Positions 1 to 64,000 of a stretch of DNA of 64,000 bases are shown piece by piece. The translations under genes and the position numbers were made by a program. Below the pieces are notes generated by a model. It was given only the letters and a program-made list of their open reading frames with translations. It searched no databases and was not told where the DNA came from. Every line of letters starts with the position of its first letter. Position 1 is the stretch's first letter. Location of the stretch: the IMG/VR virus record IMGVR_UViG_3300020188_000808, positions 124,001 through 188,000 of that record; one strand, 5' to 3'.

Positions 1-1
1 A

Positions 2-556
2 ACTTTACCACTGCCTCCAAGTAGTGATAACTTGTTTAACAGCTATGGTGGAGAAATTAATAAAATCAAGTCAATTAGTGACGAAGTGATTTATCATCCG
101 GTTAAGTACAAAGTACTGTTTGGAACAAAAGCAGAATCAAATATGCAGGCTACATTTAAGATTGTAAAAAACCCAGAACAAGTTGTTAATGACAACGATA
201 TTAAATCAAAAGTTATTACTGCAATCAATCAATTTTTTGCATTAGAAAATTGGGACTTTGGTGATACATTTTACTTTACAGAATTAAGCACATACGTGAT
301 GAATCAAGTGTCTCCAGACTTAGTAAGTTTAATTATTGTTCCTAAACAATCGTCACAGACATTTGGTAGTTTGTTTGAAATACGCGGTGAAGCAAATGAA
401 ATTTTTATTAGTGGAGCAACAGTTGACGATGTACAAGTTATTGACGCAATCACTGCCAGTAGAATACAAGCGACAGGAAATGTTGTAACAGCAACAAATT
501 CTAACACTACTAACGGAATTACAAGTGGCACTACGTATAGTAGTACATCTTATTAA
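2..556 (+). CDS. Baseplate wedge subunit (T4 gp6-like), C-terminal part; 5'-truncated by window
   Basis: Frame open from window start. C-terminal 'AINQFFALENWDFGDTFYFTELSTYV' resembles the end of gp6-like wedge proteins. Lies directly upstream of the baseplate/tail genes. Confidence 0.6.
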   Translation, partial: TLPLPPSSDNLFNSYGGEINKIKSISDEVIYHPVKYKVLFGTKAESNMQATFKIVKNPEQVVNDNDIKSKVITAINQFFALENWDFGDTFYFTELSTYVMNQVSPDLVSLIIVPKQSSQTFGSLFEIRGEANEIFISGATVDDVQVIDAITASRIQATGNVVTATNSNTTNGITSGTTYSSTSY

Positions 557-569
557 GGGGATAAGCTAA

Positions 570-3500
570 ATGGCTTTTAACGACAATCAATCTGATAATG
601 CTCTTCCAGTAGGAGCCAATCAGAATAAGAGAGCTAGTGTTGACCACTTACCTAAGTATTTTAGAACCGAATCAAATAAAAAGTTTCTTAGTGCTACACT
701 TGATCAACTTTTAAATCCAGGAGTTGCTGAAAAGATTTCAGCATACTATGGAAGACGTATTGCAAAAGCTAGAATTGCTTCTGATAATTATGTATCAGAT
801 ACATCAACTGATAGAGAAAATTATCAATTTGAACCTGCAACACTTATTCAAGACGAATTAGGTAATGTTAATTTTTACAAAGATTATAACGATTTTAAAA
901 ATCAAATTAAAGCATTTAACGGCACAGTTGATAATGATAGTGTTTTAAATAAACAAGAATATTATGCTTGGAACCCACACATTAATTGGGACAAGTTTAC
1001 TAACTACAGAGAATACTATTGGTTACCAAACGGACCAATCGGCATTGGCATCGTTGGCCAAGTTAAAGATATTACTAGTACGTTTACTGTTACTAGCCAA
1101 GATAATATTGATAACACAGCATATGTATTTTCGCCAGACGGTAAGACACAAAATCCTTCATTAAAATTATATAGAGGACAAACTTACACGTTCGAAATTA
1201 ATACTCCTGGAATGCCTTTAACATTTAGAACTGCAAGAAGTTTAGATGCTGAAGTATTGTATACTACAGGTATTGATGATAGTACACAAACAACTGACGT
1301 TGGTACTGTTACTTTTGAAGTAGACATAAATGCTCCAGACACGCTGTATTATATTAATGGTAACGATATTAATACTAGTGGATTAATTAAGATTTATGAT
1401 ATTGAAGATAACAGTTCAATAGACGTTGAATCCGAAATACTTGGTAAAAAAGAATATGTAATGTCTAATGGGTATTCGTTATCCAATGGAATGAAAGTAT
1501 ACTTCCAAGGCGAAGTAACACCTGCAAAATATGCACAAGGCGAGTGGTATGTTGAAGGTGTTGGAGACAAAATTAAATTAGTTTCAGAAGCGAATGTACA
1601 AATTCCTGGAACATATGCTACAGATAAACCAGTACCATTTGATTCAGAAAATTTTGATAGAGTTCCTTTTAGTAATGCAAACAGTTATGCAGGAACAAAA
1701 GATTACGTTTGTATGAATAGATCAAGTCGTGATTTAAATCCGTGGGCAAGATACAATAGATGGACACATAAAACTGTAATAGAAACTACAGCAACTATCA
1801 ATGGCATTGTTCCAGAAATTGATCAAACAAATAGAGCCAAACGTCCTATTATTGAATTTAATGAAAATATTAAATTACATGAATTTGGTACAGAAGCAAA
1901 AGAAAATGTAGATTTAATTGATACATTTACAACTGACGTCTTTAGTACTATTGAAGGTTCGTTAGGTTATAACATTGACGGTGTTGAAATTGCAGACGGA
2001 ATGCGTTTGCTATTTACAGCTGATACAGATTCGTTTGTTAAAAATAAAATTTTTAAAGTAAAATTTATTACTCATAATAATGTTAGACAAATTAGTTTAA
2101 TTAGAGTAGATGATACTGACCCATTACTAAACGAAGTAGTGTTAGTTGAAGCTGGTAATGTTAACAAAGGTAAAATGTGGTACTACAACGGAACTAAATG
2201 GTGTATTGGCCAAGAAAAAACAGCCACTAACCAAACTCCAATGTTTGATTTGTATGATAGTGTTGGATATAGTTTTTCTGATACTTTGTATTATCCAAGT
2301 TCAACGTTTGTAGGTAATAAACTTTTTAGCTATAAACAAGGTACAGGTACAAATGATGTTGAATTAGGATTTCCGTTAAGCTATAGAGCTTTAGAAAATA
2401 CTGGCGACATTGAATTTAATTTCAACTTATTAAACACTTTTCATACATACCAAAAAAATAATGCAGTAGTAAATGTAAAATCAGACAGCGGCACATTGCG
2501 TCAATATACTGATAGAGAAACATTTACATATGTAAGTGGCTGGACCAAAGGCAATGCAGAAAGTAAACAGTTAGTTAATAGACAATATATTGTAAGTACT
2601 CAACTTAATGATTTTGCTATTGATGTTTATGATCGTAGTGGAGACTTAAACGATCTTTGGACTAGAGTTTATGTTAATGATAAGCGTAAAACAGAAAATA
2701 CAGATTATACTATTAATAGAATTAACGGTGTAGCATATGTTACATTTGTTAACGACCTTGTTGAAGATGATACACTATTAATTAAAACTGATAGTGCTAC
2801 AAATAAAAATGCTAATGGTAGTTACGAATTTCCAATTAACTATGAACATAATCCTAAAAATGAAAATATTGATTCGTTTACATTAGGTGAAGTAAACGAC
2901 CATGTTGAAAGTATCACTGATTTTAGAGATGACTGGGCTGGATCTTTTCCAGGAACAAGTAATCTAAGAGACTTAGGAAACTTATCAGCATATGGTACTA
3001 GATTTACACAACATAGTGGATTAGCTAATCTTGCAGTATACCATCTAACAGATAAAACTGCAAATATTATTAAAGCACTCAAGTATGCTAGAAGTGAATA
3101 CGGAAAATTTAGAAGAACTTTTTTACAAGTTGCTGAAAACTTAGGGTTTGACGGTCAAACTAGAATACATTTTGATAAAGTAATACAAGAACTTAATCGT
3201 AATAAAACAAATGATATGCCGTTTTATTTTAGCGATATGATCGGACATGGAGTTAGTAATGTAATTACACATACAGTTACTAATGCTTCACAGGATTATT
3301 ATAGTTTATCAGCAGAGTTTAGTTTATCTAAATTATCAAATCAAGCAGTAAGTGTATATCGTAATGATGTATTGTTAGTACAAGGACAAGATTATATCTT
3401 TGAAACAGGATTTGAAGGCTTTGTAAAATTTTTAGCAGATAATACTATAAATGATATTATTACAATATACGAATACGAAAATACAGATGGATCATATATT

Positions 3501-6500
3501 CCTGAAACTCCAACTAAGTTAGGATTATATCCTGCGTACATTCCTGTTAAGTTTGTAGACAACACATATGGTGTTGATCAAAACGTAATTAGAGGACACG
3601 ACGGAAGTATATTTGTAGCTTATGACGACTTTAGAGATGATTTATTACTTGAATTAGAAACAAGAATTTATAATAACTTAAAAGTAAAATACGATCCAAC
3701 ATTATTTGATATACATGACTTTGTTGGAGGATCATTTAGAGATACTTCTATTCCTAAATGGGCTCTTGATAAAGGAATGATTGCAGAATTTATTGATTGG
3801 TTGTCAGTTATAGGTAATGTAGATTACACAGATTATTCTTTTTATGAACCAACTAATACTTTTACATACAACTATAGTGCAACAAATAATGGTGCCGGAA
3901 CAAAGAACTTAGGATACTGGAGAGCAGTTTACAAACAAGCGTTTGACACAGACCGCCCGCATACACATCCTTGGGAAATGTTAGGATATAGTGTAAAACC
4001 AACTTGGTGGGAAACACAATACGGTGCGGCTCCTTATACTAGCGAAAACATATTGTTATGGCAAGACCTTGAAGATGGAATTGCAAGAGAGCCAGGAGCT
4101 CCAGCAAAGTATTTGAAAAAATATAAAAGACCTAATCTTACAAAATGGATACCAGTTGATGATGCAGGACAACTACTAAGCCCGGTTGATTCTAACTATG
4201 CCCAAGAATTTGTATTAGGTAATACTAAGAACCCATTTAAATTTGGTGACGAAGGTCCAACAGAGTCAGCTTGGAGGAAAAGTAGCGAATATCCTTTTGC
4301 ATTATTAATTTCCTTAATCTTAAATCAGCCTAGTAAAGTATTAGGGCTTGGATGGGATAGAAGTAGAATCATTAGAGATAGTTCTGGTACTATTGTTTAT
4401 AGTACAACAGGAAAACGTTTAAGATTAGAAGATTTAGTATTTCCTAATACTACTAATGACGAAACCCGAGTAAACACATGTGGACTAGTAAACTTAATTG
4501 CAAACTATTTGAATAGTAAAGACATCAATGTGTATTCCAATTATCAAGCAAATGTAAAAGCTATTGACAATAAATTAGGAATTAAAATTGGCGGCTTCAC
4601 TGAGAAAAGTAAATTTAAATTAATACTTGATTCAAGAACACCGTACAATGAAGGTAATGTTTTTGTACCAGAAGAAAATTATCAAATTTTCTTAAACACA
4701 AGTTCTGTTACTGAGCTTGTATCGTATAGTGGTGTAATTATTGAAAAGAAACCTGAAGGGTTTGTTCTTAGAGGATACGATAAAGTTAATCCATACTTTA
4801 AATGGTTTACGCCAACTCCAAAAGCAGACGATCCTGTTGTTACAGTAGGTGGAATAAGTGAAGACTTTGTAATATGGTCTGAAAACCAACGATATACTGA
4901 CGGAGCAATAATTCAGTTTAATAATGAATTTTATGTTGCCAAAGGTGATCATATAACAGATACAACATTTGAGCAATCAAATTATCAAAAGCTAGTAACT
5001 CTTCCAGTTAAGGGCGGCCGTAGTGCATTCTTTAGACGTAACTTTAATACTGAATTAATTAGAGAACCAGCTGAACTTGCATACGGTACTATGTATAGAA
5101 CAATCCAAGAAGTAGTTGACTTTTTATTAGGATATGGCAAGTATTTAGAAAGCCGCGGGTTTAGTTTTAATAAGTTTAACGAATCAATTGGAGATGTAGA
5201 AAACTGGAGAGTAAGTGCTAAAGAATTTTTATTCTGGACAACGCAAGGTTGGGCCAATGATAGTGTTATTACTTTAAGTCCTGGCGCAAATGAATTAAAG
5301 TTTTCTAGAGAATATAATGTAGTAGACAATATTTTTGATACATTTTATGATTATAGCTTATTAAAAGCTGATGGTAAAAAATTAATTCCTGAATATGCAA
5401 GAGTTGCTAGAGATAAAGATAACGAGTTTACTTTACAAACTAGAAATACTGCTGATGGAATCTATAATGTTAGTATTCCGCTAGTACAAAAAGAGCATGT
5501 AGTGATACTTGATAATACAACAGTATTTAAAGATGTAATTTATGATCAAGCACCTGGCTATCGACAAGCAAGATTAAAAGTTATGGGATATCGAACTGAT
5601 GCCTGGACAGGCGGATTTAATATTCCAGGATTTATTTATGATAGTGCTAAGACTACAGTTTGGGAACCATGGACAGATTATGCTGTTGCTGATACTGTCA
5701 AGTATAAAGAATTCTATTATGTTGCAAAGGTAAAAATCCCAGGAACTAATGTGTTTAATAATACTGAATGGGAAAAATTAGAAGTACGTCCTGAAGCAGG
5801 ATTAAAAGCAAACTTGGATTATAAAGCAAAACAGTTTGGTGATTTTTATGATCTTGATACAGATAATTTTGATAGTGAACAACAGAAATTAGCACAACAC
5901 TTAATTGGATATCAAAAGCGTAAGTATTTAGAAAATATTATTAATGACGATGTTAGTCAATATAAGTTTTATCAAGGCTTTATTCAAGATAAAGGTACAA
6001 AAAATAGCTTAACTAAATTGTTTGATGCATTGTCTAATACAGATGCAGATAGCTTAGACTTTTATGAAGAATGGGCATTTAGATTAGGCCAGTATGGGTC
6101 GTCAACAGCGTTTGACGAAGTTGAATTTACTTTAGATGAATCACAATTTAGATTAAGTCCTCAACCAGTTGAATTAGTAGATACAATTTCAGGTAACGAA
6201 ACTGATCTAATTTATAGAATTCGACCATTTGAAACTTATTTAAAACCATTAGGCTATAATCATAAACCGTTTCCAACTAACGACATTCAACAAAACTTAT
6301 TACCAACAGCAGGTTATGTTAACCCTGAAGATGTAACATTGTCTATAGCAACCTATGACGATTTATTAACACAGTCAATAACTGCACTTAATGTTGGAGA
6401 TTATGTTTGGATTGGAAAAAGAGGAATTGAATGGGACGTTTTAAAATATATTAGAACTAATGACAGAGTTTTAGCTGTCCAAACATCATCAGTAACTGGA

Positions 6501-9500
6501 GTAGAAGAATTAGTCTTAACACTTAGTAGGCAGTCAAAATACACAGTTGACGAAATTGTCGGTGTAGTTGATGTTGCTGGAGCAGAAAAATTCTATAGAG
6601 TCAAACGTAACGAACTTGATACTTTAATTTGTTATCCAAACGGCGAAACTGAAGATGCTGAACTTGTTAATGGTTTTGTTACTAAGTTTAATTCTAATAG
6701 AACAGCTGGGTTTGATACTGCAAATTTATTACTATCAGACTATAACAATGATTTAAAAGTTGGCGAAACTATTTGGATTGATAAAGATATTGACAATAAC
6801 TGGCTAGTATTAAAAAATGATCCAGTGCATGTACAACAACAAACAATATCAAATGTTAAAACTAGTGATTCAAGTGTAGAGTTTGGAAAAGTAATTGCCG
6901 CTGACAGTAGAAATACAACACTTGCAATAGCAACACCAGGAAATAATGAAGTATACTTATTTGGCAGAACTACAGATACAGTTGACTTCAATCATTTACA
7001 AACTATTGAAGCTCCTGGATCGCTTTATTATGCCGGCAACGGTAACTTTGGTAAGTCAGTCGCTATATCCGAAGATGGTGAATTTTTAATAATTGGAGCA
7101 CCTCAAGCAAGTAATGTTAAAACATTATACAAAGGTCCGTTTTCAAATAGTGAAAATTATACAGCAGGCGACATTGTGTCCTACCAACAAGGAATATGGA
7201 AGGCAAACTACGATATTTCTGCGGCATCAGGCGCATTTAGTTTTAACAGTTATTATGCATCACATGATGTTGCAGTACCAACTTTTAAAGACGGAGCATA
7301 TCCAGAGACTGTATATGCAATCCGCGGCCGCTATAGCTTTGACGGTGCAACAGATCATATTTTAGTTAGAGCACCACTTAATCAATATACAGGATCATTG
7401 GCAGGCGATAAAATTAGTTTACAATGGAATCAATATTCTCAAAATTATCCAACTGGCATTTTACCATTTGGCGTTAACGGACCAGGTGTTGCAAGTTTTG
7501 AAGGACTCAAACCTATTGCATCTAAAATTGACGCAATTCTGTTTGTTGAAAATATATTAAGAATACCAGCAGTAGGAGACATTGTGTCAACTGATACTGC
7601 TATTGGTACAGTACAAGATATTATTATAAGCAATGTTAGTTCAGCAATGCTTTATATGACTGATGTTAATGGTGAGTTTGAGTCATCAGGAACCTTAATA
7701 ACAAATAGTGTTAGTATGGGAACATATGAAGCTGTTGAATTTACTAATCCTAGTTCGGCATTTGGCGGCTGGTGGAGAATTGACGGCATTTCTAGTTTTA
7801 CAACTACAGAAAAAGAAATTACAATTCCAAATATCGTTATTGGTGATATTGTACTAGCATCAGAAAGTCGTTCAGCAGAGATTACAGCAAATACAATGGA
7901 TGATGTTTATGCATTTAACCAAGATTTAGGAAATCCAACTAGAGGCGGAAAAATAGGAATACTAAGCCATTACGATAAACTTGGACTTCCTGTTACAGAG
8001 CCGTATTGGTTTATTAGATCTCCTAAAACTATTACAGATGGACTTAATGTAGCTGACACATTCCAAATGTCCATAAATCAAATTAAAGATAGTTTGAACA
8101 CAATTTATGATCCGTCAGTATTAGGACTATCGGTTAATTATTTAAATCAACCACACGTTGTTTATGATTTATGGGACGGATACATTGATATTACGTTTAC
8201 TAATTTTACACCTCCTCCGGTGCAAGTACCATACGTGCCTGTTGAAGGAGATATAGTAACAGAACCGTTTACTGGTGCTTATGCAGAAGTAGTGTATGTA
8301 CAAGAATCATTACTTGGTGCAAGAGTATTTGTTAAAAATTTAACAGGCACATTTAGTTACGGCAATCTACATGGTGCTACGGGTGATTTATATATTAGTA
8401 ACTGGCAAGGACAAGGGTTCAACAGATTAACAGGAAGAATGGAATCAACTGATTTAACAACCAGTTATTCAGGAAAGTATATTATTGTTAGAAATAACGA
8501 CAGTACATTACTACAAGTACAAAGTCCGTCATTTAAAAATGAAATTGAGTTCCAGTTTTATAAACAACAAACAATACTTGGCGCATCTCGTCCTGCAAAT
8601 ATTCCATCTCCGCTTAACAAAGAATATACACAAATACTTAATATACCAATTGATCCAGCAGACGGAATTGCAAGTTCATACAGCAATGAAGGAGCATACT
8701 TTGTTTATAATAAAACAGGTAGCGGAGAGTATAGCTTACAACGTGGATATACAAATTTACTAAGAGGCGATAATAAAAACTTAGGTACACAACTTGAAGT
8801 AACTAAACACAATAATTTATATACATTATTTGTAAGTGCTCCAGGTGACGGAACAGGTTCAAATCCAGGAAGAATACATTTTATTAAAAACGGATCTGAC
8901 GAACTTGGTGAATATGAATGGCAAGTTACACGTGATCCTTTATATAAAGGAGTATTTAGTGATGCTTCTCCATATTACACTAATGACATTGTACTTTATA
9001 ATAATCAGTTTTATCAAAGCATAACTAATCAAGTTGCATCAGCATTTTCAGCAAGTTGGAAATTACTTCCATTGCACACAGATTTCTTAGGACATGTTCC
9101 AAACACTAGCGGCTATCAACCAGATGGTGACAGTACGTTTGATAATGACGGTGGCACATTGTATAACTTTGCACATCCGTTTACAGTAAGTAAAAATGGT
9201 AGAGTATTAGCAACTGTTGCAGACTTTGAAAATGCAAGTCCTAAAATTGCAATTTATAGATTTGAAAACGGACATTTCGAATACACTCAAGTTATTAACA
9301 CTCCGGTAACATCTACAAAATATGCTTCAGCAATTTCGCTATCCGACGACGGCGAGTTACTAGCAGTTGGTGCACCACTTGATGATAGTGTATCAAATGA
9401 TAACGGAAAGGTTTATCTATATAAAAATAATGAAGGAATCTTTGAAGAATTCCAGTCGTTATTCAGCCCTGATAGTTCAGTAGCAGAACGCTTTGGCCAA

Positions 9501-12500
9501 ACAGTTGACTTTTCAGGTAATGAACTAATGGTATCATCACAAGGTGGTAATTTAGTTGACAATACTTCGTTTGATAGATATGAAGTTCCAATGGAACCGC
9601 AACCACAAACATACTTAGATGATAGTACACTAGTTACAGCACAATATGTTAATAATAAAGAATCGGATCTAGCATCTGAAACTACATTTGATAACAACTT
9701 AACACAGTTTAGTAAAGAAAACTTAGATTCAGGAGAAGTATTTGTTTATCAATATATTGGCGGATACTTATTATATGCAGAAAAATTAACATTTAACAAC
9801 AGTAATGTTGAACGCTTTGGAGAATTTATCCATGCGTCATCTAACCACATTTATGTGTCAATGCCAGAACTAAGTTCATCAAACACAGGTAATAACTTTA
9901 TTGGTACAGTGGTTGATTACAAACGTCAACGTAATGAACTTCCATGGTCGGGATATAGAAATCCAACTAAACAAGTTAATTTAAGTAAATTTAAAGGTGT
10001 GTTTATTTACAACAAAGACGGTAGTGGCACTTCAACTCAACTAGATTATATTGATGCAATCCAAGGAAAAATTGCTGGACCAGCTGAAGAAGAACTAGCA
10101 TTTACAACACCGTTTGATCCTGCAACTTATACTACAAGTGATCAAACAACTGTAAACGTAGATACAGAAAACTATTGGGCCGATGAACACGTAGGAAAAC
10201 TATGGTGGGATATTAGTACAGTACAATGGATAGAGCCATATCAAAGTAATATCATTTATAACACAGCTAACTTTAATAAATTAATGGTAGGTGCTAGTGT
10301 AGATGTTTACGAATGGGTTGAATCTACTTTAACTCCAACACAATGGTTGGCACTTGCAGATACTGAAGAAGGCCTATCAAGAGGTATAAGTGGAACTCCT
10401 AAATACGGAACAAACACTTTTGTAACTAAAAGATTGTTTAATAATGCAAGTTCTAAGTTTTATAATAGATACTACTATTGGGTTAAGAATACTAAAATTA
10501 TTCCAAACTTAGAAAACAGAAAATCAAGTGCATACGATGTAGCACAGTTGATTGAAGATCCAGCGGCACAGGGTTATAAGTTTGTTGCAATTTATGGTAA
10601 TAACAGATTTGGATTGTATAACTGTACTGGGTTAGTCGAAGAAGATAAAAAAGCAATTAACTTTAGATACTGGACAATTAAAAACCAAGATATTAATTCA
10701 CACAATCAATATCAAATTATAAGTGACGGATTACCAACTAGTAAACCTAAAAAAGACTTAGAACAGAAATGGGTTGATAGTTTAGTTGGTGTTGATGTTT
10801 ATAATAGACCAGTTCCGGATCCAGCATTAGCGTTTAAACAAAAATATGGAATTTTAAATAGACCTAGACAGTCTATGTTTAAAAATAATATTGAAGCTCT
10901 AAAACAAGTAATTGAACGCACTAACAGAGTATTAGCTGAACAATTAATTGTTGACGAATATAACTTTGACCAACTACTTTCAAAAGACCCAGCTCCGGAT
11001 CTTATTAGTTCTAAGTACGATGTAGAAATTGACACTTATTCAGAAATTAGTTTTGTTAATATTTCAAAAGTTAAACCAGCAACATTAACTCCAATCTTTG
11101 AAGAAGGAAAATTAATTAGAGTTGATATTACAAATCCAGGATCAGGATATATTACTGTTCCTACTTACGAGTTTGAACAAGTTGGCGATGGCGTAGATGC
11201 ACAAGTTATTTTAACACTTAATAATAGTGGGGGAATTGCTAGTGTAACAGTTAGAAATCCTGGCAAAAACTATTCTACTAATACAAACTTAGCAGTAAGA
11301 TTGTTTAGTGTACTTGTTAAGAGTGACGAGAATGTAGGCAATAAATGGTCAATCTTTGAGTATAATACTGCCAGCGAACAATATCAAAGAACTTCTACTC
11401 AATCATACGATGTAAGTGCTTGGTGGGATTACATTGACTGGTATGCATCAGGATACAGTAAGTTTACAGAAGTTGATTACATAATTGAACAAAGTTACTT
11501 ACTAACTTCATTAGATGACACACTTGGTGATATTGTAAAAATTAAAAACATTGGTGCAGGCGGATGGTTACTACTAGAAAAAATTAGTAATGAAGAAGCA
11601 AGTGACTATACAAGTAACTATAGAACAATTGGTAGAGAAAACGGAACTATTAAGTTTAAAGAGTCGTTATATAACTTTGCAATTAGTTATGTTGGATTTG
11701 ATGGATTAAGTTACGATACTAGTTTTTATGATAACCAACCAACTAGAGAATTACGTATTATCTTAAAAGCACTTAGAGACGATATTTTTGTTGATGCTTT
11801 AGAAGTAGAATACAATCAGTTATTCCTTGCAAGTATTAGATATGCATTTGCAGAACAGCCATTTGTTGACTGGGCATTTAAAACTAGCTTCATTAAAGCA
11901 AAACACAATGCTGGTGAATTACAACAAAAAGTTACATTCCAAAATGATAGCTTACCAAGTTATGAAGATTTTGTTAAAGAAACTAAACCTTTTAAAACAA
12001 AAATTAGAGAATATTTAAGTAACTACACTAAAACAGATTCAACCTCAAGTAGTATTAGTGACTTTGACTTTGCTCCACAGTATAATGAAGATACACAGAA
12101 AATTGAACCAGCTTCTGTTAAAGTTAAAGATAATTTAATTTACGGACAAGATGTATTATTAGATTCTTATCCAAACAAACATTGGGTAGACAATGTTGGC
12201 TTTGAAGTTACTAGTTGTAGTATTAGTGATAAAGGATTAGGTTACACAGAAATTCCTATTATTAAATTTGTTGGCGGCGGCGGCACTGGTGCTAAAGCAC
12301 TTGCTAAACTAGGATCAGGCGGAAGTATTGTAAACATTGAAGTTACAAATCCTGGAAGCGGGTATTTGTCAGCACCTGATATAGAAATTGAAGGTAGTTT
12401 ATCAACTGTTAACGAAAGCAGAATTGCTAAAGCATCAGCACAACTAGGTAATAGTAAAATTAGAGCTATGCACTTGCGTAGCAAGTTTGACCGTGTATCA

Positions 12501-15383
12501 GGAACATTCTTAATTACAACACTAGCAGAAACACAAACATTTACTGGTAATAATAGTTTAACAAGATTTGATGTTAAATGGCCAATGGACGTAAGACGTA
12601 ACCAAGTTACTATTACAGTTGACGGCATTGAAGAATTACAAGGAAACTATTCTGTTACTAATACTGAATACACTGATAAATCTTATACAAGATACAAAGG
12701 TCGTATTATCTTTGATAATCCTCCAGCTAATAATGCAGTTATTGTTGTTACATACAAAAAAGATGTATCAATGCTACAAGCACAAGACAGAATTAACTTG
12801 TTCTACAATCCAACAACAGGACAGCTAGGTAACGATATTTCACAGTTAATGGACGGTATCGATTACGGTGGAGTGCAAGTTAAGAGTTTTGCATTTAATA
12901 CTGGTACAGGTTATGGTAACGAACCATACTATACAACTACTTGGGATTCATACGATGCAACATACGAAGATGAGATCTTCCAATTAGATGGAAGTACACA
13001 AGTATTAACACTATCAGCTCCATTAGCTAACGGTGTAACATATAATGTATATAAAAATGGTATTAGAATTGATGATCCAGAATATGACGGATCAACAGTT
13101 CCAGGCAATCCAAATGCTGTAATGCTTTCACTTGTAGGTGACGGTGTCACAGATACATTTGCTATTGACAACGATAAAATTACAACTAATACTAATGATG
13201 TAATTGTTATTAGAAAATCAACAAGTGATGGTAGTTTCTTACCAGACGCTGATGCATACGACACAATGATTCAAGGCGGCAATATGGCGTATGAAACAGC
13301 AAAAGGTATTAATGCAGAAGAAATTGTTGTAGACGGTGACGGATTTGTAACTCCTTTAACATCAAAAGGACCAGAAGAATTAGTACCAGGACAATTACTT
13401 GATAGTGTAAACATTAAAGTGTATGATAGAATTAATGATGGATCAAGTATTATTAATAACTACAATTATATTTACGAAGCAAGTAATACATTTAAACTTG
13501 ATAGAGTACCAGCAAGTAATAAAGATATATTTGTTAAAGCCAATGGAACAATTTTAGATAGTTCTAAGTTTACAGTAAATTATCAAGAAAAAACATTACA
13601 ACTAGATCCAAGTGTTGCAATAGTAGCAGGCAATCCTGTTAATATTATTACAATGTCAGCAAATGGTGAAAATATTTTAGATGCTGATACGTTTACAGGT
13701 GATGGATCAACATCAGTATTTGTTACTTCAGTTAAATTTAAACAAGGACTAAGTTTGTTTATTACACAAGATGGCGAACCAATTGACGCTGTACTTGCAG
13801 AAACAGATTCAACATATGAAACATCAGGACAAGTACTACTTAGATTACCAGTTGCACCATTACCAGGAAAACTTATTCAGTATGTTATTTACGATAGTTC
13901 AGCTAAGTCGTTCTCACAAATATCTGTAGAAGAATTTACAGGTACAGGTTCAAACCAAATATTTAATCTTACTACTGCTCCGTTTACACAACGTCCATTA
14001 GCAACTAGTGTAGTTGTTAAAGTGGGTAATAAGATACTTACACCAGGATACAATCAACAGTATGTAGTTTCAGCAGTTAGAGAATATAAATTACGTGATT
14101 GGCAAGTTGGACTTGCACAAATTCCAGCAGAAAAAATTAAAGTATTTTTAAACTCTGTAGAACTTGATCAGTCAACAGGATACATTTGGAATAGATTTAA
14201 TTCAAGCGTTGAATTATTTCCTGGTATTGGAGAAAATGGAGACATTTTAGATGTTTACTTACTCGGTGACGGTGAATATGACTTTGGGCAATTTGATAAT
14301 AACGGATTCTGGGTTGAAACACCAAATACACTTTATCTAACAACTGCACCAATGAGTGGAGAAAAAATAACAGTTTATCAGTTTAGTAATCACGATGTTG
14401 CAAAAATTGAAAGAATAAATTTAGATGTTGTTGCAAGATCAACAGTAACAATAGGTACTCCAGAATATTCAGAGTATAATCAGTTAGCAAACGGATTTAT
14501 TAAATTAAGAACGCCGGCAATTGATACTCAGTATGTATGGTTAACTAAAAACGGTACACTATTAAGTCCAAATGTTGAATATGCACTATTAGAAGATAAC
14601 GTAACTGTTAAAGTGTCAATTGATATTGATGCAAACGACGAATTAGAAGTAATACACTTTAGTAATAGCACTATAATTCCTAAATTTGGATTTAGTCAGT
14701 TTAAAGATATGCTTAATAGAACTCACTTCAAGCGTTTAGGTGACGAAGTACGTTACTTCTTAGCTGAAGATTTAAACTATTATGATACAAGTATCAAAGT
14801 TAGCAATGCTGATTTACTACCGTTCCCAAATAAAGAACGTAGTATTCCAGGTATTGTGTTTATTAACGGAGAACGTATTGAATATTACTTAAAAGAAGGC
14901 GGAGTACTTAGACAATTACGTAGAGGTACACTAGGAACTGGTATTGCAACAGTACATGCTAAAGGAACTGAACTAATAGATCAGAGTAACAAGCAAACTG
15001 TTCCATACCAAGATAGAACACTTCAGCAAACATTTACAGCAGATGGCTCAACTAGTAGCATTGTAGTAGACTTTATTCCAAAATCAGTACATGAATTTGA
15101 AATATTTGTTGCTGGTAAGCGCCTTCGTAAAAATGCAATAAATACATATGATCCAACTGTTGATTTAGACAGTCCAGAGGCAGATATTGTTATGCCTGCG
15201 GAGTTTAGTGTCGATGGAGTAACTTCAACTGTTGTATTAGCTGAAACACCACCTATTAATACCAAGATAGTGGTGGTTAGACGCATTGGTAGACCTTGGA
15301 CTGACAGTGGAATTCCTTTACATAGGCAGGAAAATGACATTGCAAGGTTCTTAAGAACAACAGAGGCGGCGTTACCTAAATAA
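570..15383 (+). CDS. Giant (4937 aa) virion structural protein, baseplate wedge/tail-associated, with FG-GAP propeller, CBM5/12-like modules and beta-sandwich repeats
   Basis: Uninterrupted 14.8-kb ORF with AGGGG RBS; T/N/D/S/V-rich. FG-GAP-like blades (FGKSVAISEDGEFLIIGAP, YASAISLSDDGELLAVGAP). 'TNPGSGY' repeats typical of T4-like marine phage baseplate proteins. 'FTGDG..F' repeats near the C-terminus. Confidence 0.75.
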   Translation: MAFNDNQSDNALPVGANQNKRASVDHLPKYFRTESNKKFLSATLDQLLNPGVAEKISAYYGRRIAKARIASDNYVSDTSTDRENYQFEPATLIQDELGNVNFYKDYNDFKNQIKAFNGTVDNDSVLNKQEYYAWNPHINWDKFTNYREYYWLPNGPIGIGIVGQVKDITSTFTVTSQDNIDNTAYVFSPDGKTQNPSLKLYRGQTYTFEINTPGMPLTFRTARSLDAEVLYTTGIDDSTQTTDVGTVTFEVDINAPDTLYYINGNDINTSGLIKIYDIEDNSSIDVESEILGKKEYVMSNGYSLSNGMKVYFQGEVTPAKYAQGEWYVEGVGDKIKLVSEANVQIPGTYATDKPVPFDSENFDRVPFSNANSYAGTKDYVCMNRSSRDLNPWARYNRWTHKTVIETTATINGIVPEIDQTNRAKRPIIEFNENIKLHEFGTEAKENVDLIDTFTTDVFSTIEGSLGYNIDGVEIADGMRLLFTADTDSFVKNKIFKVKFITHNNVRQISLIRVDDTDPLLNEVVLVEAGNVNKGKMWYYNGTKWCIGQEKTATNQTPMFDLYDSVGYSFSDTLYYPSSTFVGNKLFSYKQGTGTNDVELGFPLSYRALENTGDIEFNFNLLNTFHTYQKNNAVVNVKSDSGTLRQYTDRETFTYVSGWTKGNAESKQLVNRQYIVSTQLNDFAIDVYDRSGDLNDLWTRVYVNDKRKTENTDYTINRINGVAYVTFVNDLVEDDTLLIKTDSATNKNANGSYEFPINYEHNPKNENIDSFTLGEVNDHVESITDFRDDWAGSFPGTSNLRDLGNLSAYGTRFTQHSGLANLAVYHLTDKTANIIKALKYARSEYGKFRRTFLQVAENLGFDGQTRIHFDKVIQELNRNKTNDMPFYFSDMIGHGVSNVITHTVTNASQDYYSLSAEFSLSKLSNQAVSVYRNDVLLVQGQDYIFETGFEGFVKFLADNTINDIITIYEYENTDGSYIPETPTKLGLYPAYIPVKFVDNTYGVDQNVIRGHDGSIFVAYDDFRDDLLLELETRIYNNLKVKYDPTLFDIHDFVGGSFRDTSIPKWALDKGMIAEFIDWLSVIGNVDYTDYSFYEPTNTFTYNYSATNNGAGTKNLGYWRAVYKQAFDTDRPHTHPWEMLGYSVKPTWWETQYGAAPYTSENILLWQDLEDGIAREPGAPAKYLKKYKRPNLTKWIPVDDAGQLLSPVDSNYAQEFVLGNTKNPFKFGDEGPTESAWRKSSEYPFALLISLILNQPSKVLGLGWDRSRIIRDSSGTIVYSTTGKRLRLEDLVFPNTTNDETRVNTCGLVNLIANYLNSKDINVYSNYQANVKAIDNKLGIKIGGFTEKSKFKLILDSRTPYNEGNVFVPEENYQIFLNTSSVTELVSYSGVIIEKKPEGFVLRGYDKVNPYFKWFTPTPKADDPVVTVGGISEDFVIWSENQRYTDGAIIQFNNEFYVAKGDHITDTTFEQSNYQKLVTLPVKGGRSAFFRRNFNTELIREPAELAYGTMYRTIQEVVDFLLGYGKYLESRGFSFNKFNESIGDVENWRVSAKEFLFWTTQGWANDSVITLSPGANELKFSREYNVVDNIFDTFYDYSLLKADGKKLIPEYARVARDKDNEFTLQTRNTADGIYNVSIPLVQKEHVVILDNTTVFKDVIYDQAPGYRQARLKVMGYRTDAWTGGFNIPGFIYDSAKTTVWEPWTDYAVADTVKYKEFYYVAKVKIPGTNVFNNTEWEKLEVRPEAGLKANLDYKAKQFGDFYDLDTDNFDSEQQKLAQHLIGYQKRKYLENIINDDVSQYKFYQGFIQDKGTKNSLTKLFDALSNTDADSLDFYEEWAFRLGQYGSSTAFDEVEFTLDESQFRLSPQPVELVDTISGNETDLIYRIRPFETYLKPLGYNHKPFPTNDIQQNLLPTAGYVNPEDVTLSIATYDDLLTQSITALNVGDYVWIGKRGIEWDVLKYIRTNDRVLAVQTSSVTGVEELVLTLSRQSKYTVDEIVGVVDVAGAEKFYRVKRNELDTLICYPNGETEDAELVNGFVTKFNSNRTAGFDTANLLLSDYNNDLKVGETIWIDKDIDNNWLVLKNDPVHVQQQTISNVKTSDSSVEFGKVIAADSRNTTLAIATPGNNEVYLFGRTTDTVDFNHLQTIEAPGSLYYAGNGNFGKSVAISEDGEFLIIGAPQASNVKTLYKGPFSNSENYTAGDIVSYQQGIWKANYDISAASGAFSFNSYYASHDVAVPTFKDGAYPETVYAIRGRYSFDGATDHILVRAPLNQYTGSLAGDKISLQWNQYSQNYPTGILPFGVNGPGVASFEGLKPIASKIDAILFVENILRIPAVGDIVSTDTAIGTVQDIIISNVSSAMLYMTDVNGEFESSGTLITNSVSMGTYEAVEFTNPSSAFGGWWRIDGISSFTTTEKEITIPNIVIGDIVLASESRSAEITANTMDDVYAFNQDLGNPTRGGKIGILSHYDKLGLPVTEPYWFIRSPKTITDGLNVADTFQMSINQIKDSLNTIYDPSVLGLSVNYLNQPHVVYDLWDGYIDITFTNFTPPPVQVPYVPVEGDIVTEPFTGAYAEVVYVQESLLGARVFVKNLTGTFSYGNLHGATGDLYISNWQGQGFNRLTGRMESTDLTTSYSGKYIIVRNNDSTLLQVQSPSFKNEIEFQFYKQQTILGASRPANIPSPLNKEYTQILNIPIDPADGIASSYSNEGAYFVYNKTGSGEYSLQRGYTNLLRGDNKNLGTQLEVTKHNNLYTLFVSAPGDGTGSNPGRIHFIKNGSDELGEYEWQVTRDPLYKGVFSDASPYYTNDIVLYNNQFYQSITNQVASAFSASWKLLPLHTDFLGHVPNTSGYQPDGDSTFDNDGGTLYNFAHPFTVSKNGRVLATVADFENASPKIAIYRFENGHFEYTQVINTPVTSTKYASAISLSDDGELLAVGAPLDDSVSNDNGKVYLYKNNEGIFEEFQSLFSPDSSVAERFGQTVDFSGNELMVSSQGGNLVDNTSFDRYEVPMEPQPQTYLDDSTLVTAQYVNNKESDLASETTFDNNLTQFSKENLDSGEVFVYQYIGGYLLYAEKLTFNNSNVERFGEFIHASSNHIYVSMPELSSSNTGNNFIGTVVDYKRQRNELPWSGYRNPTKQVNLSKFKGVFIYNKDGSGTSTQLDYIDAIQGKIAGPAEEELAFTTPFDPATYTTSDQTTVNVDTENYWADEHVGKLWWDISTVQWIEPYQSNIIYNTANFNKLMVGASVDVYEWVESTLTPTQWLALADTEEGLSRGISGTPKYGTNTFVTKRLFNNASSKFYNRYYYWVKNTKIIPNLENRKSSAYDVAQLIEDPAAQGYKFVAIYGNNRFGLYNCTGLVEEDKKAINFRYWTIKNQDINSHNQYQIISDGLPTSKPKKDLEQKWVDSLVGVDVYNRPVPDPALAFKQKYGILNRPRQSMFKNNIEALKQVIERTNRVLAEQLIVDEYNFDQLLSKDPAPDLISSKYDVEIDTYSEISFVNISKVKPATLTPIFEEGKLIRVDITNPGSGYITVPTYEFEQVGDGVDAQVILTLNNSGGIASVTVRNPGKNYSTNTNLAVRLFSVLVKSDENVGNKWSIFEYNTASEQYQRTSTQSYDVSAWWDYIDWYASGYSKFTEVDYIIEQSYLLTSLDDTLGDIVKIKNIGAGGWLLLEKISNEEASDYTSNYRTIGRENGTIKFKESLYNFAISYVGFDGLSYDTSFYDNQPTRELRIILKALRDDIFVDALEVEYNQLFLASIRYAFAEQPFVDWAFKTSFIKAKHNAGELQQKVTFQNDSLPSYEDFVKETKPFKTKIREYLSNYTKTDSTSSSISDFDFAPQYNEDTQKIEPASVKVKDNLIYGQDVLLDSYPNKHWVDNVGFEVTSCSISDKGLGYTEIPIIKFVGGGGTGAKALAKLGSGGSIVNIEVTNPGSGYLSAPDIEIEGSLSTVNESRIAKASAQLGNSKIRAMHLRSKFDRVSGTFLITTLAETQTFTGNNSLTRFDVKWPMDVRRNQVTITVDGIEELQGNYSVTNTEYTDKSYTRYKGRIIFDNPPANNAVIVVTYKKDVSMLQAQDRINLFYNPTTGQLGNDISQLMDGIDYGGVQVKSFAFNTGTGYGNEPYYTTTWDSYDATYEDEIFQLDGSTQVLTLSAPLANGVTYNVYKNGIRIDDPEYDGSTVPGNPNAVMLSLVGDGVTDTFAIDNDKITTNTNDVIVIRKSTSDGSFLPDADAYDTMIQGGNMAYETAKGINAEEIVVDGDGFVTPLTSKGPEELVPGQLLDSVNIKVYDRINDGSSIINNYNYIYEASNTFKLDRVPASNKDIFVKANGTILDSSKFTVNYQEKTLQLDPSVAIVAGNPVNIITMSANGENILDADTFTGDGSTSVFVTSVKFKQGLSLFITQDGEPIDAVLAETDSTYETSGQVLLRLPVAPLPGKLIQYVIYDSSAKSFSQISVEEFTGTGSNQIFNLTTAPFTQRPLATSVVVKVGNKILTPGYNQQYVVSAVREYKLRDWQVGLAQIPAEKIKVFLNSVELDQSTGYIWNRFNSSVELFPGIGENGDILDVYLLGDGEYDFGQFDNNGFWVETPNTLYLTTAPMSGEKITVYQFSNHDVAKIERINLDVVARSTVTIGTPEYSEYNQLANGFIKLRTPAIDTQYVWLTKNGTLLSPNVEYALLEDNVTVKVSIDIDANDELEVIHFSNSTIIPKFGFSQFKDMLNRTHFKRLGDEVRYFLAEDLNYYDTSIKVSNADLLPFPNKERSIPGIVFINGERIEYYLKEGGVLRQLRRGTLGTGIATVHAKGTELIDQSNKQTVPYQDRTLQQTFTADGSTSSIVVDFIPKSVHEFEIFVAGKRLRKNAINTYDPTVDLDSPEADIVMPAEFSVDGVTSTVVLAETPPINTKIVVVRRIGRPWTDSGIPLHRQENDIARFLRTTEAALPK

Positions 15384-15386
15384 ATA
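15380..15386 (+). promoter_or_regulatory. T4-late-like promoter ATAAATA
   Basis: ATAAATA (T4 late consensus TATAAATA) just upstream of the AGGA RBS of 15405; motif recurs before other structural genes. Confidence 0.55.
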
Positions 15387-15404
15387 CACTTGTAGGAAAT
15401 AATA

Positions 15405-16019
15405 ATGACAGACAAATTTAATGATAAACAAGGTGTTCTTTTGCAAGGGCACATCAAGATACACAATCCAGAGACTGGTGAAATCTTGGTGGACAAGCGT
15501 AATGCTATTCACTACGAGAACATGAGTATTTCATTAGCGGAAAGTTTATCTAATCAAGGACAGGGAATGGTGTACCAGATGGCATTTGGTAACGGCGGTA
15601 CTAACGTTGATCCAACAGGTATTATTACATACTTGTCACCAAACTCAACAGGAACCAATGCTAGTTTGTACAATCAAACATATGCTAAAGTTATTGATAA
15701 TAATAATGTTAATAACGTTGATCCTACTAGAAACAAATTAGAAACTAGACACGTAAGCGGAACAAACTACACAGATATTGTAGCAACTTGTTTACTTGAC
15801 TATGGTGAGCCAAATGGGCAAGATGCTCTTGATAATGCAACAGCTAACGACAGCTTATATGTATTTGATGAACTAGGACTTGTAAGTTATGCAACTAGCG
15901 GAACAGGCCGATTGCTAACACACGTAATTTTCCACCCTGTACAAAAATCACTAAACAGATTAATTCAAATTGATTATACTGTTAGAGTACAGAGTTTAAC
16001 AGGTTTTAACGAGGTTTAA
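15405..16019 (+). CDS. Putative baseplate/tail structural protein
   Basis: 204 aa with AGGA RBS; 'MAFGNGG...FDELGL...IDYTVRV' pattern seen in phage baseplate/fibre-attachment proteins; structural context. Confidence 0.55.
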   Translation: MTDKFNDKQGVLLQGHIKIHNPETGEILVDKRNAIHYENMSISLAESLSNQGQGMVYQMAFGNGGTNVDPTGIITYLSPNSTGTNASLYNQTYAKVIDNNNVNNVDPTRNKLETRHVSGTNYTDIVATCLLDYGEPNGQDALDNATANDSLYVFDELGLVSYATSGTGRLLTHVIFHPVQKSLNRLIQIDYTVRVQSLTGFNEV

Positions 16020-16022
16020 TAA

Positions 16023-18053
16023 ATGGCATATACTGTACAATACACTGACTTATCCCAAAAGGGTACTATTATTGTTGAAGATAATACTATCAACCAACAA
16101 ACTTCTTTAGACTTACCAGGAAGAAACACAACTGCGTATGGTACAGCTATTGCTGAAAACTTTTTACATTTATTAGAAAATTTTGCATTCAACACAGCAC
16201 CAACAAATCCAGTTGAAGGTCAATTATGGTATGATACAACACCAGGTGTTGATCAATTAAAAATTTATGACGGTACTAACTGGGTTAGTGCAAGTGGTCT
16301 TAAAAAAGCAACAACACAACCAGAAGCAAATCAATCAGTAGTTGGAGACTTATGGGTTGATACTGATAACCAACAATTATATTTGTTTACAGGTTCAGGT
16401 TGGATCTTAGTTGGACCAAGTTTTAGTGATGGATTAGCAACAGGGGTTAAACCTACAACTATTATCGGTACTGACAATGTTACATATACAGTATTAGTAG
16501 TAGAAGTAAAAGCAAAAACATTAGCAATTATTTCGACAAGTGCATTTACACCTAAAACAACATTACAAGGGTTTACTTCAATTAGACCAGGATACAATTT
16601 AAGTACATTTGATATCACTGGTTCAGGTACTGCAAAATATTTAGGTACAGCAGAAAAAGCAGAAGCATTAGTTATTGGACAAGAAAATGTTCCAGCTTCA
16701 AACTTTTTAAGAGCTGACAAAGAAACTAACAGTATAGTTCCATTAAAAATTAAAAACAATTCAGGTATCACAGTAGGTGCAGATAGTGCATTGAATATTG
16801 GTATTGAAGGACAAGCAGGTATTATTGGTCACCAAACAAGTGGATCAAACATTGATATTAGAGTTAACAACGAAGGTACAACTACTACAGTTTTACGTGT
16901 TGATTCAACAAGCAAAATTGGTATTAATAATTTAGCACCAGTTGAGTCATTAGACGTAGTTGGAAATATACAAACAGACAGTAGTGTATTAGTTAACGGA
17001 ACAACTGATTCAGCAACTATTGGTACAGGTAGTTTAATTGTTAGAGGTGGAGTAGGTATTGCTAAAAGATTACAAGTTGGCAGTGATACAAACATTGCAG
17101 GACTTTTAACTACAGGTAATATTGTTCCAAACATTACAACAACAAGAAATATTGGTACTGCTAACGAACAGTTCTTAAATGTATTTTCGCAAAACTTTAT
17201 AGGTAACTTAACAGGTAACGTTACAGGATCAGTTAGTGGAAGATCAGGATCAACTGATAAACTAGCAAGTGCAACTACATTTAGAATGGTTGGAGATGTT
17301 AGTGCTCCTGAATACACATTCGATGGTCAAGACGAAAGCGTTAAAACTTTTACAACAACTATTGATAATACATTTATTGCAAATAAAACAGAACAGTCTT
17401 TAAGTGAACCAACTGATGAATATATGTTTAACAGAGTCACAGGAGACACTGGCGTATTTAAAATTTCAAGAACTAATTTGTTTAAATCAGTTCCACAATT
17501 ACCAATTGGAATGATTACTGCATTTGCGGCTGGTGTAATACCAGCAGATTGGTTAATATGTGACGGTAGAGAAGTTACTATTGCTGAATATCAAAATTTG
17601 TTTAATGTTATTGAATATAACTTTAAAGCACAAGCACTTGTAACAGCAGGTAAATTTGCCCTACCAGACTTGCGTGGTAGATTTATGCTAGGCTTAGATA
17701 ACATGGGCGGTGAAAGTGCTAACCGTGTAACAAGTTCTGCGGCAGATACAATTGGTAACGTTGAAGGTTCTCAAACACAGAGTATTGGACTTACTAATTT
17801 ACCAGAACACGAACATGATTTACGTGGCCCAAGTGGAGACCAGTATTACACTACTAGAGATATTAGCGGAGTACCAAACGATGCACAAGGCATCCAATAT
17901 GATGCTCCAACTGGTGCCCAAGCAGGACAAGCATATCCATCATCAGGAGGTGTACTAACAAATAGCACAATTGGACAACCAATTGATATTATGAACCCAT
18001 ACATGGCAATTAACATGATCATATATGCCGGCGCTAATACAGGAGCAGTATAA
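16023..18053 (+). CDS. Tail fibre/baseplate protein with C-terminal tail collar domain (gp10/gp12-like)
   Basis: Collar motif GMITAFAAGVIPADWLICDG...YQNLF...FALPDLRGRF; N-terminal 'ENFLHLLENFA..P..GQLWYD' module shared with the next two genes. Confidence 0.8.
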   Translation: MAYTVQYTDLSQKGTIIVEDNTINQQTSLDLPGRNTTAYGTAIAENFLHLLENFAFNTAPTNPVEGQLWYDTTPGVDQLKIYDGTNWVSASGLKKATTQPEANQSVVGDLWVDTDNQQLYLFTGSGWILVGPSFSDGLATGVKPTTIIGTDNVTYTVLVVEVKAKTLAIISTSAFTPKTTLQGFTSIRPGYNLSTFDITGSGTAKYLGTAEKAEALVIGQENVPASNFLRADKETNSIVPLKIKNNSGITVGADSALNIGIEGQAGIIGHQTSGSNIDIRVNNEGTTTTVLRVDSTSKIGINNLAPVESLDVVGNIQTDSSVLVNGTTDSATIGTGSLIVRGGVGIAKRLQVGSDTNIAGLLTTGNIVPNITTTRNIGTANEQFLNVFSQNFIGNLTGNVTGSVSGRSGSTDKLASATTFRMVGDVSAPEYTFDGQDESVKTFTTTIDNTFIANKTEQSLSEPTDEYMFNRVTGDTGVFKISRTNLFKSVPQLPIGMITAFAAGVIPADWLICDGREVTIAEYQNLFNVIEYNFKAQALVTAGKFALPDLRGRFMLGLDNMGGESANRVTSSAADTIGNVEGSQTQSIGLTNLPEHEHDLRGPSGDQYYTTRDISGVPNDAQGIQYDAPTGAQAGQAYPSSGGVLTNSTIGQPIDIMNPYMAINMIIYAGANTGAV

Positions 18054-19864
18054 TGAGTTATAAATTAAATAGAACAGATGGCTCGTTGCTAGTTGATTTA
18101 GTTGATGGCAGTTTAGATACTACAACCACTGATATTTCTTTAATAGGTAAAAACTATTCAGGATTTGGTGAAAGTATCAACGAAAACTTTATTAAGATTT
18201 TAGAAAATTTTGCAAATACAACAGCACCAAGTTTACCATTAAAAGGCCAACTATGGTTTGATAGTGCAGAAGCAAGACTTAAAGTATATGACGGAACAAA
18301 CTTTAGAACTAGTGGTGGCCCGATTGTACAAAATTCACAACCAGGTGTTGGCGTAGTTGCAGGCGATCTTTGGATTAACAATGCAACAAAACAATTACAC
18401 TTTTATGACGGTACAGATTTTAATTTAGCAGGTCCAATATATACTAGCGACCAAGGTAAGTCTGGATTTGAAACTGTAACAATATTAGATAATCAAAATA
18501 ATAGTAAAACTGTTGTAAGATTTTCAATAGCAGGAACGTTAATTGGAATATTTTCAAACAACGAATTTACACCAGCGGCATCATATGCTATTGCAGGATT
18601 AACTACTATTAAGAAAGGCTTTAATATTGTTTCAACAGTTACTGATTTTGTATTTAGAGGATCATCAGATAGTGCGGCGGCAATTATTGACAATCTTGGC
18701 GTAGCAAAAAGTGCATCACAGTTTTTATCATCAGATGCAAACTCTGTTACATCTGGAACACTAACAGTTGCTAACAGCGGCGGAATCACAATTGGTACTG
18801 CACAAAATAATATTCAAAAGGTAGTTGGAACTAGTGTTGTTAACGAAAATCAATTATCAAACCATGATTACAAAATTAGAGTTAGAAAATCAACAGGCTT
18901 TGTAGATGCAGTAACAATTGACACATCAGAATCTTTTGTAGGTATCTTTAAATCCAATCCGGCACATACATTACATGTTGGCGGAGATATGAGAGTTGAT
19001 GGTAACTTATTTTTAACATCACCAGCTGTTAATATTGAAACACAAAATTTAAGAGTTCAAGATAAAAATATTGAATTAGGTATTACCAGTGATAGTACAG
19101 CATTAGACAATGCAAACGTAGACCAAGGTGGAATTATTCTTAAATCCAGCGACCTTGATAAAGAATGGCTTTGGAGAAATGCTACAGGTGCTTGGACATC
19201 AAGTGAAAACATTGATGTTGTTGCAACTAAGTGGTACAAAGCTGAAGGTGTTAACGTATTAAACAAAACAGAATTAGGGTCAACAGTAACACAAGCACTT
19301 GGACTTACAGACATTGGTACATTGAATCAGCTTAATGTTGATCAAACTAATATTGAAGGTGCAAAAATTACAACTAGTACTCCATTACAATTAGAAAGTA
19401 ATGGGGCTATAGAAATTACTAATAACCAAAGAATTACAGGACTAGCGGAACCAACAACTAATACAGACGCCGCTACTAAGTTTTATGTTGATGATCAAAT
19501 TAACTTAGAACCGGTTGTAATGAGTTTGGATATTACTGGGTTATCTAATGCAGATATTGGAACAATCATCGAAGACATTTATCCAGCAAGTAATAAGAAA
19601 ACCGGAACATATGCATACATATCTACATCAACTATTGCAGGAGCAACAGTTACAGGTATTGATGTAGATGCGGCTAAAAACATCTCATACGTTGCAGTAG
19701 ATGCTAACGGTGTGTTAAATCAAAGTGTAGTACAAGACGTTGCGTTTGCATCAGCTTCAGGCGGTGTTAATGTTACTATTACACGTGGTTTAAAACGCTT
19801 TAGAGTTGCTTCAGGCGCATGGGTATTTGATAACGATCTTGGTTCGAGCGGCGGCTTGTGGTAA
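18053..19864 (+). CDS. Tail fibre-like structural protein (paralog of 16023 and 19894)
   Basis: Same N-terminal module (ENFIKILENFA..GQLWFD..GDLW); 'ITGLAEPTTNTDAATKFYVD' fibre motif. Confidence 0.7.
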   Translation: MSYKLNRTDGSLLVDLVDGSLDTTTTDISLIGKNYSGFGESINENFIKILENFANTTAPSLPLKGQLWFDSAEARLKVYDGTNFRTSGGPIVQNSQPGVGVVAGDLWINNATKQLHFYDGTDFNLAGPIYTSDQGKSGFETVTILDNQNNSKTVVRFSIAGTLIGIFSNNEFTPAASYAIAGLTTIKKGFNIVSTVTDFVFRGSSDSAAAIIDNLGVAKSASQFLSSDANSVTSGTLTVANSGGITIGTAQNNIQKVVGTSVVNENQLSNHDYKIRVRKSTGFVDAVTIDTSESFVGIFKSNPAHTLHVGGDMRVDGNLFLTSPAVNIETQNLRVQDKNIELGITSDSTALDNANVDQGGIILKSSDLDKEWLWRNATGAWTSSENIDVVATKWYKAEGVNVLNKTELGSTVTQALGLTDIGTLNQLNVDQTNIEGAKITTSTPLQLESNGAIEITNNQRITGLAEPTTNTDAATKFYVDDQINLEPVVMSLDITGLSNADIGTIIEDIYPASNKKTGTYAYISTSTIAGATVTGIDVDAAKNISYVAVDANGVLNQSVVQDVAFASASGGVNVTITRGLKRFRVASGAWVFDNDLGSSGGLW

Positions 19865-19867
19865 GAG

Positions 19868-19874
19868 ATAAATA
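19868..19874 (+). promoter_or_regulatory. T4-late-like promoter ATAAATA
   Basis: GATAAATA in a short intergenic gap, followed by GAGGA RBS and ATG at 19894. Confidence 0.6.
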
Positions 19875-19893
19875 GTAACATAGAGGAAAAGAA

Positions 19894-21384
19894 ATGGCAT
19901 ATACTATTGATAGATATAATGGAACTACTTTAACAGTTGTTGAAGATGGAACCGTAGATCAAACTAGTGATATTAAACTAGTTGGAAAAAATTACGCCGG
20001 TTACGGTGAGATTCAAAACGAAAACTTTTTACACTTATTAGAAAACTTTAGTGGTGCTAACCAACCTCCAAAGGCCATTTCAGGACAGGTTTGGTATGAC
20101 TCAGGTGCTAATAAACTAAAATTTTATGATGGATCTAAGTTTAGAACTACAGGCGGTGCTGAAGTAGCCGCAACTGCACCAGCTGGTTTAGCTACTGGCG
20201 ACTTATGGTGGGATTCAACAAACGAACAATTATATGCATATAGCGGTACAGGTTATGTACTAGTAGGACCACAAGGTGCAGGTACAACTGTTACACAGAT
20301 GGTTTCAGCAAACGTTAGAGATACAACTAACGTAAACAGATTAGTTATTAAGGCTGTTGTTAACGATGAAACAATTTATATTATTTCAGGTGCAACATTT
20401 ACTATTGACAGTACAGATCCACTTAATGCTATTACAGGATTTGATGTTGTTAAAAAGGGTTTAACACTAAGAAATACAACAAACGCAACAGGCGGTGTTA
20501 CAAGTACACAGGATTATTACTGGGGTACAGCAAGTAACTCATTAAAACTAGGTGGCTATAGTGCTACTGACTTTGCATTAGCAGGTTCAGGATCATTTAC
20601 ATCACTTGTTAGTTTTGCAGATGCAGGTATTTCAATTGGTAACTCAAGTGATTTAAAAATCTTTATTGAAAATGACAACGAAGGCGTTATTAAAAATGAC
20701 GTTGGAACAAAAATTAAACTTAAAGTTGATAACACAGGTGGAGTTGAACAGCATGTAGCGACTGTACAAGATACAGGTATTATGCCAGGGTCTACTAACA
20801 CATACTCAATTGGAGCAACAGGTGCTGTGTTTAGCGAAATGCATGCCACTAATTTTTATGGGTTAGCAGAAAATGCACAAAAAATGCAGGTTGGTGCAAA
20901 CTACCGTAGTGCAGATACAGCGGCAACTAACAATACAGTAGCAGTTAGAGATGCAAGTGGTAATTTAGTAGCAAATAAATTTACAGGTACAGCAACATCA
21001 GCAGAATATGCTGACTTGGCTGAGATTTACAAAACAGCAGAAGAACTACCAACAGGGACTATTGTTACTGTTCCAAAATTTGACGAAGAAACAGATGCAG
21101 AAGTAAGAGCTATTGAGCCAACTGAAATTCCAGTAGGTGTAATTAGTGCTAAACCAGCATTCTTAATGAACAGCGAAGCAGAAGGCCAAGCAGTTGCACT
21201 TAAAGGGCGTGTTCCAGTAAGAGTAAAAGGCATCATTAATAAAGGTGAAGCAATTTATGCAGACATGGACGGCGTTGGACATACTATTAGAGCCGAAGGG
21301 CATCAATTAGTAGGTATTGCGTTAGAGACATGGGAACCAGAAGCAGATGAAGAAGGCTTAGTAGAAGCTATTTTAAAGGTATAA
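19894..21384 (+). CDS. Tail fibre/appendage protein with C-terminal intramolecular-chaperone (peptidase G2-like autocleavage) domain
   Basis: Shared N-terminal module; C-terminal 'YADLAE...VGVIS..PAFLMN...VALKGRVPVRV' matches the IMC autoproteolytic domain pattern. Confidence 0.7.
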   Translation: MAYTIDRYNGTTLTVVEDGTVDQTSDIKLVGKNYAGYGEIQNENFLHLLENFSGANQPPKAISGQVWYDSGANKLKFYDGSKFRTTGGAEVAATAPAGLATGDLWWDSTNEQLYAYSGTGYVLVGPQGAGTTVTQMVSANVRDTTNVNRLVIKAVVNDETIYIISGATFTIDSTDPLNAITGFDVVKKGLTLRNTTNATGGVTSTQDYYWGTASNSLKLGGYSATDFALAGSGSFTSLVSFADAGISIGNSSDLKIFIENDNEGVIKNDVGTKIKLKVDNTGGVEQHVATVQDTGIMPGSTNTYSIGATGAVFSEMHATNFYGLAENAQKMQVGANYRSADTAATNNTVAVRDASGNLVANKFTGTATSAEYADLAEIYKTAEELPTGTIVTVPKFDEETDAEVRAIEPTEIPVGVISAKPAFLMNSEAEGQAVALKGRVPVRVKGIINKGEAIYADMDGVGHTIRAEGHQLVGIALETWEPEADEEGLVEAILKV

Positions 21385-21388
21385 GATT

Positions 21389-22282
21389 ATGGCAGTCGGC
21401 GATATTATTACAGCGGCAAGGTACAATAACTTACAATCAAGAGTTGCAACAGTAATGGGCGTAGGGTCAGGAGATGACGGATACGGACAAAACTTAAACA
21501 GTTCTCAAGTAGCAGTAGGAGCCAATGTTCAAGCAATTGATATTAATCAACTTTACCAAGATATGGCGGCTGGGCGTATTCATCAAACAGGTACTACTCC
21601 AACAGAAATTAATCTTGTAACACAGAATGTTGATTTAGTATTAGACAGTGATACAATTAATAAAAAAGGTGTAGTACAATTTGAAAATCTTGCTACAACA
21701 CTTGAAAATGATAAATTTGTAGCACACCCTAGTCAAACTACTGCGGAAGCGGCTATTGCAGGTACTAGAACTACTCAGTGGAACGGAACAATTTCACACA
21801 TTATTGACGTAACATTTATTGATGGAAATCATCAAAGACATTTTTTTAATGCAGGCGGAACAATACGTTTTGCGGCAAACATTACATATGTTGGAGCAAG
21901 TAGTAAAACAATTGACTGGATGACGATGTTAGTTAACATGGGTACAGTTAGCATGAATTATACATCAACAACAGCAACTGGATCAGGAAATGGTAGTGCA
22001 ATTGGTTATCATGATTTAGATGCTAGTTACCAACAAATTTTCCAAAAAGATGGTTCTGGATTATATGCCGCAAACGATTATAAAATTGAAGCAACCAAAG
22101 TAAGTGATACAGTTTTACGTTTTAGAGTTACATTTAACGATGATAACACAGGTAACCCAAACACAGACGAAAACGTTTTGGGTGTTGTAAACAGTACTAT
22201 TACACAATTAAGACCAACTGGTTCAGCAGTTTCATTGGTATCCCCTACATATAGCACAAACGGCAGTTCAAATCTAAATTAA
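21389..22282 (+). CDS. Putative virion structural protein
   Basis: 297 aa, T/N/S/G-rich, last gene of the structural run; no catalytic motif. Confidence 0.5.
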   Translation: MAVGDIITAARYNNLQSRVATVMGVGSGDDGYGQNLNSSQVAVGANVQAIDINQLYQDMAAGRIHQTGTTPTEINLVTQNVDLVLDSDTINKKGVVQFENLATTLENDKFVAHPSQTTAEAAIAGTRTTQWNGTISHIIDVTFIDGNHQRHFFNAGGTIRFAANITYVGASSKTIDWMTMLVNMGTVSMNYTSTTATGSGNGSAIGYHDLDASYQQIFQKDGSGLYAANDYKIEATKVSDTVLRFRVTFNDDNTGNPNTDENVLGVVNSTITQLRPTGSAVSLVSPTYSTNGSSNLN

Positions 22283-22285
22283 TCA

Positions 22286-22314
22286 TTGCTCTTTCTCTTT
22301 AAATAGTGTATAAT
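22286..22314 (+). promoter_or_regulatory. Sigma70-like promoter (TTGCTC-N17-TATAAT) with embedded late-like TAAATA
   Basis: -35 at 22286-22291 and -10 at 22309-22314 with 17-nt spacer; AGGAG RBS follows; palindrome TAGTGTA-taa-TACACTA (22304-22320) overlaps the -10. Confidence 0.6.
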
Positions 22315-22333
22315 ACACTAAAGGAGAATTACT

Positions 22334-22687
22334 GTGGATGAACGTCTTGAAAAAGCATTAGATTTTGCCAATTATATGACTACTCTTAACAACCAAAAAC
22401 GGGTGTTAAAAGAGAAGTTTTATGAAAGTGCAATACATTACCACAATGGTGGACAATTCTCCGTAAACAAAGACCTAATGAATTTTTGTAGTATGTTAGT
22501 AAACACAGGACAAGAGTCTGTAGTACTAATTGACGACAATGATATTCCTATTAAAGTTGCAGATGTTGAAACATTCTTAGGTGACATTTTAAATATCTAC
22601 TTTACAGCATCAAACGAGTACCTAACAGAATACGAAAAGATACGGAGCCTTCGAAAGGTCTCTGGGCTTGTAGAATATGAAGAATAA
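22334..22687 (+). CDS. Hypothetical protein (possibly fibre-assembly chaperone-like)
   Basis: GTG start with strong AGGAG RBS; 117 aa, helical; first gene of the island. Confidence 0.5.
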   Translation: MDERLEKALDFANYMTTLNNQKRVLKEKFYESAIHYHNGGQFSVNKDLMNFCSMLVNTGQESVVLIDDNDIPIKVADVETFLGDILNIYFTASNEYLTEYEKIRSLRKVSGLVEYEE

Positions 22688-23525
22688 AGGTGCATTAATA
22701 TTTGCTAGAAATAACGAACAAGTTGATTATCTTAAACAAGCATATTATCTAGCAAAGCGTATAAGCAAATATCTTAATTTACCAACAACTGTTGTAACAG
22801 ATAGTGTTGAATACTTAAAAGATACCTATGTCGATTATGATACAGTATTTGATAATGTAATCGAAGTCCCATATGCTCGCGGCGCCAGCGAAAAACGTTA
22901 CTATGACGGCTCGGGTGTATACAAACAACTATCATTTAAAAATGACTTGCGTACACAAGCCTATAAACTAACACCGTATGACGAAACAATAATGTTAGAC
23001 AGTGATTATATAATTGCAAATGATGTACTCAAACATTGTTTTACACAAGAACACAATTTCTTAATATATAAAGATGCAAAAGACCTAACAGGATTTAGAG
23101 ATACTACCGAGTTTCAAAAAATTAGTGAAACTAGTATTGATTTTTATTGGGCGACAGTTGTATATTTTAAAAAAAGCAAAGAAGTAGAAACATTTTTTAA
23201 TTTAACACAACATATACAAGATAACTGGCAACACTATAACAGTATATTTCAAATTAACAAACCAACGTTTCGTAATGATTGGGTGTTTAGTATTGCAATA
23301 CATATTATGAATGGTTATCAAGCAGGAGATTTTGCAAGTTCATTACCGGGTAAAAAATATTATACAGCAGATAGAGATATTTTGTGGGAATTAAAAGATG
23401 ACAACTTTTTATTTTTAGTAGAAAAAGAAGGACACCTTGGAGAATACACACCTTTGCGTATTAAAGGTAGTAGTGTTCACGTTATGAACAAGTTTAGTTT
23501 GAATAGGATCATAGACAATGACTAA
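22677..23525 (+). CDS. GT-A fold nucleotide-diphospho-sugar transferase
   Basis: 'TPYDETIMLDSD' DxD motif; paralog of the next gene. Confidence 0.7.
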   Translation: MKNKGALIFARNNEQVDYLKQAYYLAKRISKYLNLPTTVVTDSVEYLKDTYVDYDTVFDNVIEVPYARGASEKRYYDGSGVYKQLSFKNDLRTQAYKLTPYDETIMLDSDYIIANDVLKHCFTQEHNFLIYKDAKDLTGFRDTTEFQKISETSIDFYWATVVYFKKSKEVETFFNLTQHIQDNWQHYNSIFQINKPTFRNDWVFSIAIHIMNGYQAGDFASSLPGKKYYTADRDILWELKDDNFLFLVEKEGHLGEYTPLRIKGSSVHVMNKFSLNRIIDND

Positions 23526-24351
23526 AGGTATAGTCTTAATAGCACAAAACAGCGAATATAACTACGTAGAACAAGCGTGTGCGTTAGCTATGAGTATTAG
23601 AGCTACTAATGACACTAAAGTTTGTTTGTTAACCAACGATACAGTACCATCTAGGTATGTAGATCTGTTTGATGTTATTAAAGAAATACCGTGGGAAGAC
23701 GATTCCGCTAATATGGAATGGAAAGTAGCTAATCGTTGGAAGTTATATCATGCTAGTCCGTATGATGAAACTATTGTAATGGATACTGATATGCTTGTAT
23801 TACAAAATTTAGATTCATGGTGGAACTTTTTAAGCAACTATGAAGTGTTTTATACTAGCAAAGTATACACATATAGAGGTGACGAAGTTAACGACACTTA
23901 CTATCGTAAAACATATATTGCAAATAACTTACCAAACGTTTATGCAGGCTTTCATTATTTCAAAAAATGTGACTTTGCAAAAGAATTTTATACAATGTTA
24001 GAATTAGTAATGAACAACTGGCAATTATTTTATGGAAAATATGCAAGTAAAGAATATCAAAATTGGTTAAGCGTTGACACAAGCACAGCAATCGTTACAA
24101 AGATACTTGATTGTGAAGACAGAATTACAAATAAGAAAGTGTCATTTCCTAGTTTTACACATATGAAGCCTAGAATACAAGGATGGTATAATCCTAGTGA
24201 AACATGGCGTAGTAGAGTGGGTGCATATCTAACTGATGACCTACAATTAAAAATAGGCAATCATCAACAGCAAGGTATTTTTCATTATACTGAAAAAGAA
24301 TTTTTAGATCAGTCTAAAATACAAAAATACGAAAGGTATCTTAACGTATGA
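23518..24351 (+). CDS. GT-A fold nucleotide-diphospho-sugar transferase (GT8-like)
   Basis: 'SPYDETIVMDTDML' DxD; 'ALAMSIR' N-terminal helix; C-terminal 'FHY'. Confidence 0.75.
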   Translation: MTKGIVLIAQNSEYNYVEQACALAMSIRATNDTKVCLLTNDTVPSRYVDLFDVIKEIPWEDDSANMEWKVANRWKLYHASPYDETIVMDTDMLVLQNLDSWWNFLSNYEVFYTSKVYTYRGDEVNDTYYRKTYIANNLPNVYAGFHYFKKCDFAKEFYTMLELVMNNWQLFYGKYASKEYQNWLSVDTSTAIVTKILDCEDRITNKKVSFPSFTHMKPRIQGWYNPSETWRSRVGAYLTDDLQLKIGNHQQQGIFHYTEKEFLDQSKIQKYERYLNV

Positions 24352-24935
24352 TATTAACTGCGGAGTTGCCTAAACAAGAAAGATATGTAGTATTTGATCC
24401 TAATAACGGTGATGTGTTAGCAGTACCTAATTATAAACCAGATGGTAATTATATTCCTGTAGAGGAACACGAAGTTAAAGGATTAATTTCGGGACAAGAA
24501 CCGCTAAGTTATTATTATGTACATTACATCAAACATACTAAACAATATGAACTTAGACAGCGTTCAAATACTAGCATTGATAGTTATCTAGTAAATGATT
24601 TAATATACGAATTACCAATGACATCAGTTAATGAGCCAGACATTCATGTATTACAAAATATCAAAGACACATGTTGGAAGATTACTATTGGCGGAGATCT
24701 AAAAGCAAATATTTTAGCACAAAAAGTTAATTTTAAAAATACTATATCGTTTAGTGTTACTGAAAAAGACGATCCAAATATATTACTAAAAACATTAAGT
24801 TTTAGTTTTGCTGATTTATCAGACGTAAAATATGTAATACTTCCATTTGATAGCGATTTTGAATTTAAAGCAAAACCAGTTAGTGTGTATACAATTAAAA
24901 ACTTTGATAGATACTTATACGAGGTAATCAAATGA
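24348..24935 (+). CDS. Hypothetical protein
   Basis: 195-aa ORF translationally coupled (ATGA overlaps) on both sides. Confidence 0.6.
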   Translation: MILTAELPKQERYVVFDPNNGDVLAVPNYKPDGNYIPVEEHEVKGLISGQEPLSYYYVHYIKHTKQYELRQRSNTSIDSYLVNDLIYELPMTSVNEPDIHVLQNIKDTCWKITIGGDLKANILAQKVNFKNTISFSVTEKDDPNILLKTLSFSFADLSDVKYVILPFDSDFEFKAKPVSVYTIKNFDRYLYEVIK

Positions 24936-25816
24936 AAATAAACATTGCAGAGCAAGATATTATCTTTTTAAGTTATGACGAACCTAACTGTGAAAAGAAT
25001 TTTGTTGATTTAGTTAACAAGGTTCCGTGGGCAAAACGTGTACACGGTGTAGAAGGATCAGATGCCGCACACAAAGCCTGTGCTGAATTGAGCGAAACTA
25101 AACACTTTGTTACAGTAGACGGCGATACAATTATTGACCCAGAGTTTTTAAACGTAGTACTAGACTTAGACGAATTAAAAGTTGACGATGATTATCAATT
25201 TAGTTGGTGCGGACATATTAATGTTAACGGACTAAAATATGGTAATGGCAGTTTAAAAATGTGGACTAAAGACTTTGTAAAAAATATGCAAACGCATGAA
25301 AACACAGACGGTGAAGATGATACTAGTATTGAATTTTGTTACTTTGATAATTACTATCAATTAAATGACAACTATAGTACAAGTCTTATAAATGCAACTC
25401 CACATCAAGCCTGGAGAGCAGGGTTCCGTGAAGGAGTTAAGATGAGTTTGAATAGGGGTGCTAAAGTTAAAGACCTTGCAAACGATACTTGGTGGCAAAA
25501 TTATCAACGTTTGTTGATATGGATGCAGGTTGGTGCTGATGTAGACAATGGAATATGGAGTGTAATGGGAGCAAGACAAGGTTGTTACATGACAATGTGT
25601 ACAGATTGGGACTTTGTGCAAACAAGAGATTTTATATATCTTAATAAACTGTGGGAAGAAACAAAAAATAAAGATCCATTAGTATACAGCAAAGAATTAG
25701 GTCAAAGTCTTAGTAGCGAGTGCGGATTACCTATCTCATCTACACCCTTTGACGATGAACAAAGTCATTTTTTCAAACAAGTATACATTAACACGGACAG
25801 AGTTATTCGTAAATGA
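24932..25816 (+). CDS. GT-A fold glycosyltransferase (GT2-like)
   Basis: 'DIIFLSYDE...AHKACA...FVTVDGD' DxD; 'AWRAGFREGVK'; paralog of 32620. Confidence 0.7.
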   Translation: MKINIAEQDIIFLSYDEPNCEKNFVDLVNKVPWAKRVHGVEGSDAAHKACAELSETKHFVTVDGDTIIDPEFLNVVLDLDELKVDDDYQFSWCGHINVNGLKYGNGSLKMWTKDFVKNMQTHENTDGEDDTSIEFCYFDNYYQLNDNYSTSLINATPHQAWRAGFREGVKMSLNRGAKVKDLANDTWWQNYQRLLIWMQVGADVDNGIWSVMGARQGCYMTMCTDWDFVQTRDFIYLNKLWEETKNKDPLVYSKELGQSLSSECGLPISSTPFDDEQSHFFKQVYINTDRVIRK

Positions 25817-27186
25817 GTGAATTAGAAAAAATTAAAACACTAATGCCTAAAATTGAGGATGAAACCTCTCCAACATTCTGTTTAGCAAAATGGCATCACA
25901 CAACTATCTATCTTGCAACAGGAGAAACACATAGTTGTTATCATCCTGCTCCGCATAAAATTCCTTTAGAAGAATTAGAAGGCAATCCTAGTGCGTTACA
26001 TAATACTATTGAGAAAAAAGAACAGCGTAAACAAATGCTATGCGGAGATAAACCAGACGGTTGTAGTTACTGTTGGAAAATTGAAGCAATGGGTAAAGAC
26101 TTTGTAAGTGATAGACATATTAAAACTGCAAGTATATACACACCTGAAAGAGTAGCGGAAATAAAACAAAAAGGGGCGGATTTTAACGTAAATCCTGAGT
26201 ATATTGAAATTAGTTTTAGTAATGAATGCAATTTTAAGTGTGGATACTGTCACCCTAAAGCCTCTAGTAGGTATTGGAACGAAATAAAACAACATGGACC
26301 ATACGATATGTCAAGCACACATAGACAAGACATTGATTGGTTTGAAGTACAAAAAGACGAAGACACGAATCCATACGTAAAAGCGTTTTGGGAATGGTGG
26401 CCTGAACTTAGTAAGACACTAAACATTTTGCGTATTACAGGCGGCGAACCATTGATGCATAAAAGTTTTTGGAAACTGTTAGAAAAGTTAGATAACGATC
26501 CTAAGCCACACATACAAATTGAAGTAAACAGTAACATGGGTGTTAAGCCTAAGCTAGTTGAAAGACTAACTGAAACAGTTAAGCGTTTAAAAGCAGAAGG
26601 CAAGATTAAAAGTTTTAAATTGTACACTAGTATTGATACTTGGGGACCAAGAGCAGAATATGCACGTACCGGGTTAGACATTAAGTTATGGGAACAAAAC
26701 TTAGATTATTATCTAAGCAATACAAACTGGCCTGTAACATTTATGATTACGTTTAATATATTTGGTGTAACTAGTTTTACGCAACTATTAGAAAAAATAC
26801 TAGAGTGGCGTACAAAATACAATAGTGATGACAATGCTACTCAGTGGCAACGTATTAGATTTGATACACCTCATTTAAAAGAACCAAGCATATATGACAT
26901 GAACATTTTACCTAAAGAAGAATTTATGCCGTATATGGAAAAACACTTACAATTTATTAAAGATAACCAAGACGATACTAATCGTACTAAGTTTACAGGG
27001 TTAGAATACGAAAAGTTTAAACGTGTAGTAGAGTATATGCGTACAACACATTATGAACCACGTAAGCTAGAACAAGCACGTAGAGATTTTCATAACTGGT
27101 TCAAAGAATTTGATCGTAGACGTAACTGTAATTTGGTAGAAACTTTTCCAGAACTAGAAGGCTTTTATAATGACTGCGGAAAGTAA
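25813..27186 (+). CDS. Radical SAM protein with N-terminal twitch/SPASM-like domain
   Basis: CNFKCGYC (CX3CX2C) and ITGGEP; N-terminal C..W...SCYH...CSYCW Cys cluster. Confidence 0.9.
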   Translation: MSELEKIKTLMPKIEDETSPTFCLAKWHHTTIYLATGETHSCYHPAPHKIPLEELEGNPSALHNTIEKKEQRKQMLCGDKPDGCSYCWKIEAMGKDFVSDRHIKTASIYTPERVAEIKQKGADFNVNPEYIEISFSNECNFKCGYCHPKASSRYWNEIKQHGPYDMSSTHRQDIDWFEVQKDEDTNPYVKAFWEWWPELSKTLNILRITGGEPLMHKSFWKLLEKLDNDPKPHIQIEVNSNMGVKPKLVERLTETVKRLKAEGKIKSFKLYTSIDTWGPRAEYARTGLDIKLWEQNLDYYLSNTNWPVTFMITFNIFGVTSFTQLLEKILEWRTKYNSDDNATQWQRIRFDTPHLKEPSIYDMNILPKEEFMPYMEKHLQFIKDNQDDTNRTKFTGLEYEKFKRVVEYMRTTHYEPRKLEQARRDFHNWFKEFDRRRNCNLVETFPELEGFYNDCGK

Positions 27187-28363
27187 TACATTTTGCATAC
27201 TTCCGTGGATTCATTTCTATGCTAATCCAGACGGCAATGTACTTCCTTGTTGTATAGGTGATTGGCGTCAACCTCTTGGCAACACACGTAAAAACACTAT
27301 TAAAGAAATATGGAATAGTGAAGAATATAAAAAATTAAGACTTGCATTATTAAACAATGAAAAGCCTAGTGCTTGTACACAATGTTGGAAACACGAAGAA
27401 GCAGGAATAGAAAGCAATAGAATTGCACAAAATAATAGATTTGCACAGCATATTAGTATAAAAGACGAAACCAATTTTGACGGTTCGTTAGATATAATGA
27501 AGTTACTATACTTTGATGTACGTTGGAGCAACATTTGTAATTTTAAATGCAGAACCTGTAGTAGTACTTACAGTTCTACATGGGCTGTAGAAGATAACAA
27601 GCAAGGTGAAAATAAACCTGTATACATTTTTGCAGGCGGAGATAACAACGATAATTTGTTTGAACAGTTTAAGCCGTACCTTAAAGGTATTCAAGATTAT
27701 TATTTTGCAGGTGGCGAGCCTCTTATTACAGATAAGCATTATGATATTTTAGATTATTTAATTGAAAATAAAAAGACTGATGCTGTACTGCAATACAACA
27801 GTAATTTAAGTAATTTATTTTTTAAGAAGAAAAGTATTACAGAGTATTGGAATAATTTTAAACACGTTGAAGTACGTGCAAGTATTGACGGCTATGGAAA
27901 CAGAGGCGAGTATATTAGAGAAGGTACTGATTGGCCAACTATAGAACAAAACTTAAAAATTATTAAAAAAGAAAGTCCGCATGTAATTATTAGTTTTAAT
28001 TGTGTAGTAAGTGCATTTAATGTATTAACACTTGTAGACTTTTTAGAATATATGTCTAGCAAAGGATTTGATGTAAACAACAGTACGCTTTATAATATTG
28101 TTGAACCTAATTACTACAGTTTTAATGCACTAACAGATGAACAAAGACAAACTGCAATAGATAAGTTACAAGCATACGCAAATACAGTAACACATACAGA
28201 ACATTTAAGATATGTAAATGGTGTTATTGATTACTTGCACAAGTCAACATTTGATCAAAGTGCAAATGATTTGTTTAAATCTAACAATATGTACTTTGAT
28301 AAAATTCGTAATCGTTCTTTTAACGAAACGTTTCCTGAACTTATTGATGTATTAACGGATTAA
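27170..28363 (+). CDS. Radical SAM protein with N-terminal twitch/SPASM-like domain
   Basis: CNFKCRTC, FAGGEP, SIDG; N-terminal CILPW..DGNVLPCC...CTQC. Confidence 0.9.
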   Translation: MTAESNTFCILPWIHFYANPDGNVLPCCIGDWRQPLGNTRKNTIKEIWNSEEYKKLRLALLNNEKPSACTQCWKHEEAGIESNRIAQNNRFAQHISIKDETNFDGSLDIMKLLYFDVRWSNICNFKCRTCSSTYSSTWAVEDNKQGENKPVYIFAGGDNNDNLFEQFKPYLKGIQDYYFAGGEPLITDKHYDILDYLIENKKTDAVLQYNSNLSNLFFKKKSITEYWNNFKHVEVRASIDGYGNRGEYIREGTDWPTIEQNLKIIKKESPHVIISFNCVVSAFNVLTLVDFLEYMSSKGFDVNNSTLYNIVEPNYYSFNALTDEQRQTAIDKLQAYANTVTHTEHLRYVNGVIDYLHKSTFDQSANDLFKSNNMYFDKIRNRSFNETFPELIDVLTD

Positions 28364-29207
28364 TTTGTGTATTAGGACGCATAATAGTTTCGTACTTTAA
28401 CATATCTAACCAACGCGGTTTCATACTATATAAACTAAATGCACCCTCTTGACTTAGAACAGCACTTTGCATCAACTTAATCCATTTAGTTTGTGCGGCA
28501 CCGACTGCTTTGTCAGTAGATTCCTTCCAGTCGTGTTTAAATGTATGTTTTAGATAATCGTAATGTTCAAGTGGACTAGGATGCCCGTCTTGAAATCCTT
28601 TGTGGACTAGTCCTTTATCTTTCACAGTCTTTGCCTGTAAATCGTTGTTCCATAGTGTGTGATAAAAACTAGGAAGAATTGCATCTAAACATTCGTGATA
28701 TAATCCAGCAAGTGTTTCAAGATTTATATTTTTCTTTGATGTCAACTCCCATTGATTTGGAAATTCAAAATCTAACATCTTAATCATGTGATGTTGTGTG
28801 CGATGCTTTAATAACTGATGAGCACTTTTAATTAGTGCAAAATCTCTAACATATGACCCATACTCACTAAAATAATTTTCTAAAAAATGCTGATCATACT
28901 CTCCTTGAGAAAATATATTACCTGGAACTAACCAACCATCTTTTTCAGGTAAAAATCTATCTTCACGACATACATTAGTCCATTGCACAATAACTAAATC
29001 ATTATGATCAAATGTGTACACATTATCAGCCTGCATAATCATATTATGTATATACTGATTACCTGCACCACTGCGACCAAAATTTCTAAACTCTGCATCA
29101 GGAAATTCTACACCTAAAATGTTAGCCCATGTACCCCATTGATATCCTGTAAAGCTACAACCAAATGTGAATATTCTTTGAGGTGTGTTATGAATTAGTT
29201 TTTTCAT
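28341..29207 (-). CDS. SGNH/GDSL-fold hydrolase or acyltransferase-like protein
   Basis: Block I FGCSFT, block II GRSGAGN, C-terminal DGHP. Confidence 0.6.
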   Translation of the reverse strand: MKKLIHNTPQRIFTFGCSFTGYQWGTWANILGVEFPDAEFRNFGRSGAGNQYIHNMIMQADNVYTFDHNDLVIVQWTNVCREDRFLPEKDGWLVPGNIFSQGEYDQHFLENYFSEYGSYVRDFALIKSAHQLLKHRTQHHMIKMLDFEFPNQWELTSKKNINLETLAGLYHECLDAILPSFYHTLWNNDLQAKTVKDKGLVHKGFQDGHPSPLEHYDYLKHTFKHDWKESTDKAVGAAQTKWIKLMQSAVLSQEGAFSLYSMKPRWLDMLKYETIMRPNTQINPLIHQ

Positions 29208-30471
29208 CTTTTTTCTCTTTCATGTATTTAATCAAATTTGTCATAACACTTTTAGTATGTTCTTCTTCAATCATAGTTTTAAGATTATGTGCCGAAATAT
29301 CTGCAACTCTCCATTTCCAATGGAGTTGTTTCTTTATTGGTAGTGCTGATAATACGTTTACCTGTCTAGATAATTCTTTTTTAAGTTTAGTCCAGCGTTT
29401 ATATGTATCACGTTCGTTATCAAAACTATAATCAAATACACCGTCATATAGTTTATAGCCATAGTCTTGTAATTTCTGATTAGCTTGGTGTTGTCCAAAT
29501 ATAATAAATGGTTGTAAGTGATATATACTTCTAAATGTTTTTTCACTCCAAAATAAACTAGTGCCATTCCAATTTTCAGCAAACGTTTCATTTACTACTT
29601 GAAACAAAGTTTGTTGATGCAAGTAACTACTCAGACTCATAGCATGATTAGTTACAAAATCAGGAGTGTCTACAACTAAAGGAAGTGCATGTTTATTCCA
29701 TGCTTTGATTTCAGTTTTAGATATGTTACATCCAACGGGCATTTGATAGCTTTGCCAATGTTTTAATGTTTGTTTTTCAAATTTATTATGACTTACCATA
29801 CCATGATAAATTAAATCACTATTAAAAATTTCAAATGCACTCACAGTACGATGAGGTCTATTAACACGACTTAGACTTAAAAATATTTTTCCTTTGTATC
29901 GTTGTTCAGCTTCATATTTTTCTTCTTTTAGACGAGTTGCTACAAAGTCGTCAACATTTCTATTTTCAATATGTTGAGTTACATTATTGCCAATTCCCTG
30001 AGCTCCTGCAATACCAAATATCATACTTTCAAAATTATTAAACGTAACAACTTTAATTGAATTTGTAATATTATTTTCCATGTTATAACGAATAATATTA
30101 TCTTGGTCGTACATGTTTGAACTAAAGAAAATAATCTTTTCAGGATCAATCCTTGCTTGATTACAACTATAGTATAAAACATCAAAAAACGGTACATCAT
30201 GTATGGTACTAAATCCTTCAGTACTAGCATCAAAGAAAAAGAAACATTTTGGATCTTTACGTAACTGTTTTTGCCAAGTGTGTTTGATAAATTGAAATAT
30301 ATTAGTTTCTTTGTGCCACTTAGGATACTTAATTAACGAGTGTACAATAGACACGTCACTAAAGTCTGTCTCGCTTCGTCCTAGTTGTTCGATTAATTTT
30401 TGAATAGATAGCGTAGTTCTTGGTTGCTGAATAAATTCATTACGAATGATCGAGTCTTTAATTAACTTCAT
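29188..30471 (-). CDS. Hypothetical protein, possible GT-B-type glycosyltransferase
   Basis: 'LSRVNRPHR...VVNET...WSEKTFRSI..LQPFIIFG' resembles the sugar-nucleotide-binding C-terminus of fucosyltransferase-like phage proteins. Confidence 0.45.
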   Translation of the reverse strand: MKLIKDSIIRNEFIQQPRTTLSIQKLIEQLGRSETDFSDVSIVHSLIKYPKWHKETNIFQFIKHTWQKQLRKDPKCFFFFDASTEGFSTIHDVPFFDVLYYSCNQARIDPEKIIFFSSNMYDQDNIIRYNMENNITNSIKVVTFNNFESMIFGIAGAQGIGNNVTQHIENRNVDDFVATRLKEEKYEAEQRYKGKIFLSLSRVNRPHRTVSAFEIFNSDLIYHGMVSHNKFEKQTLKHWQSYQMPVGCNISKTEIKAWNKHALPLVVDTPDFVTNHAMSLSSYLHQQTLFQVVNETFAENWNGTSLFWSEKTFRSIYHLQPFIIFGQHQANQKLQDYGYKLYDGVFDYSFDNERDTYKRWTKLKKELSRQVNVLSALPIKKQLHWKWRVADISAHNLKTMIEEEHTKSVMTNLIKYMKEKKDEKTNS

Positions 30472-30485
30472 AAGGGTAACTTTCC

Positions 30486-30506
30486 ATAAATACTACTGTA
30501 TTTATA
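30486..30506. promoter_or_regulatory. Bidirectional late promoter pair (ATAAATA on +, TATAAATA on -) forming an inverted repeat
   Basis: ATAAATAC-TACT-GTATTTAT in the only gap between divergent operons; the minus-strand copy is the exact T4 late consensus. Confidence 0.65.
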
Positions 30507-30532
30507 TGCGTATATAATGATTGGAGAACATA

Positions 30533-31705
30533 GTGAAGATTGGATTTATTGGGTTAGGAAAATTAGGATTACCTTGTGCAGAAGTCATTTCAACCAAAGG
30601 GCATGATGTAACAGGTTATGATGTTACTACTGTTAAAAGTGATAGCGTAACTGTTTGTCCTACAATTAAAGATACTGTTCAAAATAGAGACATTGTATTT
30701 GTTGCAGTACCTACTCCCCATCATCCAGACTATGACGGCAAAAAACCCACAGCTCACTTAGAACCCAAAGACTTTGGTTATGATATTGTACTTGATGTAT
30801 TGCGTGAAGCAAATGCACATATGAACAACAATCAATTGCTTGTGTTAATTAGTACAGTATTACCAGGCACAGTACGCCGAGAATTTTATCCGTTAGTAAC
30901 TAATACTAGATTTGTTTATAACCCGTATCTTATTGCAATGGGAACAGTAGCATGGGATATGGTAAATCCTGAAATGGTTATGATTGGTACAGATGACGGA
31001 AGTGAAACTGGAGATGCAAAACAACTTGTAGATTTTTATAAAACTATAATGGAAAATGATCCACGCTATGAAATTGGCACTTGGGACGAATGTGAATGTA
31101 TCAAAGTATTTTATAATACATTTATCAGTGCAAAAATTGGATTGGTTAATATGATACAAGATGTTGCAGAGAAACAAGGACATATTAATGTTGATGTAGT
31201 AACTAATGCACTTGCCAAAAGCGATCAGCGTATAATGGGTCCAAGTTATATGAAAGCAGGAATGGGCGACGGAGGAGCGTGTCATCCAAGAGATAATATA
31301 GCTCTACGCTACATGGCTCAAAACTTGGGGTTGCAATATGACATATTCGATGCTATAATGAATGCAAGAGAAGTGCAGGCTAAAAATATGGCAAACTATT
31401 TGGTAAAAATTGCACAAGAGCGTAATCTACCAATTTTGCTAAATGGCATTGCATATAAACCAGGAGTACCATATACTGATGGCAGTTATTCGTTACTAGT
31501 TGGACACTACTGTAAAGAGTTAGGATATCATTGCATAGAAGTTGATCCGTTAGCAAGTCCGCAACGTGGTCCTTTTAGTGCAGTAGTACTATTAGCACAT
31601 CCTGAACTTTATTGCTTTTTAAATAAAGAAAGTGTTGTAGTTGATCCGTGGAGAGAATATAAGTCAGAAGAGGTAGAAGTATTCCATTATGGAAACACAC
31701 GATGA
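30533..31705 (+). CDS. ugd: UDP-glucose/GDP-mannose dehydrogenase family protein
   Basis: Rossmann GLGKLG, VAVPTP, ISTVLPGT, catalytic GGACHPRD, AYKP. GTG start at 30533 has a GGAG RBS (ORF track starts 30521). Confidence 0.85.
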   Translation: MKIGFIGLGKLGLPCAEVISTKGHDVTGYDVTTVKSDSVTVCPTIKDTVQNRDIVFVAVPTPHHPDYDGKKPTAHLEPKDFGYDIVLDVLREANAHMNNNQLLVLISTVLPGTVRREFYPLVTNTRFVYNPYLIAMGTVAWDMVNPEMVMIGTDDGSETGDAKQLVDFYKTIMENDPRYEIGTWDECECIKVFYNTFISAKIGLVNMIQDVAEKQGHINVDVVTNALAKSDQRIMGPSYMKAGMGDGGACHPRDNIALRYMAQNLGLQYDIFDAIMNAREVQAKNMANYLVKIAQERNLPILLNGIAYKPGVPYTDGSYSLLVGHYCKELGYHCIEVDPLASPQRGPFSAVVLLAHPELYCFLNKESVVVDPWREYKSEEVEVFHYGNTR

Positions 31706-32619
31706 AAAAAATATTAATTGTAGGGGATAGTAATGCACTAGGCGAGTGGGGTACAATTATTCCAGGACCTGCTTGTGCAAACAACGATCATCCAGAATTA
31801 TTTAGACCCTACAATAAAGAACAATATCTTCACGGAGCTCATCCTAAAGGATTTCAAGTTGTATGGCCAGGCTTTGGTTATAACTTAGGTCAAAAAGGTC
31901 ATGCTTGTGCTGATTATGGAGTCGGCGGTGGTTCTAATTTTGAATCATTGTTTAAAGTTGAAGAAGCACTTGGACTTGCACCTTGTTTTACTAGTCCAGC
32001 ATTTTACAATCCAGATGTTATTGTATGGGTAGTAACAGAACCATGTAGAGATCTTGGAGATTCTAAATGGCCTCCAGAAGCAGGATTGTACGACCTTGAA
32101 AAATATTACAAGCAACGTGATAGTGCAATTAAAGATGCAAAAAGTATTAAAGAATTAAACGACATCTTGCTAAAACTTGCAATGGATGGCGCTCAACGTA
32201 TATATGATGAAACTAATATCCCGTGGATAATAATTGAAGGTTGGAGTAAAGTAGATACTACAAACTATACCTTCGCAAAACATGTAGTAAAAGATTGGAT
32301 GTCAACACTACTAGGACATGATATACCTTTGTTAAGTAGTTGGCCAACTGTAAATCATTTACGCCGACGTCGACCAGATTTAACAGAAGATGCAGGCGAC
32401 AGTCTACGGTTGTTTGCTAGAGAAAAACCAGAATTAGGTATTCCTAAAATACCCGAGGGAGAAAAAACAGAATTTACATCTATTGTAGATGACTACGAAA
32501 AAACAATTAAGACTATGCAACAGCATGATAAGTTTCCTGATAATTGCCATCCGGACAGAACTGTACATGCAGAATTAGCTGAGTACCTTGAACCAATAAT
32601 TAACGGATTACAAAAATAA
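31702..32619 (+). CDS. SGNH/GDSL-fold hydrolase or acyltransferase-like protein
   Basis: IVGDSN block I, GVGGGSN block II, C-terminal DNCHP (DxxH). Confidence 0.6.
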   Translation: MKKILIVGDSNALGEWGTIIPGPACANNDHPELFRPYNKEQYLHGAHPKGFQVVWPGFGYNLGQKGHACADYGVGGGSNFESLFKVEEALGLAPCFTSPAFYNPDVIVWVVTEPCRDLGDSKWPPEAGLYDLEKYYKQRDSAIKDAKSIKELNDILLKLAMDGAQRIYDETNIPWIIIEGWSKVDTTNYTFAKHVVKDWMSTLLGHDIPLLSSWPTVNHLRRRRPDLTEDAGDSLRLFAREKPELGIPKIPEGEKTEFTSIVDDYEKTIKTMQQHDKFPDNCHPDRTVHAELAEYLEPIINGLQK

Positions 32620-33294
32620 ATGTATGATATTGTTTTTATAAGTTATGGTGAAGCAAACGCTGATAGTAATTGGGATAAACTTAAACAACAATACCCAATG
32701 GCAAAGCGTGTTAAAGATGTTAAAGGAATTCACCAAGCACACGTAGCAGGTGCTAAAAAATGTTTTACAAAAATGTTTTGGGTTGTAGATGGTGATGCTC
32801 AGATAGTAGACGATTTTAAATTTGATCACGAAGTTAGTAGTTACGATTTAGATTGTGTTCATGTGTGGAGAGCAAGAAATCCTGTTAACGGATTAGAGTA
32901 TGGATACGGTGGGGTTAAGTTATTACCACGTATGCTTACACTAAAGATGGATACTACAACAAATGATATGACTACTAGTATTAGTAATAAATTTAAAGCA
33001 ATGCCAACTGTAAGTAATATTACAGCATTTAACACAGATCCATTGAGTACATGGCGCGGCGCATTTAGAGAATGTGCAAAGTTGGCAAGTAAAACAATAC
33101 AAGGACAACTAGAGGAAGAAACAAATGATAGACTTAAAACTTGGACTACTCATGCTGATGGAATACATAGTGGATATGCGTTACGAGGTGCTAATGCTGG
33201 TATGCAGTTTGGCCTTCGTGTCGGCGCTGATTTGGGGTTAATAAATAATTTTGAATGGTTAGGAGAGCAGTTTGCAAAAGATTCCGTTTACTAA
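32620..33294 (+). CDS. GT-A fold glycosyltransferase (paralog of 24932)
   Basis: 'DIVFISYGE...AKRV..VKGIHQAH...WVVDGD...NGLEYGYGGVKL...WRGAFRECAK'. Confidence 0.7.
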   Translation: MYDIVFISYGEANADSNWDKLKQQYPMAKRVKDVKGIHQAHVAGAKKCFTKMFWVVDGDAQIVDDFKFDHEVSSYDLDCVHVWRARNPVNGLEYGYGGVKLLPRMLTLKMDTTTNDMTTSISNKFKAMPTVSNITAFNTDPLSTWRGAFRECAKLASKTIQGQLEEETNDRLKTWTTHADGIHSGYALRGANAGMQFGLRVGADLGLINNFEWLGEQFAKDSVY

Positions 33295-34231
33295 AATCGT
33301 ATCTTTAGGACAAAAAACAATGTTAAACAATCCGTTGTTTAATGTTAGCTGGATCCTTGGAAGGTTTTGTAATTATAAATGTAGTTACTGTTGGCCTTAT
33401 GCAAACACAGATAAGCCAGATCATCAAGACTTTGAAGTATACACAAACGCAATTGATGAAATTAAACGTCAAGCAAGAGACAATGGCTTTACACAATTTC
33501 ATTTTAGTTTTAGCGGTGGCGAACCAACAGCATATAAAAAGTTCGGGGAACTTATAGAGTATTATTGCAGTGATGCAACACCCGAATACCAAAGTTTGCA
33601 TATGACTACAAACCTAAGCCCAGGAAGCAAGTGGTGGAACAATTGGTTAGAAGCAACTAATAATTTGCAACGTAGAAGTATTACAGCAAGTTTTCATGCA
33701 GAGTTTGCTAACGAACAAGAGTTTGGAGACAAGTGTCTTCAACTTATGAAAGCAGGAGTACTTGTAACTATTAATCAAGTTATGGTACCAGAACTATGGG
33801 ATGAATATTATGAAAGAAGTTTACGATTTATTAAAAGAGGAATACACGTTACTCTTAAGCCGCAATCAGATCCTACTGCGTCATTTGTGGTCAGTGGTTA
33901 CACGGAAGAACAAACAAAAATCCTCCAAACAGATTCAGAACAAACAATCCCGCAAGTACTCCTCAAAGACTATCAAGGAATAGCTTACGAACTTGATCAA
34001 GCAGAACGATTAAATGCTTTTGGGTTTAACAAATTTAAAGGATGGAGTTGTAACGCAGGATATCAAAGTTGTATTATCCGCGGCGATGAAGTTAAAAGAG
34101 CTTATAGTTGTAGCGATGAACCTCTAGGTACGCTACAGGACGGGTTTACGCTGTTTAAGACACCAACTAGTTGCATAACTGATACATGTGTTAGTAGTGC
34201 TGACAACAAGATACCCAAGGAAAACAAATGA
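33272..34231 (+). CDS. Radical SAM protein with C-terminal Cys-rich domain
   Basis: CNYKCSYC, FSGGEPT; C-terminal FKGWSCNAG...C...C..C; TTG start with GGAG RBS. Confidence 0.9.
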   Translation: MQKIPFTKIVSLGQKTMLNNPLFNVSWILGRFCNYKCSYCWPYANTDKPDHQDFEVYTNAIDEIKRQARDNGFTQFHFSFSGGEPTAYKKFGELIEYYCSDATPEYQSLHMTTNLSPGSKWWNNWLEATNNLQRRSITASFHAEFANEQEFGDKCLQLMKAGVLVTINQVMVPELWDEYYERSLRFIKRGIHVTLKPQSDPTASFVVSGYTEEQTKILQTDSEQTIPQVLLKDYQGIAYELDQAERLNAFGFNKFKGWSCNAGYQSCIIRGDEVKRAYSCSDEPLGTLQDGFTLFKTPTSCITDTCVSSADNKIPKENK

Positions 34232-34542
34232 AGAAGTTATGGGAACGCTATAAGGCGCATGATAAAAAAGTAACAGAAGCACAAAAAAATTTTAAAGTGT
34301 CTGACATAGAGAACAAATACGTGAGAGCATTCATGTGGATCTTTATGTTAAAATTTGTATGGGACATTACTACAGTATTTGAAAAGTATTTGCCTATGCC
34401 AACAGTATATAAAATACTAGGATTGGGATGGACAAAGTTAGGTTATTATGTGTTTTGGGTATTATGGTTTATATTCATAGTTGTGTTATTATATAACATA
34501 CTAGGCGAAGAAGCGTTTGATCAATTGGTAAATGAATTATGA
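34228..34542 (+). CDS. Small membrane protein (about 2 TM helices)
   Basis: Hydrophobic stretches AFMWIFMLKFVW and YYVFWVLWFIFIVVLLYNIL; coupled on both sides. Confidence 0.6.
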   Translation: MKKLWERYKAHDKKVTEAQKNFKVSDIENKYVRAFMWIFMLKFVWDITTVFEKYLPMPTVYKILGLGWTKLGYYVFWVLWFIFIVVLLYNILGEEAFDQLVNEL

Positions 34543-35150
34543 AAATAGATATTAAAGATATTAAGTTTTGGATGGATGCAATTCGCAACAGCGATGACCG
34601 TGACCGTACGCTTGAAAGTTTCTGGGGAGGACAGTTAGAATCTAAAACTTGGTTAATAGAATGTTTAAGTAAAAAATCTAAAGCAATTAGTAATGCTAAT
34701 GCTGTAATACATGGCGGCTGGAACGGTGTACTAGCAAATATGTTGTTTAATAGTGACATTGGTATTAAACATATTATAAGTATTGATATTGATCCAGCTT
34801 GTAAACAAATTGCAAGTACAATAAACAAACGTCAAGAGATGGAAGGTATGTTTGAAGCAGTTACAGGAGACATGTGTAGTTATGAATATACAACTAATCC
34901 TTATTTTGTTATCAATACCAGTTGTGAACATATTACACAAGAGCAGTATATGCAATGGTTAGATAATGTTCCATCATCGGCAAAAATAATTTTACAATCT
35001 AACAATTACTTTGAATTAGATGAACATATTAATTGTAGTGAAACATTAGATGAATTTGTAAAGAAATCAAAGTTAAATGTTGAAACAGCAAACGAATTAC
35101 AATTAGCAAAATATAAAAGATTTATGATTATAGGAACACAGCATGTATAA
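34539..35150 (+). CDS. Class I SAM-dependent methyltransferase
   Basis: Motif I HGGWNG, acidic SIDID, GDM, INTSCEH. Confidence 0.7.
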   Translation: MKIDIKDIKFWMDAIRNSDDRDRTLESFWGGQLESKTWLIECLSKKSKAISNANAVIHGGWNGVLANMLFNSDIGIKHIISIDIDPACKQIASTINKRQEMEGMFEAVTGDMCSYEYTTNPYFVINTSCEHITQEQYMQWLDNVPSSAKIILQSNNYFELDEHINCSETLDEFVKKSKLNVETANELQLAKYKRFMIIGTQHV

Positions 35151-36141
35151 TTACACAGACATAACAGCAATACATTTAGAAGTAACTTCCAAATGTCAAG
35201 CAAGATGCCCTATGTGTCCAAGACGTTTACATGGCGGACCATTACTTGAAGGATTAGATTTAGATGAAATAGATCTAGGAACATTTGTTAATTGGTTTCC
35301 AAGAGACTTTGTGCGTCAATTAAAGTTTCTTAGTATGTGTGGTAATTTGGGTGATCCTATTGTCGCTAAAGATACATTAGAAATTTTTCAATACCTGCGT
35401 GATACAAACTCTGAAATGACACTACAGATGCACACTAACGGAAGTGGAAGAAATATTACATGGTGGAAACAACTTGCACAACTAAAAGTTAAAGTTGTTT
35501 TTGGAATTGACGGTTTAGAAGACACTCATAAGTTATACAGGATCAATACAGACTTTAATAAGATTATGCAAAATGCATCACATTTTATTGACGAAGGCGG
35601 CGATGCACGTTGGGATATGTTAGTATTCAAACACAATGAACATCAAGTAGATACTTGTGAACAATTAAGTAAAGACATGGGATTTAAAGGCTTTAGTATT
35701 AAGCATACAACAAGATTTAAAGATGGTAAGTTTGATGTAATAGATGACAACTACAATGTTACACATACACTATTACCGTCGCAAAAAAGTTTAGAAATGA
35801 TTGCACCAGCAGAAAAAGCTAGGAACGAAACATTACCAACTATTAATTGTAAAGCAGTTCAAGACAAGCAACTGTATATTAGTGCTAATGGAAACGTTAG
35901 TCCGTGCTGTTGGTTAGATTTAGAATGGTTACCACAACACGCCCATTCAAAAATAGATTATATGATAAAAATTAAAGAATTCCCTAATTTGCATAGGAAT
36001 ACTATGCAAGAAGTGTTTTCTTCAAACTTCTTTAACAAGATAGAAAAGACATGGAGCACTTGCGGACTAAAAGAATGTTCAAAACAATGTGGAAGTTTTG
36101 ACAAAATGAATGCACAATTTGAAAGGCATGAACATGCGTAA
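35143..36141 (+). CDS. Radical SAM protein with C-terminal SPASM/twitch domain
   Basis: CQARCPMC, GNLGDP, HTNG, IDGLEDT; C-terminal C...GNVSPCC...C...C..QC. Confidence 0.9.
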   Translation: MYNYTDITAIHLEVTSKCQARCPMCPRRLHGGPLLEGLDLDEIDLGTFVNWFPRDFVRQLKFLSMCGNLGDPIVAKDTLEIFQYLRDTNSEMTLQMHTNGSGRNITWWKQLAQLKVKVVFGIDGLEDTHKLYRINTDFNKIMQNASHFIDEGGDARWDMLVFKHNEHQVDTCEQLSKDMGFKGFSIKHTTRFKDGKFDVIDDNYNVTHTLLPSQKSLEMIAPAEKARNETLPTINCKAVQDKQLYISANGNVSPCCWLDLEWLPQHAHSKIDYMIKIKEFPNLHRNTMQEVFSSNFFNKIEKTWSTCGLKECSKQCGSFDKMNAQFERHEHA

Positions 36142-37435
36142 GACATTTTGTCCGTTACCATGGATACACTTAGCAACACGACCTAATGGTGATGTTAGAG
36201 TTTGCTGTACTGCTAATGCATCAGGTGCTGGACTTGAAGATGACAAAACAGCAGGCCTTGTTAAAAAGGACGGCATTGCTATGAACATGCGTGACCATAC
36301 TATTGAAGAAGTGTGGAATAGTGAGCATATGCGTAACACAAGATTGCAAATGCTAAATGACCAAATACCTGCAAGTTGTCGTAAATGTTTTGCAGAAGAA
36401 GAAAAAGGCATCGTAAGTAAGCGTCAATGGGAAACTAAAGTGTGGGAAAAGCGTTTAGACCTTGATAGTATTGTAGATAAAACAGATGCAGAAGGTAATT
36501 TGCCTGTTAATATTCCTTACTTTGACTTACGACTTGGCAACTTGTGTCAATTAAAGTGTGTAATGTGTAGTCCACATGATTCAAGCAGTTGGATTAAAGA
36601 ATGGAAACTACAAAAACCTAAATATACAAACAAAGATTTAATTGCAGAACAAAGTTGGGATGAAGACTTTGATTATACTTGGTATAAAAAAGGAAGTTTC
36701 TTAGATTCAATGAAAGATCAATCACAGCATATTAAAGAATTGTATTTTGCTGGTGGAGAACCTTTACTAATACCAGAGCATTATGCTATACTAGAGTTTA
36801 TGGTTGACAACGGCTTTAGTAAAAATATTTGTATACGTTATAACAGTAATGGATTAGAACTACCTGATAAACTATTTGCATTGTGGAAACACTTTCAAGA
36901 AGTAACATTTAACTTTAGTGTTGATGCATACGGAGATAAGAATGATTATATACGCTATCCTAGTAAATGGCAAGACGTAAGTGCAAACCTACATAAATTA
37001 GATAACGCAGGACCTAATATTAGAGTTAATATGGCTTGTGCAGTACAGTTATTAAATGTAGCATACATACATGAACTTGCTGAATGGAAAATAGAGCAAA
37101 AGTTTAATAACATTAATGTATTACCGTTCGGCGGCGGCCTTATTGGAACACACCTTGTATATTTTCCAAGTTATTTGAATGTACGAGTGTTACCACAAGA
37201 GTATAAAGAATTTGCTAAAAACAATATTGAAAAATTTATTGACAGTCAAAAATTTAATACTGAGTGGAATCAACACGCAATGGGTAAACAGAGATTCAAA
37301 GGTATAGTAGACTATATGATGAGTGAAGACTGGTCTAACAAATTGCCCCAGTTACAAGATTATTTAAAAGTATTAGACCAACGTCGTGGAACAGACTTTA
37401 GAACAACATTTATAGAATTAGGAAAACATATATAA
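36134..37435 (+). CDS. Radical SAM protein with N-terminal twitch/SPASM-like domain
   Basis: CQLKCVMC, FAGGEP; N-terminal CPLPW..GDVRVCC...CRKC; start chosen at the ATG overlapping the upstream stop (track 36110). Confidence 0.9.
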   Translation: MRKTFCPLPWIHLATRPNGDVRVCCTANASGAGLEDDKTAGLVKKDGIAMNMRDHTIEEVWNSEHMRNTRLQMLNDQIPASCRKCFAEEEKGIVSKRQWETKVWEKRLDLDSIVDKTDAEGNLPVNIPYFDLRLGNLCQLKCVMCSPHDSSSWIKEWKLQKPKYTNKDLIAEQSWDEDFDYTWYKKGSFLDSMKDQSQHIKELYFAGGEPLLIPEHYAILEFMVDNGFSKNICIRYNSNGLELPDKLFALWKHFQEVTFNFSVDAYGDKNDYIRYPSKWQDVSANLHKLDNAGPNIRVNMACAVQLLNVAYIHELAEWKIEQKFNNINVLPFGGGLIGTHLVYFPSYLNVRVLPQEYKEFAKNNIEKFIDSQKFNTEWNQHAMGKQRFKGIVDYMMSEDWSNKLPQLQDYLKVLDQRRGTDFRTTFIELGKHI

Positions 37436-38013
37436 TGGACGTAGGATATAAAATTGTTTGTCATGATGTAGATCCTATAGAACTACACGAACAAACTGTT
37501 ATTGGTACAGAAGAAACAAATGCAAATCTTATTGTGCGTTCTACTGCTAACGAACAGTTGTTATATATTGACGGAGCCACAGGCGGCAATGAACCTATTT
37601 TTCTTGGAATAACTAAATCAAGAGGAACACAGCAGAATAAGTTACCAGTTGAACCTGGAGATAACTTAGGTGGCGTTCAAATTTATGGAAGAACTAAGCC
37701 AGGCAGTAGTTTAGGATATTGTCATGATGAAACACCGTTGAATGGTGCTATACAATTTTTTGTATCTAAAGATTATAATAAACAAGGTCCGGTTGCTAAT
37801 GAAATGGTTATAGCATTGTCTAATAATACAGACACGTCTATTAAATTAAAACTTGATAGTGATGGTAACTTAATTACACAAGGTAATATAACTAGTGGCA
37901 ATTTAAAAATAACAGACACAGTAGTTAACGAAGTAGGACCAATAGAGAAATATGTTCAAATTGAATTAGACGGCAACAAATATGCTATGCCATTGTACAG
38001 GATATCAACATGA
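37435..38013 (+). CDS. Tail-fibre-like domain protein
   Basis: 'KSRGT...PVEPGDNLG' and C-terminal 'YVQIELDGNKYAMPLY' resemble fibre segments, including the region 'GRHG..PVQGTAGDYLG' of 56495-57868. Confidence 0.45.
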   Translation: MDVGYKIVCHDVDPIELHEQTVIGTEETNANLIVRSTANEQLLYIDGATGGNEPIFLGITKSRGTQQNKLPVEPGDNLGGVQIYGRTKPGSSLGYCHDETPLNGAIQFFVSKDYNKQGPVANEMVIALSNNTDTSIKLKLDSDGNLITQGNITSGNLKITDTVVNEVGPIEKYVQIELDGNKYAMPLYRIST

Positions 38014-38699
38014 ACAAACTAATTTGGAAACATATTGACTATAATAACGACAGTCTTAATAGTATAGCAAGAAATATTGCAGAGTATCATACTGCTCATG
38101 CACTAAAAGTTAAGTACTCTACAATTAAAGGAGTACCGCTAGGAACTATTTTCTTAGATGACACACATACAGTTGAAAATATCAGTGTGTTAAATAGTAT
38201 TTTAAATTATAATGTATATTTTAAAAAGAATACCGAAGTACCGTTAAAAACAATAATTGATCTTGATTGTGTTGTTGCGTTAGCAAGTGGAGACACTCCA
38301 AGTCAGTTACCAGCCAAACATACATATGTTATTGACATTAGTCCAATGGCACTAGAAAAAACAAAAGAAAAATATAATATAGATGTAGATAAGAGTTACA
38401 AATACGACCAAGTTGATTTATTTGATATACCAGCTGTAAAAAAGTTTTTAACAAAATGCCAAGGTAACGTAGGATTATTTTGTTTAAGTAATGTGTTTTT
38501 ATACTTTCCTAATTGCGTAATGTTTGATGCAAAGGCAAGACTTAAAAAACAAAATGAATTAATTAGTTTATTAGCACAAGATAAAATCAAATGGTATGTT
38601 GATATGGTAACAGTCAACGGAACACATATTCAAACACTAGCAAGTGAATTAGTAGACATGCCGTTAGACGATAAATTTAAGGTATTGCCATGGATCTAG
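38010..38699 (+). CDS. Hypothetical protein, methyltransferase-like fold
   Basis: 'ALASG..P...YVIDISPMAL...VDLFD...CLSNVF' pattern, similar to the C-terminal half of 48083. Confidence 0.4.
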   Translation: MNKLIWKHIDYNNDSLNSIARNIAEYHTAHALKVKYSTIKGVPLGTIFLDDTHTVENISVLNSILNYNVYFKKNTEVPLKTIIDLDCVVALASGDTPSQLPAKHTYVIDISPMALEKTKEKYNIDVDKSYKYDQVDLFDIPAVKKFLTKCQGNVGLFCLSNVFLYFPNCVMFDAKARLKKQNELISLLAQDKIKWYVDMVTVNGTHIQTLASELVDMPLDDKFKVLPWI

Positions 38700-39334
38700 T
38701 AGAAAAATTTAATTGGATTAGACACAACAGTGGCCTTGCTACACTTCTGTTAGATATTCCAAAGCCTACAAATGATATTAGAGATGAAATATTAAAAAGT
38801 GTTGATATTGCTGTTCCTCACAGGGATACTGACGGCAAAGGTTGGCGCAGTTTAACACTTCATGGACATAGTTCTGTAATGACTGATAGTGATGATGCTT
38901 ACAAAGAAAAAGGATTTACATTAGGTACCAAAGAATGGACTGATGTAGCAAAGCACTTTCCGTTAACCAAACAATGGATTATTAAAAATATACCTTTTGA
39001 AAAGTACGGAAGAATTAGAATAATGATAGTTGACCCAGGCGGGTATGTTAGTCCACACAAAGACTTTTTACATGGACAATTACTAGGCGGAATTAATATT
39101 GCTATTACACACCCCAAAGAAGTAGTGTTTGATATTGAGAATTATGGCAATGTAGAATGGCAAGAAGGTGAATCAAGACTGATTGATTTAGGAAGTGTGC
39201 ACCAAATTACAAACAACAGTAGTGAATCTAGGATACATATTATTGTACATAGTGAACCAATTGATAAGTGGAATAAAAAAATTATGCAACTAGTCTGCAA
39301 CAGTTACGACAAGGTATATAATGGAACAAAATAA
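38690..39334 (+). CDS. Aspartyl/asparaginyl beta-hydroxylase-like 2OG-Fe(II) oxygenase
   Basis: PGGYVSPHKD (HxD), distal H in VHQITN, RIHIIVH. Confidence 0.85.
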   Translation: MDLVEKFNWIRHNSGLATLLLDIPKPTNDIRDEILKSVDIAVPHRDTDGKGWRSLTLHGHSSVMTDSDDAYKEKGFTLGTKEWTDVAKHFPLTKQWIIKNIPFEKYGRIRIMIVDPGGYVSPHKDFLHGQLLGGINIAITHPKEVVFDIENYGNVEWQEGESRLIDLGSVHQITNNSSESRIHIIVHSEPIDKWNKKIMQLVCNSYDKVYNGTK

Positions 39335-39977
39335 TATTGAAAGAGCATTGCTATGGAATAGTCTATGTAATTTAGGCGACATGGTAAAATTAAAGCTAAA
39401 AGTTAACGGGCATGAGCTTGTACAGCAATTAGAGCAGTTTGAAGATAACTGGTGTCCTTACAACCAAAAAAAAGATGCTCACAACAATCGATGGGGATTA
39501 CCTGTAACAAGTCATACAGGTGATGTAATGGACAACTATCATTTGAATAGCTTTGGCCATATGCAACGATATCACGATGTTGAGATGAAAGAAGAAAACT
39601 TTACAACACCAACAGAAGTGTATAACAAAATTCCACAACTTGCTAGTCTTGTAGATGCGTTTGCACCTGACATTGGCCGAGTGCATTTACTTAGAGTAGA
39701 TGAAGGTGGGTTCTTTCCGCCGCACAGAGACTTTCCAGGAGTAGGACCAGAGTACTTTAGATTGTTATGTACATTTGGCAAAGCACAACCAGAAAACTAT
39801 GCACATATACTTGACAAGCAATTAATTTATCCTGATCCAGAGTATGTACATTTTATTAACTTTCAAAAAGAACATAGTGTGTTTAGTTACACTAACGGAT
39901 TATATTCTTTAATACTTACAGTTAAACTAAATCAACGCACACACGATTTAATTATTAAGAATAGCATGAGCGAATGA
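39321..39977 (+). CDS. 2OG-Fe(II) oxygenase (Asp/Asn beta-hydroxylase-like)
   Basis: GGFFPPHRD (HxD), distal EHSV. Confidence 0.75.
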   Translation: MEQNNIERALLWNSLCNLGDMVKLKLKVNGHELVQQLEQFEDNWCPYNQKKDAHNNRWGLPVTSHTGDVMDNYHLNSFGHMQRYHDVEMKEENFTTPTEVYNKIPQLASLVDAFAPDIGRVHLLRVDEGGFFPPHRDFPGVGPEYFRLLCTFGKAQPENYAHILDKQLIYPDPEYVHFINFQKEHSVFSYTNGLYSLILTVKLNQRTHDLIIKNSMSE

Positions 39978-40909
39978 AGCTAGATTATCAAGATAAAACA
40001 AAAGAAGATTGGTTCTTAGTTAGTTGGACATTAAGTAATAAATGTAATTACAAATGTTCTTACTGCCCGGATATATTACACAACGGAACTACAGGACAGC
40101 CCAAATGGGAAACTGTTAAAAACTTTGTCGAAAATTTTAAAGTACCTTCTAAAGAAATTTGTTACAGACTTAGTGGCGGAGAACCTACTTATTGGAAACA
40201 CTTTATTGATCTTGCAAAACTTGTTAAGGAACAAGGACACACATTTAGTTTTGTTACAAACGGTAGCCAATCAGTTGAATATTTTCAAAAGATAGATCCA
40301 TATACTGATGGTATGCTTATGAGTTATCATCCAGAGTATTCTTCTTCACAACATTTTGTAGATATTGCAAACGCAACATCGTGTGAAATTATTGTTAATT
40401 TAATGTTACCTCCTGGAAAAGAATCATTTGAAGAACAGTATAAAATAGCACAATACTTGTTTGATAGAACAGATAGGATGTCAATATATCCTAAAGTTAT
40501 TTTAGATAAAACAGACGGTGAACATATTACTAATGCAGTAGCACCTTATAGTAGTGAACAAAAAGAAATCATCGGTGCTTGGCCGTTTGCAAGAGAAGTT
40601 AATGATGAGAAGTTACACCGTGGAGATCTTAAACTTGATAACAATCTTATTACAGCAAATGATTTAATTATGTCTGGTATGAATAATTTTGCTGGTTGGA
40701 AATGTTGGGCAGGCGTTGACGGAATAAACATTGACATGTGGGGCAACATGTATAGAGCAGATTGTCAGTTTGGTGGACCAATAGGAAATATGGAAAGATA
40801 TAAACTACCAACTGAGCCTATTACATGCGGAAAAACTGTGTGCGGATGTTTGAGTGATATATACATACGTAAGGACCGCGGAGATAGACAAAGCAGAATT
40901 GAAGCATGA
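39974..40909 (+). CDS. Radical SAM protein with C-terminal Cys-rich domain (paralog of 33272)
   Basis: VSW.L...CNYKCSYC, LSGGEPT, FAGWKCWAG...C...CGKTVCGC. Confidence 0.9.
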   Translation: MKLDYQDKTKEDWFLVSWTLSNKCNYKCSYCPDILHNGTTGQPKWETVKNFVENFKVPSKEICYRLSGGEPTYWKHFIDLAKLVKEQGHTFSFVTNGSQSVEYFQKIDPYTDGMLMSYHPEYSSSQHFVDIANATSCEIIVNLMLPPGKESFEEQYKIAQYLFDRTDRMSIYPKVILDKTDGEHITNAVAPYSSEQKEIIGAWPFAREVNDEKLHRGDLKLDNNLITANDLIMSGMNNFAGWKCWAGVDGINIDMWGNMYRADCQFGGPIGNMERYKLPTEPITCGKTVCGCLSDIYIRKDRGDRQSRIEA

Positions 40910-41454
40910 AAATAATTATAACAGGCAATCCTAATTATGAAGGTCTTTGCAAAGGCCTATATGAAGCGTACAATGGTAACCAATTAGAATTTATTGGTAG
41001 ACACAATGGTTGGGATATGCAAGACTTAGATGCTGTTGCAGATTATATAAAAGACTATGACGTATTTGTAAACAGTTTGTTAATACCAGATAACGGTCAA
41101 GAAAAATTGTTGCATAAAGTTTACAAAACTTTCAAAGGGTCACATATAATTAACATTTCTAGTACAACAAGTTATTGGGGTGACGGTTATAGTCCAAAAG
41201 GATATCTTGAAAGTAAAACTGCACTAGATGAAGCAAGTAAAACATATTCACAATATTGTGCGTTTGGTGATAGCAAAATTCGTGTAAGCAATATTGCGTT
41301 TGGACAACTTGATTCTAAAAAAGTAAATGACAACAGTGATCGTAAGAAGATTAGTTTGCTTGATGCAGGTAAACTTATTAAGTGGTTAATTGATAGCCCA
41401 CGTAATACAAATATTCATTACCTTGCAGTTGATCCTATTCAAACAACTCTTTAA
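40906..41454 (+). CDS. Short-chain dehydrogenase/reductase (SDR)-like protein
   Basis: IIITG, DVFVN, IINISS, YLESK (YxxxK). Confidence 0.75.
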   Translation: MKIIITGNPNYEGLCKGLYEAYNGNQLEFIGRHNGWDMQDLDAVADYIKDYDVFVNSLLIPDNGQEKLLHKVYKTFKGSHIINISSTTSYWGDGYSPKGYLESKTALDEASKTYSQYCAFGDSKIRVSNIAFGQLDSKKVNDNSDRKKISLLDAGKLIKWLIDSPRNTNIHYLAVDPIQTTL

Positions 41455-42556
41455 GCTCTGGACAGTAGTTTAATACGTTTTCATTTCTAAGTTTATCTAA
41501 GTCTTTTGTATACTTAACAAATAACTCTAACTGTTTGCTATCGTCTTTGCTAGTATAATTTATATTAGGAAATCTAAAATCAATTTTGTCTAAAATGTTG
41601 TTAGGTAAAATCTGTGGATTTAAATATGCTGGTTGTGCAACTACATTATTAAAATAAATTGACCAGTTATCTTTTTTGTTTTCTTCAAACCACCAATACA
41701 ATTTATCCAAGTGTGAAATGTTATACGCCATAACTGTAACAGCAATAATTACTCTATCAAAGTTATAGTGTTTTAAATTTTCATTTAGTTGTGCAAATGT
41801 AAAGTTCTTACCACCTCTAATGTATTCGTATAATCCGTCAGTGCCTTCTACGCTCACAGTCCATTTAGTATGACCAAATTGTTTTGCAAGTGCGTGTACT
41901 TCTTCATCTACAATAGTACCATTAGTGGTCCAGTCAAGTGTAATATTTTGTGCAATACCTAAGTCAATAAACTTCTGTAATATTTTTTTATTTGCAGGCT
42001 CCATGTAAGGTTCGCCACCTTTAATACTTAGGTAACGTAAATTCATTAATGGAGTAGGGTCTTCAAACAGTCGCTCTATAATTTGTTCGCTTTTGTTAGT
42101 ATAACCAAATTCTGGATGGTCTACTGGACGTTGATAATCACTGTCCAAATTAGCTAGTTTAATTTCATCTTTAACCCAAGCACTAGAACTAATACCATTA
42201 CACATGCGACATTTCAAATTACAAATATTACTCATATTAAACTCCAAAAAGTAGATATCTGTGAAGTTTTTTGAGTAGTCGTAATTGGTATTTTCTAACA
42301 TTGGATTGAGTATGTCACGAAAGAATAAACGCCTGCTATGACCTACAGAACCTTCTTTTAAAGCACATTGTACACACTCGGGCGGTAACACTCCATTACG
42401 GATACTATCCTTTGTGTATGACGCTGTAATGCTGTTTAAGACGGTGTTTAACGGCGATTTAAGCACGTTACCATAACGCTCTTTGTACACTCCGTCGGGT
42501 ACAATATCACCATTAAAGCGTACCAAAATACTATGCCAAGGAGCGTAACATTTCAT
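41435..42556 (-). CDS. Radical SAM protein with degenerate N-terminal twitch-like domain
   Basis: CNLKCRMC, IKGGEP; N-terminal CYAPW..GDIVPDG (CC replaced)...CVQC. Confidence 0.9.
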   Translation of the reverse strand: MKCYAPWHSILVRFNGDIVPDGVYKERYGNVLKSPLNTVLNSITASYTKDSIRNGVLPPECVQCALKEGSVGHSRRLFFRDILNPMLENTNYDYSKNFTDIYFLEFNMSNICNLKCRMCNGISSSAWVKDEIKLANLDSDYQRPVDHPEFGYTNKSEQIIERLFEDPTPLMNLRYLSIKGGEPYMEPANKKILQKFIDLGIAQNITLDWTTNGTIVDEEVHALAKQFGHTKWTVSVEGTDGLYEYIRGGKNFTFAQLNENLKHYNFDRVIIAVTVMAYNISHLDKLYWWFEENKKDNWSIYFNNVVAQPAYLNPQILPNNILDKIDFRFPNINYTSKDDSKQLELFVKYTKDLDKLRNENVLNYCPELKELFE

Positions 42557-43661
42557 AACTTAAATCCTCCTTAACAATATAAATGGCTTCTTCGTTAGTC
42601 TTCATATGATGTCCAATAACATGTATTTGATTTTGGTATACAATAGGTCTACCAAACATTATATTGTTTACATATACGCCTCTAACTATTTCGCCTGTTT
42701 GGTCAATTTTTAAAATAGGACAACTAGGAGTACCACTAGGAAAAAAGTATGCATTACCCATGTACTCTATACCCGATCTAAATCTATACTTACCACCAAA
42801 GTTTAATTTGATATCAAACTGTGTAGTTTCTTTTGTAACTGTATTAAACACTAATCCCCAATTACTATCATTTGTATGTTCATCACCATAGGGCAATGCT
42901 ATAATGTTATTACCTACTAATACACCACAGTTATATTTTTTAGCAAAGTCTACTCCGTGTATGTCGTGATAGGTTACAGTATTTGTTTCTGTATCAAACT
43001 CTACAATAGTATTAAGTCCTTTAGTTTCACCAAATGGTAAACTATAAAGTGTATTGTCTTTAACAATAATATCTGTATATTTTCTAGTAATACTAGCATC
43101 AACATCTAGTTCATAACTTTGATATTGTTTGCCGTCAAAACTTAGTAGAGTATTATACCCAGGTTCATCACCTCTAGGCATACTCCAATACTTTCCGTTA
43201 CAATAAACAGTACCCATGTGTAGTTTTTTACCTTCAGTAGGTAGTTTATGTGCTTCAACTCCGTTGTTAATGTATAACCCGTAGTTTGTATCTTCGTATC
43301 CTAATGGAAAACTAAATGCAGTTTTATTGTCTGTTGCTACACTATAAAATTGTCCCTTACCTTTAAATGGTAGTGTATGATAGTACGGAGTTGTATTACG
43401 TAACTCTACAACAGTATTAAACTCATCGTAAATACCATAAGGAATAAACCAACTACTATTACCAACTTGTGCAATAGCATTTGTTTTACTAGTTGCCGCC
43501 GGCAGACTTAATTCAATGTAATTATTTTTGTAAAATATTTTACTATAATCTCTACATTGCTCAGTAGCAAACGGAGGACTTAACAGTTCGTTGTTATGCT
43601 CGGATAACAACATATGTTTAATAGACTGTTCCTTGTAAAAGTCTTGAAATGCCTTATACAT
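42531..43661 (-). CDS. Beta-propeller repeat protein
   Basis: Repeats of 'xxYxxPxG....xxxFDxxT' (LYSLPFG, IIALPYG, YFFPSG, FSFPLG). Confidence 0.6.
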   Translation of the reverse strand: MYKAFQDFYKEQSIKHMLLSEHNNELLSPPFATEQCRDYSKIFYKNNYIELSLPAATSKTNAIAQVGNSSWFIPYGIYDEFNTVVELRNTTPYYHTLPFKGKGQFYSVATDNKTAFSFPLGYEDTNYGLYINNGVEAHKLPTEGKKLHMGTVYCNGKYWSMPRGDEPGYNTLLSFDGKQYQSYELDVDASITRKYTDIIVKDNTLYSLPFGETKGLNTIVEFDTETNTVTYHDIHGVDFAKKYNCGVLVGNNIIALPYGDEHTNDSNWGLVFNTVTKETTQFDIKLNFGGKYRFRSGIEYMGNAYFFPSGTPSCPILKIDQTGEIVRGVYVNNIMFGRPIVYQNQIHVIGHHMKTNEEAIYIVKEDLSYEMLRSLA

Positions 43662-44880
43662 ATTTTAAATCCATAGTGTGTACTACTTTTTCTTTTGTTG
43701 TATCAAATACTAGTACAGTTTGAAATGATTCACTTTCACCGTACGGAAATGCAAAAATTACATCATTGTGTATTATACAGTTGTTATATTTTTCTATTGT
43801 AGTTGAGTCTTTAAAATATTCTCCTACATCTAGAGTATAATACGAATCGTCCTTGGTGTCAATTACTAATATTTCTGCAAGGTCTCCTTGACTTTTCCAA
43901 GTTTCTTCTGGCTCACAAACACATCCTCCTCTTGGTATATAATAAATTAGTCCTTTACTATTTTCAACACCTGTGAAGTATTTTTTACTTTCCTTTCCTA
44001 TATGCAAGTCAAGTGTATACCATGCGTCAACGTTGGTATCAATAACAAGCATATCGCTCCAATCTTCGTCATGCCCTGCAGGTGGAAAATAAATCTTTCC
44101 ATTACGTGCAACAGTATGACTATAATACATTCTACTTGTATCTGTTAATCCAGTGTGTTCACTAAACCAACGTGTTCCGTCAAACCGCAGTAATACATCA
44201 AAGTCTGGATTTTCACTATATGGTGGCGCATATAATTTACGTCCTACTTTTGCTAACGTAGTAAATTTCTTATTAGTAAATTGTTTATTAGCTAGATCCA
44301 ACCAATGGTTACGCATATCAATAAGTTCATAAGTCATAGAATTGCAATCGTAATGTATCCTGTAATGAAACATTGGATCTTCACACGCTTCGCCTCTAGG
44401 AACTCCATAAATAATTCCGTCTATCATTTGTGTAGTATGCCATTTTTTACAATCTTCAGTTGGTACATCTATGTGTACATACGTTAGTGTATGATCATTT
44501 AAGTTTAGATGTAATACCCAACTAAATGGTTCATGTTCTCCGTAAGGTAGTGCTACAATTTCATTACCGTGTATGTGTCCTTGTATATACTTGCCTTTAC
44601 CTTTATGAGACACTTCGATATATGTTATCTCATCAGTTTCGGTATCGACAACTAAAATTTTACTTTCGTTATACGGTAAGAAATAAATTAAGTTACGATA
44701 AACAATACCATTCTGCCACTTTTCTGTAGACTTATCAACATCAAGTTTAATTTTTGTAATAGCATATGTAGTCGGATCCATTTTAAGCATATAGTCAATA
44801 GATTTAGTTAATCCAAATGGTGGAATATAGATCATTCCATTACTACCTAATGTAGCATAACTAAAGGCTTGCGGGGTCAA
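43654..44880 (-). CDS. Beta-propeller repeat protein
   Basis: About 8 repeats (IYIPPFG, IYFLPYN, IVALPYG, IYGVPRG, LYAPPYS, IYFPPAG, IYYIPRG, IFAFPYG); TTG start at 44880 with GGAG RBS (track 44898). Confidence 0.65.
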   Translation of the reverse strand: MTPQAFSYATLGSNGMIYIPPFGLTKSIDYMLKMDPTTYAITKIKLDVDKSTEKWQNGIVYRNLIYFLPYNESKILVVDTETDEITYIEVSHKGKGKYIQGHIHGNEIVALPYGEHEPFSWVLHLNLNDHTLTYVHIDVPTEDCKKWHTTQMIDGIIYGVPRGEACEDPMFHYRIHYDCNSMTYELIDMRNHWLDLANKQFTNKKFTTLAKVGRKLYAPPYSENPDFDVLLRFDGTRWFSEHTGLTDTSRMYYSHTVARNGKIYFPPAGHDEDWSDMLVIDTNVDAWYTLDLHIGKESKKYFTGVENSKGLIYYIPRGGCVCEPEETWKSQGDLAEILVIDTKDDSYYTLDVGEYFKDSTTIEKYNNCIIHNDVIFAFPYGESESFQTVLVFDTTKEKVVHTMDLKYV

Positions 44881-45316
44881 ATTTATCTCCAAATGCACTT
44901 TTTAAGTCTGAATGTAACTTAGTCATAATTTGTTCTTCACTGTATAAGCCAACGTTATCCCAGTCAACCATGTACATGTTATCACCGTCGATCATAATAT
45001 TACTTAGCACCCAATCAAAGTGTGCATATGGACTAGTTTCGTTGATAGTAAAAATACAAAAATCATAAATCTTTTTTATAAACTGCGGAGTATGTGCAAA
45101 TTTACTTGCAGGTGTACCAGGAACTTTGTGATACTCAATAAACATTTTGTCATCTTTGATACCCCAGTCAATTACCCAACCCTCCATAACTTCACCTAGT
45201 ATGATAATATGTTCTTCAAGTCTTTCTTGATCAATTATAGTCCACTCTTTACGAAACCTATCTTCAAGTTCAAAAACTTTTCTGCCTATTTCTTTATTTT
45301 CTTTAATCAATTCCAT
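44861..45316 (-). CDS. Small protein-kinase-like (APH/RIO-type) phosphotransferase
   Basis: HFDWVLSNIM (HxDxxxxN) and MVDWD metal-binding motif; about 151 aa. Confidence 0.65.
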   Translation of the reverse strand: MELIKENKEIGRKVFELEDRFRKEWTIIDQERLEEHIIILGEVMEGWVIDWGIKDDKMFIEYHKVPGTPASKFAHTPQFIKKIYDFCIFTINETSPYAHFDWVLSNIMIDGDNMYMVDWDNVGLYSEEQIMTKLHSDLKSAFGDKFDPASL

Positions 45317-46376
45317 ATGCTTGTGCAACCTCCGGCAAGTAATCTTTAATATATAGTTTACGCCAATTATCTTGTTTTGTTATTTGTCTTATGAAGTGTT
45401 CAATAATTTTTGGATCACTAGGATGATTTGCCCATTGATCAACATCTGGGTGTATTCCTTTGAACTGTTCTTTTAAAACAGTTGGAGCATTTTTAACATG
45501 TAACCATTCTGGTAATATTAATAAATTATCGTACAATTTAAAATTATTTGTTTCTGCATACTCTTTAATTTCGTTATAGTACAATGCATTAAGAATACTA
45601 AGTGTTGGAGTTACGTCAACCTTACAAAAGTCTGCATACTTTTGTGCATTAACTTCTATCTCGCTCCATTTACTTCCACTTCTAATATAATCAATTTTAT
45701 TACTTGCGGCATCTAAACTAAGACTCATGATTACCATATTAAATCTTCTTAATAGTTTTTCAATCTTAGGGTTCCATATAGTTCCGTTAGTATTAAATCT
45801 AACTAACACGCTAGGATCAAGTCTTTCTAAAAACTTGTCTAAGTGTCTAACCATCATAGGTTCACCACCTGTTAGATAAACTTCTCTAATAGGTAAGTCG
45901 TCGAATTTTTTCATTGTTTCTTCCGAAGCCCAATTAAAGTTTGGAACTTCAAGTACTCCGTGCAACGGAACAATGCCAGCTTTTTTCATTTCAATAGCTT
46001 CTTCAGCAATACTACTACTGCTCATTTCCCAACAGCTAACACATTTAAGATTACAGCTATTACCAAATCTAATATCAAGATGACTTATTCCAGGACCAAA
46101 GAAATTCCTAACGTATCTAGTACCGTCTGGTTTTACCCTAGTACGCATACTGTCAATACCTTGTAGTTCTTGTAGTTCGCAACGTGTACAAGCATCAGGC
46201 CATTCACCTTTTAACATTTGCATTCTTGTTTTTTTATGAAAATCGCTGTCATGCCATTCTTGTGGAGTGTGTGTTTTAATATTTTCTTTATTATTTTGTT
46301 CAAGGCTAACACAACACAAACGATATTGCCCATCTGATCGCACACACACTTGATTGTCTAAGTACTTACATTTCAC
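45303..46376 (-). CDS. Radical SAM protein with N-terminal twitch/SPASM-like domain
   Basis: CNLKCVSC, LTGGEP; N-terminal C...DGQYRLCC...CTRC. Confidence 0.9.
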   Translation of the reverse strand: MKCKYLDNQVCVRSDGQYRLCCVSLEQNNKENIKTHTPQEWHDSDFHKKTRMQMLKGEWPDACTRCELQELQGIDSMRTRVKPDGTRYVRNFFGPGISHLDIRFGNSCNLKCVSCWEMSSSSIAEEAIEMKKAGIVPLHGVLEVPNFNWASEETMKKFDDLPIREVYLTGGEPMMVRHLDKFLERLDPSVLVRFNTNGTIWNPKIEKLLRRFNMVIMSLSLDAASNKIDYIRSGSKWSEIEVNAQKYADFCKVDVTPTLSILNALYYNEIKEYAETNNFKLYDNLLILPEWLHVKNAPTVLKEQFKGIHPDVDQWANHPSDPKIIEHFIRQITKQDNWRKLYIKDYLPEVAQAYGID

Positions 46377-47343
46377 CGCAGGTTACCTCACATATTTTAA
46401 ATCTGTTTTTACTTGGCATTAATAATTCTTCACCTTCAATTATATCTGTTAGTGACTTATCATTTACGTTAGGCCATACAACATCTTTTTGTTGTTTAGC
46501 ATATGGACTATTAATGTCTTTAGGCCAACGGTCACTTAGTAAGTAACAACACGGTAATACTTCACCTACATGGTTTATTTGTATTTTTCTTTTGTTCTGC
46601 CATTTGCATTTAATAGTAGTGTCACTAAAGTCTTTAATTTTTTCTAATCGTTCAATATGATCAAGATGTTTACTATCATATTTAATTACACGAGCTTTGT
46701 CCTTTTTATTTTCTTTAAATTTTTCAATAGCATTATCAACCATACTATTAAGAGCAGTAAATGCAAATCCACCATTGACATCAAACTTTAAAAAGCCCAT
46801 GTCTTTAGATAGTTGTTCACATTCTTCTAACTGGTGTGCATTATGATCAAATACTAGCATACGCCAACGTGCTTTACCACCAGCTTGTATAAATGCTTTG
46901 GCATTGTTCATAATACGTTCCCATATAACACCTCGTCTATACAAGTGATTAGTATCTTCTAATCCGTCTATACTCCAAGTAATGCCACTAGGTTGTTTAA
47001 ACTTCTTTAATACATTTGCTAGTGCAACGTATTGTTCTGGCACACCTATACCACCGTTAGTATGAATCATAATTTGTATATCTTCTGAAGCGGCATATTC
47101 GAGTGCTTCAACTAGTATAGGATTCATTAACGGATCTCCATAACTACCATTAAATATTATTTCATTAGTAGTAGCATTATCTATGATATTTTTCCATGTT
47201 TTCATAGTCATATGGCTTAATGGCATTAAAGGATTTACCTTAACACCACCTAGATTCCTACTACAATTTCCGCACATAGAATTACAATGACTTGTAAAAT
47301 CTACTACAATCGCATCTAAGGTATTAGCTGTTAGGTATGGCAT
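46366..47343 (-). CDS. Radical SAM protein with C-terminal SPASM/twitch domain (paralog of 35143)
   Basis: CNSMCGNC, GSYGDP, HTNG, IDGLEDT, CEQLSKDMGF; GEVLPCC...CEVTC. Start at ATG 47343, since the track's 47448 would overlap the divergent gene. Confidence 0.9.
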   Translation of the reverse strand: MPYLTANTLDAIVVDFTSHCNSMCGNCSRNLGGVKVNPLMPLSHMTMKTWKNIIDNATTNEIIFNGSYGDPLMNPILVEALEYAASEDIQIMIHTNGGIGVPEQYVALANVLKKFKQPSGITWSIDGLEDTNHLYRRGVIWERIMNNAKAFIQAGGKARWRMLVFDHNAHQLEECEQLSKDMGFLKFDVNGGFAFTALNSMVDNAIEKFKENKKDKARVIKYDSKHLDHIERLEKIKDFSDTTIKCKWQNKRKIQINHVGEVLPCCYLLSDRWPKDINSPYAKQQKDVVWPNVNDKSLTDIIEGEELLMPSKNRFKICEVTCGEM

Positions 47344-47382
47344 AAGTATATTTAACAGATAGTTTAATGATATAGTAGAGTT

Positions 47383-48081
47383 ATGACAGCAGATATAGAA
47401 CATATAAAGCGTAGGAAAGACATTGTTACTGTAAAGTACCCAGAGCAATTTGACCCTAAATGGATTGTAATGGAAAGCGGCTGGCCTTGTTTTAGGCTAA
47501 GTGCTTTGGATAATCAACCTTGGAAAGAAATGTATGCAGAAGCAGAAGCACTTGCAGACAAGTTTTATCCACATAGAGAAACTACATATGGCAAAGGTTG
47601 GAAAAGTTTAACACTACACGGATTAAATGATGACACACAAAGTTTAGGTGGGTATGGTGATAGAGATGAAACTATCAAACAATTAGATTGGACTTGGGTA
47701 GCAGACGAATGTCCTATTACTAAAAAGTTTTTAACAGATGTGTGGCCTGCAGAGTTTTTAAATCGAGTAAGATTTATGTTGCTTGAACCAGGCGGTTACA
47801 TACTTCCACATCAAGATAGGTCAGATGAAGAAAAACGTTTAAGTGTTTGCAATATTAGTTTAAATAATCCAGAAAATTGCAAATTTATTTTTAAAGATCA
47901 CGGCATAGTGCCGTTTGAAGATAGCGGTAGTGCATTCTTAATGGACATATCAAATGTACATGCAGTATATAACGATAGTGATAAACCTCGTATACATATG
48001 ATTATACATTATGAATTAGGTAGACGTATTAGAGATTTCTTTTACGTGCTAAGACAAAGCTATTATACTAATCAAGGGTAA
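47383..48081 (+). CDS. Aspartyl/asparaginyl beta-hydroxylase-like 2OG-Fe(II) oxygenase
   Basis: GWKSLTLHG, PGGYILPHQD, VHAVYN, RIHMIIH; close paralog of 38690. Confidence 0.85.
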   Translation: MTADIEHIKRRKDIVTVKYPEQFDPKWIVMESGWPCFRLSALDNQPWKEMYAEAEALADKFYPHRETTYGKGWKSLTLHGLNDDTQSLGGYGDRDETIKQLDWTWVADECPITKKFLTDVWPAEFLNRVRFMLLEPGGYILPHQDRSDEEKRLSVCNISLNNPENCKFIFKDHGIVPFEDSGSAFLMDISNVHAVYNDSDKPRIHMIIHYELGRRIRDFFYVLRQSYYTNQG

Positions 48082-48082
48082 C

Positions 48083-49552
48083 ATGAAAGACTGGAATAGC
48101 ATCACAGCTGATAGATACTACGAGAATCTCAATCTCGACAATCGTGTTGGTGTAGGAATTCTTAATATTAGTCGTGACATACCAGATGCTACAGTACAAA
48201 AGCGTTCTTTTGATATGACATATTTTTATGTTAACCGTATGTTAAAGATGAACATGTGTAGTTACGTAGGATTTCATAACCGTGTTGAAACAATTCTTGA
48301 AGAAGCACTAGTAAAAGGCAAAGAGTTTGCAATGGTAGCATGTCAAGGACTGTTATTGTTTAGAGGTCCAAACTTAGTGCAACAAAGTGTGGAATATGCA
48401 AAAAATAATCCGCAGTTTTTTGTAGTTGGACATATTATGGACAAGAAGAATCAACATTATCTTACTAAAGGTGCATACCCTGGGTTACATAGACAATACT
48501 TGTTTGTAAATTTAAGTAAATGGGTTGAATTAGGAAAGCCAGCATTTGATGAGATGGGTGTTTTTTGGGACAGAAAACCGGAGTTACAAAATTATTGTCT
48601 AAGTGACGATACTATTCACAGTACTTACACACCTAAATGGATTAAACCCATGCAAGGCACAAGTAAGTATGCTACAACTAGCGATGGTTCTAATTGGATT
48701 GATATTGCTATGCGTAAAAACATACAGATTGATAATTTAGACAACGATATGCGAGCCTGCAAAGTATTTTTGTATCCGTACATTGATTCTGAAAAATTAA
48801 GCAAAGTATGGTATGACAAACAAAGCCCTGTAGTAGACGAATTAACAAATCAAAGTCAAAGAGCGTGGATACGTAAGTTAGGATATCAAGAAGAAATTGA
48901 AAAGAATCGTGTATATGCTTTTAATACTGAAACATTAAGTAGTGAAGGTGTTCGTACAGGAGGCAAACTAATTGATCATCTGTTTAGTGCGGCCGCAGGT
49001 TTTAAACCTCTTGCTATTTTAAATGCTAACGGCTTTCATGCGGGTACAACAGTACATTATTTTGATTGGTGCGAAGCAAGTTTAAACTATAAAAAGCATT
49101 TATTAGAAACATGGGACGGGTATGATTTAGATGCTTGGTTACTTGAACATGATCTTGAATATAATTTTAGTAGTACCTATAGAGGAAACTATAAACAGTT
49201 TTGGGAACAAGAATTAAAAGACTTTGGTGGTAGTTTAGCATTTCAAAGACTCTGGGAAAGATATAAAAATTTAAAACATGAATTTCATGTAGTAGATCTT
49301 GTATATGATAATACTAAATTATTTGATGTTATTAATAGTGTGCATGGTACTAAGGTATTATGGACTACAAACATATGGTCAAGCGAAATGCTTCATTGGA
49401 ATCTAGGTCCAGAAGAGTTAGAACAACAATGGGCAAAGTTTGAAGCTCAAATACCAGACGATCTTGTGTTGTATGGACACGACTATGTTGCAGTTGATAT
49501 GAATTCACGAGTGCGTAACGGTGTTAGACTAACACATCAGAGGTACGCCTAA
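48083..49552 (+). CDS. Two-domain hypothetical protein (possible GT-like N-terminus and methyltransferase-like C-terminus)
   Basis: 489 aa; C-terminal 'SAAAGFKP...HYFDW.EASL...VDLV...WTTNIW' parallels 38010. Confidence 0.4.
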   Translation: MKDWNSITADRYYENLNLDNRVGVGILNISRDIPDATVQKRSFDMTYFYVNRMLKMNMCSYVGFHNRVETILEEALVKGKEFAMVACQGLLLFRGPNLVQQSVEYAKNNPQFFVVGHIMDKKNQHYLTKGAYPGLHRQYLFVNLSKWVELGKPAFDEMGVFWDRKPELQNYCLSDDTIHSTYTPKWIKPMQGTSKYATTSDGSNWIDIAMRKNIQIDNLDNDMRACKVFLYPYIDSEKLSKVWYDKQSPVVDELTNQSQRAWIRKLGYQEEIEKNRVYAFNTETLSSEGVRTGGKLIDHLFSAAAGFKPLAILNANGFHAGTTVHYFDWCEASLNYKKHLLETWDGYDLDAWLLEHDLEYNFSSTYRGNYKQFWEQELKDFGGSLAFQRLWERYKNLKHEFHVVDLVYDNTKLFDVINSVHGTKVLWTTNIWSSEMLHWNLGPEELEQQWAKFEAQIPDDLVLYGHDYVAVDMNSRVRNGVRLTHQRYA

Positions 49553-50199
49553 TGGAGATGAAGCGTTACATAGAGGAACATGACCAAGCAGACTTAGGCT
49601 GGGCAGTTAAAAAGTTATGCAGAGTTAATCCGGATGAAATACAAAGTTGGTACGCTGACTTAGAAAAAGATTACAGCGATTGGAAATTTGTTATAGGTGA
49701 ACAACAACATGTATGGCAGTTTCCTATTAGTGATCCTGAAGCAAAGACAGGGCATCGTCTAATGGACGATACAGCATACTATACTCTTTGTTGGAATAGT
49801 GATGAACCGGGACCTAAACCATTTGAACAAGGGTGTGCAAAGCCAGAGTATAGAGATAATGATAATGACGAGCTTAATCCAAGGGAATGTTTTAAAGGAT
49901 ATGGATTAGATTTAGTAAACAATTTGCCTATGCGTAGTAAGAAATGGTTAGTAACTATTCATACACCAGGTACTAAATTAATTACACACCAAGACGCTCC
50001 AGATAAAATACGTGTACACATACCTATACATACCAATGCAGACAGTAATTGGATAATAGGCGGAAAAGAATACCATATGGAAGTAGGCTGGGCTTATCTT
50101 GTTAACACAACTATTCCGCATAGTGTAGAAAACAAAGGTACAACGGATAGGATACATTTATACGGAAAGGTTTGGACAGATGATTGCCGTAAGTTATAG
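49552..50199 (+). CDS. Asp/Asn beta-hydroxylase-like 2OG-Fe(II) oxygenase
   Basis: PGTKLITHQD, RVHIPI, PHSVEN, DRIHL. Confidence 0.85.
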   Translation: MEMKRYIEEHDQADLGWAVKKLCRVNPDEIQSWYADLEKDYSDWKFVIGEQQHVWQFPISDPEAKTGHRLMDDTAYYTLCWNSDEPGPKPFEQGCAKPEYRDNDNDELNPRECFKGYGLDLVNNLPMRSKKWLVTIHTPGTKLITHQDAPDKIRVHIPIHTNADSNWIIGGKEYHMEVGWAYLVNTTIPHSVENKGTTDRIHLYGKVWTDDCRKL

Positions 50200-50608
50200 T
50201 AAGAAAGACTTTGTATCTAAAATGCAAAGTGAAAATATCACAGATGTAACAGTTGAAGATACTAATGATTATTATATTTGCATTGATTCAACAGGTGGTC
50301 CAAACAGTGAGCCTTATTTTAAACAATTTCATCCCAATGTATTAAATTTATGTTTTGATGATGTTGCTGAAGATCAAACAAATTGGGGAGAAGATATACA
50401 ATCATATTACAAAGCAGTTGCACCAACCCTAACACAAATTCAACACATTTCAAATTTCCTTAAAGATGCTTGTGGAACAATTCATGTTCATTGTATGAAA
50501 GGCGAATCACGTAGCAAAGCAGTTGCAGATTATGTAAATAATACTAGAATTAAACATAATGGAAAGTATGCATATACAATTATAAGGAATACACTAGATG
50601 AGCTTTGA
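50180..50608 (+). CDS. Cys-dependent (PTP/dual-specificity-like) phosphatase
   Basis: HCMKGESRS = HCxxGxxRS P-loop; 'FDD' general-acid loop. Confidence 0.75.
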   Translation: MIAVSYSKKDFVSKMQSENITDVTVEDTNDYYICIDSTGGPNSEPYFKQFHPNVLNLCFDDVAEDQTNWGEDIQSYYKAVAPTLTQIQHISNFLKDACGTIHVHCMKGESRSKAVADYVNNTRIKHNGKYAYTIIRNTLDEL

Positions 50609-51149
50609 TGTAAAAGAATTACCTATAGGGATCGAATATAGTGACTTTAGAAGTTACTACATAGGATTACAAACAAACTTTGAACATTTAAAATTTACTA
50701 ATGTAGCTGATACTGTTAATAGTGAAAAACATAAAACTGATGGTGTATACGGTTGGGGTATACAAAGTAATTTAGACGACTTAACAATACCTTGTCCACC
50801 TTGGAATGTACACAAGGAAGGTAGCGATGATTATAGAGATACTGAATTAGTATACGGTGTAATTAATAGACTTAAAGTAAAATTTCCTCAAGCAAGACAG
50901 TTTAGTATTAGCGGCCATCCACCCGGAACTGAAATAGCACAGCACACCGACACTGATAGATATCTTAAAATACATATTCCTATACTAAGTAACCCTGATG
51001 CATGTTTTGTATTTGGTGATAAAAAATATTCGTTAGTTATTGGAAAAGCATATCTAATAAATACTAGACGCCCACACGGTACTATTAATAACGGAGAAAC
51101 AGATAGAGTACATTTATTTTTTAAAGTACCTGCTGAACATTACATATGA
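50598..51149 (+). CDS. Asp/Asn beta-hydroxylase-like 2OG-Fe(II) oxygenase
   Basis: PGTEIAQHTD, KIHIPI, PHGTIN, DRVHL. Confidence 0.85.
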   Translation: MSFDVKELPIGIEYSDFRSYYIGLQTNFEHLKFTNVADTVNSEKHKTDGVYGWGIQSNLDDLTIPCPPWNVHKEGSDDYRDTELVYGVINRLKVKFPQARQFSISGHPPGTEIAQHTDTDRYLKIHIPILSNPDACFVFGDKKYSLVIGKAYLINTRRPHGTINNGETDRVHLFFKVPAEHYI

Positions 51150-51874
51150 GATTATTAACTGCTAAAGATATAACAGATGTTGATGCATTATTTAATAGTC
51201 TCGAATGGGATATAATTGAATTAGACTTTAGCATTAATAAAGATGATTTAGAATTCTATTATACACAATTAAAAACACGATTACAAAATTTATGCTTTAG
51301 TTTTAATTCTAAAGAATATCTACGTCCTGAAATATATGATAGATTTCAAAAAGAAAATGCAGTTGGAAATTATCAAGGAAACGTACAAGGTTGGAGTGTT
51401 AGTTGGCCAATAGAGCGAGATATTCCATGTCCAAGTAAATCACAAGCTAACATTGATATGTATCCTGAATTACAAAATTTAGATGAAGAAAAATTCTATT
51501 ATGATTGTGTACCAATGCAAGTTTATAAATTTGGTATCTTAAACAAAATGTTAGAAACACTATCTTTGCAATCATTAAGACAGATGTTAATAGCATTACA
51601 CCCTAGTGGACTTAAAGTTAATACACATACTGACGGAAAAACTAGAAAACTACATGTTCCATTTTATACAAATAAAGATGCTGTTTTTACTTTTGGCGAA
51701 AACAGAGAACGAACATATCACATGGAATTGGGCAAAGGATATATAATTAATACCCTAGTTCCACATGGTACAGAAAATAACGGAAGTACAGAGCGAGTAC
51801 ACTTATTGTCCAGAGTTGATGACGATTTTATGCAATCGCTTTTATTAATAAACTGCAATATAGCAGATAAATAA
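51146..51874 (+). CDS. Asp/Asn beta-hydroxylase-like 2OG-Fe(II) oxygenase
   Basis: VNTHTD, KLHVPF, PHGTEN, ERVHL. Confidence 0.85.
   Translation: MRLLTAKDITDVDALFNSLEWDIIELDFSINKDDLEFYYTQLKTRLQNLCFSFNSKEYLRPEIYDRFQKENAVGNYQGNVQGWSVSWPIERDIPCPSKSQANIDMYPELQNLDEEKFYYDCVPMQVYKFGILNKMLETLSLQSLRQMLIALHPSGLKVNTHTDGKTRKLHVPFYTNKDAVFTFGENRERTYHMELGKGYIINTLVPHGTENNGSTERVHLLSRVDDDFMQSLLLINCNIADK
51867..51873 (+). promoter_or_regulatory. T4-late-like promoter ATAAATA
   Basis: GATAAATA followed by AGGAG RBS and ATG at 51893; same layout as at 19868. Confidence 0.55.
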
Positions 51875-51892
51875 CAGTAACAGGAGATAATA

Positions 51893-53140
51893 ATGAGCAA
51901 CACATATTTTACACAGGTATTAGACGAACCATACCACTTAGGAAATGGTGAATTTTTGTCAGTAATCACTAACGGAAAAGCACGTCACGAAGGCGAAGAA
52001 ACAAGAGATTTTAACAAAGATGCAGGTGCAAGAGCAGGATTGCTTAGAGTAAATGCAGATAGTACTACATTTGTAGACTTTTTTGATAAAAGTGATAACG
52101 GTGACAGATACCGAGGTATTGCAGTTGTAGGTAATACAGCATATGTAATGCGTACACAAAAAGACAAAGTAGACAGCATTATTAGAGTAGCGGCTGTAAA
52201 CTTAGATACTAATGAAGTTACAATGATTGAAGAAAAAGGTGTTACAGTACACGGCTCAGAAACTCCTAAAACATTCTGTGGACACTTTAACTTTGGTCGC
52301 CCAATTACAGTTGGTACTAAAATTGTTTATCCACCAATTATGAGTGGAATGATTATTGTGTTTGATACTGTTGCTAATACATTTACTGTACACGAAACAG
52401 AAGAAAAGTTTGCTTCTATTCATAGTGTGTACGTAGAAGATTTAAATGAAGTTGTATTTTTTCCATATGGTAAAACAACTAACAAGTTGTTAACATTAGA
52501 CATGGAAACAAATACAATTACTGCACATGAAGCTCCAACTAACGGTGCATTTTATCATGTTAATACAAACGGAACTAAAGCAGTTGGTGCTCCATTAATT
52601 ATGGACGGTACTACAGAATTTAACTTCTGGGTATATGACGGTGATACAGTTCAATCAGTTGCTTATGATTCATCTAGCACAGATGACATGGGTGGACAAA
52701 TGGGTTTCAAATACGGAACTATGAACGGTAACACATTATTAACACATACTTGTTGGGAAGGCTGTAAAGAGTTTGTATCATTAAACTTAGATACACTTGC
52801 TATTGATAGCTTTGCAACTAATGAGTCACTAGGTAGTAAACCAGTTATTAATGCTGGAGACGTTTACTTGTTTCCATCAATACAAAATCCAAGCATGGTA
52901 AATCCAACAACTAAAGTTTTTAAAGTTGAAGGAACTGCAATTAACGAAGTTATGGACTTAGGTACTGCAAATATTACTTCAGGATCAATTAATGATACTG
53001 ATAGTGTTACAATGTTGGCACCTTACAAGTTTGATTTTAGTGATGCAGGGTTAGGTAGTGATATGGCTATTGTAGATCTTAATTCTAAAACATCAAAACT
53101 TATTCCAGTTAATTTAAGCCTAGAAACTTATTCTAGTTAA
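51893..53140 (+). CDS. Beta-propeller repeat protein, possibly virion-associated
   Basis: Repeats IVYPPIM..IIVFDT, VVFFPYG..LLTLD, AVGAPL, VYLFPS; T/N/G-rich like the structural genes; own promoter and RBS. Confidence 0.55.
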   Translation: MSNTYFTQVLDEPYHLGNGEFLSVITNGKARHEGEETRDFNKDAGARAGLLRVNADSTTFVDFFDKSDNGDRYRGIAVVGNTAYVMRTQKDKVDSIIRVAAVNLDTNEVTMIEEKGVTVHGSETPKTFCGHFNFGRPITVGTKIVYPPIMSGMIIVFDTVANTFTVHETEEKFASIHSVYVEDLNEVVFFPYGKTTNKLLTLDMETNTITAHEAPTNGAFYHVNTNGTKAVGAPLIMDGTTEFNFWVYDGDTVQSVAYDSSSTDDMGGQMGFKYGTMNGNTLLTHTCWEGCKEFVSLNLDTLAIDSFATNESLGSKPVINAGDVYLFPSIQNPSMVNPTTKVFKVEGTAINEVMDLGTANITSGSINDTDSVTMLAPYKFDFSDAGLGSDMAIVDLNSKTSKLIPVNLSLETYSS

Positions 53141-53145
53141 TTGTT

Positions 53146-53862
53146 ATGGAGCGTTTTAACGATACGCCCTGCCAAGACGCCACAGGAAAAATGTTCGCTG
53201 ACTATCACGAATATGTAGACTACGATAAAAAGAATAATCCAGATAGATGCCATTTTAAAAACGCTCAAGGCAGAGAAACCTTTGCTCCTAGTTTTAATCG
53301 TGTAAGTGAAATATATCCATACCATGATCTAGGATTTCAAATGCATAAATGGTTTGAGTTTGATCTAGAGAAAGCCCGTGATTGGTATAAACAATTTTTA
53401 GAAAAATATTCAGATACTGAATTTCTCTACCAAGGAGAAACTACAGAACCTAACAGTTGGGGTTGTGTATATGGACAAGGGTGTGGGTTATATAGTATTA
53501 AAGAAGAACAGTTATTTGGTTATTTGTTAGATATACACAATGCACTAATTGATATGGGATTAGATAAAGATGCATTTGAATGGGTAGTAGTAAAACATAC
53601 ACCAGGAACACGCTTAGGTATGCATCAAGATGAGCCACAATGGCTTACAGTACATTTACCTTTATACACTAATGATAAAACCAATTGGACAATAGGCGGA
53701 ACTCCGTTCTTAATGCCAACTGACGGGTGTTATATTATTAATAGTACACAACCTCATGATGTTGTAAATTATGGCGACACAGATAGAATACATATCTATT
53801 TCAGTATAAAAACTTCACAGGTTGAAAAAGTCTGGGAAAAGCCAAATATAAAAGGAAGTTAG
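53146..53862 (+). CDS. Asp/Asn beta-hydroxylase-like 2OG-Fe(II) oxygenase
   Basis: PGTRLGMHQD, TVHLPL, PHDVVN, DRIHI. Confidence 0.85.
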   Translation: MERFNDTPCQDATGKMFADYHEYVDYDKKNNPDRCHFKNAQGRETFAPSFNRVSEIYPYHDLGFQMHKWFEFDLEKARDWYKQFLEKYSDTEFLYQGETTEPNSWGCVYGQGCGLYSIKEEQLFGYLLDIHNALIDMGLDKDAFEWVVVKHTPGTRLGMHQDEPQWLTVHLPLYTNDKTNWTIGGTPFLMPTDGCYIINSTQPHDVVNYGDTDRIHIYFSIKTSQVEKVWEKPNIKGS

Positions 53863-53870
53863 ACACTAGT

Positions 53871-54194
53871 ATGAAAGAAGTTACAGATACAAACTTTAAC
53901 GAGTACTTAGATACTACACGTGGTCGGTGTGTGATGTTGTTCTATGCTAACTGGAACGGCCCTAGCAGTCAGTTTCAAACTAACTTTGCACAACTAGAAT
54001 CTAGCTATAGTGAAGTTAACTTTGCACAATCAGAAGTAGATCCTAATCCCTCTACATACAACAGATTCACAGTACACGGGGTTCCCTGCGTTAAAGTATT
54101 TGAACACACTGATTCAAGTACAACTGTATTAGGAACATTATATGGTGACAGTTCAAAAGAACAAATCAAACAATTTATTGATAAACATGTCTAA
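53871..54194 (+). CDS. Thioredoxin-fold protein lacking CxxC (WNGPS)
   Basis: 'EVTDTNF...FYANWNGPS...VHGVP' follows the thioredoxin pattern, but both active-site Cys are replaced. Confidence 0.7.
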   Translation: MKEVTDTNFNEYLDTTRGRCVMLFYANWNGPSSQFQTNFAQLESSYSEVNFAQSEVDPNPSTYNRFTVHGVPCVKVFEHTDSSTTVLGTLYGDSSKEQIKQFIDKHV

Positions 54195-55302
54195 ACAAAA
54201 AATTGTTATAGTAGGCGGTGGTACATCTGGATGGATGACTGCCGCTTATCTTTCTAAAAAAACCGATTGGGACATTACACTTATTCAAAGTCAAGATATC
54301 CCTATCATTGGAGTAGGCGAAAGCACACTTCCAAGTATATACGATTTTATTCAAGAGTGTGGATTAACTGAACAAGATCTGTTTGATGATTGTGATGCTG
54401 TACGCAAGTATACAATTAAACACAAAAATTGGCACGGTGATAGTTGGTATCATCATTTTTGTTTTAATGAATCAGAACATGACGAACAAATGCGTTGGAT
54501 GATAAATTATGAAATGCCAGATAAAAAATGGCGCCACGCATATCATATTGATGCTAACAAGTTTGGAATAATGCTTAGAGATAAAGTAGCATTACCTAAT
54601 GGCGTTAAACTAATAAACAAAACATTAGACACTATAGATGATATTGACGCAGATTTAATTATTAATTGTGCAGGATTTAATAAACTATTTCCTGAAACTA
54701 ATATGATTAAATCTAGTCTTAAAAATAACTGTGCAGTAGTAGCACCTAGTTATGATACTGAACTAAAGTATTATACAGAAACTACTGCTATGAGTGCAGG
54801 ATGGATGTGGAATATCTATTTACAAAATAGAATAGGTAATGGATATGTATTTAATAAAGACTACCAAACAATAGAAGATGCAAAACAAGAGTTCATAGAT
54901 ACTTGTCCGTATAAACTAGAATTAGATAAGTTAAGAGTAATTGAGTGGACAGGACAATATAGTGATACTCCTTATCAAGGTAATATTCTAAATGTAGGTT
55001 TAAGTGCAGGATTTTTAGAACCATTAGAAGCACAAGCAATATGGTTAATACAATACCAAGTAGAAATGCTAGTAAGACTTTATAACAAGCAAAAAATCTA
55101 TAACGCACAATGGAGAAAGGTTGTAACGCATATTGAAAAGTTTTTAGAACTTCACTATACTGCAACTAGTAAAAATACTCCATATTGGAAAAACGAAGTT
55201 AAAGAAATTAAGATTAAAAAGACACCGTTTGCTATTTTTGATGAGTACAGTTATCGTTGCCTAGCGAAAGGTTACGCTCTTCCATATACTTTAGAACATT
55301 AA
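54187..55302 (+). CDS. Tryptophan halogenase-family flavin-dependent enzyme (short)
   Basis: GGGTSGW, GVGEST, Lys in 'AVRKYTI', WMWNIYL (WxWxI), GFLEPLE; start at ATG 54187 (track 54142). Confidence 0.8.
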   Translation: MSKQKIVIVGGGTSGWMTAAYLSKKTDWDITLIQSQDIPIIGVGESTLPSIYDFIQECGLTEQDLFDDCDAVRKYTIKHKNWHGDSWYHHFCFNESEHDEQMRWMINYEMPDKKWRHAYHIDANKFGIMLRDKVALPNGVKLINKTLDTIDDIDADLIINCAGFNKLFPETNMIKSSLKNNCAVVAPSYDTELKYYTETTAMSAGWMWNIYLQNRIGNGYVFNKDYQTIEDAKQEFIDTCPYKLELDKLRVIEWTGQYSDTPYQGNILNVGLSAGFLEPLEAQAIWLIQYQVEMLVRLYNKQKIYNAQWRKVVTHIEKFLELHYTATSKNTPYWKNEVKEIKIKKTPFAIFDEYSYRCLAKGYALPYTLEH

Positions 55303-55792
55303 TACGCCACAGACGCTGTGGAACATTAAACAACATCATACTTTGTTCTAACTTCCATATACCACGTCTTGCTAATAATGGCATCATAGTATCATTCATA
55401 CGTTTACTTTTACCACCATCATCATTTATGTTTGTACTAATATAAAGTTCTGCATTGAGACTTTGTTCTAATGCCCAATTGATTTGCAAATTTAATAACT
55501 GACTTAGTTGTATTCCAGTCTTAAAAATATCTCTACCAGTGCCTAATGTATAACCAGGTAATTGGGCACCACGGAATAAACATCTATATGCATCTGGACT
55601 AACTTCGGGTAGTTTATGTATGCCAGCAATACTAACAATTTTATCTTTGTGTGTAGCAACAGTCCAAGCACCTTCTTCTAGTACCCATTCCCATTTCATT
55701 TTTTTAAGAGATGTGTTATTGCTGAAGTTTTGTGATTTGCAAAATTTCTCTACTAACGATTCATCGTCTTTAGTAGCAAACCTAAAATTCAT
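55232..55792 (-). CDS. GNAT-fold acyltransferase-like protein
   Basis: 'FRFATKDD...IVSIAGI...RCLFRGAQLPGY' GNAT-like pattern; coupled to the upstream adenylation gene. Confidence 0.45.
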   Translation of the reverse strand: MNFRFATKDDESLVEKFCKSQNFSNNTSLKKMKWEWVLEEGAWTVATHKDKIVSIAGIHKLPEVSPDAYRCLFRGAQLPGYTLGTGRDIFKTGIQLSQLLNLQINWALEQSLNAELYISTNINDDGGKSKRMNDTMMPLLARRGIWKLEQSMMLFNVPQRLWRINVLKYMEERNLSLGNDNCTHQK

Positions 55793-56450
55793 TTTTCCAA
55801 GTTTTACCATTAGCTATATTCATCCTGTGTGAAAATGTTTTAGTATTCATGTCAAATATATCGCCTGTACTTTTACCATTAATAATACAATGGGCTAACT
55901 TAGATGTAGCAGTAATTGGATTAAACATCACATGTGTTCTTTTTTCATCTATAGTGTTAAAATCAAAACTAGGTGAATCGTATCCAATCATTACCGGCGG
56001 AGCATACTCTGTCATGCCGTACCAATTAGCAACAGTCTGTACTCCACGCTCTTTGAATGCATCAATAAATGATTGCTCAATTTTACTACTACCAGTAACC
56101 ATATAACGTACACAACTCATGTCTAAGTCTTTAAAGCCTTTTGTCTTTTGTAACAACTCTAAATGGCGTGGAATTAACGCTATATACGTCGGTTTAACGC
56201 TACTAAACAACGTAGGGTAGGTAAGTGCATTAAAGTTAGCACTAACTAGCTGTGCGCCGCTTATATAAGCAGGAAGAGCTGTTATAGTATAGTGTGCTAT
56301 AGTGTTTGCTGGAAAGACATCCAATACAATATCGTCTTTAGTTAGTCCAATTTCTTTTGCTGAAAGTTTTGCAGATTGGTTAATATATTCCCAAGAGTGT
56401 GTTACACGTTTTGGTTCATCTGTACTACCTGATGTGAATAGAGTAAGCAT
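55782..56450 (-). CDS. Minimal AMP-binding (ANL adenylation) enzyme
   Basis: A3 P-loop FTSGSTDEPK, A5 YGMTE, A7 TGD; only 222 aa. Confidence 0.75.
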   Translation of the reverse strand: MLTLFTSGSTDEPKRVTHSWEYINQSAKLSAKEIGLTKDDIVLDVFPANTIAHYTITALPAYISGAQLVSANFNALTYPTLFSSVKPTYIALIPRHLELLQKTKGFKDLDMSCVRYMVTGSSKIEQSFIDAFKERGVQTVANWYGMTEYAPPVMIGYDSPSFDFNTIDEKRTHVMFNPITATSKLAHCIINGKSTGDIFDMNTKTFSHRMNIANGKTWKNEF

Positions 56451-56494
56451 ATACTTACTTATTTGAAAACTATTTTGGAATTATTGGATGTGAA

Positions 56495-57868
56495 TTAAGC
56501 AATCATTTTGATCCAAGCCGCGCCATCGTAAAATACTGGATAAGCGTTTCCTGAACCAACCCCAACTGGATCCCAAGTAGTTCTGTCAGCGACAGCAATC
56601 ATACCTAGTGTTGGAGTGTTAGGTTCTGCTGACGAAGCCGCCAATTTTGCAAAACCGTTAATGTCTAATGTAGCCAATGGTGTAAATGCAAGAGTGTTGT
56701 TAATAGCAACCCAACCATTTGACATGATTGACATTGTTTTTAACTCTGGACTACTTGCAGAACCATTGTTGTTAATAATTCTAATTGAACCTTTTGCTAT
56801 ATCGTTTGATACTGTAGTGTTAGGATCAATTTGGAATGCAATTACACTTGATGGAACTAATGTATCAGTAGTAGCATCATAACTTCTAGCGTCAATAGCA
56901 CCTAGGTAATCACCAGCAGTACCTTGTACCGGAGTTACTATATCGCCATGACGACCAGTAAATGCCATTTTAGAAATACCACCAAAACTGCTCTGTGCTA
57001 AACTGACCATGTCAATTGGCGGTGAACCGTCTACGTTAGTAATTTCTAAACCAGTACTATATACATCTGTTACGTCACCAATCTTAATTGTTTCTGCGTT
57101 TCTAACTCTTAGTACTTTACCTTGTGCATAAATTGAACCGTTATCAATAACAACTGTGTTGTTAACACCATCAACTAGTACGCCACTATCATCAGCAAAA
57201 ACTGAACCTGTTACGTCACCTGCAAGTGTTCCACTAAAAGTTGGAGCAGTTACAGTAGCTGAAAAGATAGCTGAACTTGCCGCAATTGATTTAAGTGCTG
57301 GATTGTAAAATGTTGTTGCATCGTTGGCTTTGACTGTACCTGTTAATTCGCCTGTTACATTAACTGCACCTGTTGCAACATTAAGTAATACTGTACTGTC
57401 GTTACCAATTACATTTGCATTAATAGAAAGTGCATCAATTTGGTCTGTTACATTAAGAGTGTTAAGGTGTGCTGTTGCAAACTTGTTACTAGATGAACCT
57501 AAACTTCTAGCACCGTCAACATCTGGAATAATATCTGATTCGATTTTAGCTGATAAATTAACTGTATCAGTATTAGAATCACCAATTTGTAAATTACCAC
57601 CTAACGTTAAATTTCCGTCAGCAGTGATATTACCGGTTGCAGTAATGTTTCCTGTTACGTTTACATTACCTGTACCTGTTAAATTGTAGTTATTTAGGTC
57701 TAAGTCTGCACCAAGGAACGTACCAGCTGTGTCAACTGCTAACCCGCCTGCGGTAGTTCCATCTCCTACATACAGCTTTTTAGTGTCTGTAGTATAGATC
57801 AACTCTCCGTCTAACGGAGTAATTAAAGCCCTCTGGGCATCTGTTCCTCTTCGTAATCTTAAAGCCAT
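56495..57868 (-). CDS. Tail fibre protein with Mtd_N/hyaluronidase-like N-terminus
   Basis: MALRLRRGT...GELIYTTDTKKLYVGDG N-terminus; G-N-x-T beta-helical repeats; AGGAG RBS. Confidence 0.75.
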   Translation of the reverse strand: MALRLRRGTDAQRALITPLDGELIYTTDTKKLYVGDGTTAGGLAVDTAGTFLGADLDLNNYNLTGTGNVNVTGNITATGNITADGNLTLGGNLQIGDSNTDTVNLSAKIESDIIPDVDGARSLGSSSNKFATAHLNTLNVTDQIDALSINANVIGNDSTVLLNVATGAVNVTGELTGTVKANDATTFYNPALKSIAASSAIFSATVTAPTFSGTLAGDVTGSVFADDSGVLVDGVNNTVVIDNGSIYAQGKVLRVRNAETIKIGDVTDVYSTGLEITNVDGSPPIDMVSLAQSSFGGISKMAFTGRHGDIVTPVQGTAGDYLGAIDARSYDATTDTLVPSSVIAFQIDPNTTVSNDIAKGSIRIINNNGSASSPELKTMSIMSNGWVAINNTLAFTPLATLDINGFAKLAASSAEPNTPTLGMIAVADRTTWDPVGVGSGNAYPVFYDGAAWIKMIA

Positions 57869-57896
57869 TTATAGCACTCCTAGTATCTTATACATG

Positions 57897-57903
57897 TATT
57901 TAT
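57897..57903 (-). promoter_or_regulatory. T4-late-like promoter ATAAATA
   Basis: CATAAATA on the minus strand upstream of the fibre gene RBS. Confidence 0.55.
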
Positions 57904-57918
57904 GCCAATACCTAAAAT

Positions 57919-58239
57919 TTACTTCTGCTTTTTTAAGAACTGTTTAGTACGCTTTTGTACATCAGTCTTAACACGTTCCGAATCTACACGGAAATCGACA
58001 TTTTTAATAGCAGTATTGTAGTTAGTAAACATCTCGTTAAGTGCATTTTCGACCTCTTTAAGGGGGTCTAATTTTGACTTATCTTTAATTTCAATCTCCC
58101 ACTTCTTACCGTTGTGGAAAAATACTGTTATACTTTCTACATATTCCAAAGGTATGGCATCGATATCAATGTCCTTAAATACCTCAGGCCATTTAGCTAT
58201 TATATCTTGTGGTAATCGTTTTTTCTTACGATTTGCCAC
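57919..58239 (-). CDS. Hypothetical phage protein
   Basis: 106-aa ORF overlapping the stop of the upstream gene. Confidence 0.6.
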   Translation of the reverse strand: MANRKKKRLPQDIIAKWPEVFKDIDIDAIPLEYVESITVFFHNGKKWEIEIKDKSKLDPLKEVENALNEMFTNYNTAIKNVDFRVDSERVKTDVQKRTKQFLKKQK

Positions 58240-58819
58240 GACCAGCCGCCTTCTTTGCTGGTGCTAGTTCGTCTGCTTGTTTACGTAGGTCTGTAGCTTC
58301 TTTAAACAGTCTATCGGCATCTGCTCTTAGATTTTTAGCTAGGTCAGCGTCCGAAAGTGGAGCATCTCCTGGTGCTACTGTTGGCGCTGTAGGCTCTGCA
58401 ATTTTTGACGCACTAGCAACTTCTGTAACTGAACTTCCACCTACTGCTAGGTCTGAAATACTAACACCTTTTTGCTCTGCAATAATTTTATTTAATTCTG
58501 CTAGATTAATGTTAGTTGAGTTATCAGGAGTCATAGTAATGTCTTTAGTTGCGATTTTTGTCAACTTACCTTTACTATGAAAAGCTGGTAACATAGTGCT
58601 ACCATCTTGTAGTTGTGTTCTTTGCATAGCATCAGCTAATTCTTCAGCTACTTGACCTGTATTACTTTCAATAAGATTCATTAAGACATCGTGGTCTTGA
58701 TCTTTTAAGTTTTCTGTTTGTACTACTAAACAATGTTCTGCATCGTTTGGTAATGTTCTGAATGCAACAGCAACTTTACGTCCTGTCTTTTCAATTCTTC
58801 CAATGTGTTTTAACGCCAT
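58226..58819 (-). CDS. Hypothetical phage protein (C-terminal coiled coil)
   Basis: 197 aa, AGGAG RBS. Confidence 0.65.
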   Translation of the reverse strand: MALKHIGRIEKTGRKVAVAFRTLPNDAEHCLVVQTENLKDQDHDVLMNLIESNTGQVAEELADAMQRTQLQDGSTMLPAFHSKGKLTKIATKDITMTPDNSTNINLAELNKIIAEQKGVSISDLAVGGSSVTEVASASKIAEPTAPTVAPGDAPLSDADLAKNLRADADRLFKEATDLRKQADELAPAKKAAGRGKS

Positions 58820-58830
58820 ATTATTTCTCC

Positions 58831-59184
58831 TTAGGCTCCTAATACTGCACTTGCATCAGCTGGTGATACTGGTGTATCTTTTGCTGGTGTTGCAGGCATA
58901 GTAGGTGCATTAGCCGATTCGGCTACTTGTTGATTTTGTACCGTTGTTAGGAATACATCTAATTTATTAAATGTTTTTCCAACTGCTTCTAGTTCGTTAG
59001 CTTTAAATGCTCCACGACTTTGTGCAACTTCGATAATAGTTTTTAAAACGCCTAGGTCCTGTACAGTTAATTCTGCCGCGGCCTGAGCTCCTGTTGGTGC
59101 ACCACCCTGTGGCATAGGTGCTTGGCCTGCGCCATCTTTTCCTACTGTAGGGGTTGATGCAACTTTTGTTGTATCATTTGACAT
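58831..59184 (-). CDS. Hypothetical phage protein (helical core with disordered A/P/T-rich ends)
   Basis: 117 aa, AGGAG RBS; GTAAATA late-like motif at 59238-59244. Confidence 0.65.
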   Translation of the reverse strand: MSNDTTKVASTPTVGKDGAGQAPMPQGGAPTGAQAAAELTVQDLGVLKTIIEVAQSRGAFKANELEAVGKTFNKLDVFLTTVQNQQVAESANAPTMPATPAKDTPVSPADASAVLGA

Positions 59185-59254
59185 TTATATTCTCCTTGTT
59201 TTGATCATAACAAGCATATTAATCTATATGCTATTATTATTTACTTGTTGATAC

Positions 59255-59545
59255 TTAGTTGTACTTTAAATGTGGACAAGCCAACATGAAATAACTTAAC
59301 TCTCGATGTTGTTCAAATCCAATTCTTATACACCGATTATATGCACTATCTGGATTATCAGATAGCACTATAGTTTTTCCAATATAAAATCGGCCTTTTA
59401 GATTGGTCTTAATCCATTTACGGATTGAATCTTCCATATTATATTTTGGTGTTAGATTACAAAACTCAAAATGCTTTGGTGCTGATTTTGTTTCTCGAAC
59501 ATCAAAAAAGTCTAAGGCGTTGGGTGTATTTTTCTTATCCAGCAC
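59255..59545 (-). CDS. Hypothetical phage protein
   Basis: 96 aa, GTG start coupled to the upstream stop. Confidence 0.55.
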   Translation of the reverse strand: MLDKKNTPNALDFFDVRETKSAPKHFEFCNLTPKYNMEDSIRKWIKTNLKGRFYIGKTIVLSDNPDSAYNRCIRIGFEQHRELSYFMLACPHLKYN

Positions 59546-60813
59546 TATTTTCCTTTTTCGTAATGTGCAGTAACACCAAATGGCGCCTGCATATTCTTAT
59601 CATGATAGCTATGTACAATAAAGATAGTATCACAATAATCTTCATCACCCCAGCTATCCCAAGGATAACCATCAGTGAACATAATGAACTTCTTAGGAAC
59701 AATATCATTTTCTTTCATGTATTCCCAGTTAGCATTAAAGTCAGTACCGCCGCCACCAATAACTTTATATTCACGTAAGTTACTAGGCGAATCTGCACTA
59801 AAGTCTTCTTCACCATATACGGCTGTATCAAAGCACCATAGTTTAATTTTATAGTCTTGATACTCATCCATAATACCTTGTACTTCGCTTAAGAAGTCAG
59901 TTGCTTGATCGTCACCAATTGAACCTGACATGTCAATAGCAATACAAAGATCAACAGTATCTTGGAAGTTCATACCTGGAAGTATTGCACCAGTATGCCA
60001 ACCTTTACGTGAAGGACGAGCAAAAGTAAAATCATTACGGATAGTACTTTCAATCTGTTGTCTAAGTAACTCTCTCCAAGACATTTTAGGCTCAGTAAGA
60101 TCCTTAATCATACGTTCTACTTCTTTAGGAACATTACCAGCACCTGCCGCCTGTGCCGCAGACATCATGTTCTCTTTAATTTCATCACGTATTTTAGCAA
60201 GTTCTTCTTTTGAATAACTAGGCTTATTGCTTTTACTTTTACCTTTACCTGTTTTAGGTTGTCCTGGGGTATTACCTTTCTCCCAATCAACGTGTTCGTC
60301 AAGTAACTTACCTAATTGATCTAATTCTTCTTGATCATACTTTTCAAAGATGTCATCATATACAGCCTCTGAAGACCAACCATCATATTTAAAGTCTTGG
60401 AAAATTGGAATGTCTTTAGGCTTATCTCCAATACGATCACGTACTAGTGTATTGTTTACAATATAGTCTGCCGCAATATTATGTATTTGCGGATCTCTAT
60501 CTTCTCTACGTGTCATGTGATCAAATACACAATGAAGTATTTCATGTGCAATTACAAATTCTATTTCTTTATTAGACATCTTAGCAAAGAACGGAACACT
60601 ATAAAATAGGTGTCTACCATCTGTGGCCGCAGTTGGACACCAATCACTTGCTTCTTTAATAATAAGCCTTGTAGCCATATTACCAAAAAATGGGTGACGT
60701 AGTAACAAGCCAACTCTAGCTACAATAATTCTGTCCAAAACTTCTGCACGAAGTTCGTCAGTTATTTCTATTTCTGGAGTTTCTGTTTCTAGTTCTAATA
60801 CGTCTGTTGCCAT
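59545..60813 (-). CDS. Metallopeptidase-like plus vWA domain protein (DUF2201-type), partner of the AAA ATPase
   Basis: PTAATDG, HEILH zinc motif, vWA MIDAS DMSGS, GGGTDF, FTDG. Confidence 0.85.
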   Translation of the reverse strand: MATDVLELETETPEIEITDELRAEVLDRIIVARVGLLLRHPFFGNMATRLIIKEASDWCPTAATDGRHLFYSVPFFAKMSNKEIEFVIAHEILHCVFDHMTRREDRDPQIHNIAADYIVNNTLVRDRIGDKPKDIPIFQDFKYDGWSSEAVYDDIFEKYDQEELDQLGKLLDEHVDWEKGNTPGQPKTGKGKSKSNKPSYSKEELAKIRDEIKENMMSAAQAAGAGNVPKEVERMIKDLTEPKMSWRELLRQQIESTIRNDFTFARPSRKGWHTGAILPGMNFQDTVDLCIAIDMSGSIGDDQATDFLSEVQGIMDEYQDYKIKLWCFDTAVYGEEDFSADSPSNLREYKVIGGGGTDFNANWEYMKENDIVPKKFIMFTDGYPWDSWGDEDYCDTIFIVHSYHDKNMQAPFGVTAHYEKGK

Positions 60814-60841
60814 GTGCCTATTCCTTATTGTTTATACTTAC

Positions 60842-60870
60842 AGTATACACTATTTAATTGAGTTTGTCAA
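60842..60870 (-). promoter_or_regulatory. Sigma70-like early promoter TTGACA-N17-TATACT
   Basis: -35 at 60870-60865 and -10 at 60847-60842 with 17-nt spacer, upstream of 60813. Confidence 0.75.
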
Positions 60871-60872
60871 CC

Positions 60873-60911
60873 AAATAAAAAGGGTAGAATACCAAAAGAT
60901 ATCCTACCCTT
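60873..60911 (-). terminator. Rho-independent terminator after the AAA ATPase gene
   Basis: Minus-strand stem AAGGGTAGGATA / TATTCTACCCTT (12 bp, one G-U), 8-nt loop, then a U-rich tail. Confidence 0.75.
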
Positions 60912-60916
60912 ATCAG

Positions 60917-62002
60917 TTAACTAGCCTGTGCGGCAGTAATGTACTTACCGTACTTTTCATGGAACTCATCAAAACACTCAACTTCATCTGGATCGATTGG
61001 AAGTTGATATTGTGTTAGACCTAATTTGATACCCATAACTACTAGCTCAGTATCAAAATTGTCCATTGAGAACCTTAAGAAATTATTGACCATTTCGTCA
61101 AACTTCTTATTGCCTTTGTCGTTAGCTTCTTTAAGTTCGTAACATAAAGATACAGTCAAGGAATACATGGCACTGATTTCTCGTGTATCTAATGTTTTTA
61201 CTTTACCTGCGAGTACGTCACTCGGGTTAGGTAACTTAGATGAAACTTTACGATGGGCCATGAACTTTACTGCCAGGCCTTCGCCAACTGAACCACTAAC
61301 TAAATCAGTAGTGGTTGTCTCGTCATCATCATCCTCTAGTAGTTCGGATACAAATGACCAAGAACGAGGTGTAGCAAACGAACGACTTGGACTTTTTGGA
61401 TCAAAGTCATACAAGTCCTTCTTGCTAAATGTTAAGTAACCAACAACATCTTGGTGGATATCATTGTTTACTGCCCACTGGAACCAATCGTCAAAATCAA
61501 CTTTAAGTTCTAAGTGAACAAATCTATTTGCTAACGGTGCTGGCATTCTGTATGTAACACCCTTATCAGCATCTCTGTTACCAGCCGCTACAATAAGAAC
61601 GTTATCAGGTAGTACATAAGTACCAACCTTACGGTTAAGAATTAATTGATAAGCCGCCGCCTGTACAGCCGGTGCCGCAGAGTTCATTTCGTCTAAGAAC
61701 AATACAATAAATTTATGTTTCTTAGCAAACTCTTGAGTTGGCAATTCTTGTGGCGGTGCCCATTGCATTGTATTATCGTTTGAACTATAATACGGAATGC
61801 CTTTAATGTCTGTTGGATCCCATAGTGACAAACGAATGTCAATCATGTGTGCATCAATCTCTGACGCAACCTGTCCAACGATGTCCGATTTACCAATACC
61901 TGGTGCTCCCCAGATAAACAAAGGACGTTTCTTTTTAAATGCTCTAACAATGCTCTTCTTTGCATTATTAGGACTTACTGTTCTAATTGCAATGTTTTCC
62001 AT
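60917..62002 (-). CDS. MoxR-like AAA+ ATPase
   Basis: Walker A GAPGIGKS, Walker B LFLDEMN, AAGNR, LANRF, TPRSW; ATG at 62002 has a GAGGA RBS (track 62068). Confidence 0.85.
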   Translation of the reverse strand: MENIAIRTVSPNNAKKSIVRAFKKKRPLFIWGAPGIGKSDIVGQVASEIDAHMIDIRLSLWDPTDIKGIPYYSSNDNTMQWAPPQELPTQEFAKKHKFIVLFLDEMNSAAPAVQAAAYQLILNRKVGTYVLPDNVLIVAAGNRDADKGVTYRMPAPLANRFVHLELKVDFDDWFQWAVNNDIHQDVVGYLTFSKKDLYDFDPKSPSRSFATPRSWSFVSELLEDDDDETTTTDLVSGSVGEGLAVKFMAHRKVSSKLPNPSDVLAGKVKTLDTREISAMYSLTVSLCYELKEANDKGNKKFDEMVNNFLRFSMDNFDTELVVMGIKLGLTQYQLPIDPDEVECFDEFHEKYGKYITAAQAS

Positions 62003-62058
62003 TTTGTATTCCTCTTTCTGTTTGTTCAGTGCCATACTTAATTTCTTAGTATGTATAT

Positions 62059-62087
62059 ATAATAGCACCTCTTTATCAAAAGGTCAA
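62059..62087 (-). promoter_or_regulatory. Sigma70-like early promoter TTGACC-N17-TATTAT with extended -10 TG
   Basis: -35 at 62087-62082 and -10 at 62064-62059 with 17-nt spacer, in the intergenic gap. Confidence 0.7.
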
Positions 62088-62128
62088 CCAGAAAACGCAG
62101 TTTTTTTAAGAAAAAATATGTAGTAATA

Positions 62129-62518
62129 TCAAGGGGTTAGTTCTTCATCTGTCCGTTTTAGGGCTTTAGCTAGTCCATATTTACGGACATCTCCACTAAA
62201 CAGATGTAATTCCATGCTCTTTTTTTCACTTGTAACTGTAATATGCTTGTTAGTTACATAGTATGGACAATCAATAAACTTATCTAAGAACAGTATAATT
62301 TGGGTAGTTATTTTAAATTCGGGAGGAAATGGTATTTCGTAAGTAACTAATTCTAATTGGTCTGTAATAAACATCATGCCTTCGTCAGTTAGACGTAACC
62401 CGCCAACTGCTCTAGTGTTTTGCCACCATAAAGGCATATATTCTTTTAACGTACTATCATTAATACTAATGTTGGCTTGTTTTAAGAACACCTTGGTATA
62501 GGTTTCTTTCCAGTTCAT
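62129..62518 (-). CDS. Hypothetical phage protein
   Basis: 129-aa ORF in a tightly packed minus-strand run. Confidence 0.6.
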   Translation of the reverse strand: MNWKETYTKVFLKQANISINDSTLKEYMPLWWQNTRAVGGLRLTDEGMMFITDQLELVTYEIPFPPEFKITTQIILFLDKFIDCPYYVTNKHITVTSEKKSMELHLFSGDVRKYGLAKALKRTDEELTP

Positions 62519-62519
62519 T

Positions 62520-62810
62520 CTATTCTTCTTCTACTACTGGTCCGGTAGTTAACTTTACAACAGTAAACTCTTTAGTTGTAAATAATTCGTTTAATTTACT
62601 TGCTAAGTTGTGTGCATGACCAGGATTACTGAAACTAACTTTTTTATATTTAGGCCCAGGATAATTAGTTAATGAATTTAAACTTTTTAAGTTAAAAGGA
62701 TTACCTTGATAGAATACTGCCCAAATAGCCTCAGCGGCTAGAATCTGCTCGCTTCTATAAGACTTTTTGTCTGTATATTCTAATAAAATATTTGGTTTTG
62801 GTCTACTCAT
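62520..62810 (-). CDS. Hypothetical phage protein
   Basis: 96 aa, GGGAG RBS, ATAAATA at 62830-62836. Confidence 0.65.
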   Translation of the reverse strand: MSRPKPNILLEYTDKKSYRSEQILAAEAIWAVFYQGNPFNLKSLNSLTNYPGPKYKKVSFSNPGHAHNLASKLNELFTTKEFTVVKLTTGPVVEEE

Positions 62811-62829
62811 TTATTATCTTCTCCCATAG

Positions 62830-62836
62830 TATTTAT
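62830..62836 (-). promoter_or_regulatory. T4-late-like promoter ATAAATA
   Basis: GATAAATA on the minus strand just upstream of the RBS of 62810. Confidence 0.5.
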
Positions 62837-62869
62837 CCAAAAAGGAGAGTTAAATGCGTAGTTTATTAG

Positions 62870-63115
62870 TTACTTCCAGCCTTGTCCGCCGCCGTCTACA
62901 GTTACATTAATAACTTCTTCAGCGTTCTTTTCTTGGTGTACTAGAGCTTCTAAATCGCCGTGTAAGCGACTCATTACACTACCGATAGTAAATGCTAAGT
63001 TCTTAGCATCTCTAATGTTTAATGTAATGTCTTTTAGTTGCTGGTTATCAGCAGTCTTAACTCGGTCAATAAACTGCTGTAATGGAATTGTATTTAATGG
63101 ATTAACGGTTGGCAC
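62870..63115 (-). CDS. Hypothetical phage protein
   Basis: 81 aa, GTG start with AGGAG RBS. Confidence 0.55.
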   Translation of the reverse strand: MPTVNPLNTIPLQQFIDRVKTADNQQLKDITLNIRDAKNLAFTIGSVMSRLHGDLEALVHQEKNAEEVINVTVDGGGQGWK

Positions 63116-63584
63116 GTGATAACTCCTGTCTCATTTCAATCTCTGTTTTGAATGGACCTTTATATTCATAAGTTTCTAACGTTACTAGTTTTGGGCAAAA
63201 ACTTTTGACCCAACCCTTATCAAAGTGAATACAAAAATAACCTGCACAATACAAGCTCTTTGATTTTTTACTTTTTGTAAATAACCCAAACTTACGTTTT
63301 ACATCAAACATACTGTTGTAAGGAATAGTACTAGTTGGCAGATTATAAATTTCTTTTGAAATATTTTTCTTTGCTTCACTAACGTCTGATTTATTCCAAA
63401 GTAGAGAACCTAAATTCTTTTCAACAATACTTTTTGTATCATACATATATGTTCCAGTGTCGCAACTATACATATATTTGTTATCAGCATCACGTGATAG
63501 TGTGCCTTTCTTTTCATTTGAGTCTGTATCTTCAATAATCCAGAACTTGTTTTTTAATATTTCGTTTGCTTTTAGTTTTGTCAT
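63102..63584 (-). CDS. Hypothetical phage protein
   Basis: 160 aa, coupled to the exonuclease stop codon. Confidence 0.6.
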   Translation of the reverse strand: MTKLKANEILKNKFWIIEDTDSNEKKGTLSRDADNKYMYSCDTGTYMYDTKSIVEKNLGSLLWNKSDVSEAKKNISKEIYNLPTSTIPYNSMFDVKRKFGLFTKSKKSKSLYCAGYFCIHFDKGWVKSFCPKLVTLETYEYKGPFKTEIEMRQELSRANR

Positions 63585-64000
63585 TTTACCGGATACCTCG
63601 CTTGTAATGGTTTTGAATATGCTTGTGCATTATCAGAAATTCGTTGCATATCATATAATGCACAAAATTTCATAAGACGCAACCCAACCTGTGAAATATT
63701 TTTAGGTTGTGCATTTTCGTTAATAGTATTAGAAATCTTTTCTTTAATGTTTTCAGGCTGTGCAGTTAGGTCGCATAGTACAACATTACGTTGATAGTCA
63801 TCTAGTACACGATGCTCTTCACCGTTATGATCAACCCAACGTTGCAACATTATATTATTCCAGTTGTAACCTTTTGTGTCTTTGTCTGCATATGCTTCTT
63901 GCAATCCAACTTTGTTCTTTGTACCTTTTTTACGTACACCTGGATATGCACTAAACACATTATCACTAGTGTCGCCTCGCATACATTTTTCAAACAGCAT
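63581..64000 (-). CDS. 5'-3' exonuclease / T4 RNase H-like protein, C-terminal part (5'-truncated by window)
   Basis: 'RGDTSDNV..AYPGVRKK' helix-hairpin motif and 'YQRNVVLCDL' of FEN/T4 RNase H family. Confidence 0.75.
   Translation of the reverse strand: MLFEKCMRGDTSDNVFSAYPGVRKKGTKNKVGLQEAYADKDTKGYNWNNIMLQRWVDHNGEEHRVLDDYQRNVVLCDLTAQPENIKEKISNTINENAQPKNISQVGLRLMKFCALYDMQRISDNAQAYSKPLQARYPVK

What the first reader, a model, noticed from the sequence alone, without database searches (positions are those of the whole stretch)
25813..47343. Nine radical SAM enzymes in three paralogous sub-families, five with the twitch/SPASM-like domain at the N-terminus
All nine have an intact CX3CX2C. Type A (25813, 27170, 36134, 41435, 45303): Cys-rich twitch-like domain placed before the rSAM core, the reverse of the canonical C-terminal SPASM arrangement. 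Type B (33272, 39974): VSWxLxxxCNYKCSYC with a C-terminal FxGWxCxAG. Type C (35143, 46366): share HTNG, IDGLEDT and WxMLVFxHNxHQxxxCEQLSKDMGF. The A+B+C set occurs twice (33-37 kb and 40-47 kb), suggesting duplicated multi-enzyme modules acting on different substrates. Established: twitch-type rSAMs include the sugar/aminocyclitol dehydrogenase BtrN, and SPASM enzymes include peptide/protein modifiers; either fits a GT-rich locus. Substrates are unknown.
Basis: partly seen in the sequence, partly recalled or inferred. Interest (0 to 1): 0.78.

Follow-up and report, generated by a model that had tools for sequence, protein, structure and literature searches.

The report
Nine radical-SAM genes in phage fibre island
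A marine jumbo phage carries nine intact radical-SAM enzyme genes of three families just after its tail-fibre genes, among sugar-transferring and sugar-tailoring enzymes; the same gene set also occurs in predatory Bdellovibrio-type bacteria, and its chemistry is unknown but most likely modifies sugars.

Summary
The window holds exactly nine CX3CX2C motifs in long ORFs, all in the nine genes named. BLAST and a tree split them into three families.

- **Type A (five genes):** they belong to the curated but uncharacterised NCBIfam family NF033640 (N_Twi_rSAM), which has a twitch domain before the radical-SAM core.
- **Type C (two genes):** they carry a twitch-like domain with five invariant Cys at the C-terminus.
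- **Type B (two genes):** they have a C-terminal triad of invariant Cys.

None of the nine reaches the cutoff of MoaA, QueE, NrdG, viperin, the anaerobic sulfatase maturase or any RiPP maturase. All nine are under purifying selection (dN/dS 0.04-0.20).

The window is a jumbo phage contig of at least 268 kb. The genes lie in an island after a baseplate gene, a 4937-aa ORF and tail-fibre genes. The island also holds GT8-like and GT-A-fold transferases, a UDP-sugar dehydrogenase, a methyltransferase-fold protein and PF05118 oxygenases.

The B1-C1-A3 trio and its accessory genes recur in related phages and in Bdellovibrionota chromosomes beside GT2, PMT_2 and UDP-sugar dehydrogenase genes. Ralstonia phage RsoM2USA has a one-rSAM core version.

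My best reading is radical tailoring of sugars in a phage glycosylation pathway (confidence 0.5). The "duplicated module" idea is only partly supported.

The parts
25813..27186 (+). A1, N-terminal-twitch radical SAM (457 aa); CNFKCGYC at residue 139
   Evidence: NF033640 scores 329 bits against a cutoff of 170. Motif found. The orthologue in Ralstonia phage RsoM2USA (ORF349) is 38% identical. dN/dS 0.04.
27170..28363 (+). A2, N-terminal-twitch radical SAM (397 aa)
   Evidence: Pfam SPASM matches residues 9-73 with E 2.6e-15. NF033640 scores 387 bits. Twitch Cys at 9, 27/28, 69 and 72.
33272..34231 (+). B1, radical SAM with a C-terminal triad of invariant Cys (319 aa)
   Evidence: Pfam Radical_SAM E 1.1e-12. 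C260, C301 and C306 are invariant in 16 of 16 family members. Bdellovibrionota homologues are 46-59% identical and lie next to A3- and C1-like genes.
35143..36141 (+). C1, radical SAM with a C-terminal twitch-like domain (332 aa)
   Evidence: Pfam SPASM matches residues 236-313. Invariant Cys at 236, 255, 256, 312 and 316.
36134..37435 (+). A3, N-terminal-twitch radical SAM (433 aa)
   Evidence: NF033640 scores 418 bits. The AlphaFold2 model has pLDDT 94.5 and pTM 0.92. Orthologues of 66-100% identity occur on 49 viral contigs.
39974..40909 (+). B2, radical SAM of type B (311 aa)
   Evidence: Pfam Radical_SAM E 5.5e-10. 24% identical to B1, E 6e-16.
41435..42556 (-). A4, N-terminal-twitch radical SAM (373 aa) whose twitch domain lacks the CC pair
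   Evidence: NF033640 scores 223 bits. It has DG where orthologues have CC or DC.
45303..46376 (-). A5, N-terminal-twitch radical SAM (357 aa)
   Evidence: NF033640 scores 228 bits. Twitch Cys at 3, 21/22, 63 and 66.
46366..47343 (-). C2, radical SAM with a C-terminal twitch-like domain (about 325 aa from the ATG at 47343)
   Evidence: Pfam Radical_SAM and SPASM both match. 30% identical to C1, E 2e-39. Start codon read.
22677..24351 (+). Two GT8-like (glycogenin-like) GT-A glycosyltransferase paralogues (22677-23525 and 23518-24351)
   Evidence: A profile of the family matches glycogenin-1 with E 1.6e-6. The pair is syntenic in RsoM2USA, L045 and L056.
24932..25816 (+). GT-A-fold protein with an invariant DxD motif, immediately upstream of A1
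   Evidence: The AlphaFold2 model has pLDDT 86. Its best PDB matches are the PBCV-1 capsid glycosyltransferase A64R and the ThuS/SunS S-glycosyltransferases, at E about 1e-4. DxD is invariant.
32620..33294 (+). Paralogue of 24932 (GT-A-like), immediately upstream of B1
   Evidence: 28% identical to 24932, E 1.5e-16. Homologues lie next to rSAM arrays in phages and Bdellovibrionota.
30521..31705 (+). UDP-glucose/GDP-mannose dehydrogenase-family protein
   Evidence: Pfam UDPG_MGDP_dh central domain E 5e-18 and N-terminal domain E 1.6e-17.
34539..35150 (+). Class I SAM methyltransferase-fold protein between B1 and C1
   Evidence: The model of its own Atlas cluster matches class I methyltransferases at TM 0.72-0.77. 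It co-occurs with the arrays in phages and Bdellovibrionota. It has no Pfam or PDB sequence match.
40906..41454 (+). Short-chain dehydrogenase-like protein after B2
   Evidence: A Bdellovibrionota homologue matches adh_short weakly, E 3.5e-5. It recurs with the arrays in 11 genome loci.
38690..39334 (+). PF05118 Asp/Asn beta-hydroxylase-like cupin oxygenase. One of six Pfam-confirmed paralogues (the others at 47383, 49552, 50598, 51146 and 53146); 39321 is linked by BLAST only.
   Evidence: Pfam E values from 1e-6 to 2e-12. Paralogy shown.
21389..22282 (+). Fibre-like protein that opens the conserved core (fibre-like, small ORF, two GT8-like genes)
   Evidence: Homologues sit in the same position in RsoM2USA, L045, L056 and L106. 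Weak match to a PHROG tail protein family.

Best explanation
The nine genes encode active radical SAM enzymes of three old paralogous families. Each has a CX3CX2C cluster that binds SAM and a second Cys-rich domain that probably holds an auxiliary iron-sulfur cluster. That domain is an N-terminal twitch in type A, a C-terminal twitch in type C and a C-terminal Cys triad in type B.

They sit in the host-recognition (baseplate and tail-fibre) region of a marine jumbo phage. I propose they are tailoring enzymes of a phage-encoded glycosylation pathway. In this model a UDP-sugar dehydrogenase-family enzyme supplies an activated sugar. GT8-like and GT-A-fold transferases attach sugars to a soluble acceptor, most plausibly virion fibre or baseplate proteins. 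The radical SAM enzymes then abstract hydrogen atoms from sugar carbons to epimerise, oxidise, dehydrate or C-alkylate individual residues, and the auxiliary cluster handles the extra electron, as in BtrN-type enzymes. A methyltransferase-fold protein, an SDR-like protein and PF05118 oxygenases would add further decorations.

Shown here:
- the genes are intact and under selection;
- they form three families;
- the domain order is as described;
- none belongs to a characterised equivalog family;
- they co-locate with sugar enzymes in phages and in Bdellovibrionota.

Inferred, not shown: sugar as the substrate, the reaction types, the virion as the target, and actual binding of the auxiliary cluster.
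For: 1. The enzymes look functional.
- All nine keep CX3CX2C. All five type A keep GGEP, and the GGE motif is invariant across 16 type B relatives.
- dN/dS is 0.04-0.20 against a related phage.
- The twitch Cys are conserved in 99-102 of 102 relatives.

2. The window itself points to glycans.
- Two GT8-like genes match glycogenin, E 1.6e-6.
- Two GT-A-fold DxD proteins have the PBCV-1 capsid glycosyltransferase as their best PDB match.
- The island also holds a UDP-Glc/GDP-Man dehydrogenase-family protein, a class I methyltransferase-fold protein and an SDR-like protein.

3. Relatives of type A elsewhere sit in glycan contexts.
- A bacterial MAG has an array of rSAM genes that starts with a sugar nucleotidyltransferase (PF00483) and ends with GDSL and AsnB genes.
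- Another locus has a NodU/CmcH carbamoyltransferase, PMT_2 and GDSL genes.
- Fusions occur to an FkbM methyltransferase and to a carbamoyltransferase.
- In Bdellovibrionota chromosomes the neighbours include GT2, PMT_2, UDP-sugar dehydrogenase, SIS and AsnB genes.

4. The unit GT-A-like + methyltransferase-fold + rSAM is conserved, from RsoM2USA (one rSAM) to 13 rSAM genes in L057.

5. Peptide substrates look unlikely. No PqqD/RRE domain was found, and the tightly packed island has no intergenic room for small precursor genes.

6. A cytoplasmic acceptor is likely. No polytopic membrane protein (Wzx, Wzy or WecA type) was seen in the island (a crude scan).

7. The setting matches a published description. 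The island follows the baseplate, giant ORF and fibre genes, like the 'host recognition cluster' of marine myophages, which was reported to hold GT8, UDP-Glc dehydrogenase and radical SAM cassettes (PMC7029224).
Against: - No member of types A, B or C has a characterised relative. The best PDB matches cover only the generic core (anSME Z 12.9, BlsE 12.6, CteB, viperin), and they include both peptide-modifying and sugar- or nucleotide-modifying enzymes.
- The glycosyltransferase assignments are weak: E 1e-4 to 1e-6, TM 0.3-0.44.
- Some relatives are fused to TPR repeats, which more often signals protein partners.
- PF05118 enzymes are classically protein or lipid A hydroxylases.
- Nine to thirteen radical SAM enzymes in one glycan pathway has no precedent that I know of.
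- No glycan, glycoprotein or expression data exist for this phage.
Confidence: 0.5

Rival explanations
1. The enzymes modify proteins directly. On this reading the radical SAM enzymes, the PF05118 hydroxylases and the halogenase-like flavoprotein install cross-links, epimerised residues, hydroxyl groups or halogens on the phage's own structural proteins: the giant 4937-aa protein, the fibres or the beta-propeller-like proteins encoded between the rSAM genes.
For: - The nearest solved cores include the protein and peptide modifiers anSME, CteB, SkfB, SuiB and EpeE.
- PF05118 is named for Asp/Asn hydroxylation of proteins.
- Some relatives carry TPR fusions.
- The genes lie among structural genes, and Kelch-like repeat proteins (42531, 43654, 51893) are interleaved with them.
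- anSME shows that a protein-modifying enzyme of this subgroup needs no RRE domain (established knowledge).
Against: - No RRE domain was found, and no repeated Cys-rich or other recognisable target motif was identified.
- The conserved partners across phages and Bdellovibrionota are GT-A-like, methyltransferase-fold, SDR-like and UDP-sugar dehydrogenase genes. They are not a conserved candidate substrate protein.
- Bdellovibrionota arrays show no homologues of the phage fibre proteins in the +/-10 kb flanks searched.
Confidence: 0.2
2. The chemistry is glycan chemistry, but the target is the host envelope. The island would remodel host LPS or capsule sugars during infection to block superinfection by competing phages. 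This is what was proposed for the glycosyltransferases of pelagimyophage host-recognition clusters.
For: - PMC7029224 interprets the GT8 and UDP-Glc dehydrogenase genes of such islands as O-chain modification.
- GT8 includes LPS glycosyltransferases (established knowledge).
- The cellular homologues sit in loci that look like surface-glycan loci, with PMT_2, GT2 and AsnB genes.
Against: - The island encodes no flippase, polymerase or polyprenyl-phosphate transferase, and only one small hydrophobic protein.
- The genes follow the structural genes on the same strand with overlapping stops and starts. That suggests co-expression with virion genes rather than early host takeover (inference).
- The best structural match of the GT-A-like protein is a capsid-glycosylating enzyme.
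Confidence: 0.15
3. The island makes a ribosomal peptide (RiPP) or another diffusible secondary metabolite, with the radical SAM enzymes as maturases.
For: - SPASM/twitch enzymes are typical RiPP maturases.
- 2OG hydroxylases and halogenases are common RiPP or NRPS tailoring enzymes (established knowledge).
- NCBIfam gives weak partial hits to many RiPP maturase models.
Against: - Every such hit is far below its cutoff: 15-45 bits against cutoffs of 265-850.
- No RRE/PqqD domain, protease, transporter or small precursor ORF was found, and the island has no intergenic space for one.
- The only small ORF (34228, 104 aa) looks like a membrane protein and is missing from several relatives.
Confidence: 0.07
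4. The island hypermodifies phage DNA, with radical SAM chemistry and glycosyl transfer acting on bases.
For: Radical SAM enzymes and glycosyltransferases take part in known phage DNA hypermodification pathways (from memory of the thymidine-hypermodification and 7-deazaguanine literature; papers listed).
Against: - QueE models score 22-32 bits against cutoffs of 206-260.
- No DNA-binding domain, base-kinase or nucleotide-metabolism gene was seen in the island.
- The island lies in the structural module.
- The homologous arrays in Bdellovibrionota sit in surface-glycan-like loci.
Confidence: 0.05

Closest known systems
NCBIfam NF033640 (N_Twi_rSAM, 'twitch domain-containing radical SAM protein')
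   Same: All five type A proteins score 223-418 bits against a cutoff of 170 over the full model. They share the Cys, beta-hairpin, CC, helices, CxxC N-terminal domain followed by CX3CX2C and GGEP.
   Different: The family is only a curated sequence model and no member has a known reaction. A4 of this window has lost one cluster ligand position. Here five divergent members (22-28% identical) sit in one phage locus.
BtrN, BlsE and other twitch-domain radical SAM enzymes that act on sugars and aminocyclitols
   Same: They have a radical SAM core plus a single auxiliary-cluster domain with four Cys. The Cys spacing in type A (C-x17-C(C)-x40-56-C-x2-C) resembles what I recall for BtrN. BlsE is among the best core matches, Z 12.6. 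The neighbouring genes act on sugars.
   Different: In BtrN and BlsE the twitch domain follows the barrel (PMC9477430); in type A it comes first. No sequence-level relation was detected: the PDB sequence search found nothing and BtrN is not in the top 50 Foldseek rows.
anSME and the SPASM peptide maturases (CteB, SkfB, SuiB)
   Same: They give the best structural matches to the A3 core: anSME Z 12.9 and CteB Z 12.5. The Pfam SPASM model matches types A and C.
   Different: Only residues about 125-400 align. The proteins here have no 7-8 Cys SPASM motif, no RRE domain and no peptide precursor gene. Scores against those families' models are far below cutoff.
Host recognition cluster of marine T4-like myophages (pelagimyophages and cyanomyophages; PMC7029224)
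   Same: It is a variable island after the giant baseplate protein and the tail fibres, and it contains GT8 glycosyltransferases, UDP-glucose dehydrogenase, Asp/Asn beta-hydroxylase-like genes and 'radical SAM cassettes'.
   Different: Here the genome is a jumbo phage of at least 268 kb with nine radical SAM genes. The published description gives the cassettes no family assignment or function. Homology of the 4937-aa ORF to VrlC, and the downstream boundary of the island, were not tested.
Virus-encoded virion glycosylation (chlorovirus PBCV-1 A64R and related systems)
   Same: The GT-A-fold protein upstream of A1 has A64R, the PBCV-1 capsid glycosyltransferase, as its best PDB match. All the enzymes look soluble, which fits cytoplasmic glycosylation of virion proteins.
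   Different: The match is weak (E about 1e-4, TM 0.3-0.44). As far as I know, radical SAM enzymes are not part of the described chlorovirus pathway.

Membership tests
Radical SAM superfamily (PF04055) | CX3CX2C motif that binds the [4Fe-4S] cluster, within a partial TIM-barrel core | tested here: met
   The motif is present in all nine. PF04055 matches all nine; seven reach the gathering score and two (A2, C1) fall just below it. The A3 model core aligns to anSME, BlsE and viperin at Z 12-13.
Radical SAM superfamily (PF04055) | Reductive cleavage of SAM to the 5'-deoxyadenosyl radical | not testable with these tools
   This needs anaerobic reconstitution and a 5'-deoxyadenosine assay.
NCBIfam NF033640 N_Twi_rSAM | Full-length HMM score at or above the curated cutoff (170 bits) | tested here: met
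   A1 329, A2 387, A3 418, A4 223 and A5 228 bits. Types B and C score 24-52 bits and are not members.
NCBIfam NF033640 N_Twi_rSAM | Twitch-type Cys set N-terminal to the radical SAM motif | tested here: met
   C6, C24(C25), C82 and C85 (A3 numbering) are conserved in 99-102 of 102 relatives. A1, A2, A3 and A5 have the complete set. A4 has three Cys, with DG in place of CC.
SPASM/twitch subgroup (SFLD subgroup 17) | Auxiliary-cluster domain located C-terminal to the barrel | tested here: not met
   Not met for type A, where the domain is at residues about 1-95, before the core. Met for type C, where SPASM matches residues 236-313 and 281-357. The definition is taken from PMC9477430.
SPASM/twitch subgroup (SFLD subgroup 17) | Seven or eight conserved Cys binding two auxiliary clusters (a full SPASM domain) | tested here: not met
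   Type C has five invariant C-terminal Cys and type A has four or five N-terminal Cys. Both counts fit a twitch domain.
Housekeeping radical SAM equivalogs (MoaA, QueE, NrdG activase) | Score at or above the equivalog cutoff | tested here: not met
   MoaA scores at most 42 bits against a cutoff of 284, QueE at most 32 against 206-260, and NrdG at most 36 against 131.
Viperin-like enzymes (NF038283); considered for type B | Score at or above the cutoff (180 bits), plus the C-terminal nucleotide-binding region | tested here: not met
   B1 scores 39 bits and B2 47 bits, and only the N-terminal part of each (to about residue 97-114) aligns.
Anaerobic sulfatase-maturating enzyme (TIGR03942) | Score at or above the cutoff (349 bits) | tested here: not met
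   The best scores are 23.8 bits (B1) and 16.7 bits (B2). The structural match is limited to the core.
RiPP radical SAM maturases | RRE/PqqD leader-binding domain and an adjacent precursor peptide gene | tested here: not met
   No PqqD or RRE Pfam match was found in any of the nine. All maturase models score far below their cutoffs. The island is gene-dense, with no free small ORF.
Marine myophage host recognition cluster (PMC7029224) | Variable island after the giant baseplate protein, containing tail fibres, GT8, UDP-Glc dehydrogenase and radical SAM cassettes | tested here: met
   Baseplate wedge, a 4937-aa ORF and three fibre paralogues lie upstream. GT8-like genes and a UDP-sugar dehydrogenase-family gene are present.
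Marine myophage host recognition cluster (PMC7029224) | Flanked by VrlC and the neck protein gp14 of a T4-like genome | not tested
   Homology of the giant ORF to VrlC and the presence of gp14 downstream were not examined.

The most novel reading that the evidence does not exclude
Arrays of N-terminal-twitch, type B and type C radical SAM enzymes, together with their GT-A-like and methyltransferase-fold partners, form a previously undescribed assembly line. It would build a radically tailored glycan, or a glycan-protein conjugate, with chemistry not seen in known sugar pathways. This system would be shared by two kinds of bacterial predators, jumbo phages and Bdellovibrionota, and would decorate their prey-recognition surfaces.
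Probability: 0.2. Interest if true: 0.85.

Novelty: new variant of a known kind. Interest (0 to 1): 0.62.

Why it matters
Type A belongs to a very large radical SAM family. A search of 1.84 billion cluster representatives found 9,353 with E up to 1e-3 and 1,513 with E up to 1e-30. The auxiliary-cluster domain sits on the opposite side of the core from every solved SPASM or twitch enzyme, and no member has a known reaction.

This locus, and the conserved five-gene unit shared with Bdellovibrionota, gives a defined and compact starting point for finding that reaction: B1, C1 and A3 with a GT-A-like and a methyltransferase-fold protein. A cultured phage, RsoM2USA, carries a one-enzyme version that can be tested genetically.

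If the product decorates tail fibres, it would add radical chemistry to the ways phages vary or protect their host-recognition apparatus. It would also explain the 'radical SAM cassettes' already noted in marine myophage genomes.

Tried and rejected
**Searches that found nothing useful**
- Megablast of the whole region against GenBank phages gave no match.
- tblastn of A3 against the same collection gave only 22-24% hits in Ralstonia and Vibrio jumbo phages.
- A single-protein scan of genome contigs with A3 found nothing. The family-profile scan did work.
- PDB sequence searches with A3 and C2 gave no real hit. Profiles for 24932/32620, 29188 and 34539 also gave none.
- Pfam and PHROGs left most accessory ORFs unannotated. 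The Bdellovibrionota versions of the accessory proteins were no more recognisable.
- Pfam on the giant ORF gave only FG-GAP and a weak CBM5/12 match, and no EGF-like hydroxylation targets.
- Literature searches found no characterised N-terminal-twitch enzyme and no report of the arrays in Bdellovibrio.
- tRNA and Rfam scans of the window were empty.

**Steps that could not be completed**
I re-ran it without those rows.
- I could not read model coordinates. Where the N-terminal twitch packs against the barrel, and the distance between clusters, were therefore not measured.

**Ideas rejected**
- Housekeeping MoaA, QueE or NrdG roles, and membership of viperin, anSME or any named RiPP maturase family: scores are far below cutoffs.
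- A recent segmental duplication of an A+B+C module.

**Left open**
- The T4-type late promoter motif TATAAATA occurs only once in the window, so it says little about expression timing.

Full report
**What the window is.** The stretch 26134-47432 is identical to IMG/VR contig UViG_3300020188_000808, which is 267,783 bp long. The window begins with the C-terminus of a baseplate wedge protein. A 4937-aa ORF follows, with only FG-GAP and a weak CBM5/12 match, and then three tail-fibre-like paralogues. From about 21.4 to 55.3 kb lies a tightly packed island of enzymes and unknown proteins. After it come a protein with an Mtd_N domain, an HNH endonuclease and an AAA ATPase that is 52% identical to the one in Pseudomonas phage PA5oct. 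No close relative is in GenBank phages. G+C content is about 33%. This is an uncultured marine jumbo myophage.

**The observation.** Pfam Radical_SAM matches all nine. Every quoted motif is present. Against the orthologues of a related phage (L018), dN/dS is 0.04-0.20 for all nine, so these are working genes.

**Three families.** Within-type BLAST identities are 22-30%, with E from 1e-7 to 1e-54. Between types the matches are marginal. A 46-sequence maximum-likelihood tree included paralogues from five related viral contigs and the Ralstonia phage orthologue. On it each type is one side of a branch, with SH-aLRT support of 97-99, and each of the nine genes has its own orthologue group. The paralogues therefore predate this phage lineage and are not recent duplicates.

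**Type A.** All five proteins are members of NCBIfam NF033640, 'N_Twi_rSAM', scoring 223-418 bits against a cutoff of 170. Pfam SPASM matches residues about 3-93 of A2, A3 and A4.
- *Conserved residues.* In an alignment of 102 relatives, the N-terminal Cys at A3 positions 6, 24(25), 82 and 85, the CX3CX2C motif and the GGEP motif are nearly invariant.
- *Model.* An AlphaFold2 model of A3 is confident (pLDDT 94.5, pTM 0.92). Its N-terminal domain runs Cys, beta-hairpin, CC, helices, CxxC, which is twitch topology, and the barrel follows.
- *Solved structures.* Matches to solved structures cover only the core, about residues 125-400: anSME Z 12.9, BlsE 12.6, CteB 12.5, and viperin-like enzymes about 12. 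No solved structure has this domain order.
- *AlphaFold DB.* AlphaFold DB holds full-length look-alikes (TM 0.7-0.83), all uncharacterised.
- *Family size.* The family is very large: 9,353 of 1.84 billion cluster representatives match at E up to 1e-3, and 1,513 at E up to 1e-30. It includes tandem doubles and fusions to TPR repeats and to an FkbM methyltransferase. The Atlas also lists a viral carbamoyltransferase fusion.
- *A4 variant.* A4 of this window has DG where the family has CC. Its orthologues vary between CC, DC and DG.

**Types C and B.** Type C has the radical SAM motif near its N-terminus and five invariant C-terminal Cys (C-x18-CC-x55-C-x3-C). That is a twitch-like domain, not a full SPASM. 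Its 'GNVxPCC' segment aligns with the same segment of the type A N-terminal domain (E 8e-5 for the pair). This suggests one domain placed on either side of the core. Type B has three invariant C-terminal Cys, including the GWxC motif. Its only other similarity is weak and N-terminal, to viperin and STM4011 models: 33-47 bits against cutoffs of 180-200. None of the nine reaches the cutoff of any equivalog family, housekeeping or RiPP.

**Context in the window.**
- A profile of 22677 and 23518 matches glycogenin (GT8), E 1.6e-6.
- The 24932/32620 family has an invariant DxD motif. Its model (pLDDT 86) has a GT-A fold, and the PBCV-1 capsid glycosyltransferase and the glycocin S-glycosyltransferases are its best matches.
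- 30521 belongs to the UDP-Glc/GDP-Man dehydrogenase family.
- 34539 has a class I methyltransferase fold, judged from the model of its own Atlas cluster.
- 40906 is SDR-like.
- Six ORFs are PF05118 cupin oxygenases, and 39321 is a seventh paralogue by BLAST only. 54142 resembles a flavin-dependent halogenase.
- Other assignments rest on motifs read by eye: SGNH-like for 28341 and 31702, kinase-like for 44861, and a CX5R phosphatase motif in 50180.
- The island is gene-dense, with no room for small precursor genes. A crude hydropathy scan shows no polytopic membrane protein.

**Context elsewhere.** The island is syntenic in many related viral contigs, with gene gain and loss.
- *Cultured phage.* Ralstonia phage RsoM2USA (343.8 kb) has a minimal version after its own giant structural gene. 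It runs fibre-like, small ORF, two GT8-like genes, one gene with no match in the window, a 24932-like gene, a single A1 orthologue (38% identical), a 32620-like gene and a 34539-like gene. All of these are annotated as hypothetical in the record, and the paper does not mention radical SAM enzymes.
- *Other phage contigs.* Some carry up to 13 radical SAM genes in a row. They place NifU, IscA-like and ferredoxin-reductase-like genes nearby.
- *Bdellovibrionota.* A family-profile scan of species-representative genomes returned 223 hits. The best 79 loci are almost all Bdellovibrionota MAGs, including Mb-scale contigs. The scan used a single motif pattern and is therefore biased. These loci contain arrays of A-, B- and C-type genes together with homologues of 34539, 32620, 24932, 40906, 39321/47383, 48083, 29188 and 30521. 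About 13 loci keep the trio of A3 (43-47% identical), C1 (36-40%) and B1 (45-59%). Flanking genes include housekeeping genes, which shows a chromosomal setting. They also include GT2, PMT_2, PF05118, UDP-sugar dehydrogenase, SIS and AsnB genes. A few 'genome' hits (L063, L106) are clearly mis-binned phage contigs.
- *Other cellular loci.* In a bacterial MAG the array begins with a sugar nucleotidyltransferase. In another locus a type A gene lies between a carbamoyltransferase and a PMT_2 gene.

**Interpretation.** Sugar-nucleotide and glycosyl-transfer genes recur as neighbours in phages and in cells. No leader-binding domain or precursor gene is present. All the island's proteins look soluble. 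Together these make sugar tailoring inside a glycosylation pathway the best-supported reading. Because the island sits in the structural module, virion fibre or baseplate proteins are the most plausible acceptor. This reading is inferred, and I give it 0.5. Direct protein modification (0.2) and host-envelope remodelling (0.15) remain open. A RiPP or other metabolite (0.07) and DNA hypermodification (0.05) are less likely.

**Relation to what is known.** The literature defines SPASM and twitch domains as C-terminal to the barrel (PMC9477430). A study of pelagimyophages described a 'host recognition cluster' with GT8, UDP-Glc dehydrogenase and 'radical SAM cassettes', without further analysis (PMC7029224). 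The type of island and the type A family name are therefore already on record. Three things appear to be undescribed: the three-family composition, the conserved B1-C1-A3 unit with its partners, and its presence in Bdellovibrionota. The chemistry is unknown.

**Limits.** I could not read model coordinates, so the position of the N-terminal twitch relative to the active site is untested. The glycosyltransferase assignments are weak. No expression, glycan or protein-mass data exist for this phage.

Noticed in passing
window 570-15383 (+), with 32-556 upstream: A single 4937-aa ORF follows the C-terminus of a baseplate wedge protein. Pfam finds only FG-GAP repeats and a weak CBM5/12 match. It may correspond to the giant VrlC baseplate protein of marine myophages, but I did not test that.
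   Followed up: partly
window 16023-18053, 18053-19864, 19894-21384 (+): Three tail-fibre-like paralogues share only their N-terminal 200-320 residues (30-37% identity) and have different C-terminal parts. This looks like exchangeable receptor-binding cassettes.
   Followed up: no
window 38690-39334, 47383-48081, 49552-50199, 50598-51149, 51146-51874, 53146-53862 (+); 39321-39977 by BLAST only: Six to seven paralogous PF05118 (Asp/Asn beta-hydroxylase-like) cupin oxygenases lie in and just after the rSAM region. Homologues accompany the rSAM arrays in Bdellovibrionota.
   Followed up: partly
window 54142-55302 (+): A flavin-dependent halogenase-like protein sits at the end of the island (PF04820 Trp_halogenase, E 2.6e-72).
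   Followed up: no
window 41435-42556 (-), N-terminal residues about 20-30: A4 has DG where 101 of 102 relatives have at least the first Cys of the CC pair in the twitch domain. Close orthologues carry CC, DC or DG, so one ligand position of the auxiliary cluster varies within a single orthologue group.
   Followed up: partly
window 30499-30506 (- strand): The T4-type late promoter motif TATAAATA occurs once in 64 kb, against about 14 expected. The single copy lies 28 nt upstream of the ATG of the minus-strand gene 29188-30471, in a divergent intergenic spacer.
   Followed up: partly
loci L058-L136 (genome contigs), e.g. L059, L062, L065, L069, L108, L119: Arrays of 6-10 A/B/C-type radical SAM genes, with the same accessory genes as the phage island, lie in Bdellovibrionota chromosomes next to housekeeping genes. 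Which way the genes moved between phages and these predators is unknown, and so is whether such bacteria are the hosts of these phages.
   Followed up: partly
loci L056 19800-20863 and L057 1-554, 19531-20292: Other phage contigs with rSAM arrays encode NifU, IscA-like and FeS-assembly proteins and a ferredoxin-reductase-like protein nearby. This suggests the phages bring their own Fe-S cluster and electron supply. No such genes are seen in this window.
   Followed up: no
window 50180-50608 (+) and 44861-45328 (-): A small protein carries an HCxxGxxRS phosphatase motif (weak DSPc Pfam match). Another carries an HxDxxxxN...DWD kinase-like motif, read by eye only. Together they hint at phospho-transfer steps in the island.
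   Followed up: no
window 56495-57868 (-): A protein has an N-terminal Mtd_N (major tropism determinant) domain and a weak chlorovirus glycoprotein repeat match. I did not look for a reverse transcriptase or template repeat.
   Followed up: no
window 42531-43661, 43654-44898 (-), 51893-53140 (+): Three repeat-rich proteins look like beta-propellers (one weak Kelch Pfam match; two are paralogues). They are interleaved with the rSAM genes and could be structural proteins or substrates.
   Followed up: no

What the first reader, a model, noticed from the sequence alone, without database searches (positions are those of the whole stretch)
38690..53862. Seven Asp/Asn-beta-hydroxylase-like 2OG-Fe(II) oxygenases, five in one operon
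38690, 39321, 47383, 49552, 50598, 51146 and 53146 all keep HxD...H, and six keep the terminal R-x-H. Their N-terminal (substrate-recognition) halves diverge, which suggests substrate diversification rather than gene dosage. Established: this family hydroxylates protein Asp/Asn (AspH) and lipid A acyl chains (LpxO). Inference: they may hydroxylate the very Asn/Asp-rich fibre and baseplate proteins, creating acceptor sites for the GTs, or hydroxylate sugar/acyl substituents. O2-dependent oxygenases are interleaved with O2-sensitive radical SAM enzymes.
Basis: partly seen in the sequence, partly recalled or inferred. Interest (0 to 1): 0.65.

Follow-up and report, generated by a model that had tools for sequence, protein, structure and literature searches.

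The report
Seven phage beta-hydroxylase paralogues, tailoring island
A large marine or salt-marsh phage carries seven real iron/2-oxoglutarate hydroxylase genes inside a big, conserved island of tailoring enzymes beside its tail-fibre genes. They resemble small-molecule hydroxylases more than the protein Asp/Asn hydroxylase AspH, so they probably decorate a sugar- or metabolite-type molecule, although their substrate is still unknown.

Summary
Six ORFs pass Pfam's PF05118 cut-off. The seventh (39321) joins the family by profile-profile comparison and by profile hits to proline hydroxylases. HxD...H is invariant in all seven and in their orthologues; the terminal RxH is present in six.

They fall into three subfamilies:
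- A: 38690 and 47383.
- B: 49552, 50598, 51146 and 53146.
- C: 39321.

The genome is a T4-like jumbo myovirus of 268 kb, about 75% complete. All 80 related IMG/VR loci carry the 47383 orthologue used to find them. Full-length loci usually hold 5-7 family members with much the same neighbours.

The closest solved relative is Cpz10, a nucleoside-antibiotic hydroxylase, followed by free-proline hydroxylases. AspH is clearly further away, and the LpxO and OlsC models score far below their cut-offs.

Gene fusions link subfamily B to a Cys-phosphatase and subfamily A to a GT-A-like protein. Homologous modules lie in bacterial chromosomes beside glycan-type genes, with no fibre homologues detected.

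Best reading (0.45): tailoring hydroxylases acting on phosphorylated sugar- or metabolite-type intermediates of a surface decoration. Direct hydroxylation of fibre proteins (0.25) is not excluded. This is a new variant of the dioxygenase and radical-SAM arrays already noted in cyanophages and pelagimyophages.

The parts
38690..39334 (+). Subfamily A hydroxylase (214 aa)
   Evidence: PF05118 E 1.8e-11, profile positions 7-153. It is 34% identical to 47383. HxD, distal H and RIH are present. It occurs in only 13 of the 80 related loci.
39321..39977 (+). Subfamily C hydroxylase-like protein (218 aa) without the terminal RxH
   Evidence: No Pfam hit. hhalign against subfamily A gives 94.9%, E 4e-8. 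The profile hits 4p7w (1.6e-5) and 1e5r (9e-4). H135, D137 and H185 are invariant in 21 orthologues. Orthologues occur in 62 loci.
47383..48081 (+). Subfamily A hydroxylase (232 aa), first gene of the + strand run
   Evidence: PF05118 E 1.9e-12. 277 close relatives in metagenomes. It was the query for the scan, so all 80 loci carry it. It lies next to a 48083-like gene in a Halobacteriovoraceae chromosome and is fused to one in Pseudobdellovibrionaceae.
48083..49552 (+). Two-domain partner protein (489 aa) with a GT-A-like N-terminal domain
   Evidence: AlphaFold model with pLDDT 80.6. Residues 14-263 match about 45 GT-A glycosyltransferases at Z 8-10. Residues 273-489 match 6ulo_B at Z 9.3. 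There are no Pfam, PHROG, NCBIfam or PDB sequence hits. No DxD motif was recognised by eye.
49552..50199 (+). Subfamily B hydroxylase (215 aa)
   Evidence: PF05118 E 2.2e-12. Model pLDDT 94.5. VIA-align gives Cpz10 Z 17-18, AspH Z 14 and the proline hydroxylases Z 13.6-13.7. It is fused to the phosphatase in 9 related loci.
50180..50608 (+). Cys-based (dual-specificity type) phosphatase (142 aa)
   Evidence: The motif C105-x2-G-x-S-R-S and an upstream FDD are invariant in 13 orthologues. Pfam DSPc matches 6 orthologues, best E 5e-5. phrog_5614 E 5.5e-10. It is fused to subfamily B oxygenases.
50598..51149 (+). Subfamily B hydroxylase (183 aa)
   Evidence: PF05118 E 3.5e-11. This is the commonest type among the 150 best library representatives: 85 of 150.
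51146..51874 (+). Subfamily B hydroxylase (242 aa)
   Evidence: PF05118 E 1.1e-6.
51893..53140 (+). PxG-repeat, propeller-like protein (415 aa)
   Evidence: Distant member of the 42531/43654 family: HMM E 2.7e-5, hhalign 75%. No family hits.
53146..53862 (+). Subfamily B hydroxylase (238 aa), the rarest copy
   Evidence: PF05118 E 1.1e-8. Orthologues are present in only 3 related loci.
53871..55302 (+). Thioredoxin (53871-54194) and a flavin-dependent Trp-halogenase-family enzyme (54142-55302)
   Evidence: PF00085 E 1e-13 and PF04820 E 2.6e-72.
44861..45328 (-). Small APH/RIO/choline-kinase-like kinase (155 aa)
   Evidence: Its orthologues hit Pfam APH, RIO1 and Choline_kinase, best E 7e-6. 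A kinase-type HxDxxxxN...D motif is visible in the sequence. Present in 79 loci.
42531..44898 (-). Two paralogous PxG-repeat, propeller-like proteins (376 and 414 aa)
   Evidence: They are paralogues by BLAST. There are no family or PDB hits. The Atlas search gives a lead to Reg_prop propellers at score 0.92.
25813..28363 (+). Two N_Twi radical SAM paralogues
   Evidence: NF033640 at 329 and 387 bits. Pfam Radical_SAM and SPASM.
33272..37435 (+). Radical SAM 33272; methyltransferase-like 34539; radical SAM/SPASM 35143; N_Twi radical SAM 36110
   Evidence: Pfam. NF033640 at 418 bits for 36110. Methyltransf_25 matches in the mixed orthologue set. The module is shared with Bdellovibrionota chromosomes at 31-53% identity.
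39974..41454 (+). Radical SAM 39974 and short-chain dehydrogenase-like 40906
   Evidence: Pfam Radical_SAM E 5.5e-10. adh_short and adh_short_C2 match orthologues of 40906.
41435..42556 (-). N_Twi-type radical SAM paralogue
   Evidence: Pfam Radical_SAM E 7.6e-10. Paralogue of 36110.
45303..47448 (-). N_Twi-type radical SAM 45303 and radical SAM/SPASM 46366, divergent from 47383
   Evidence: Pfam. Paralogy.
24932..25816 (+). Member of the 24932/32620 family with a conserved VDGDN (DxD-like) motif. The paralogue lies at 32620-33294.
   Evidence: Alignment with 16 bacterial homologues. Only 1 of 18 members hits Glyco_tranf_2_2, at E 0.0018. Assigning it as a glycosyltransferase is an inference.
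30521..31705 (+). UDP-glucose/GDP-mannose dehydrogenase
   Evidence: PF00984 E 5e-18 and PF03721 E 1.6e-17.
55782..57868 (-). Short AMP-binding-domain protein (55782-56450) and an Mtd_N tail-fibre paralogue (56495-57868) that bound the island
   Evidence: PF00501 E 2.9e-21 and PF18454 E 1.6e-11.

Best explanation
The seven ORFs are genuine Fe(II)/2-oxoglutarate hydroxylases of the PF05118 beta-hydroxylase family, in three subfamilies. They belong to a conserved island of tailoring enzymes about 35 kb long. The island holds nine radical SAM enzymes, methyltransferase-like and SDR-like proteins, a UDP-sugar dehydrogenase, a small kinase, a Cys-phosphatase, a GT-A-like protein, a halogenase and a thioredoxin. 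It lies among the tail-fibre genes of a T4-like jumbo myovirus.

Most likely each paralogue hydroxylates a different unactivated C-H position of low-molecular-weight intermediates. These would be sugar-, nucleoside- or amino-acid-derived, and partly phosphorylated. They would be assembled into a decorated glycoconjugate or metabolite.

Proposed partner roles:
- Subfamily A acts together with the GT-A-like protein 48083.
- Subfamily B acts together with the phosphatase 50180, and probably on substrates phosphorylated by the kinase 44861.
- Subfamily C lacks the usual 2OG C5-binding Arg and may bind its co-substrate differently.

Shown here: family membership, fold, conserved metal ligands, the three subfamilies, synteny across relatives, the gene fusions, and homologous modules in bacterial chromosomes.

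Inferred: catalytic activity, substrate class, the order of steps, and whether the product ends up on the host envelope or on the virion.
For: Membership and fold.

The closest solved relatives act on small molecules:
- Subfamily B profile: Cpz10 5.6e-10, L-proline cis-4-hydroxylase 2.7e-8, and AspH not listed at E up to 1.
- Subfamily A profile: Cpz10 5.7e-5, 4p7w 1.4e-4, AspH 0.04-0.19.
- Subfamily C profile: 4p7w 1.6e-5, 1e5r 9e-4.
- The 49552 model gives Cpz10 Z 17-18 (rmsd 2.3-2.9 A, 159-167 residues aligned) against AspH Z 14.
- Cpz10 hydroxylates a nucleoside intermediate in a pathway where a kinase phosphorylates an intermediate (PMC9814697).

Fusions:
- Phosphatase fused to a 49552-type oxygenase in 9 loci.
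- Phosphatase fused to a 50598-type oxygenase in P0143.
- A 48083-like region fused to a subfamily A oxygenase in a bacterial protein of 761 aa. The same two genes are adjacent in a Halobacteriovoraceae chromosome.

Glycan-type or small-molecule-type neighbours:
- Window: UDP-glucose dehydrogenase, GT-A fold, SDR-like and methyltransferase-like proteins.
- Bacterial L162: GT2, YdjC, carbamoyltransferase and an AsnB-like protein.
- L168: DegT aminotransferase.
- Cultured Pelagibacter phage Mosig: ArnB-like aminotransferase, carbamoyltransferase and acetyltransferase.
- tblastn with the window's fibre (56495), propeller-like (42531, 43654, 51893) and 37435 proteins found nothing in the 80 bacterial loci.

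The island is conserved. All 80 related loci carry the 47383 orthologue used to find them. Full-length loci usually hold 5-7 oxygenase copies.
Against: - No enzyme was assayed and no substrate was identified.
- Sequence identity to Cpz10 and the proline hydroxylases is only 12-19%, so substrate class cannot be transferred from them.
- The island sits between fibre genes. A remote relative also lies next to an Mtd_N fibre protein, which would equally suit protein targets.
- Radical SAM/SPASM enzymes, dual-specificity phosphatases and protein-kinase-like folds often act on peptides or proteins.
- No canonical nucleotide-sugar dehydratase or aminotransferase and no Pfam glycosyltransferase was found in the window itself.
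- No DxD motif was recognised in 48083, so it may not be a transferase.
- The bacterial neighbourhoods differ from one another. Some hold FA_desaturase, which points to lipids.
Confidence: 0.45

Rival explanations
1. Direct post-translational hydroxylation of the phage's own virion proteins (fibres, tail-collar or Mtd-type proteins, or the propeller-like proteins). Phosphorylation or glycosylation might follow, on the logic of collagen lysyl hydroxylase/glycosyltransferase LH3.
For: - The island lies between fibre genes: tail collar at 16023 and Mtd_N at 56495.
- A remote relative has three tandem PF05118 genes and a sulfotransferase beside an 826-aa Mtd_N protein.
- Mosig has its PF05118 genes next to tail fibres.
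- PMC2938197 proposed tail-collar proteins as substrates of bacterial beta-hydroxylase operons.
- A hydroxylase is adjacent or fused to a GT-A-like two-domain protein, and LH3 and mimivirus R699 appear among the fold matches of that protein.
- Phage-specific propeller-like proteins and a fibre-like 192-aa ORF (37435) lie inside the island.
Against: - AspH is the more distant relative, and no TPR or other docking domain was found.
- The fibres are not enriched in Asn or Asp.
- Subfamily A with its 48083 partner, subfamily C, and the radical SAM module occur in bacterial chromosomes. The window's fibre and propeller-like proteins found no match there.
- The LH3 oxygenase domain belongs to a different 2OG family.
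Confidence: 0.25
2. Remodelling of host envelope lipids in the manner of LpxO or OlsC: hydroxylation of acyl chains of lipid A, ornithine lipids or related glycolipids, to alter the cell surface during infection.
For: - PF05118 contains LpxO and OlsC, and these give the only NCBIfam hits.
- FA_desaturase genes sit beside PF05118 genes in L165, L166, L170 and Mosig.
- The pelagimyophage literature reads the glycosyltransferases of this fibre-linked region as modifiers of the host O-chain (PMC7029224).
Against: - The LpxO and OlsC models score 15-18 bits against cut-offs of 450-500.
- No FA_desaturase or acyltransferase was found among the window ORFs that were scanned.
- The fusions are to a phosphatase and to a GT-A-like protein, not to lipid enzymes.
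Confidence: 0.12
3. Maturation of a ribosomal peptide (RiPP-like) or another peptide natural product. The radical SAM/SPASM enzymes, hydroxylases, halogenase and AMP-binding enzyme would all modify a peptide.
For: - Radical SAM/SPASM and twitch-domain enzymes.
- The best solved relative of the N_Twi radical SAM family is the peptide maturase SkfB, at E 1e-3.
- A halogenase and an AMP-binding protein are present.
- Beta-hydroxylase-family enzymes are known in peptide antibiotic clusters (PMC2938197).
Against: - The genes overlap or are separated by about 50 nt or less, so there is no room for a precursor gene and none is evident.
- No RiPP recognition element or leader peptidase was found.
- All matches to peptide-maturase models are far below their cut-offs.
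- The sugar-type neighbours argue otherwise.
Confidence: 0.1
4. Hypermodification of phage DNA or nucleotides. The kinase, phosphatase, radical SAM enzymes and oxygenases would act on nucleotides or on DNA bases.
For: - Cpz10 and its pathway act on uridine derivatives (PMC9814697).
- The radical SAM ORFs have weak matches to the MoaA, viperin and QueE models.
- A kinase and a phosphatase are present.
Against: - The island lies among fibre genes, not DNA-metabolism genes.
- No TET/JBP-type or other known base-modifying family was detected in the ORFs scanned.
- The homologous bacterial modules sit beside glycan and lipid genes.
Confidence: 0.05

Closest known systems
Cpz10 (PDB 7v4f/7v4m), the non-haem 2OG beta-hydroxylase of caprazamycin biosynthesis
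   Same: - Best solved relative of subfamilies A and B by sequence profile (5.7e-5 and 5.6e-10).
- Best solved relative of the 49552 model by structure (Z 17-18, rmsd 2.3-2.9 A, nearly the whole chain).
- It is a small single-domain enzyme of similar length.
- Its pathway also uses a kinase on an intermediate (PMC9814697).
   Different: - Only 15-17% identity.
- Cpz10 belongs to an actinobacterial nucleoside-antibiotic cluster, and none of its partner enzymes were found here.
- The phage proteins carry an extra N-terminal region.
- Fusion to a phosphatase or to a GT-A-like protein is not described for Cpz10.
L-proline cis-4-hydroxylase (4p7w) and proline 3-hydroxylase (1e5r), which hydroxylate free amino acids
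   Same: - Best solved relatives of subfamily C (1.6e-5 and 9e-4).
- 4p7w is the second-best solved relative of A and B.
- Same fold at Z 13.6-13.7.
- HxD...H metal triad.
   Different: - 12-19% identity.
- Subfamily C lacks the Arg that follows the distal His in the other six copies.
Human AspH (protein Asp/Asn beta-hydroxylase) and bacterial LpxO and OlsC
   Same: - Same Pfam family, PF05118.
- Same fold: AspH Z 14.
- RxH after the distal His in six copies.
   Different: - AspH is hit only at E 0.04-0.19 by subfamily A and not at all by B.
- No TPR domain.
- From my own knowledge, AspH has an atypical two-His metal site, whereas these proteins keep HxD.
- The LpxO and OlsC equivalog models score 15-18 bits against cut-offs of 450-500.
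Host-recognition clusters of marine T4-like phages: pelagimyophages (Mosig EXVC030M, PMC7029224) and cyanophage dioxygenase arrays (Syn9, PMC2938197; PMC7824862)
   Same: - Fibre-linked hypervariable regions that carry Asp/Asn-beta-hydroxylase-type genes, radical SAM cassettes, methyltransferases and a halogenase or carbamoyltransferase.
- Mosig has three PF05118 genes, 3-4 MoaA-like radical SAM genes and an FA desaturase next to its tail fibres.
- No function has been established in any of these systems.
   Different: - Here the host genome is a jumbo phage whose capsid protein is closest to the Phosso, PA5oct and GAP32 group.
- There are seven PF05118 copies in three subfamilies and nine radical SAM genes.
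- A phosphatase, a kinase, a GT-A-like protein and propeller-like partners are present.
- The Syn9 array consists mainly of other 2OG families.
LH3/PLOD and mimivirus collagen hydroxylase-glycosyltransferases
   Same: A hydroxylase coupled to, or in some relatives fused with, a two-domain GT-A-like protein. LH3 and mimivirus R699 appear among the fold matches of 48083.
   Different: - From my own knowledge, the LH3 oxygenase domain belongs to another 2OG family.
- The 48083 matches are generic for the GT-A fold (Z 8-10), and no DxD motif was recognised.
- No collagen-like substrate was found.

Membership tests
Pfam PF05118 (Asp/Arg/Pro beta-hydroxylase family of 2OG oxygenases) | Score above Pfam's gathering cut-off (22.6 bits) | tested here: met
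   Six of the seven score 29-48 bits. 39321 falls below the cut-off, but it is linked by hhalign (94.9%) and by profile hits to 4p7w and 1e5r.
Pfam PF05118 (Asp/Arg/Pro beta-hydroxylase family of 2OG oxygenases) | Double-stranded beta-helix fold with an HxD/E...H iron site | tested here: met
   The 49552 model (pLDDT 94.5) matches family members at Z 13-18. HxD...H is invariant in all seven and in 21, 24 and 40 orthologues. Only one paralogue was modelled. Metal binding itself was not tested.
Pfam PF05118 (Asp/Arg/Pro beta-hydroxylase family of 2OG oxygenases) | Basic residue about 10 positions after the distal His that binds the 2OG C5 carboxylate (the RxH motif) | tested here: inconclusive
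   Present in six copies: invariant in subfamily A and at least 90% conserved in subfamily B. Absent in 39321 and in all 21 of its orthologues. The role of this Arg comes from my own knowledge of AspH.
AspH-type protein Asp/Asn beta-hydroxylase | TPR substrate-docking domain together with closest similarity to AspH | tested here: not met
   No TPR or other extra domain in Pfam. AspH ranks below Cpz10 and the proline hydroxylases by profile and below Cpz10 by structure.
LpxO (lipid A hydroxylase, NF033391) and OlsC (NF052565) | Score above NCBIfam's equivalog cut-off (500 and 450 bits) | tested here: not met
   Best scores are 16-18 bits.
Cpz10-like or free-amino-acid hydroxylases (small-molecule beta-hydroxylases) | Small-molecule substrate; closest sequence and structure neighbours | tested here: inconclusive
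   They are the nearest solved relatives, but at only 12-19% identity. Substrate specificity cannot be tested with these tools.
LH3-like hydroxylase/glycosyltransferase systems | PLOD-type oxygenase domain joined to catalytic GT-A domains with a DxD motif, acting on collagen-like Lys | tested here: not met
   The oxygenases are PF05118. 48083 has the GT-A fold, but no DxD motif was recognised and no collagen-like substrate was found. Only the coupling of a hydroxylase with a GT-A-like protein is shared.
RiPP biosynthetic cluster | A precursor peptide gene next to the maturases | tested here: not met
   No free intergenic space and no evident small precursor ORF in 21389-56450. A precursor encoded elsewhere is not excluded.

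The most novel reading that the evidence does not exclude
The phage encodes a self-contained system that decorates its own receptor-binding proteins. PF05118 hydroxylases would create hydroxyl groups on fibre or propeller-like proteins. The co-encoded kinase/phosphatase pair and the GT-A-like protein would then phosphorylate or glycosylate those groups. This would be a phage analogue of collagen LH3 chemistry, with paralogue number tracking fibre diversity.
Probability: 0.2. Interest if true: 0.8.

Novelty: new variant of a known kind. Interest (0 to 1): 0.5.

Why it matters
Large marine T4-like phages devote tens of kilobases beside their fibre genes to oxygenases and radical SAM enzymes, and nobody has assigned a product to these regions.

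This window gives a well-defined and widely conserved example. All 80 IMG/VR loci carry the 47383 orthologue used to find them, and hundreds of metagenomic relatives exist. It also offers three concrete handles for experiments:
- Three oxygenase subfamilies, each with its own partner.
- Fusions that pair subfamily B with a phosphatase and subfamily A with a GT-A-like protein.
- A homologous module in Bdellovibrionota and other bacteria.

A cultured relative of the theme exists: Pelagibacter phage Mosig. If the product is a surface decoration, it would bear on host recognition, on superinfection exclusion and on oxygen- and iron-dependent costs of infection. If the targets are virion proteins, it would be a new kind of phage protein modification.

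Tried and rejected
Searches that found nothing:
- PHROGs gave nothing for the seven oxygenases. For the partners it gave only unknown-function or weak hits.
- Megablast of 38000-54000 and tblastn of 47383 against 50,697 cultured-phage records: no match.
- Pattern scan of GTDB genomes with subfamily B: no relative. This scan only reaches sequences that share two short conserved peptides.
- Two alignments were too diverse for the scan.
- Promoter and terminator scans were no better than shuffles.
- PDB sequence profiles for 48083, the propeller-like family and the 24932/32620 family: nothing.
- hhalign of the 24932/32620 family against 48083: unrelated.
- NCBIfam on the partner proteins and relaxed Pfam on the upstream unknown ORFs: nothing usable.
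- Atlas searches returned only unnamed viral clusters, plus a lead to a 688-aa PF05118 cluster.

Tests without a verdict:
- Complex prediction of 49552 with 50180 returned no verdict, so it counts neither for nor against binding.
- Contigs from RNA libraries cover 47383-51428, but they cannot show transcription, strand or level, and DNA may be present in those libraries.

Not done:
- No phylogeny with AspH, LpxO and cyanophage enzymes was built, because no tool gave me reference sequences for them. Ranking by profile E-values, model cut-offs and structural Z scores was used instead.

Readings considered and placed lower:
- RiPP maturation (no precursor gene).
- DNA hypermodification (wrong genomic neighbourhood).
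- Gene dosage (the copies are only 15-35% identical and each is separately conserved).

Full report
**What is there.** The window is bases 124001-188000 of a 267,783-bp IMG/VR virus record that CheckV estimates to be 75% complete. The record encodes a T4-type major capsid protein (Pfam Gp23, 267 bits) and a large terminase. The capsid protein is 66-71% identical to those of the jumbo myoviruses Sinorhizobium phage Phosso, Vibrio phage 2.275.O, Pseudomonas phage PA5oct and Cronobacter phage GAP32. G+C content is about 33%.

**Checking the observation.** Six ORFs (38690, 47383, 49552, 50598, 51146, 53146) exceed Pfam's cut-off for PF05118 Asp_Arg_Hydrox, with E from 1e-6 to 2e-12. A six-frame search of the whole genome finds the same six.

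ORF 39321 has no Pfam hit, and an HMM built from the other six does not retrieve it (E 0.25). On single-sequence evidence, then, the seventh member is unproven. However, a profile of 21 orthologues of 39321 aligns to the subfamily A profile with 94.9% probability (E 4e-8). The same profile hits L-proline cis-4-hydroxylase (E 1.6e-5) and proline 3-hydroxylase (E 9e-4) in the PDB. Its H-R-D and distal His are invariant. I therefore accept it as a divergent member. An HMM of all seven finds no further copy in the 268 kb.

HxD...H is invariant in the seven-way alignment, and the terminal R-[IV]-H is present in six. These residues are also invariant or nearly so across 24 subfamily A and 40 subfamily B sequences. 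The proteins fall into three groups:
- A: 38690 and 47383, 34% identical to each other.
- B: 49552, 50598, 51146 and 53146.
- C: 39321.

Identity between groups is 15-19%.

**Operon claim.** Five copies lie in one co-directional run, 47383-55302, with overlaps or gaps of 18 nt or less. Co-transcription is an inference. Consensus promoter and terminator scans were uninformative. Six salt-marsh metatranscriptome libraries hold 86-99% of the stretch, and their contigs cross several genes (47719-51428). Contigs cannot prove transcription, and DNA may be present in those libraries.

**Surroundings.** The oxygenases sit in an island of roughly 35 kb, about 21.4-56.5 kb in window coordinates. It is flanked by a 4937-aa ORF, a tail-collar protein and fibre paralogues upstream, and by an Mtd_N fibre paralogue downstream. 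The island contains:
- Nine radical SAM genes. Five belong to NCBIfam's N-terminal-twitch family NF033640, three of them scored at 329-418 bits.
- A UDP-glucose/GDP-mannose dehydrogenase.
- Two methyltransferase-like proteins and an SDR-like protein.
- A small APH/RIO-like kinase, 44861.
- A Cys-phosphatase, 50180, with an invariant C-x5-R motif.
- A thioredoxin and a Trp-halogenase-family enzyme.
- Three PxG-repeat, propeller-like proteins.
- The 489-aa protein 48083. Its model (pLDDT 80.6) has an N-terminal GT-A fold, with Z 8-10 to about 45 glycosyltransferases.
- A further family, 24932/32620, with a conserved VDGDN motif. Its support as a glycosyltransferase is weak.

**Conservation.** ORF 47383 has 277 relatives at 70% identity or more in metagenomes, on contigs of up to 365 kb. 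Eighty IMG/VR loci were fetched with it as the query. Gene-order maps show the same core in most of them: the radical SAM genes, 39321, the propeller-like pair, the kinase, 47383, 48083, subfamily B copies, the phosphatase, the halogenase, the AMP-binding protein and the fibre. Full-length loci carry 5-7 oxygenase genes as a rule, with a range of 1-8. 38690 and 53146 are the least widespread copies. The expansion is therefore a stable property of the lineage, with turnover at its edges.

**Nearest characterised relatives.** Results by sequence profile against the PDB:

| Subfamily | Cpz10 (7v4f) | L-Pro cis-4-hydroxylase (4p7w) | Pro 3-hydroxylase (1e5r) | AspH |
|---|---|---|---|---|
| B | 5.6e-10 | 2.7e-8 | 0.16 | not listed at E up to 1 |
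| A | 5.7e-5 | 1.4e-4 | 0.63 | 0.04-0.19 |
| C | 0.074 | 1.6e-5 | 9e-4 | not listed at E up to 10 |

The 49552 model (pLDDT 94.5) superposes best on Cpz10: Z 17-18, rmsd 2.3-2.9 A, 159-167 of about 170 residues. AspH follows at Z 14 and the proline hydroxylases at Z 13.6-13.7. Foldseek placed these three groups within one order of magnitude of each other.

Cpz10 hydroxylates a glycyluridine-type intermediate of caprazamycin, in a pathway where a kinase phosphorylates an intermediate (PMC9814697). NCBIfam's LpxO and OlsC models score 15-18 bits against cut-offs of 450-500. So these proteins are members of the Pfam family, but they are not AspH, LpxO or OlsC orthologues.

**Partner evidence from fusions.**
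- In nine related phage loci, a 50180-type phosphatase and a 49552-type oxygenase form one ORF of 358-372 aa.
- A library representative (P0143) fuses the phosphatase to a 50598-type oxygenase. Another (P0121) is a tandem double oxygenase.
- In a Pseudobdellovibrionaceae chromosome, a 761-aa gene joins a 48083-like region to a subfamily A oxygenase.
- In a Halobacteriovoraceae chromosome, the two genes are adjacent in the same order as in the window.

These fusions tie subfamily B to dephosphorylation and subfamily A to the GT-A-like protein.

**Cellular counterparts.** A scan with the N_Twi radical SAM gene found 80 bacterial loci. Most are from Bdellovibrionota; others are from Bacteroidota, Legionellales and further groups. 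Many carry the same module at 31-53% identity: 24932/32620, 33272, 34539, 35143 and 36110. Some also carry 47383-like, 39321-like, 48083-like or 40906-like genes.

Their neighbours differ from locus to locus:
- One locus has GT2, YdjC, a carbamoyltransferase, an AsnB-like amidotransferase, a B12 radical SAM, a TPP enzyme and an aldehyde dehydrogenase.
- Another has eight radical SAM genes, an FA desaturase, methyltransferases and a SIS-domain protein.
- A third has two PF05118 genes and an FA desaturase.

The window's fibre, propeller-like, kinase and phosphatase proteins found no match in these loci. Subfamily B gave one weak hit. The subfamily B profile nevertheless finds 5876 cluster representatives at E up to 1e-3, and 71 at E up to 1e-30, in the large library. 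Remote relatives lie beside a DegT aminotransferase and B12 radical SAM genes. Others lie beside a TauD oxygenase. One lies as three tandem copies with a sulfotransferase, FA desaturases and an Mtd_N fibre protein.

**Cultured phages and literature.** Only Pelagibacter phage Mosig EXVC030M has detectable relatives among 50,697 phage records. Its region contains two annotated Asp_Arg_Hydrox genes, an FA desaturase, a TauD dioxygenase, 3-4 MoaA-like radical SAM genes, a carbamoyltransferase, an ArnB-like aminotransferase, methyltransferases and an acetyltransferase, directly beside the tail fibres. A third Asp_Arg_Hydrox gene lies elsewhere in that genome.

The relevant papers say the following:
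- Pelagimyophage 'host recognition clusters' have been described as holding glycosyltransferases and radical SAM cassettes. An Asp/Asn beta-hydroxylase is listed there as a core pelagimyophage protein (PMC7029224).
- Cyanophage Syn9 has ten tandem dioxygenases with a halogenase. The same paper proposed that bacterial beta-hydroxylase operons hydroxylate co-encoded tail-collar or collagen-like proteins (PMC2938197).
- A later survey read a cyanophage cluster with a halogenase, 2OG oxygenases, cupins and carbamoyltransferases as either capsule decoration or a secondary metabolite (PMC7824862).
- A T4-like environmental genome with 12 radical SAM genes has been noted (PMC5332604).

**Interpretation.** The nearest relatives act on small molecules. 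The partners are a phosphatase, a kinase, a GT-A-like protein, an SDR-like protein, methyltransferase-like proteins and a UDP-sugar dehydrogenase. The homologous bacterial and pelagiphage regions contain sugar-modifying genes, and the window's fibre proteins have no detectable homologues in the bacterial loci.

I therefore favour tailoring of sugar-, nucleoside- or amino-acid-derived, partly phosphorylated intermediates of a decorated glycoconjugate or metabolite, at confidence 0.45. Where the product ends up, host envelope or virion, is open.

Direct hydroxylation of virion proteins (0.25) keeps real support from the genomic position and from the recurrent fibre neighbours. Lipid hydroxylation (0.12), peptide maturation (0.10) and nucleic-acid modification (0.05) are less likely, for the reasons given under the rival explanations.

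**Limits.** Nothing here measures activity. Only one oxygenase and one partner were modelled. The remaining unknown proteins could not be folded (29188, 22677/23518, 24932, the propeller-like proteins). No reference phylogeny was built. The complex prediction gave no verdict.

Noticed in passing
window 570-15383 (+): A single 4937-aa ORF lies immediately upstream of a tail-collar protein (16023) and two fibre paralogues. Its nature was not analysed.
   Followed up: no
window 25813, 27170, 36110 (+); 41435, 45303 (-): Five paralogous radical SAM enzymes of the N_Twi family (three scored against NF033640, the other two placed by paralogy). Their twitch/SPASM-like Cys motif lies N-terminal to the radical SAM core. 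Their closest cellular homologues (43-47% identity) are in Bdellovibrionota MAGs. This could reflect gene exchange or hint at the host.
   Followed up: partly
L026, L028, L032, L039, L041-L043, L047, L048 at about 12110-13230; P0143; P0121: Natural fusions: phosphatase with a subfamily B oxygenase (358-372 aa, and 327 aa in P0143), and a tandem double oxygenase (404 aa, P0121).
   Followed up: yes
L095:19334-21316 (-), which is the 761-aa gene in L165; L162:10001-12183: A bacterial fusion of a 48083-like region with a subfamily A oxygenase, and an adjacent pair of the same two genes in a Halobacteriovoraceae chromosome.
   Followed up: yes
window 46366-47448 (-) and 47383-48081 (+): These divergent ORFs overlap by 66 nt at their 5' ends as listed. 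Many orthologues of 47383 align only from residue 14-19 onward, so one or both start codons are probably further in.
   Followed up: no
window 55782-56450 (-): This 222-aa protein covers only positions 168-331 of the 384-position AMP-binding profile, yet it is conserved in about 52 related loci. It is either a truncated adenylate-forming domain or one half of a split enzyme together with 55232.
   Followed up: no
whole genome G000 (window ORFs 16023, 18053, 19894, 56495 and ten more): A 14-member paralogous family of fibre-type proteins (tail collar or Mtd_N) is scattered across the 268-kb genome.
   Followed up: no
window 59545-62068 (-): A DUF2201 metallopeptidase with a VWA-like domain lies next to a MoxR-like AAA ATPase.
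   Followed up: no
window 47383-53862: Six salt-marsh metatranscriptome libraries and many salt-marsh DNA libraries hold 86-99% of this stretch. The phage is abundant in that habitat, but transcription is not proven.
   Followed up: partly
L171 (Pelagibacter phage Mosig EXVC030M, MT647606.1, 51-70 kb): A cultured pelagimyophage carries a comparable fibre-adjacent region: two Asp_Arg_Hydrox genes, an FA desaturase, a TauD oxygenase, MoaA-like radical SAM genes, a carbamoyltransferase and an ArnB-like aminotransferase. It could serve as an experimental model.
   Followed up: partly
window 37435-38013 (+): A 192-aa ORF inside the enzyme island has a fibre-like sequence character (Gly/Asn/Thr-rich, beta-strand-like repeats). 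It is present in only 12-13 related loci.
   Followed up: no
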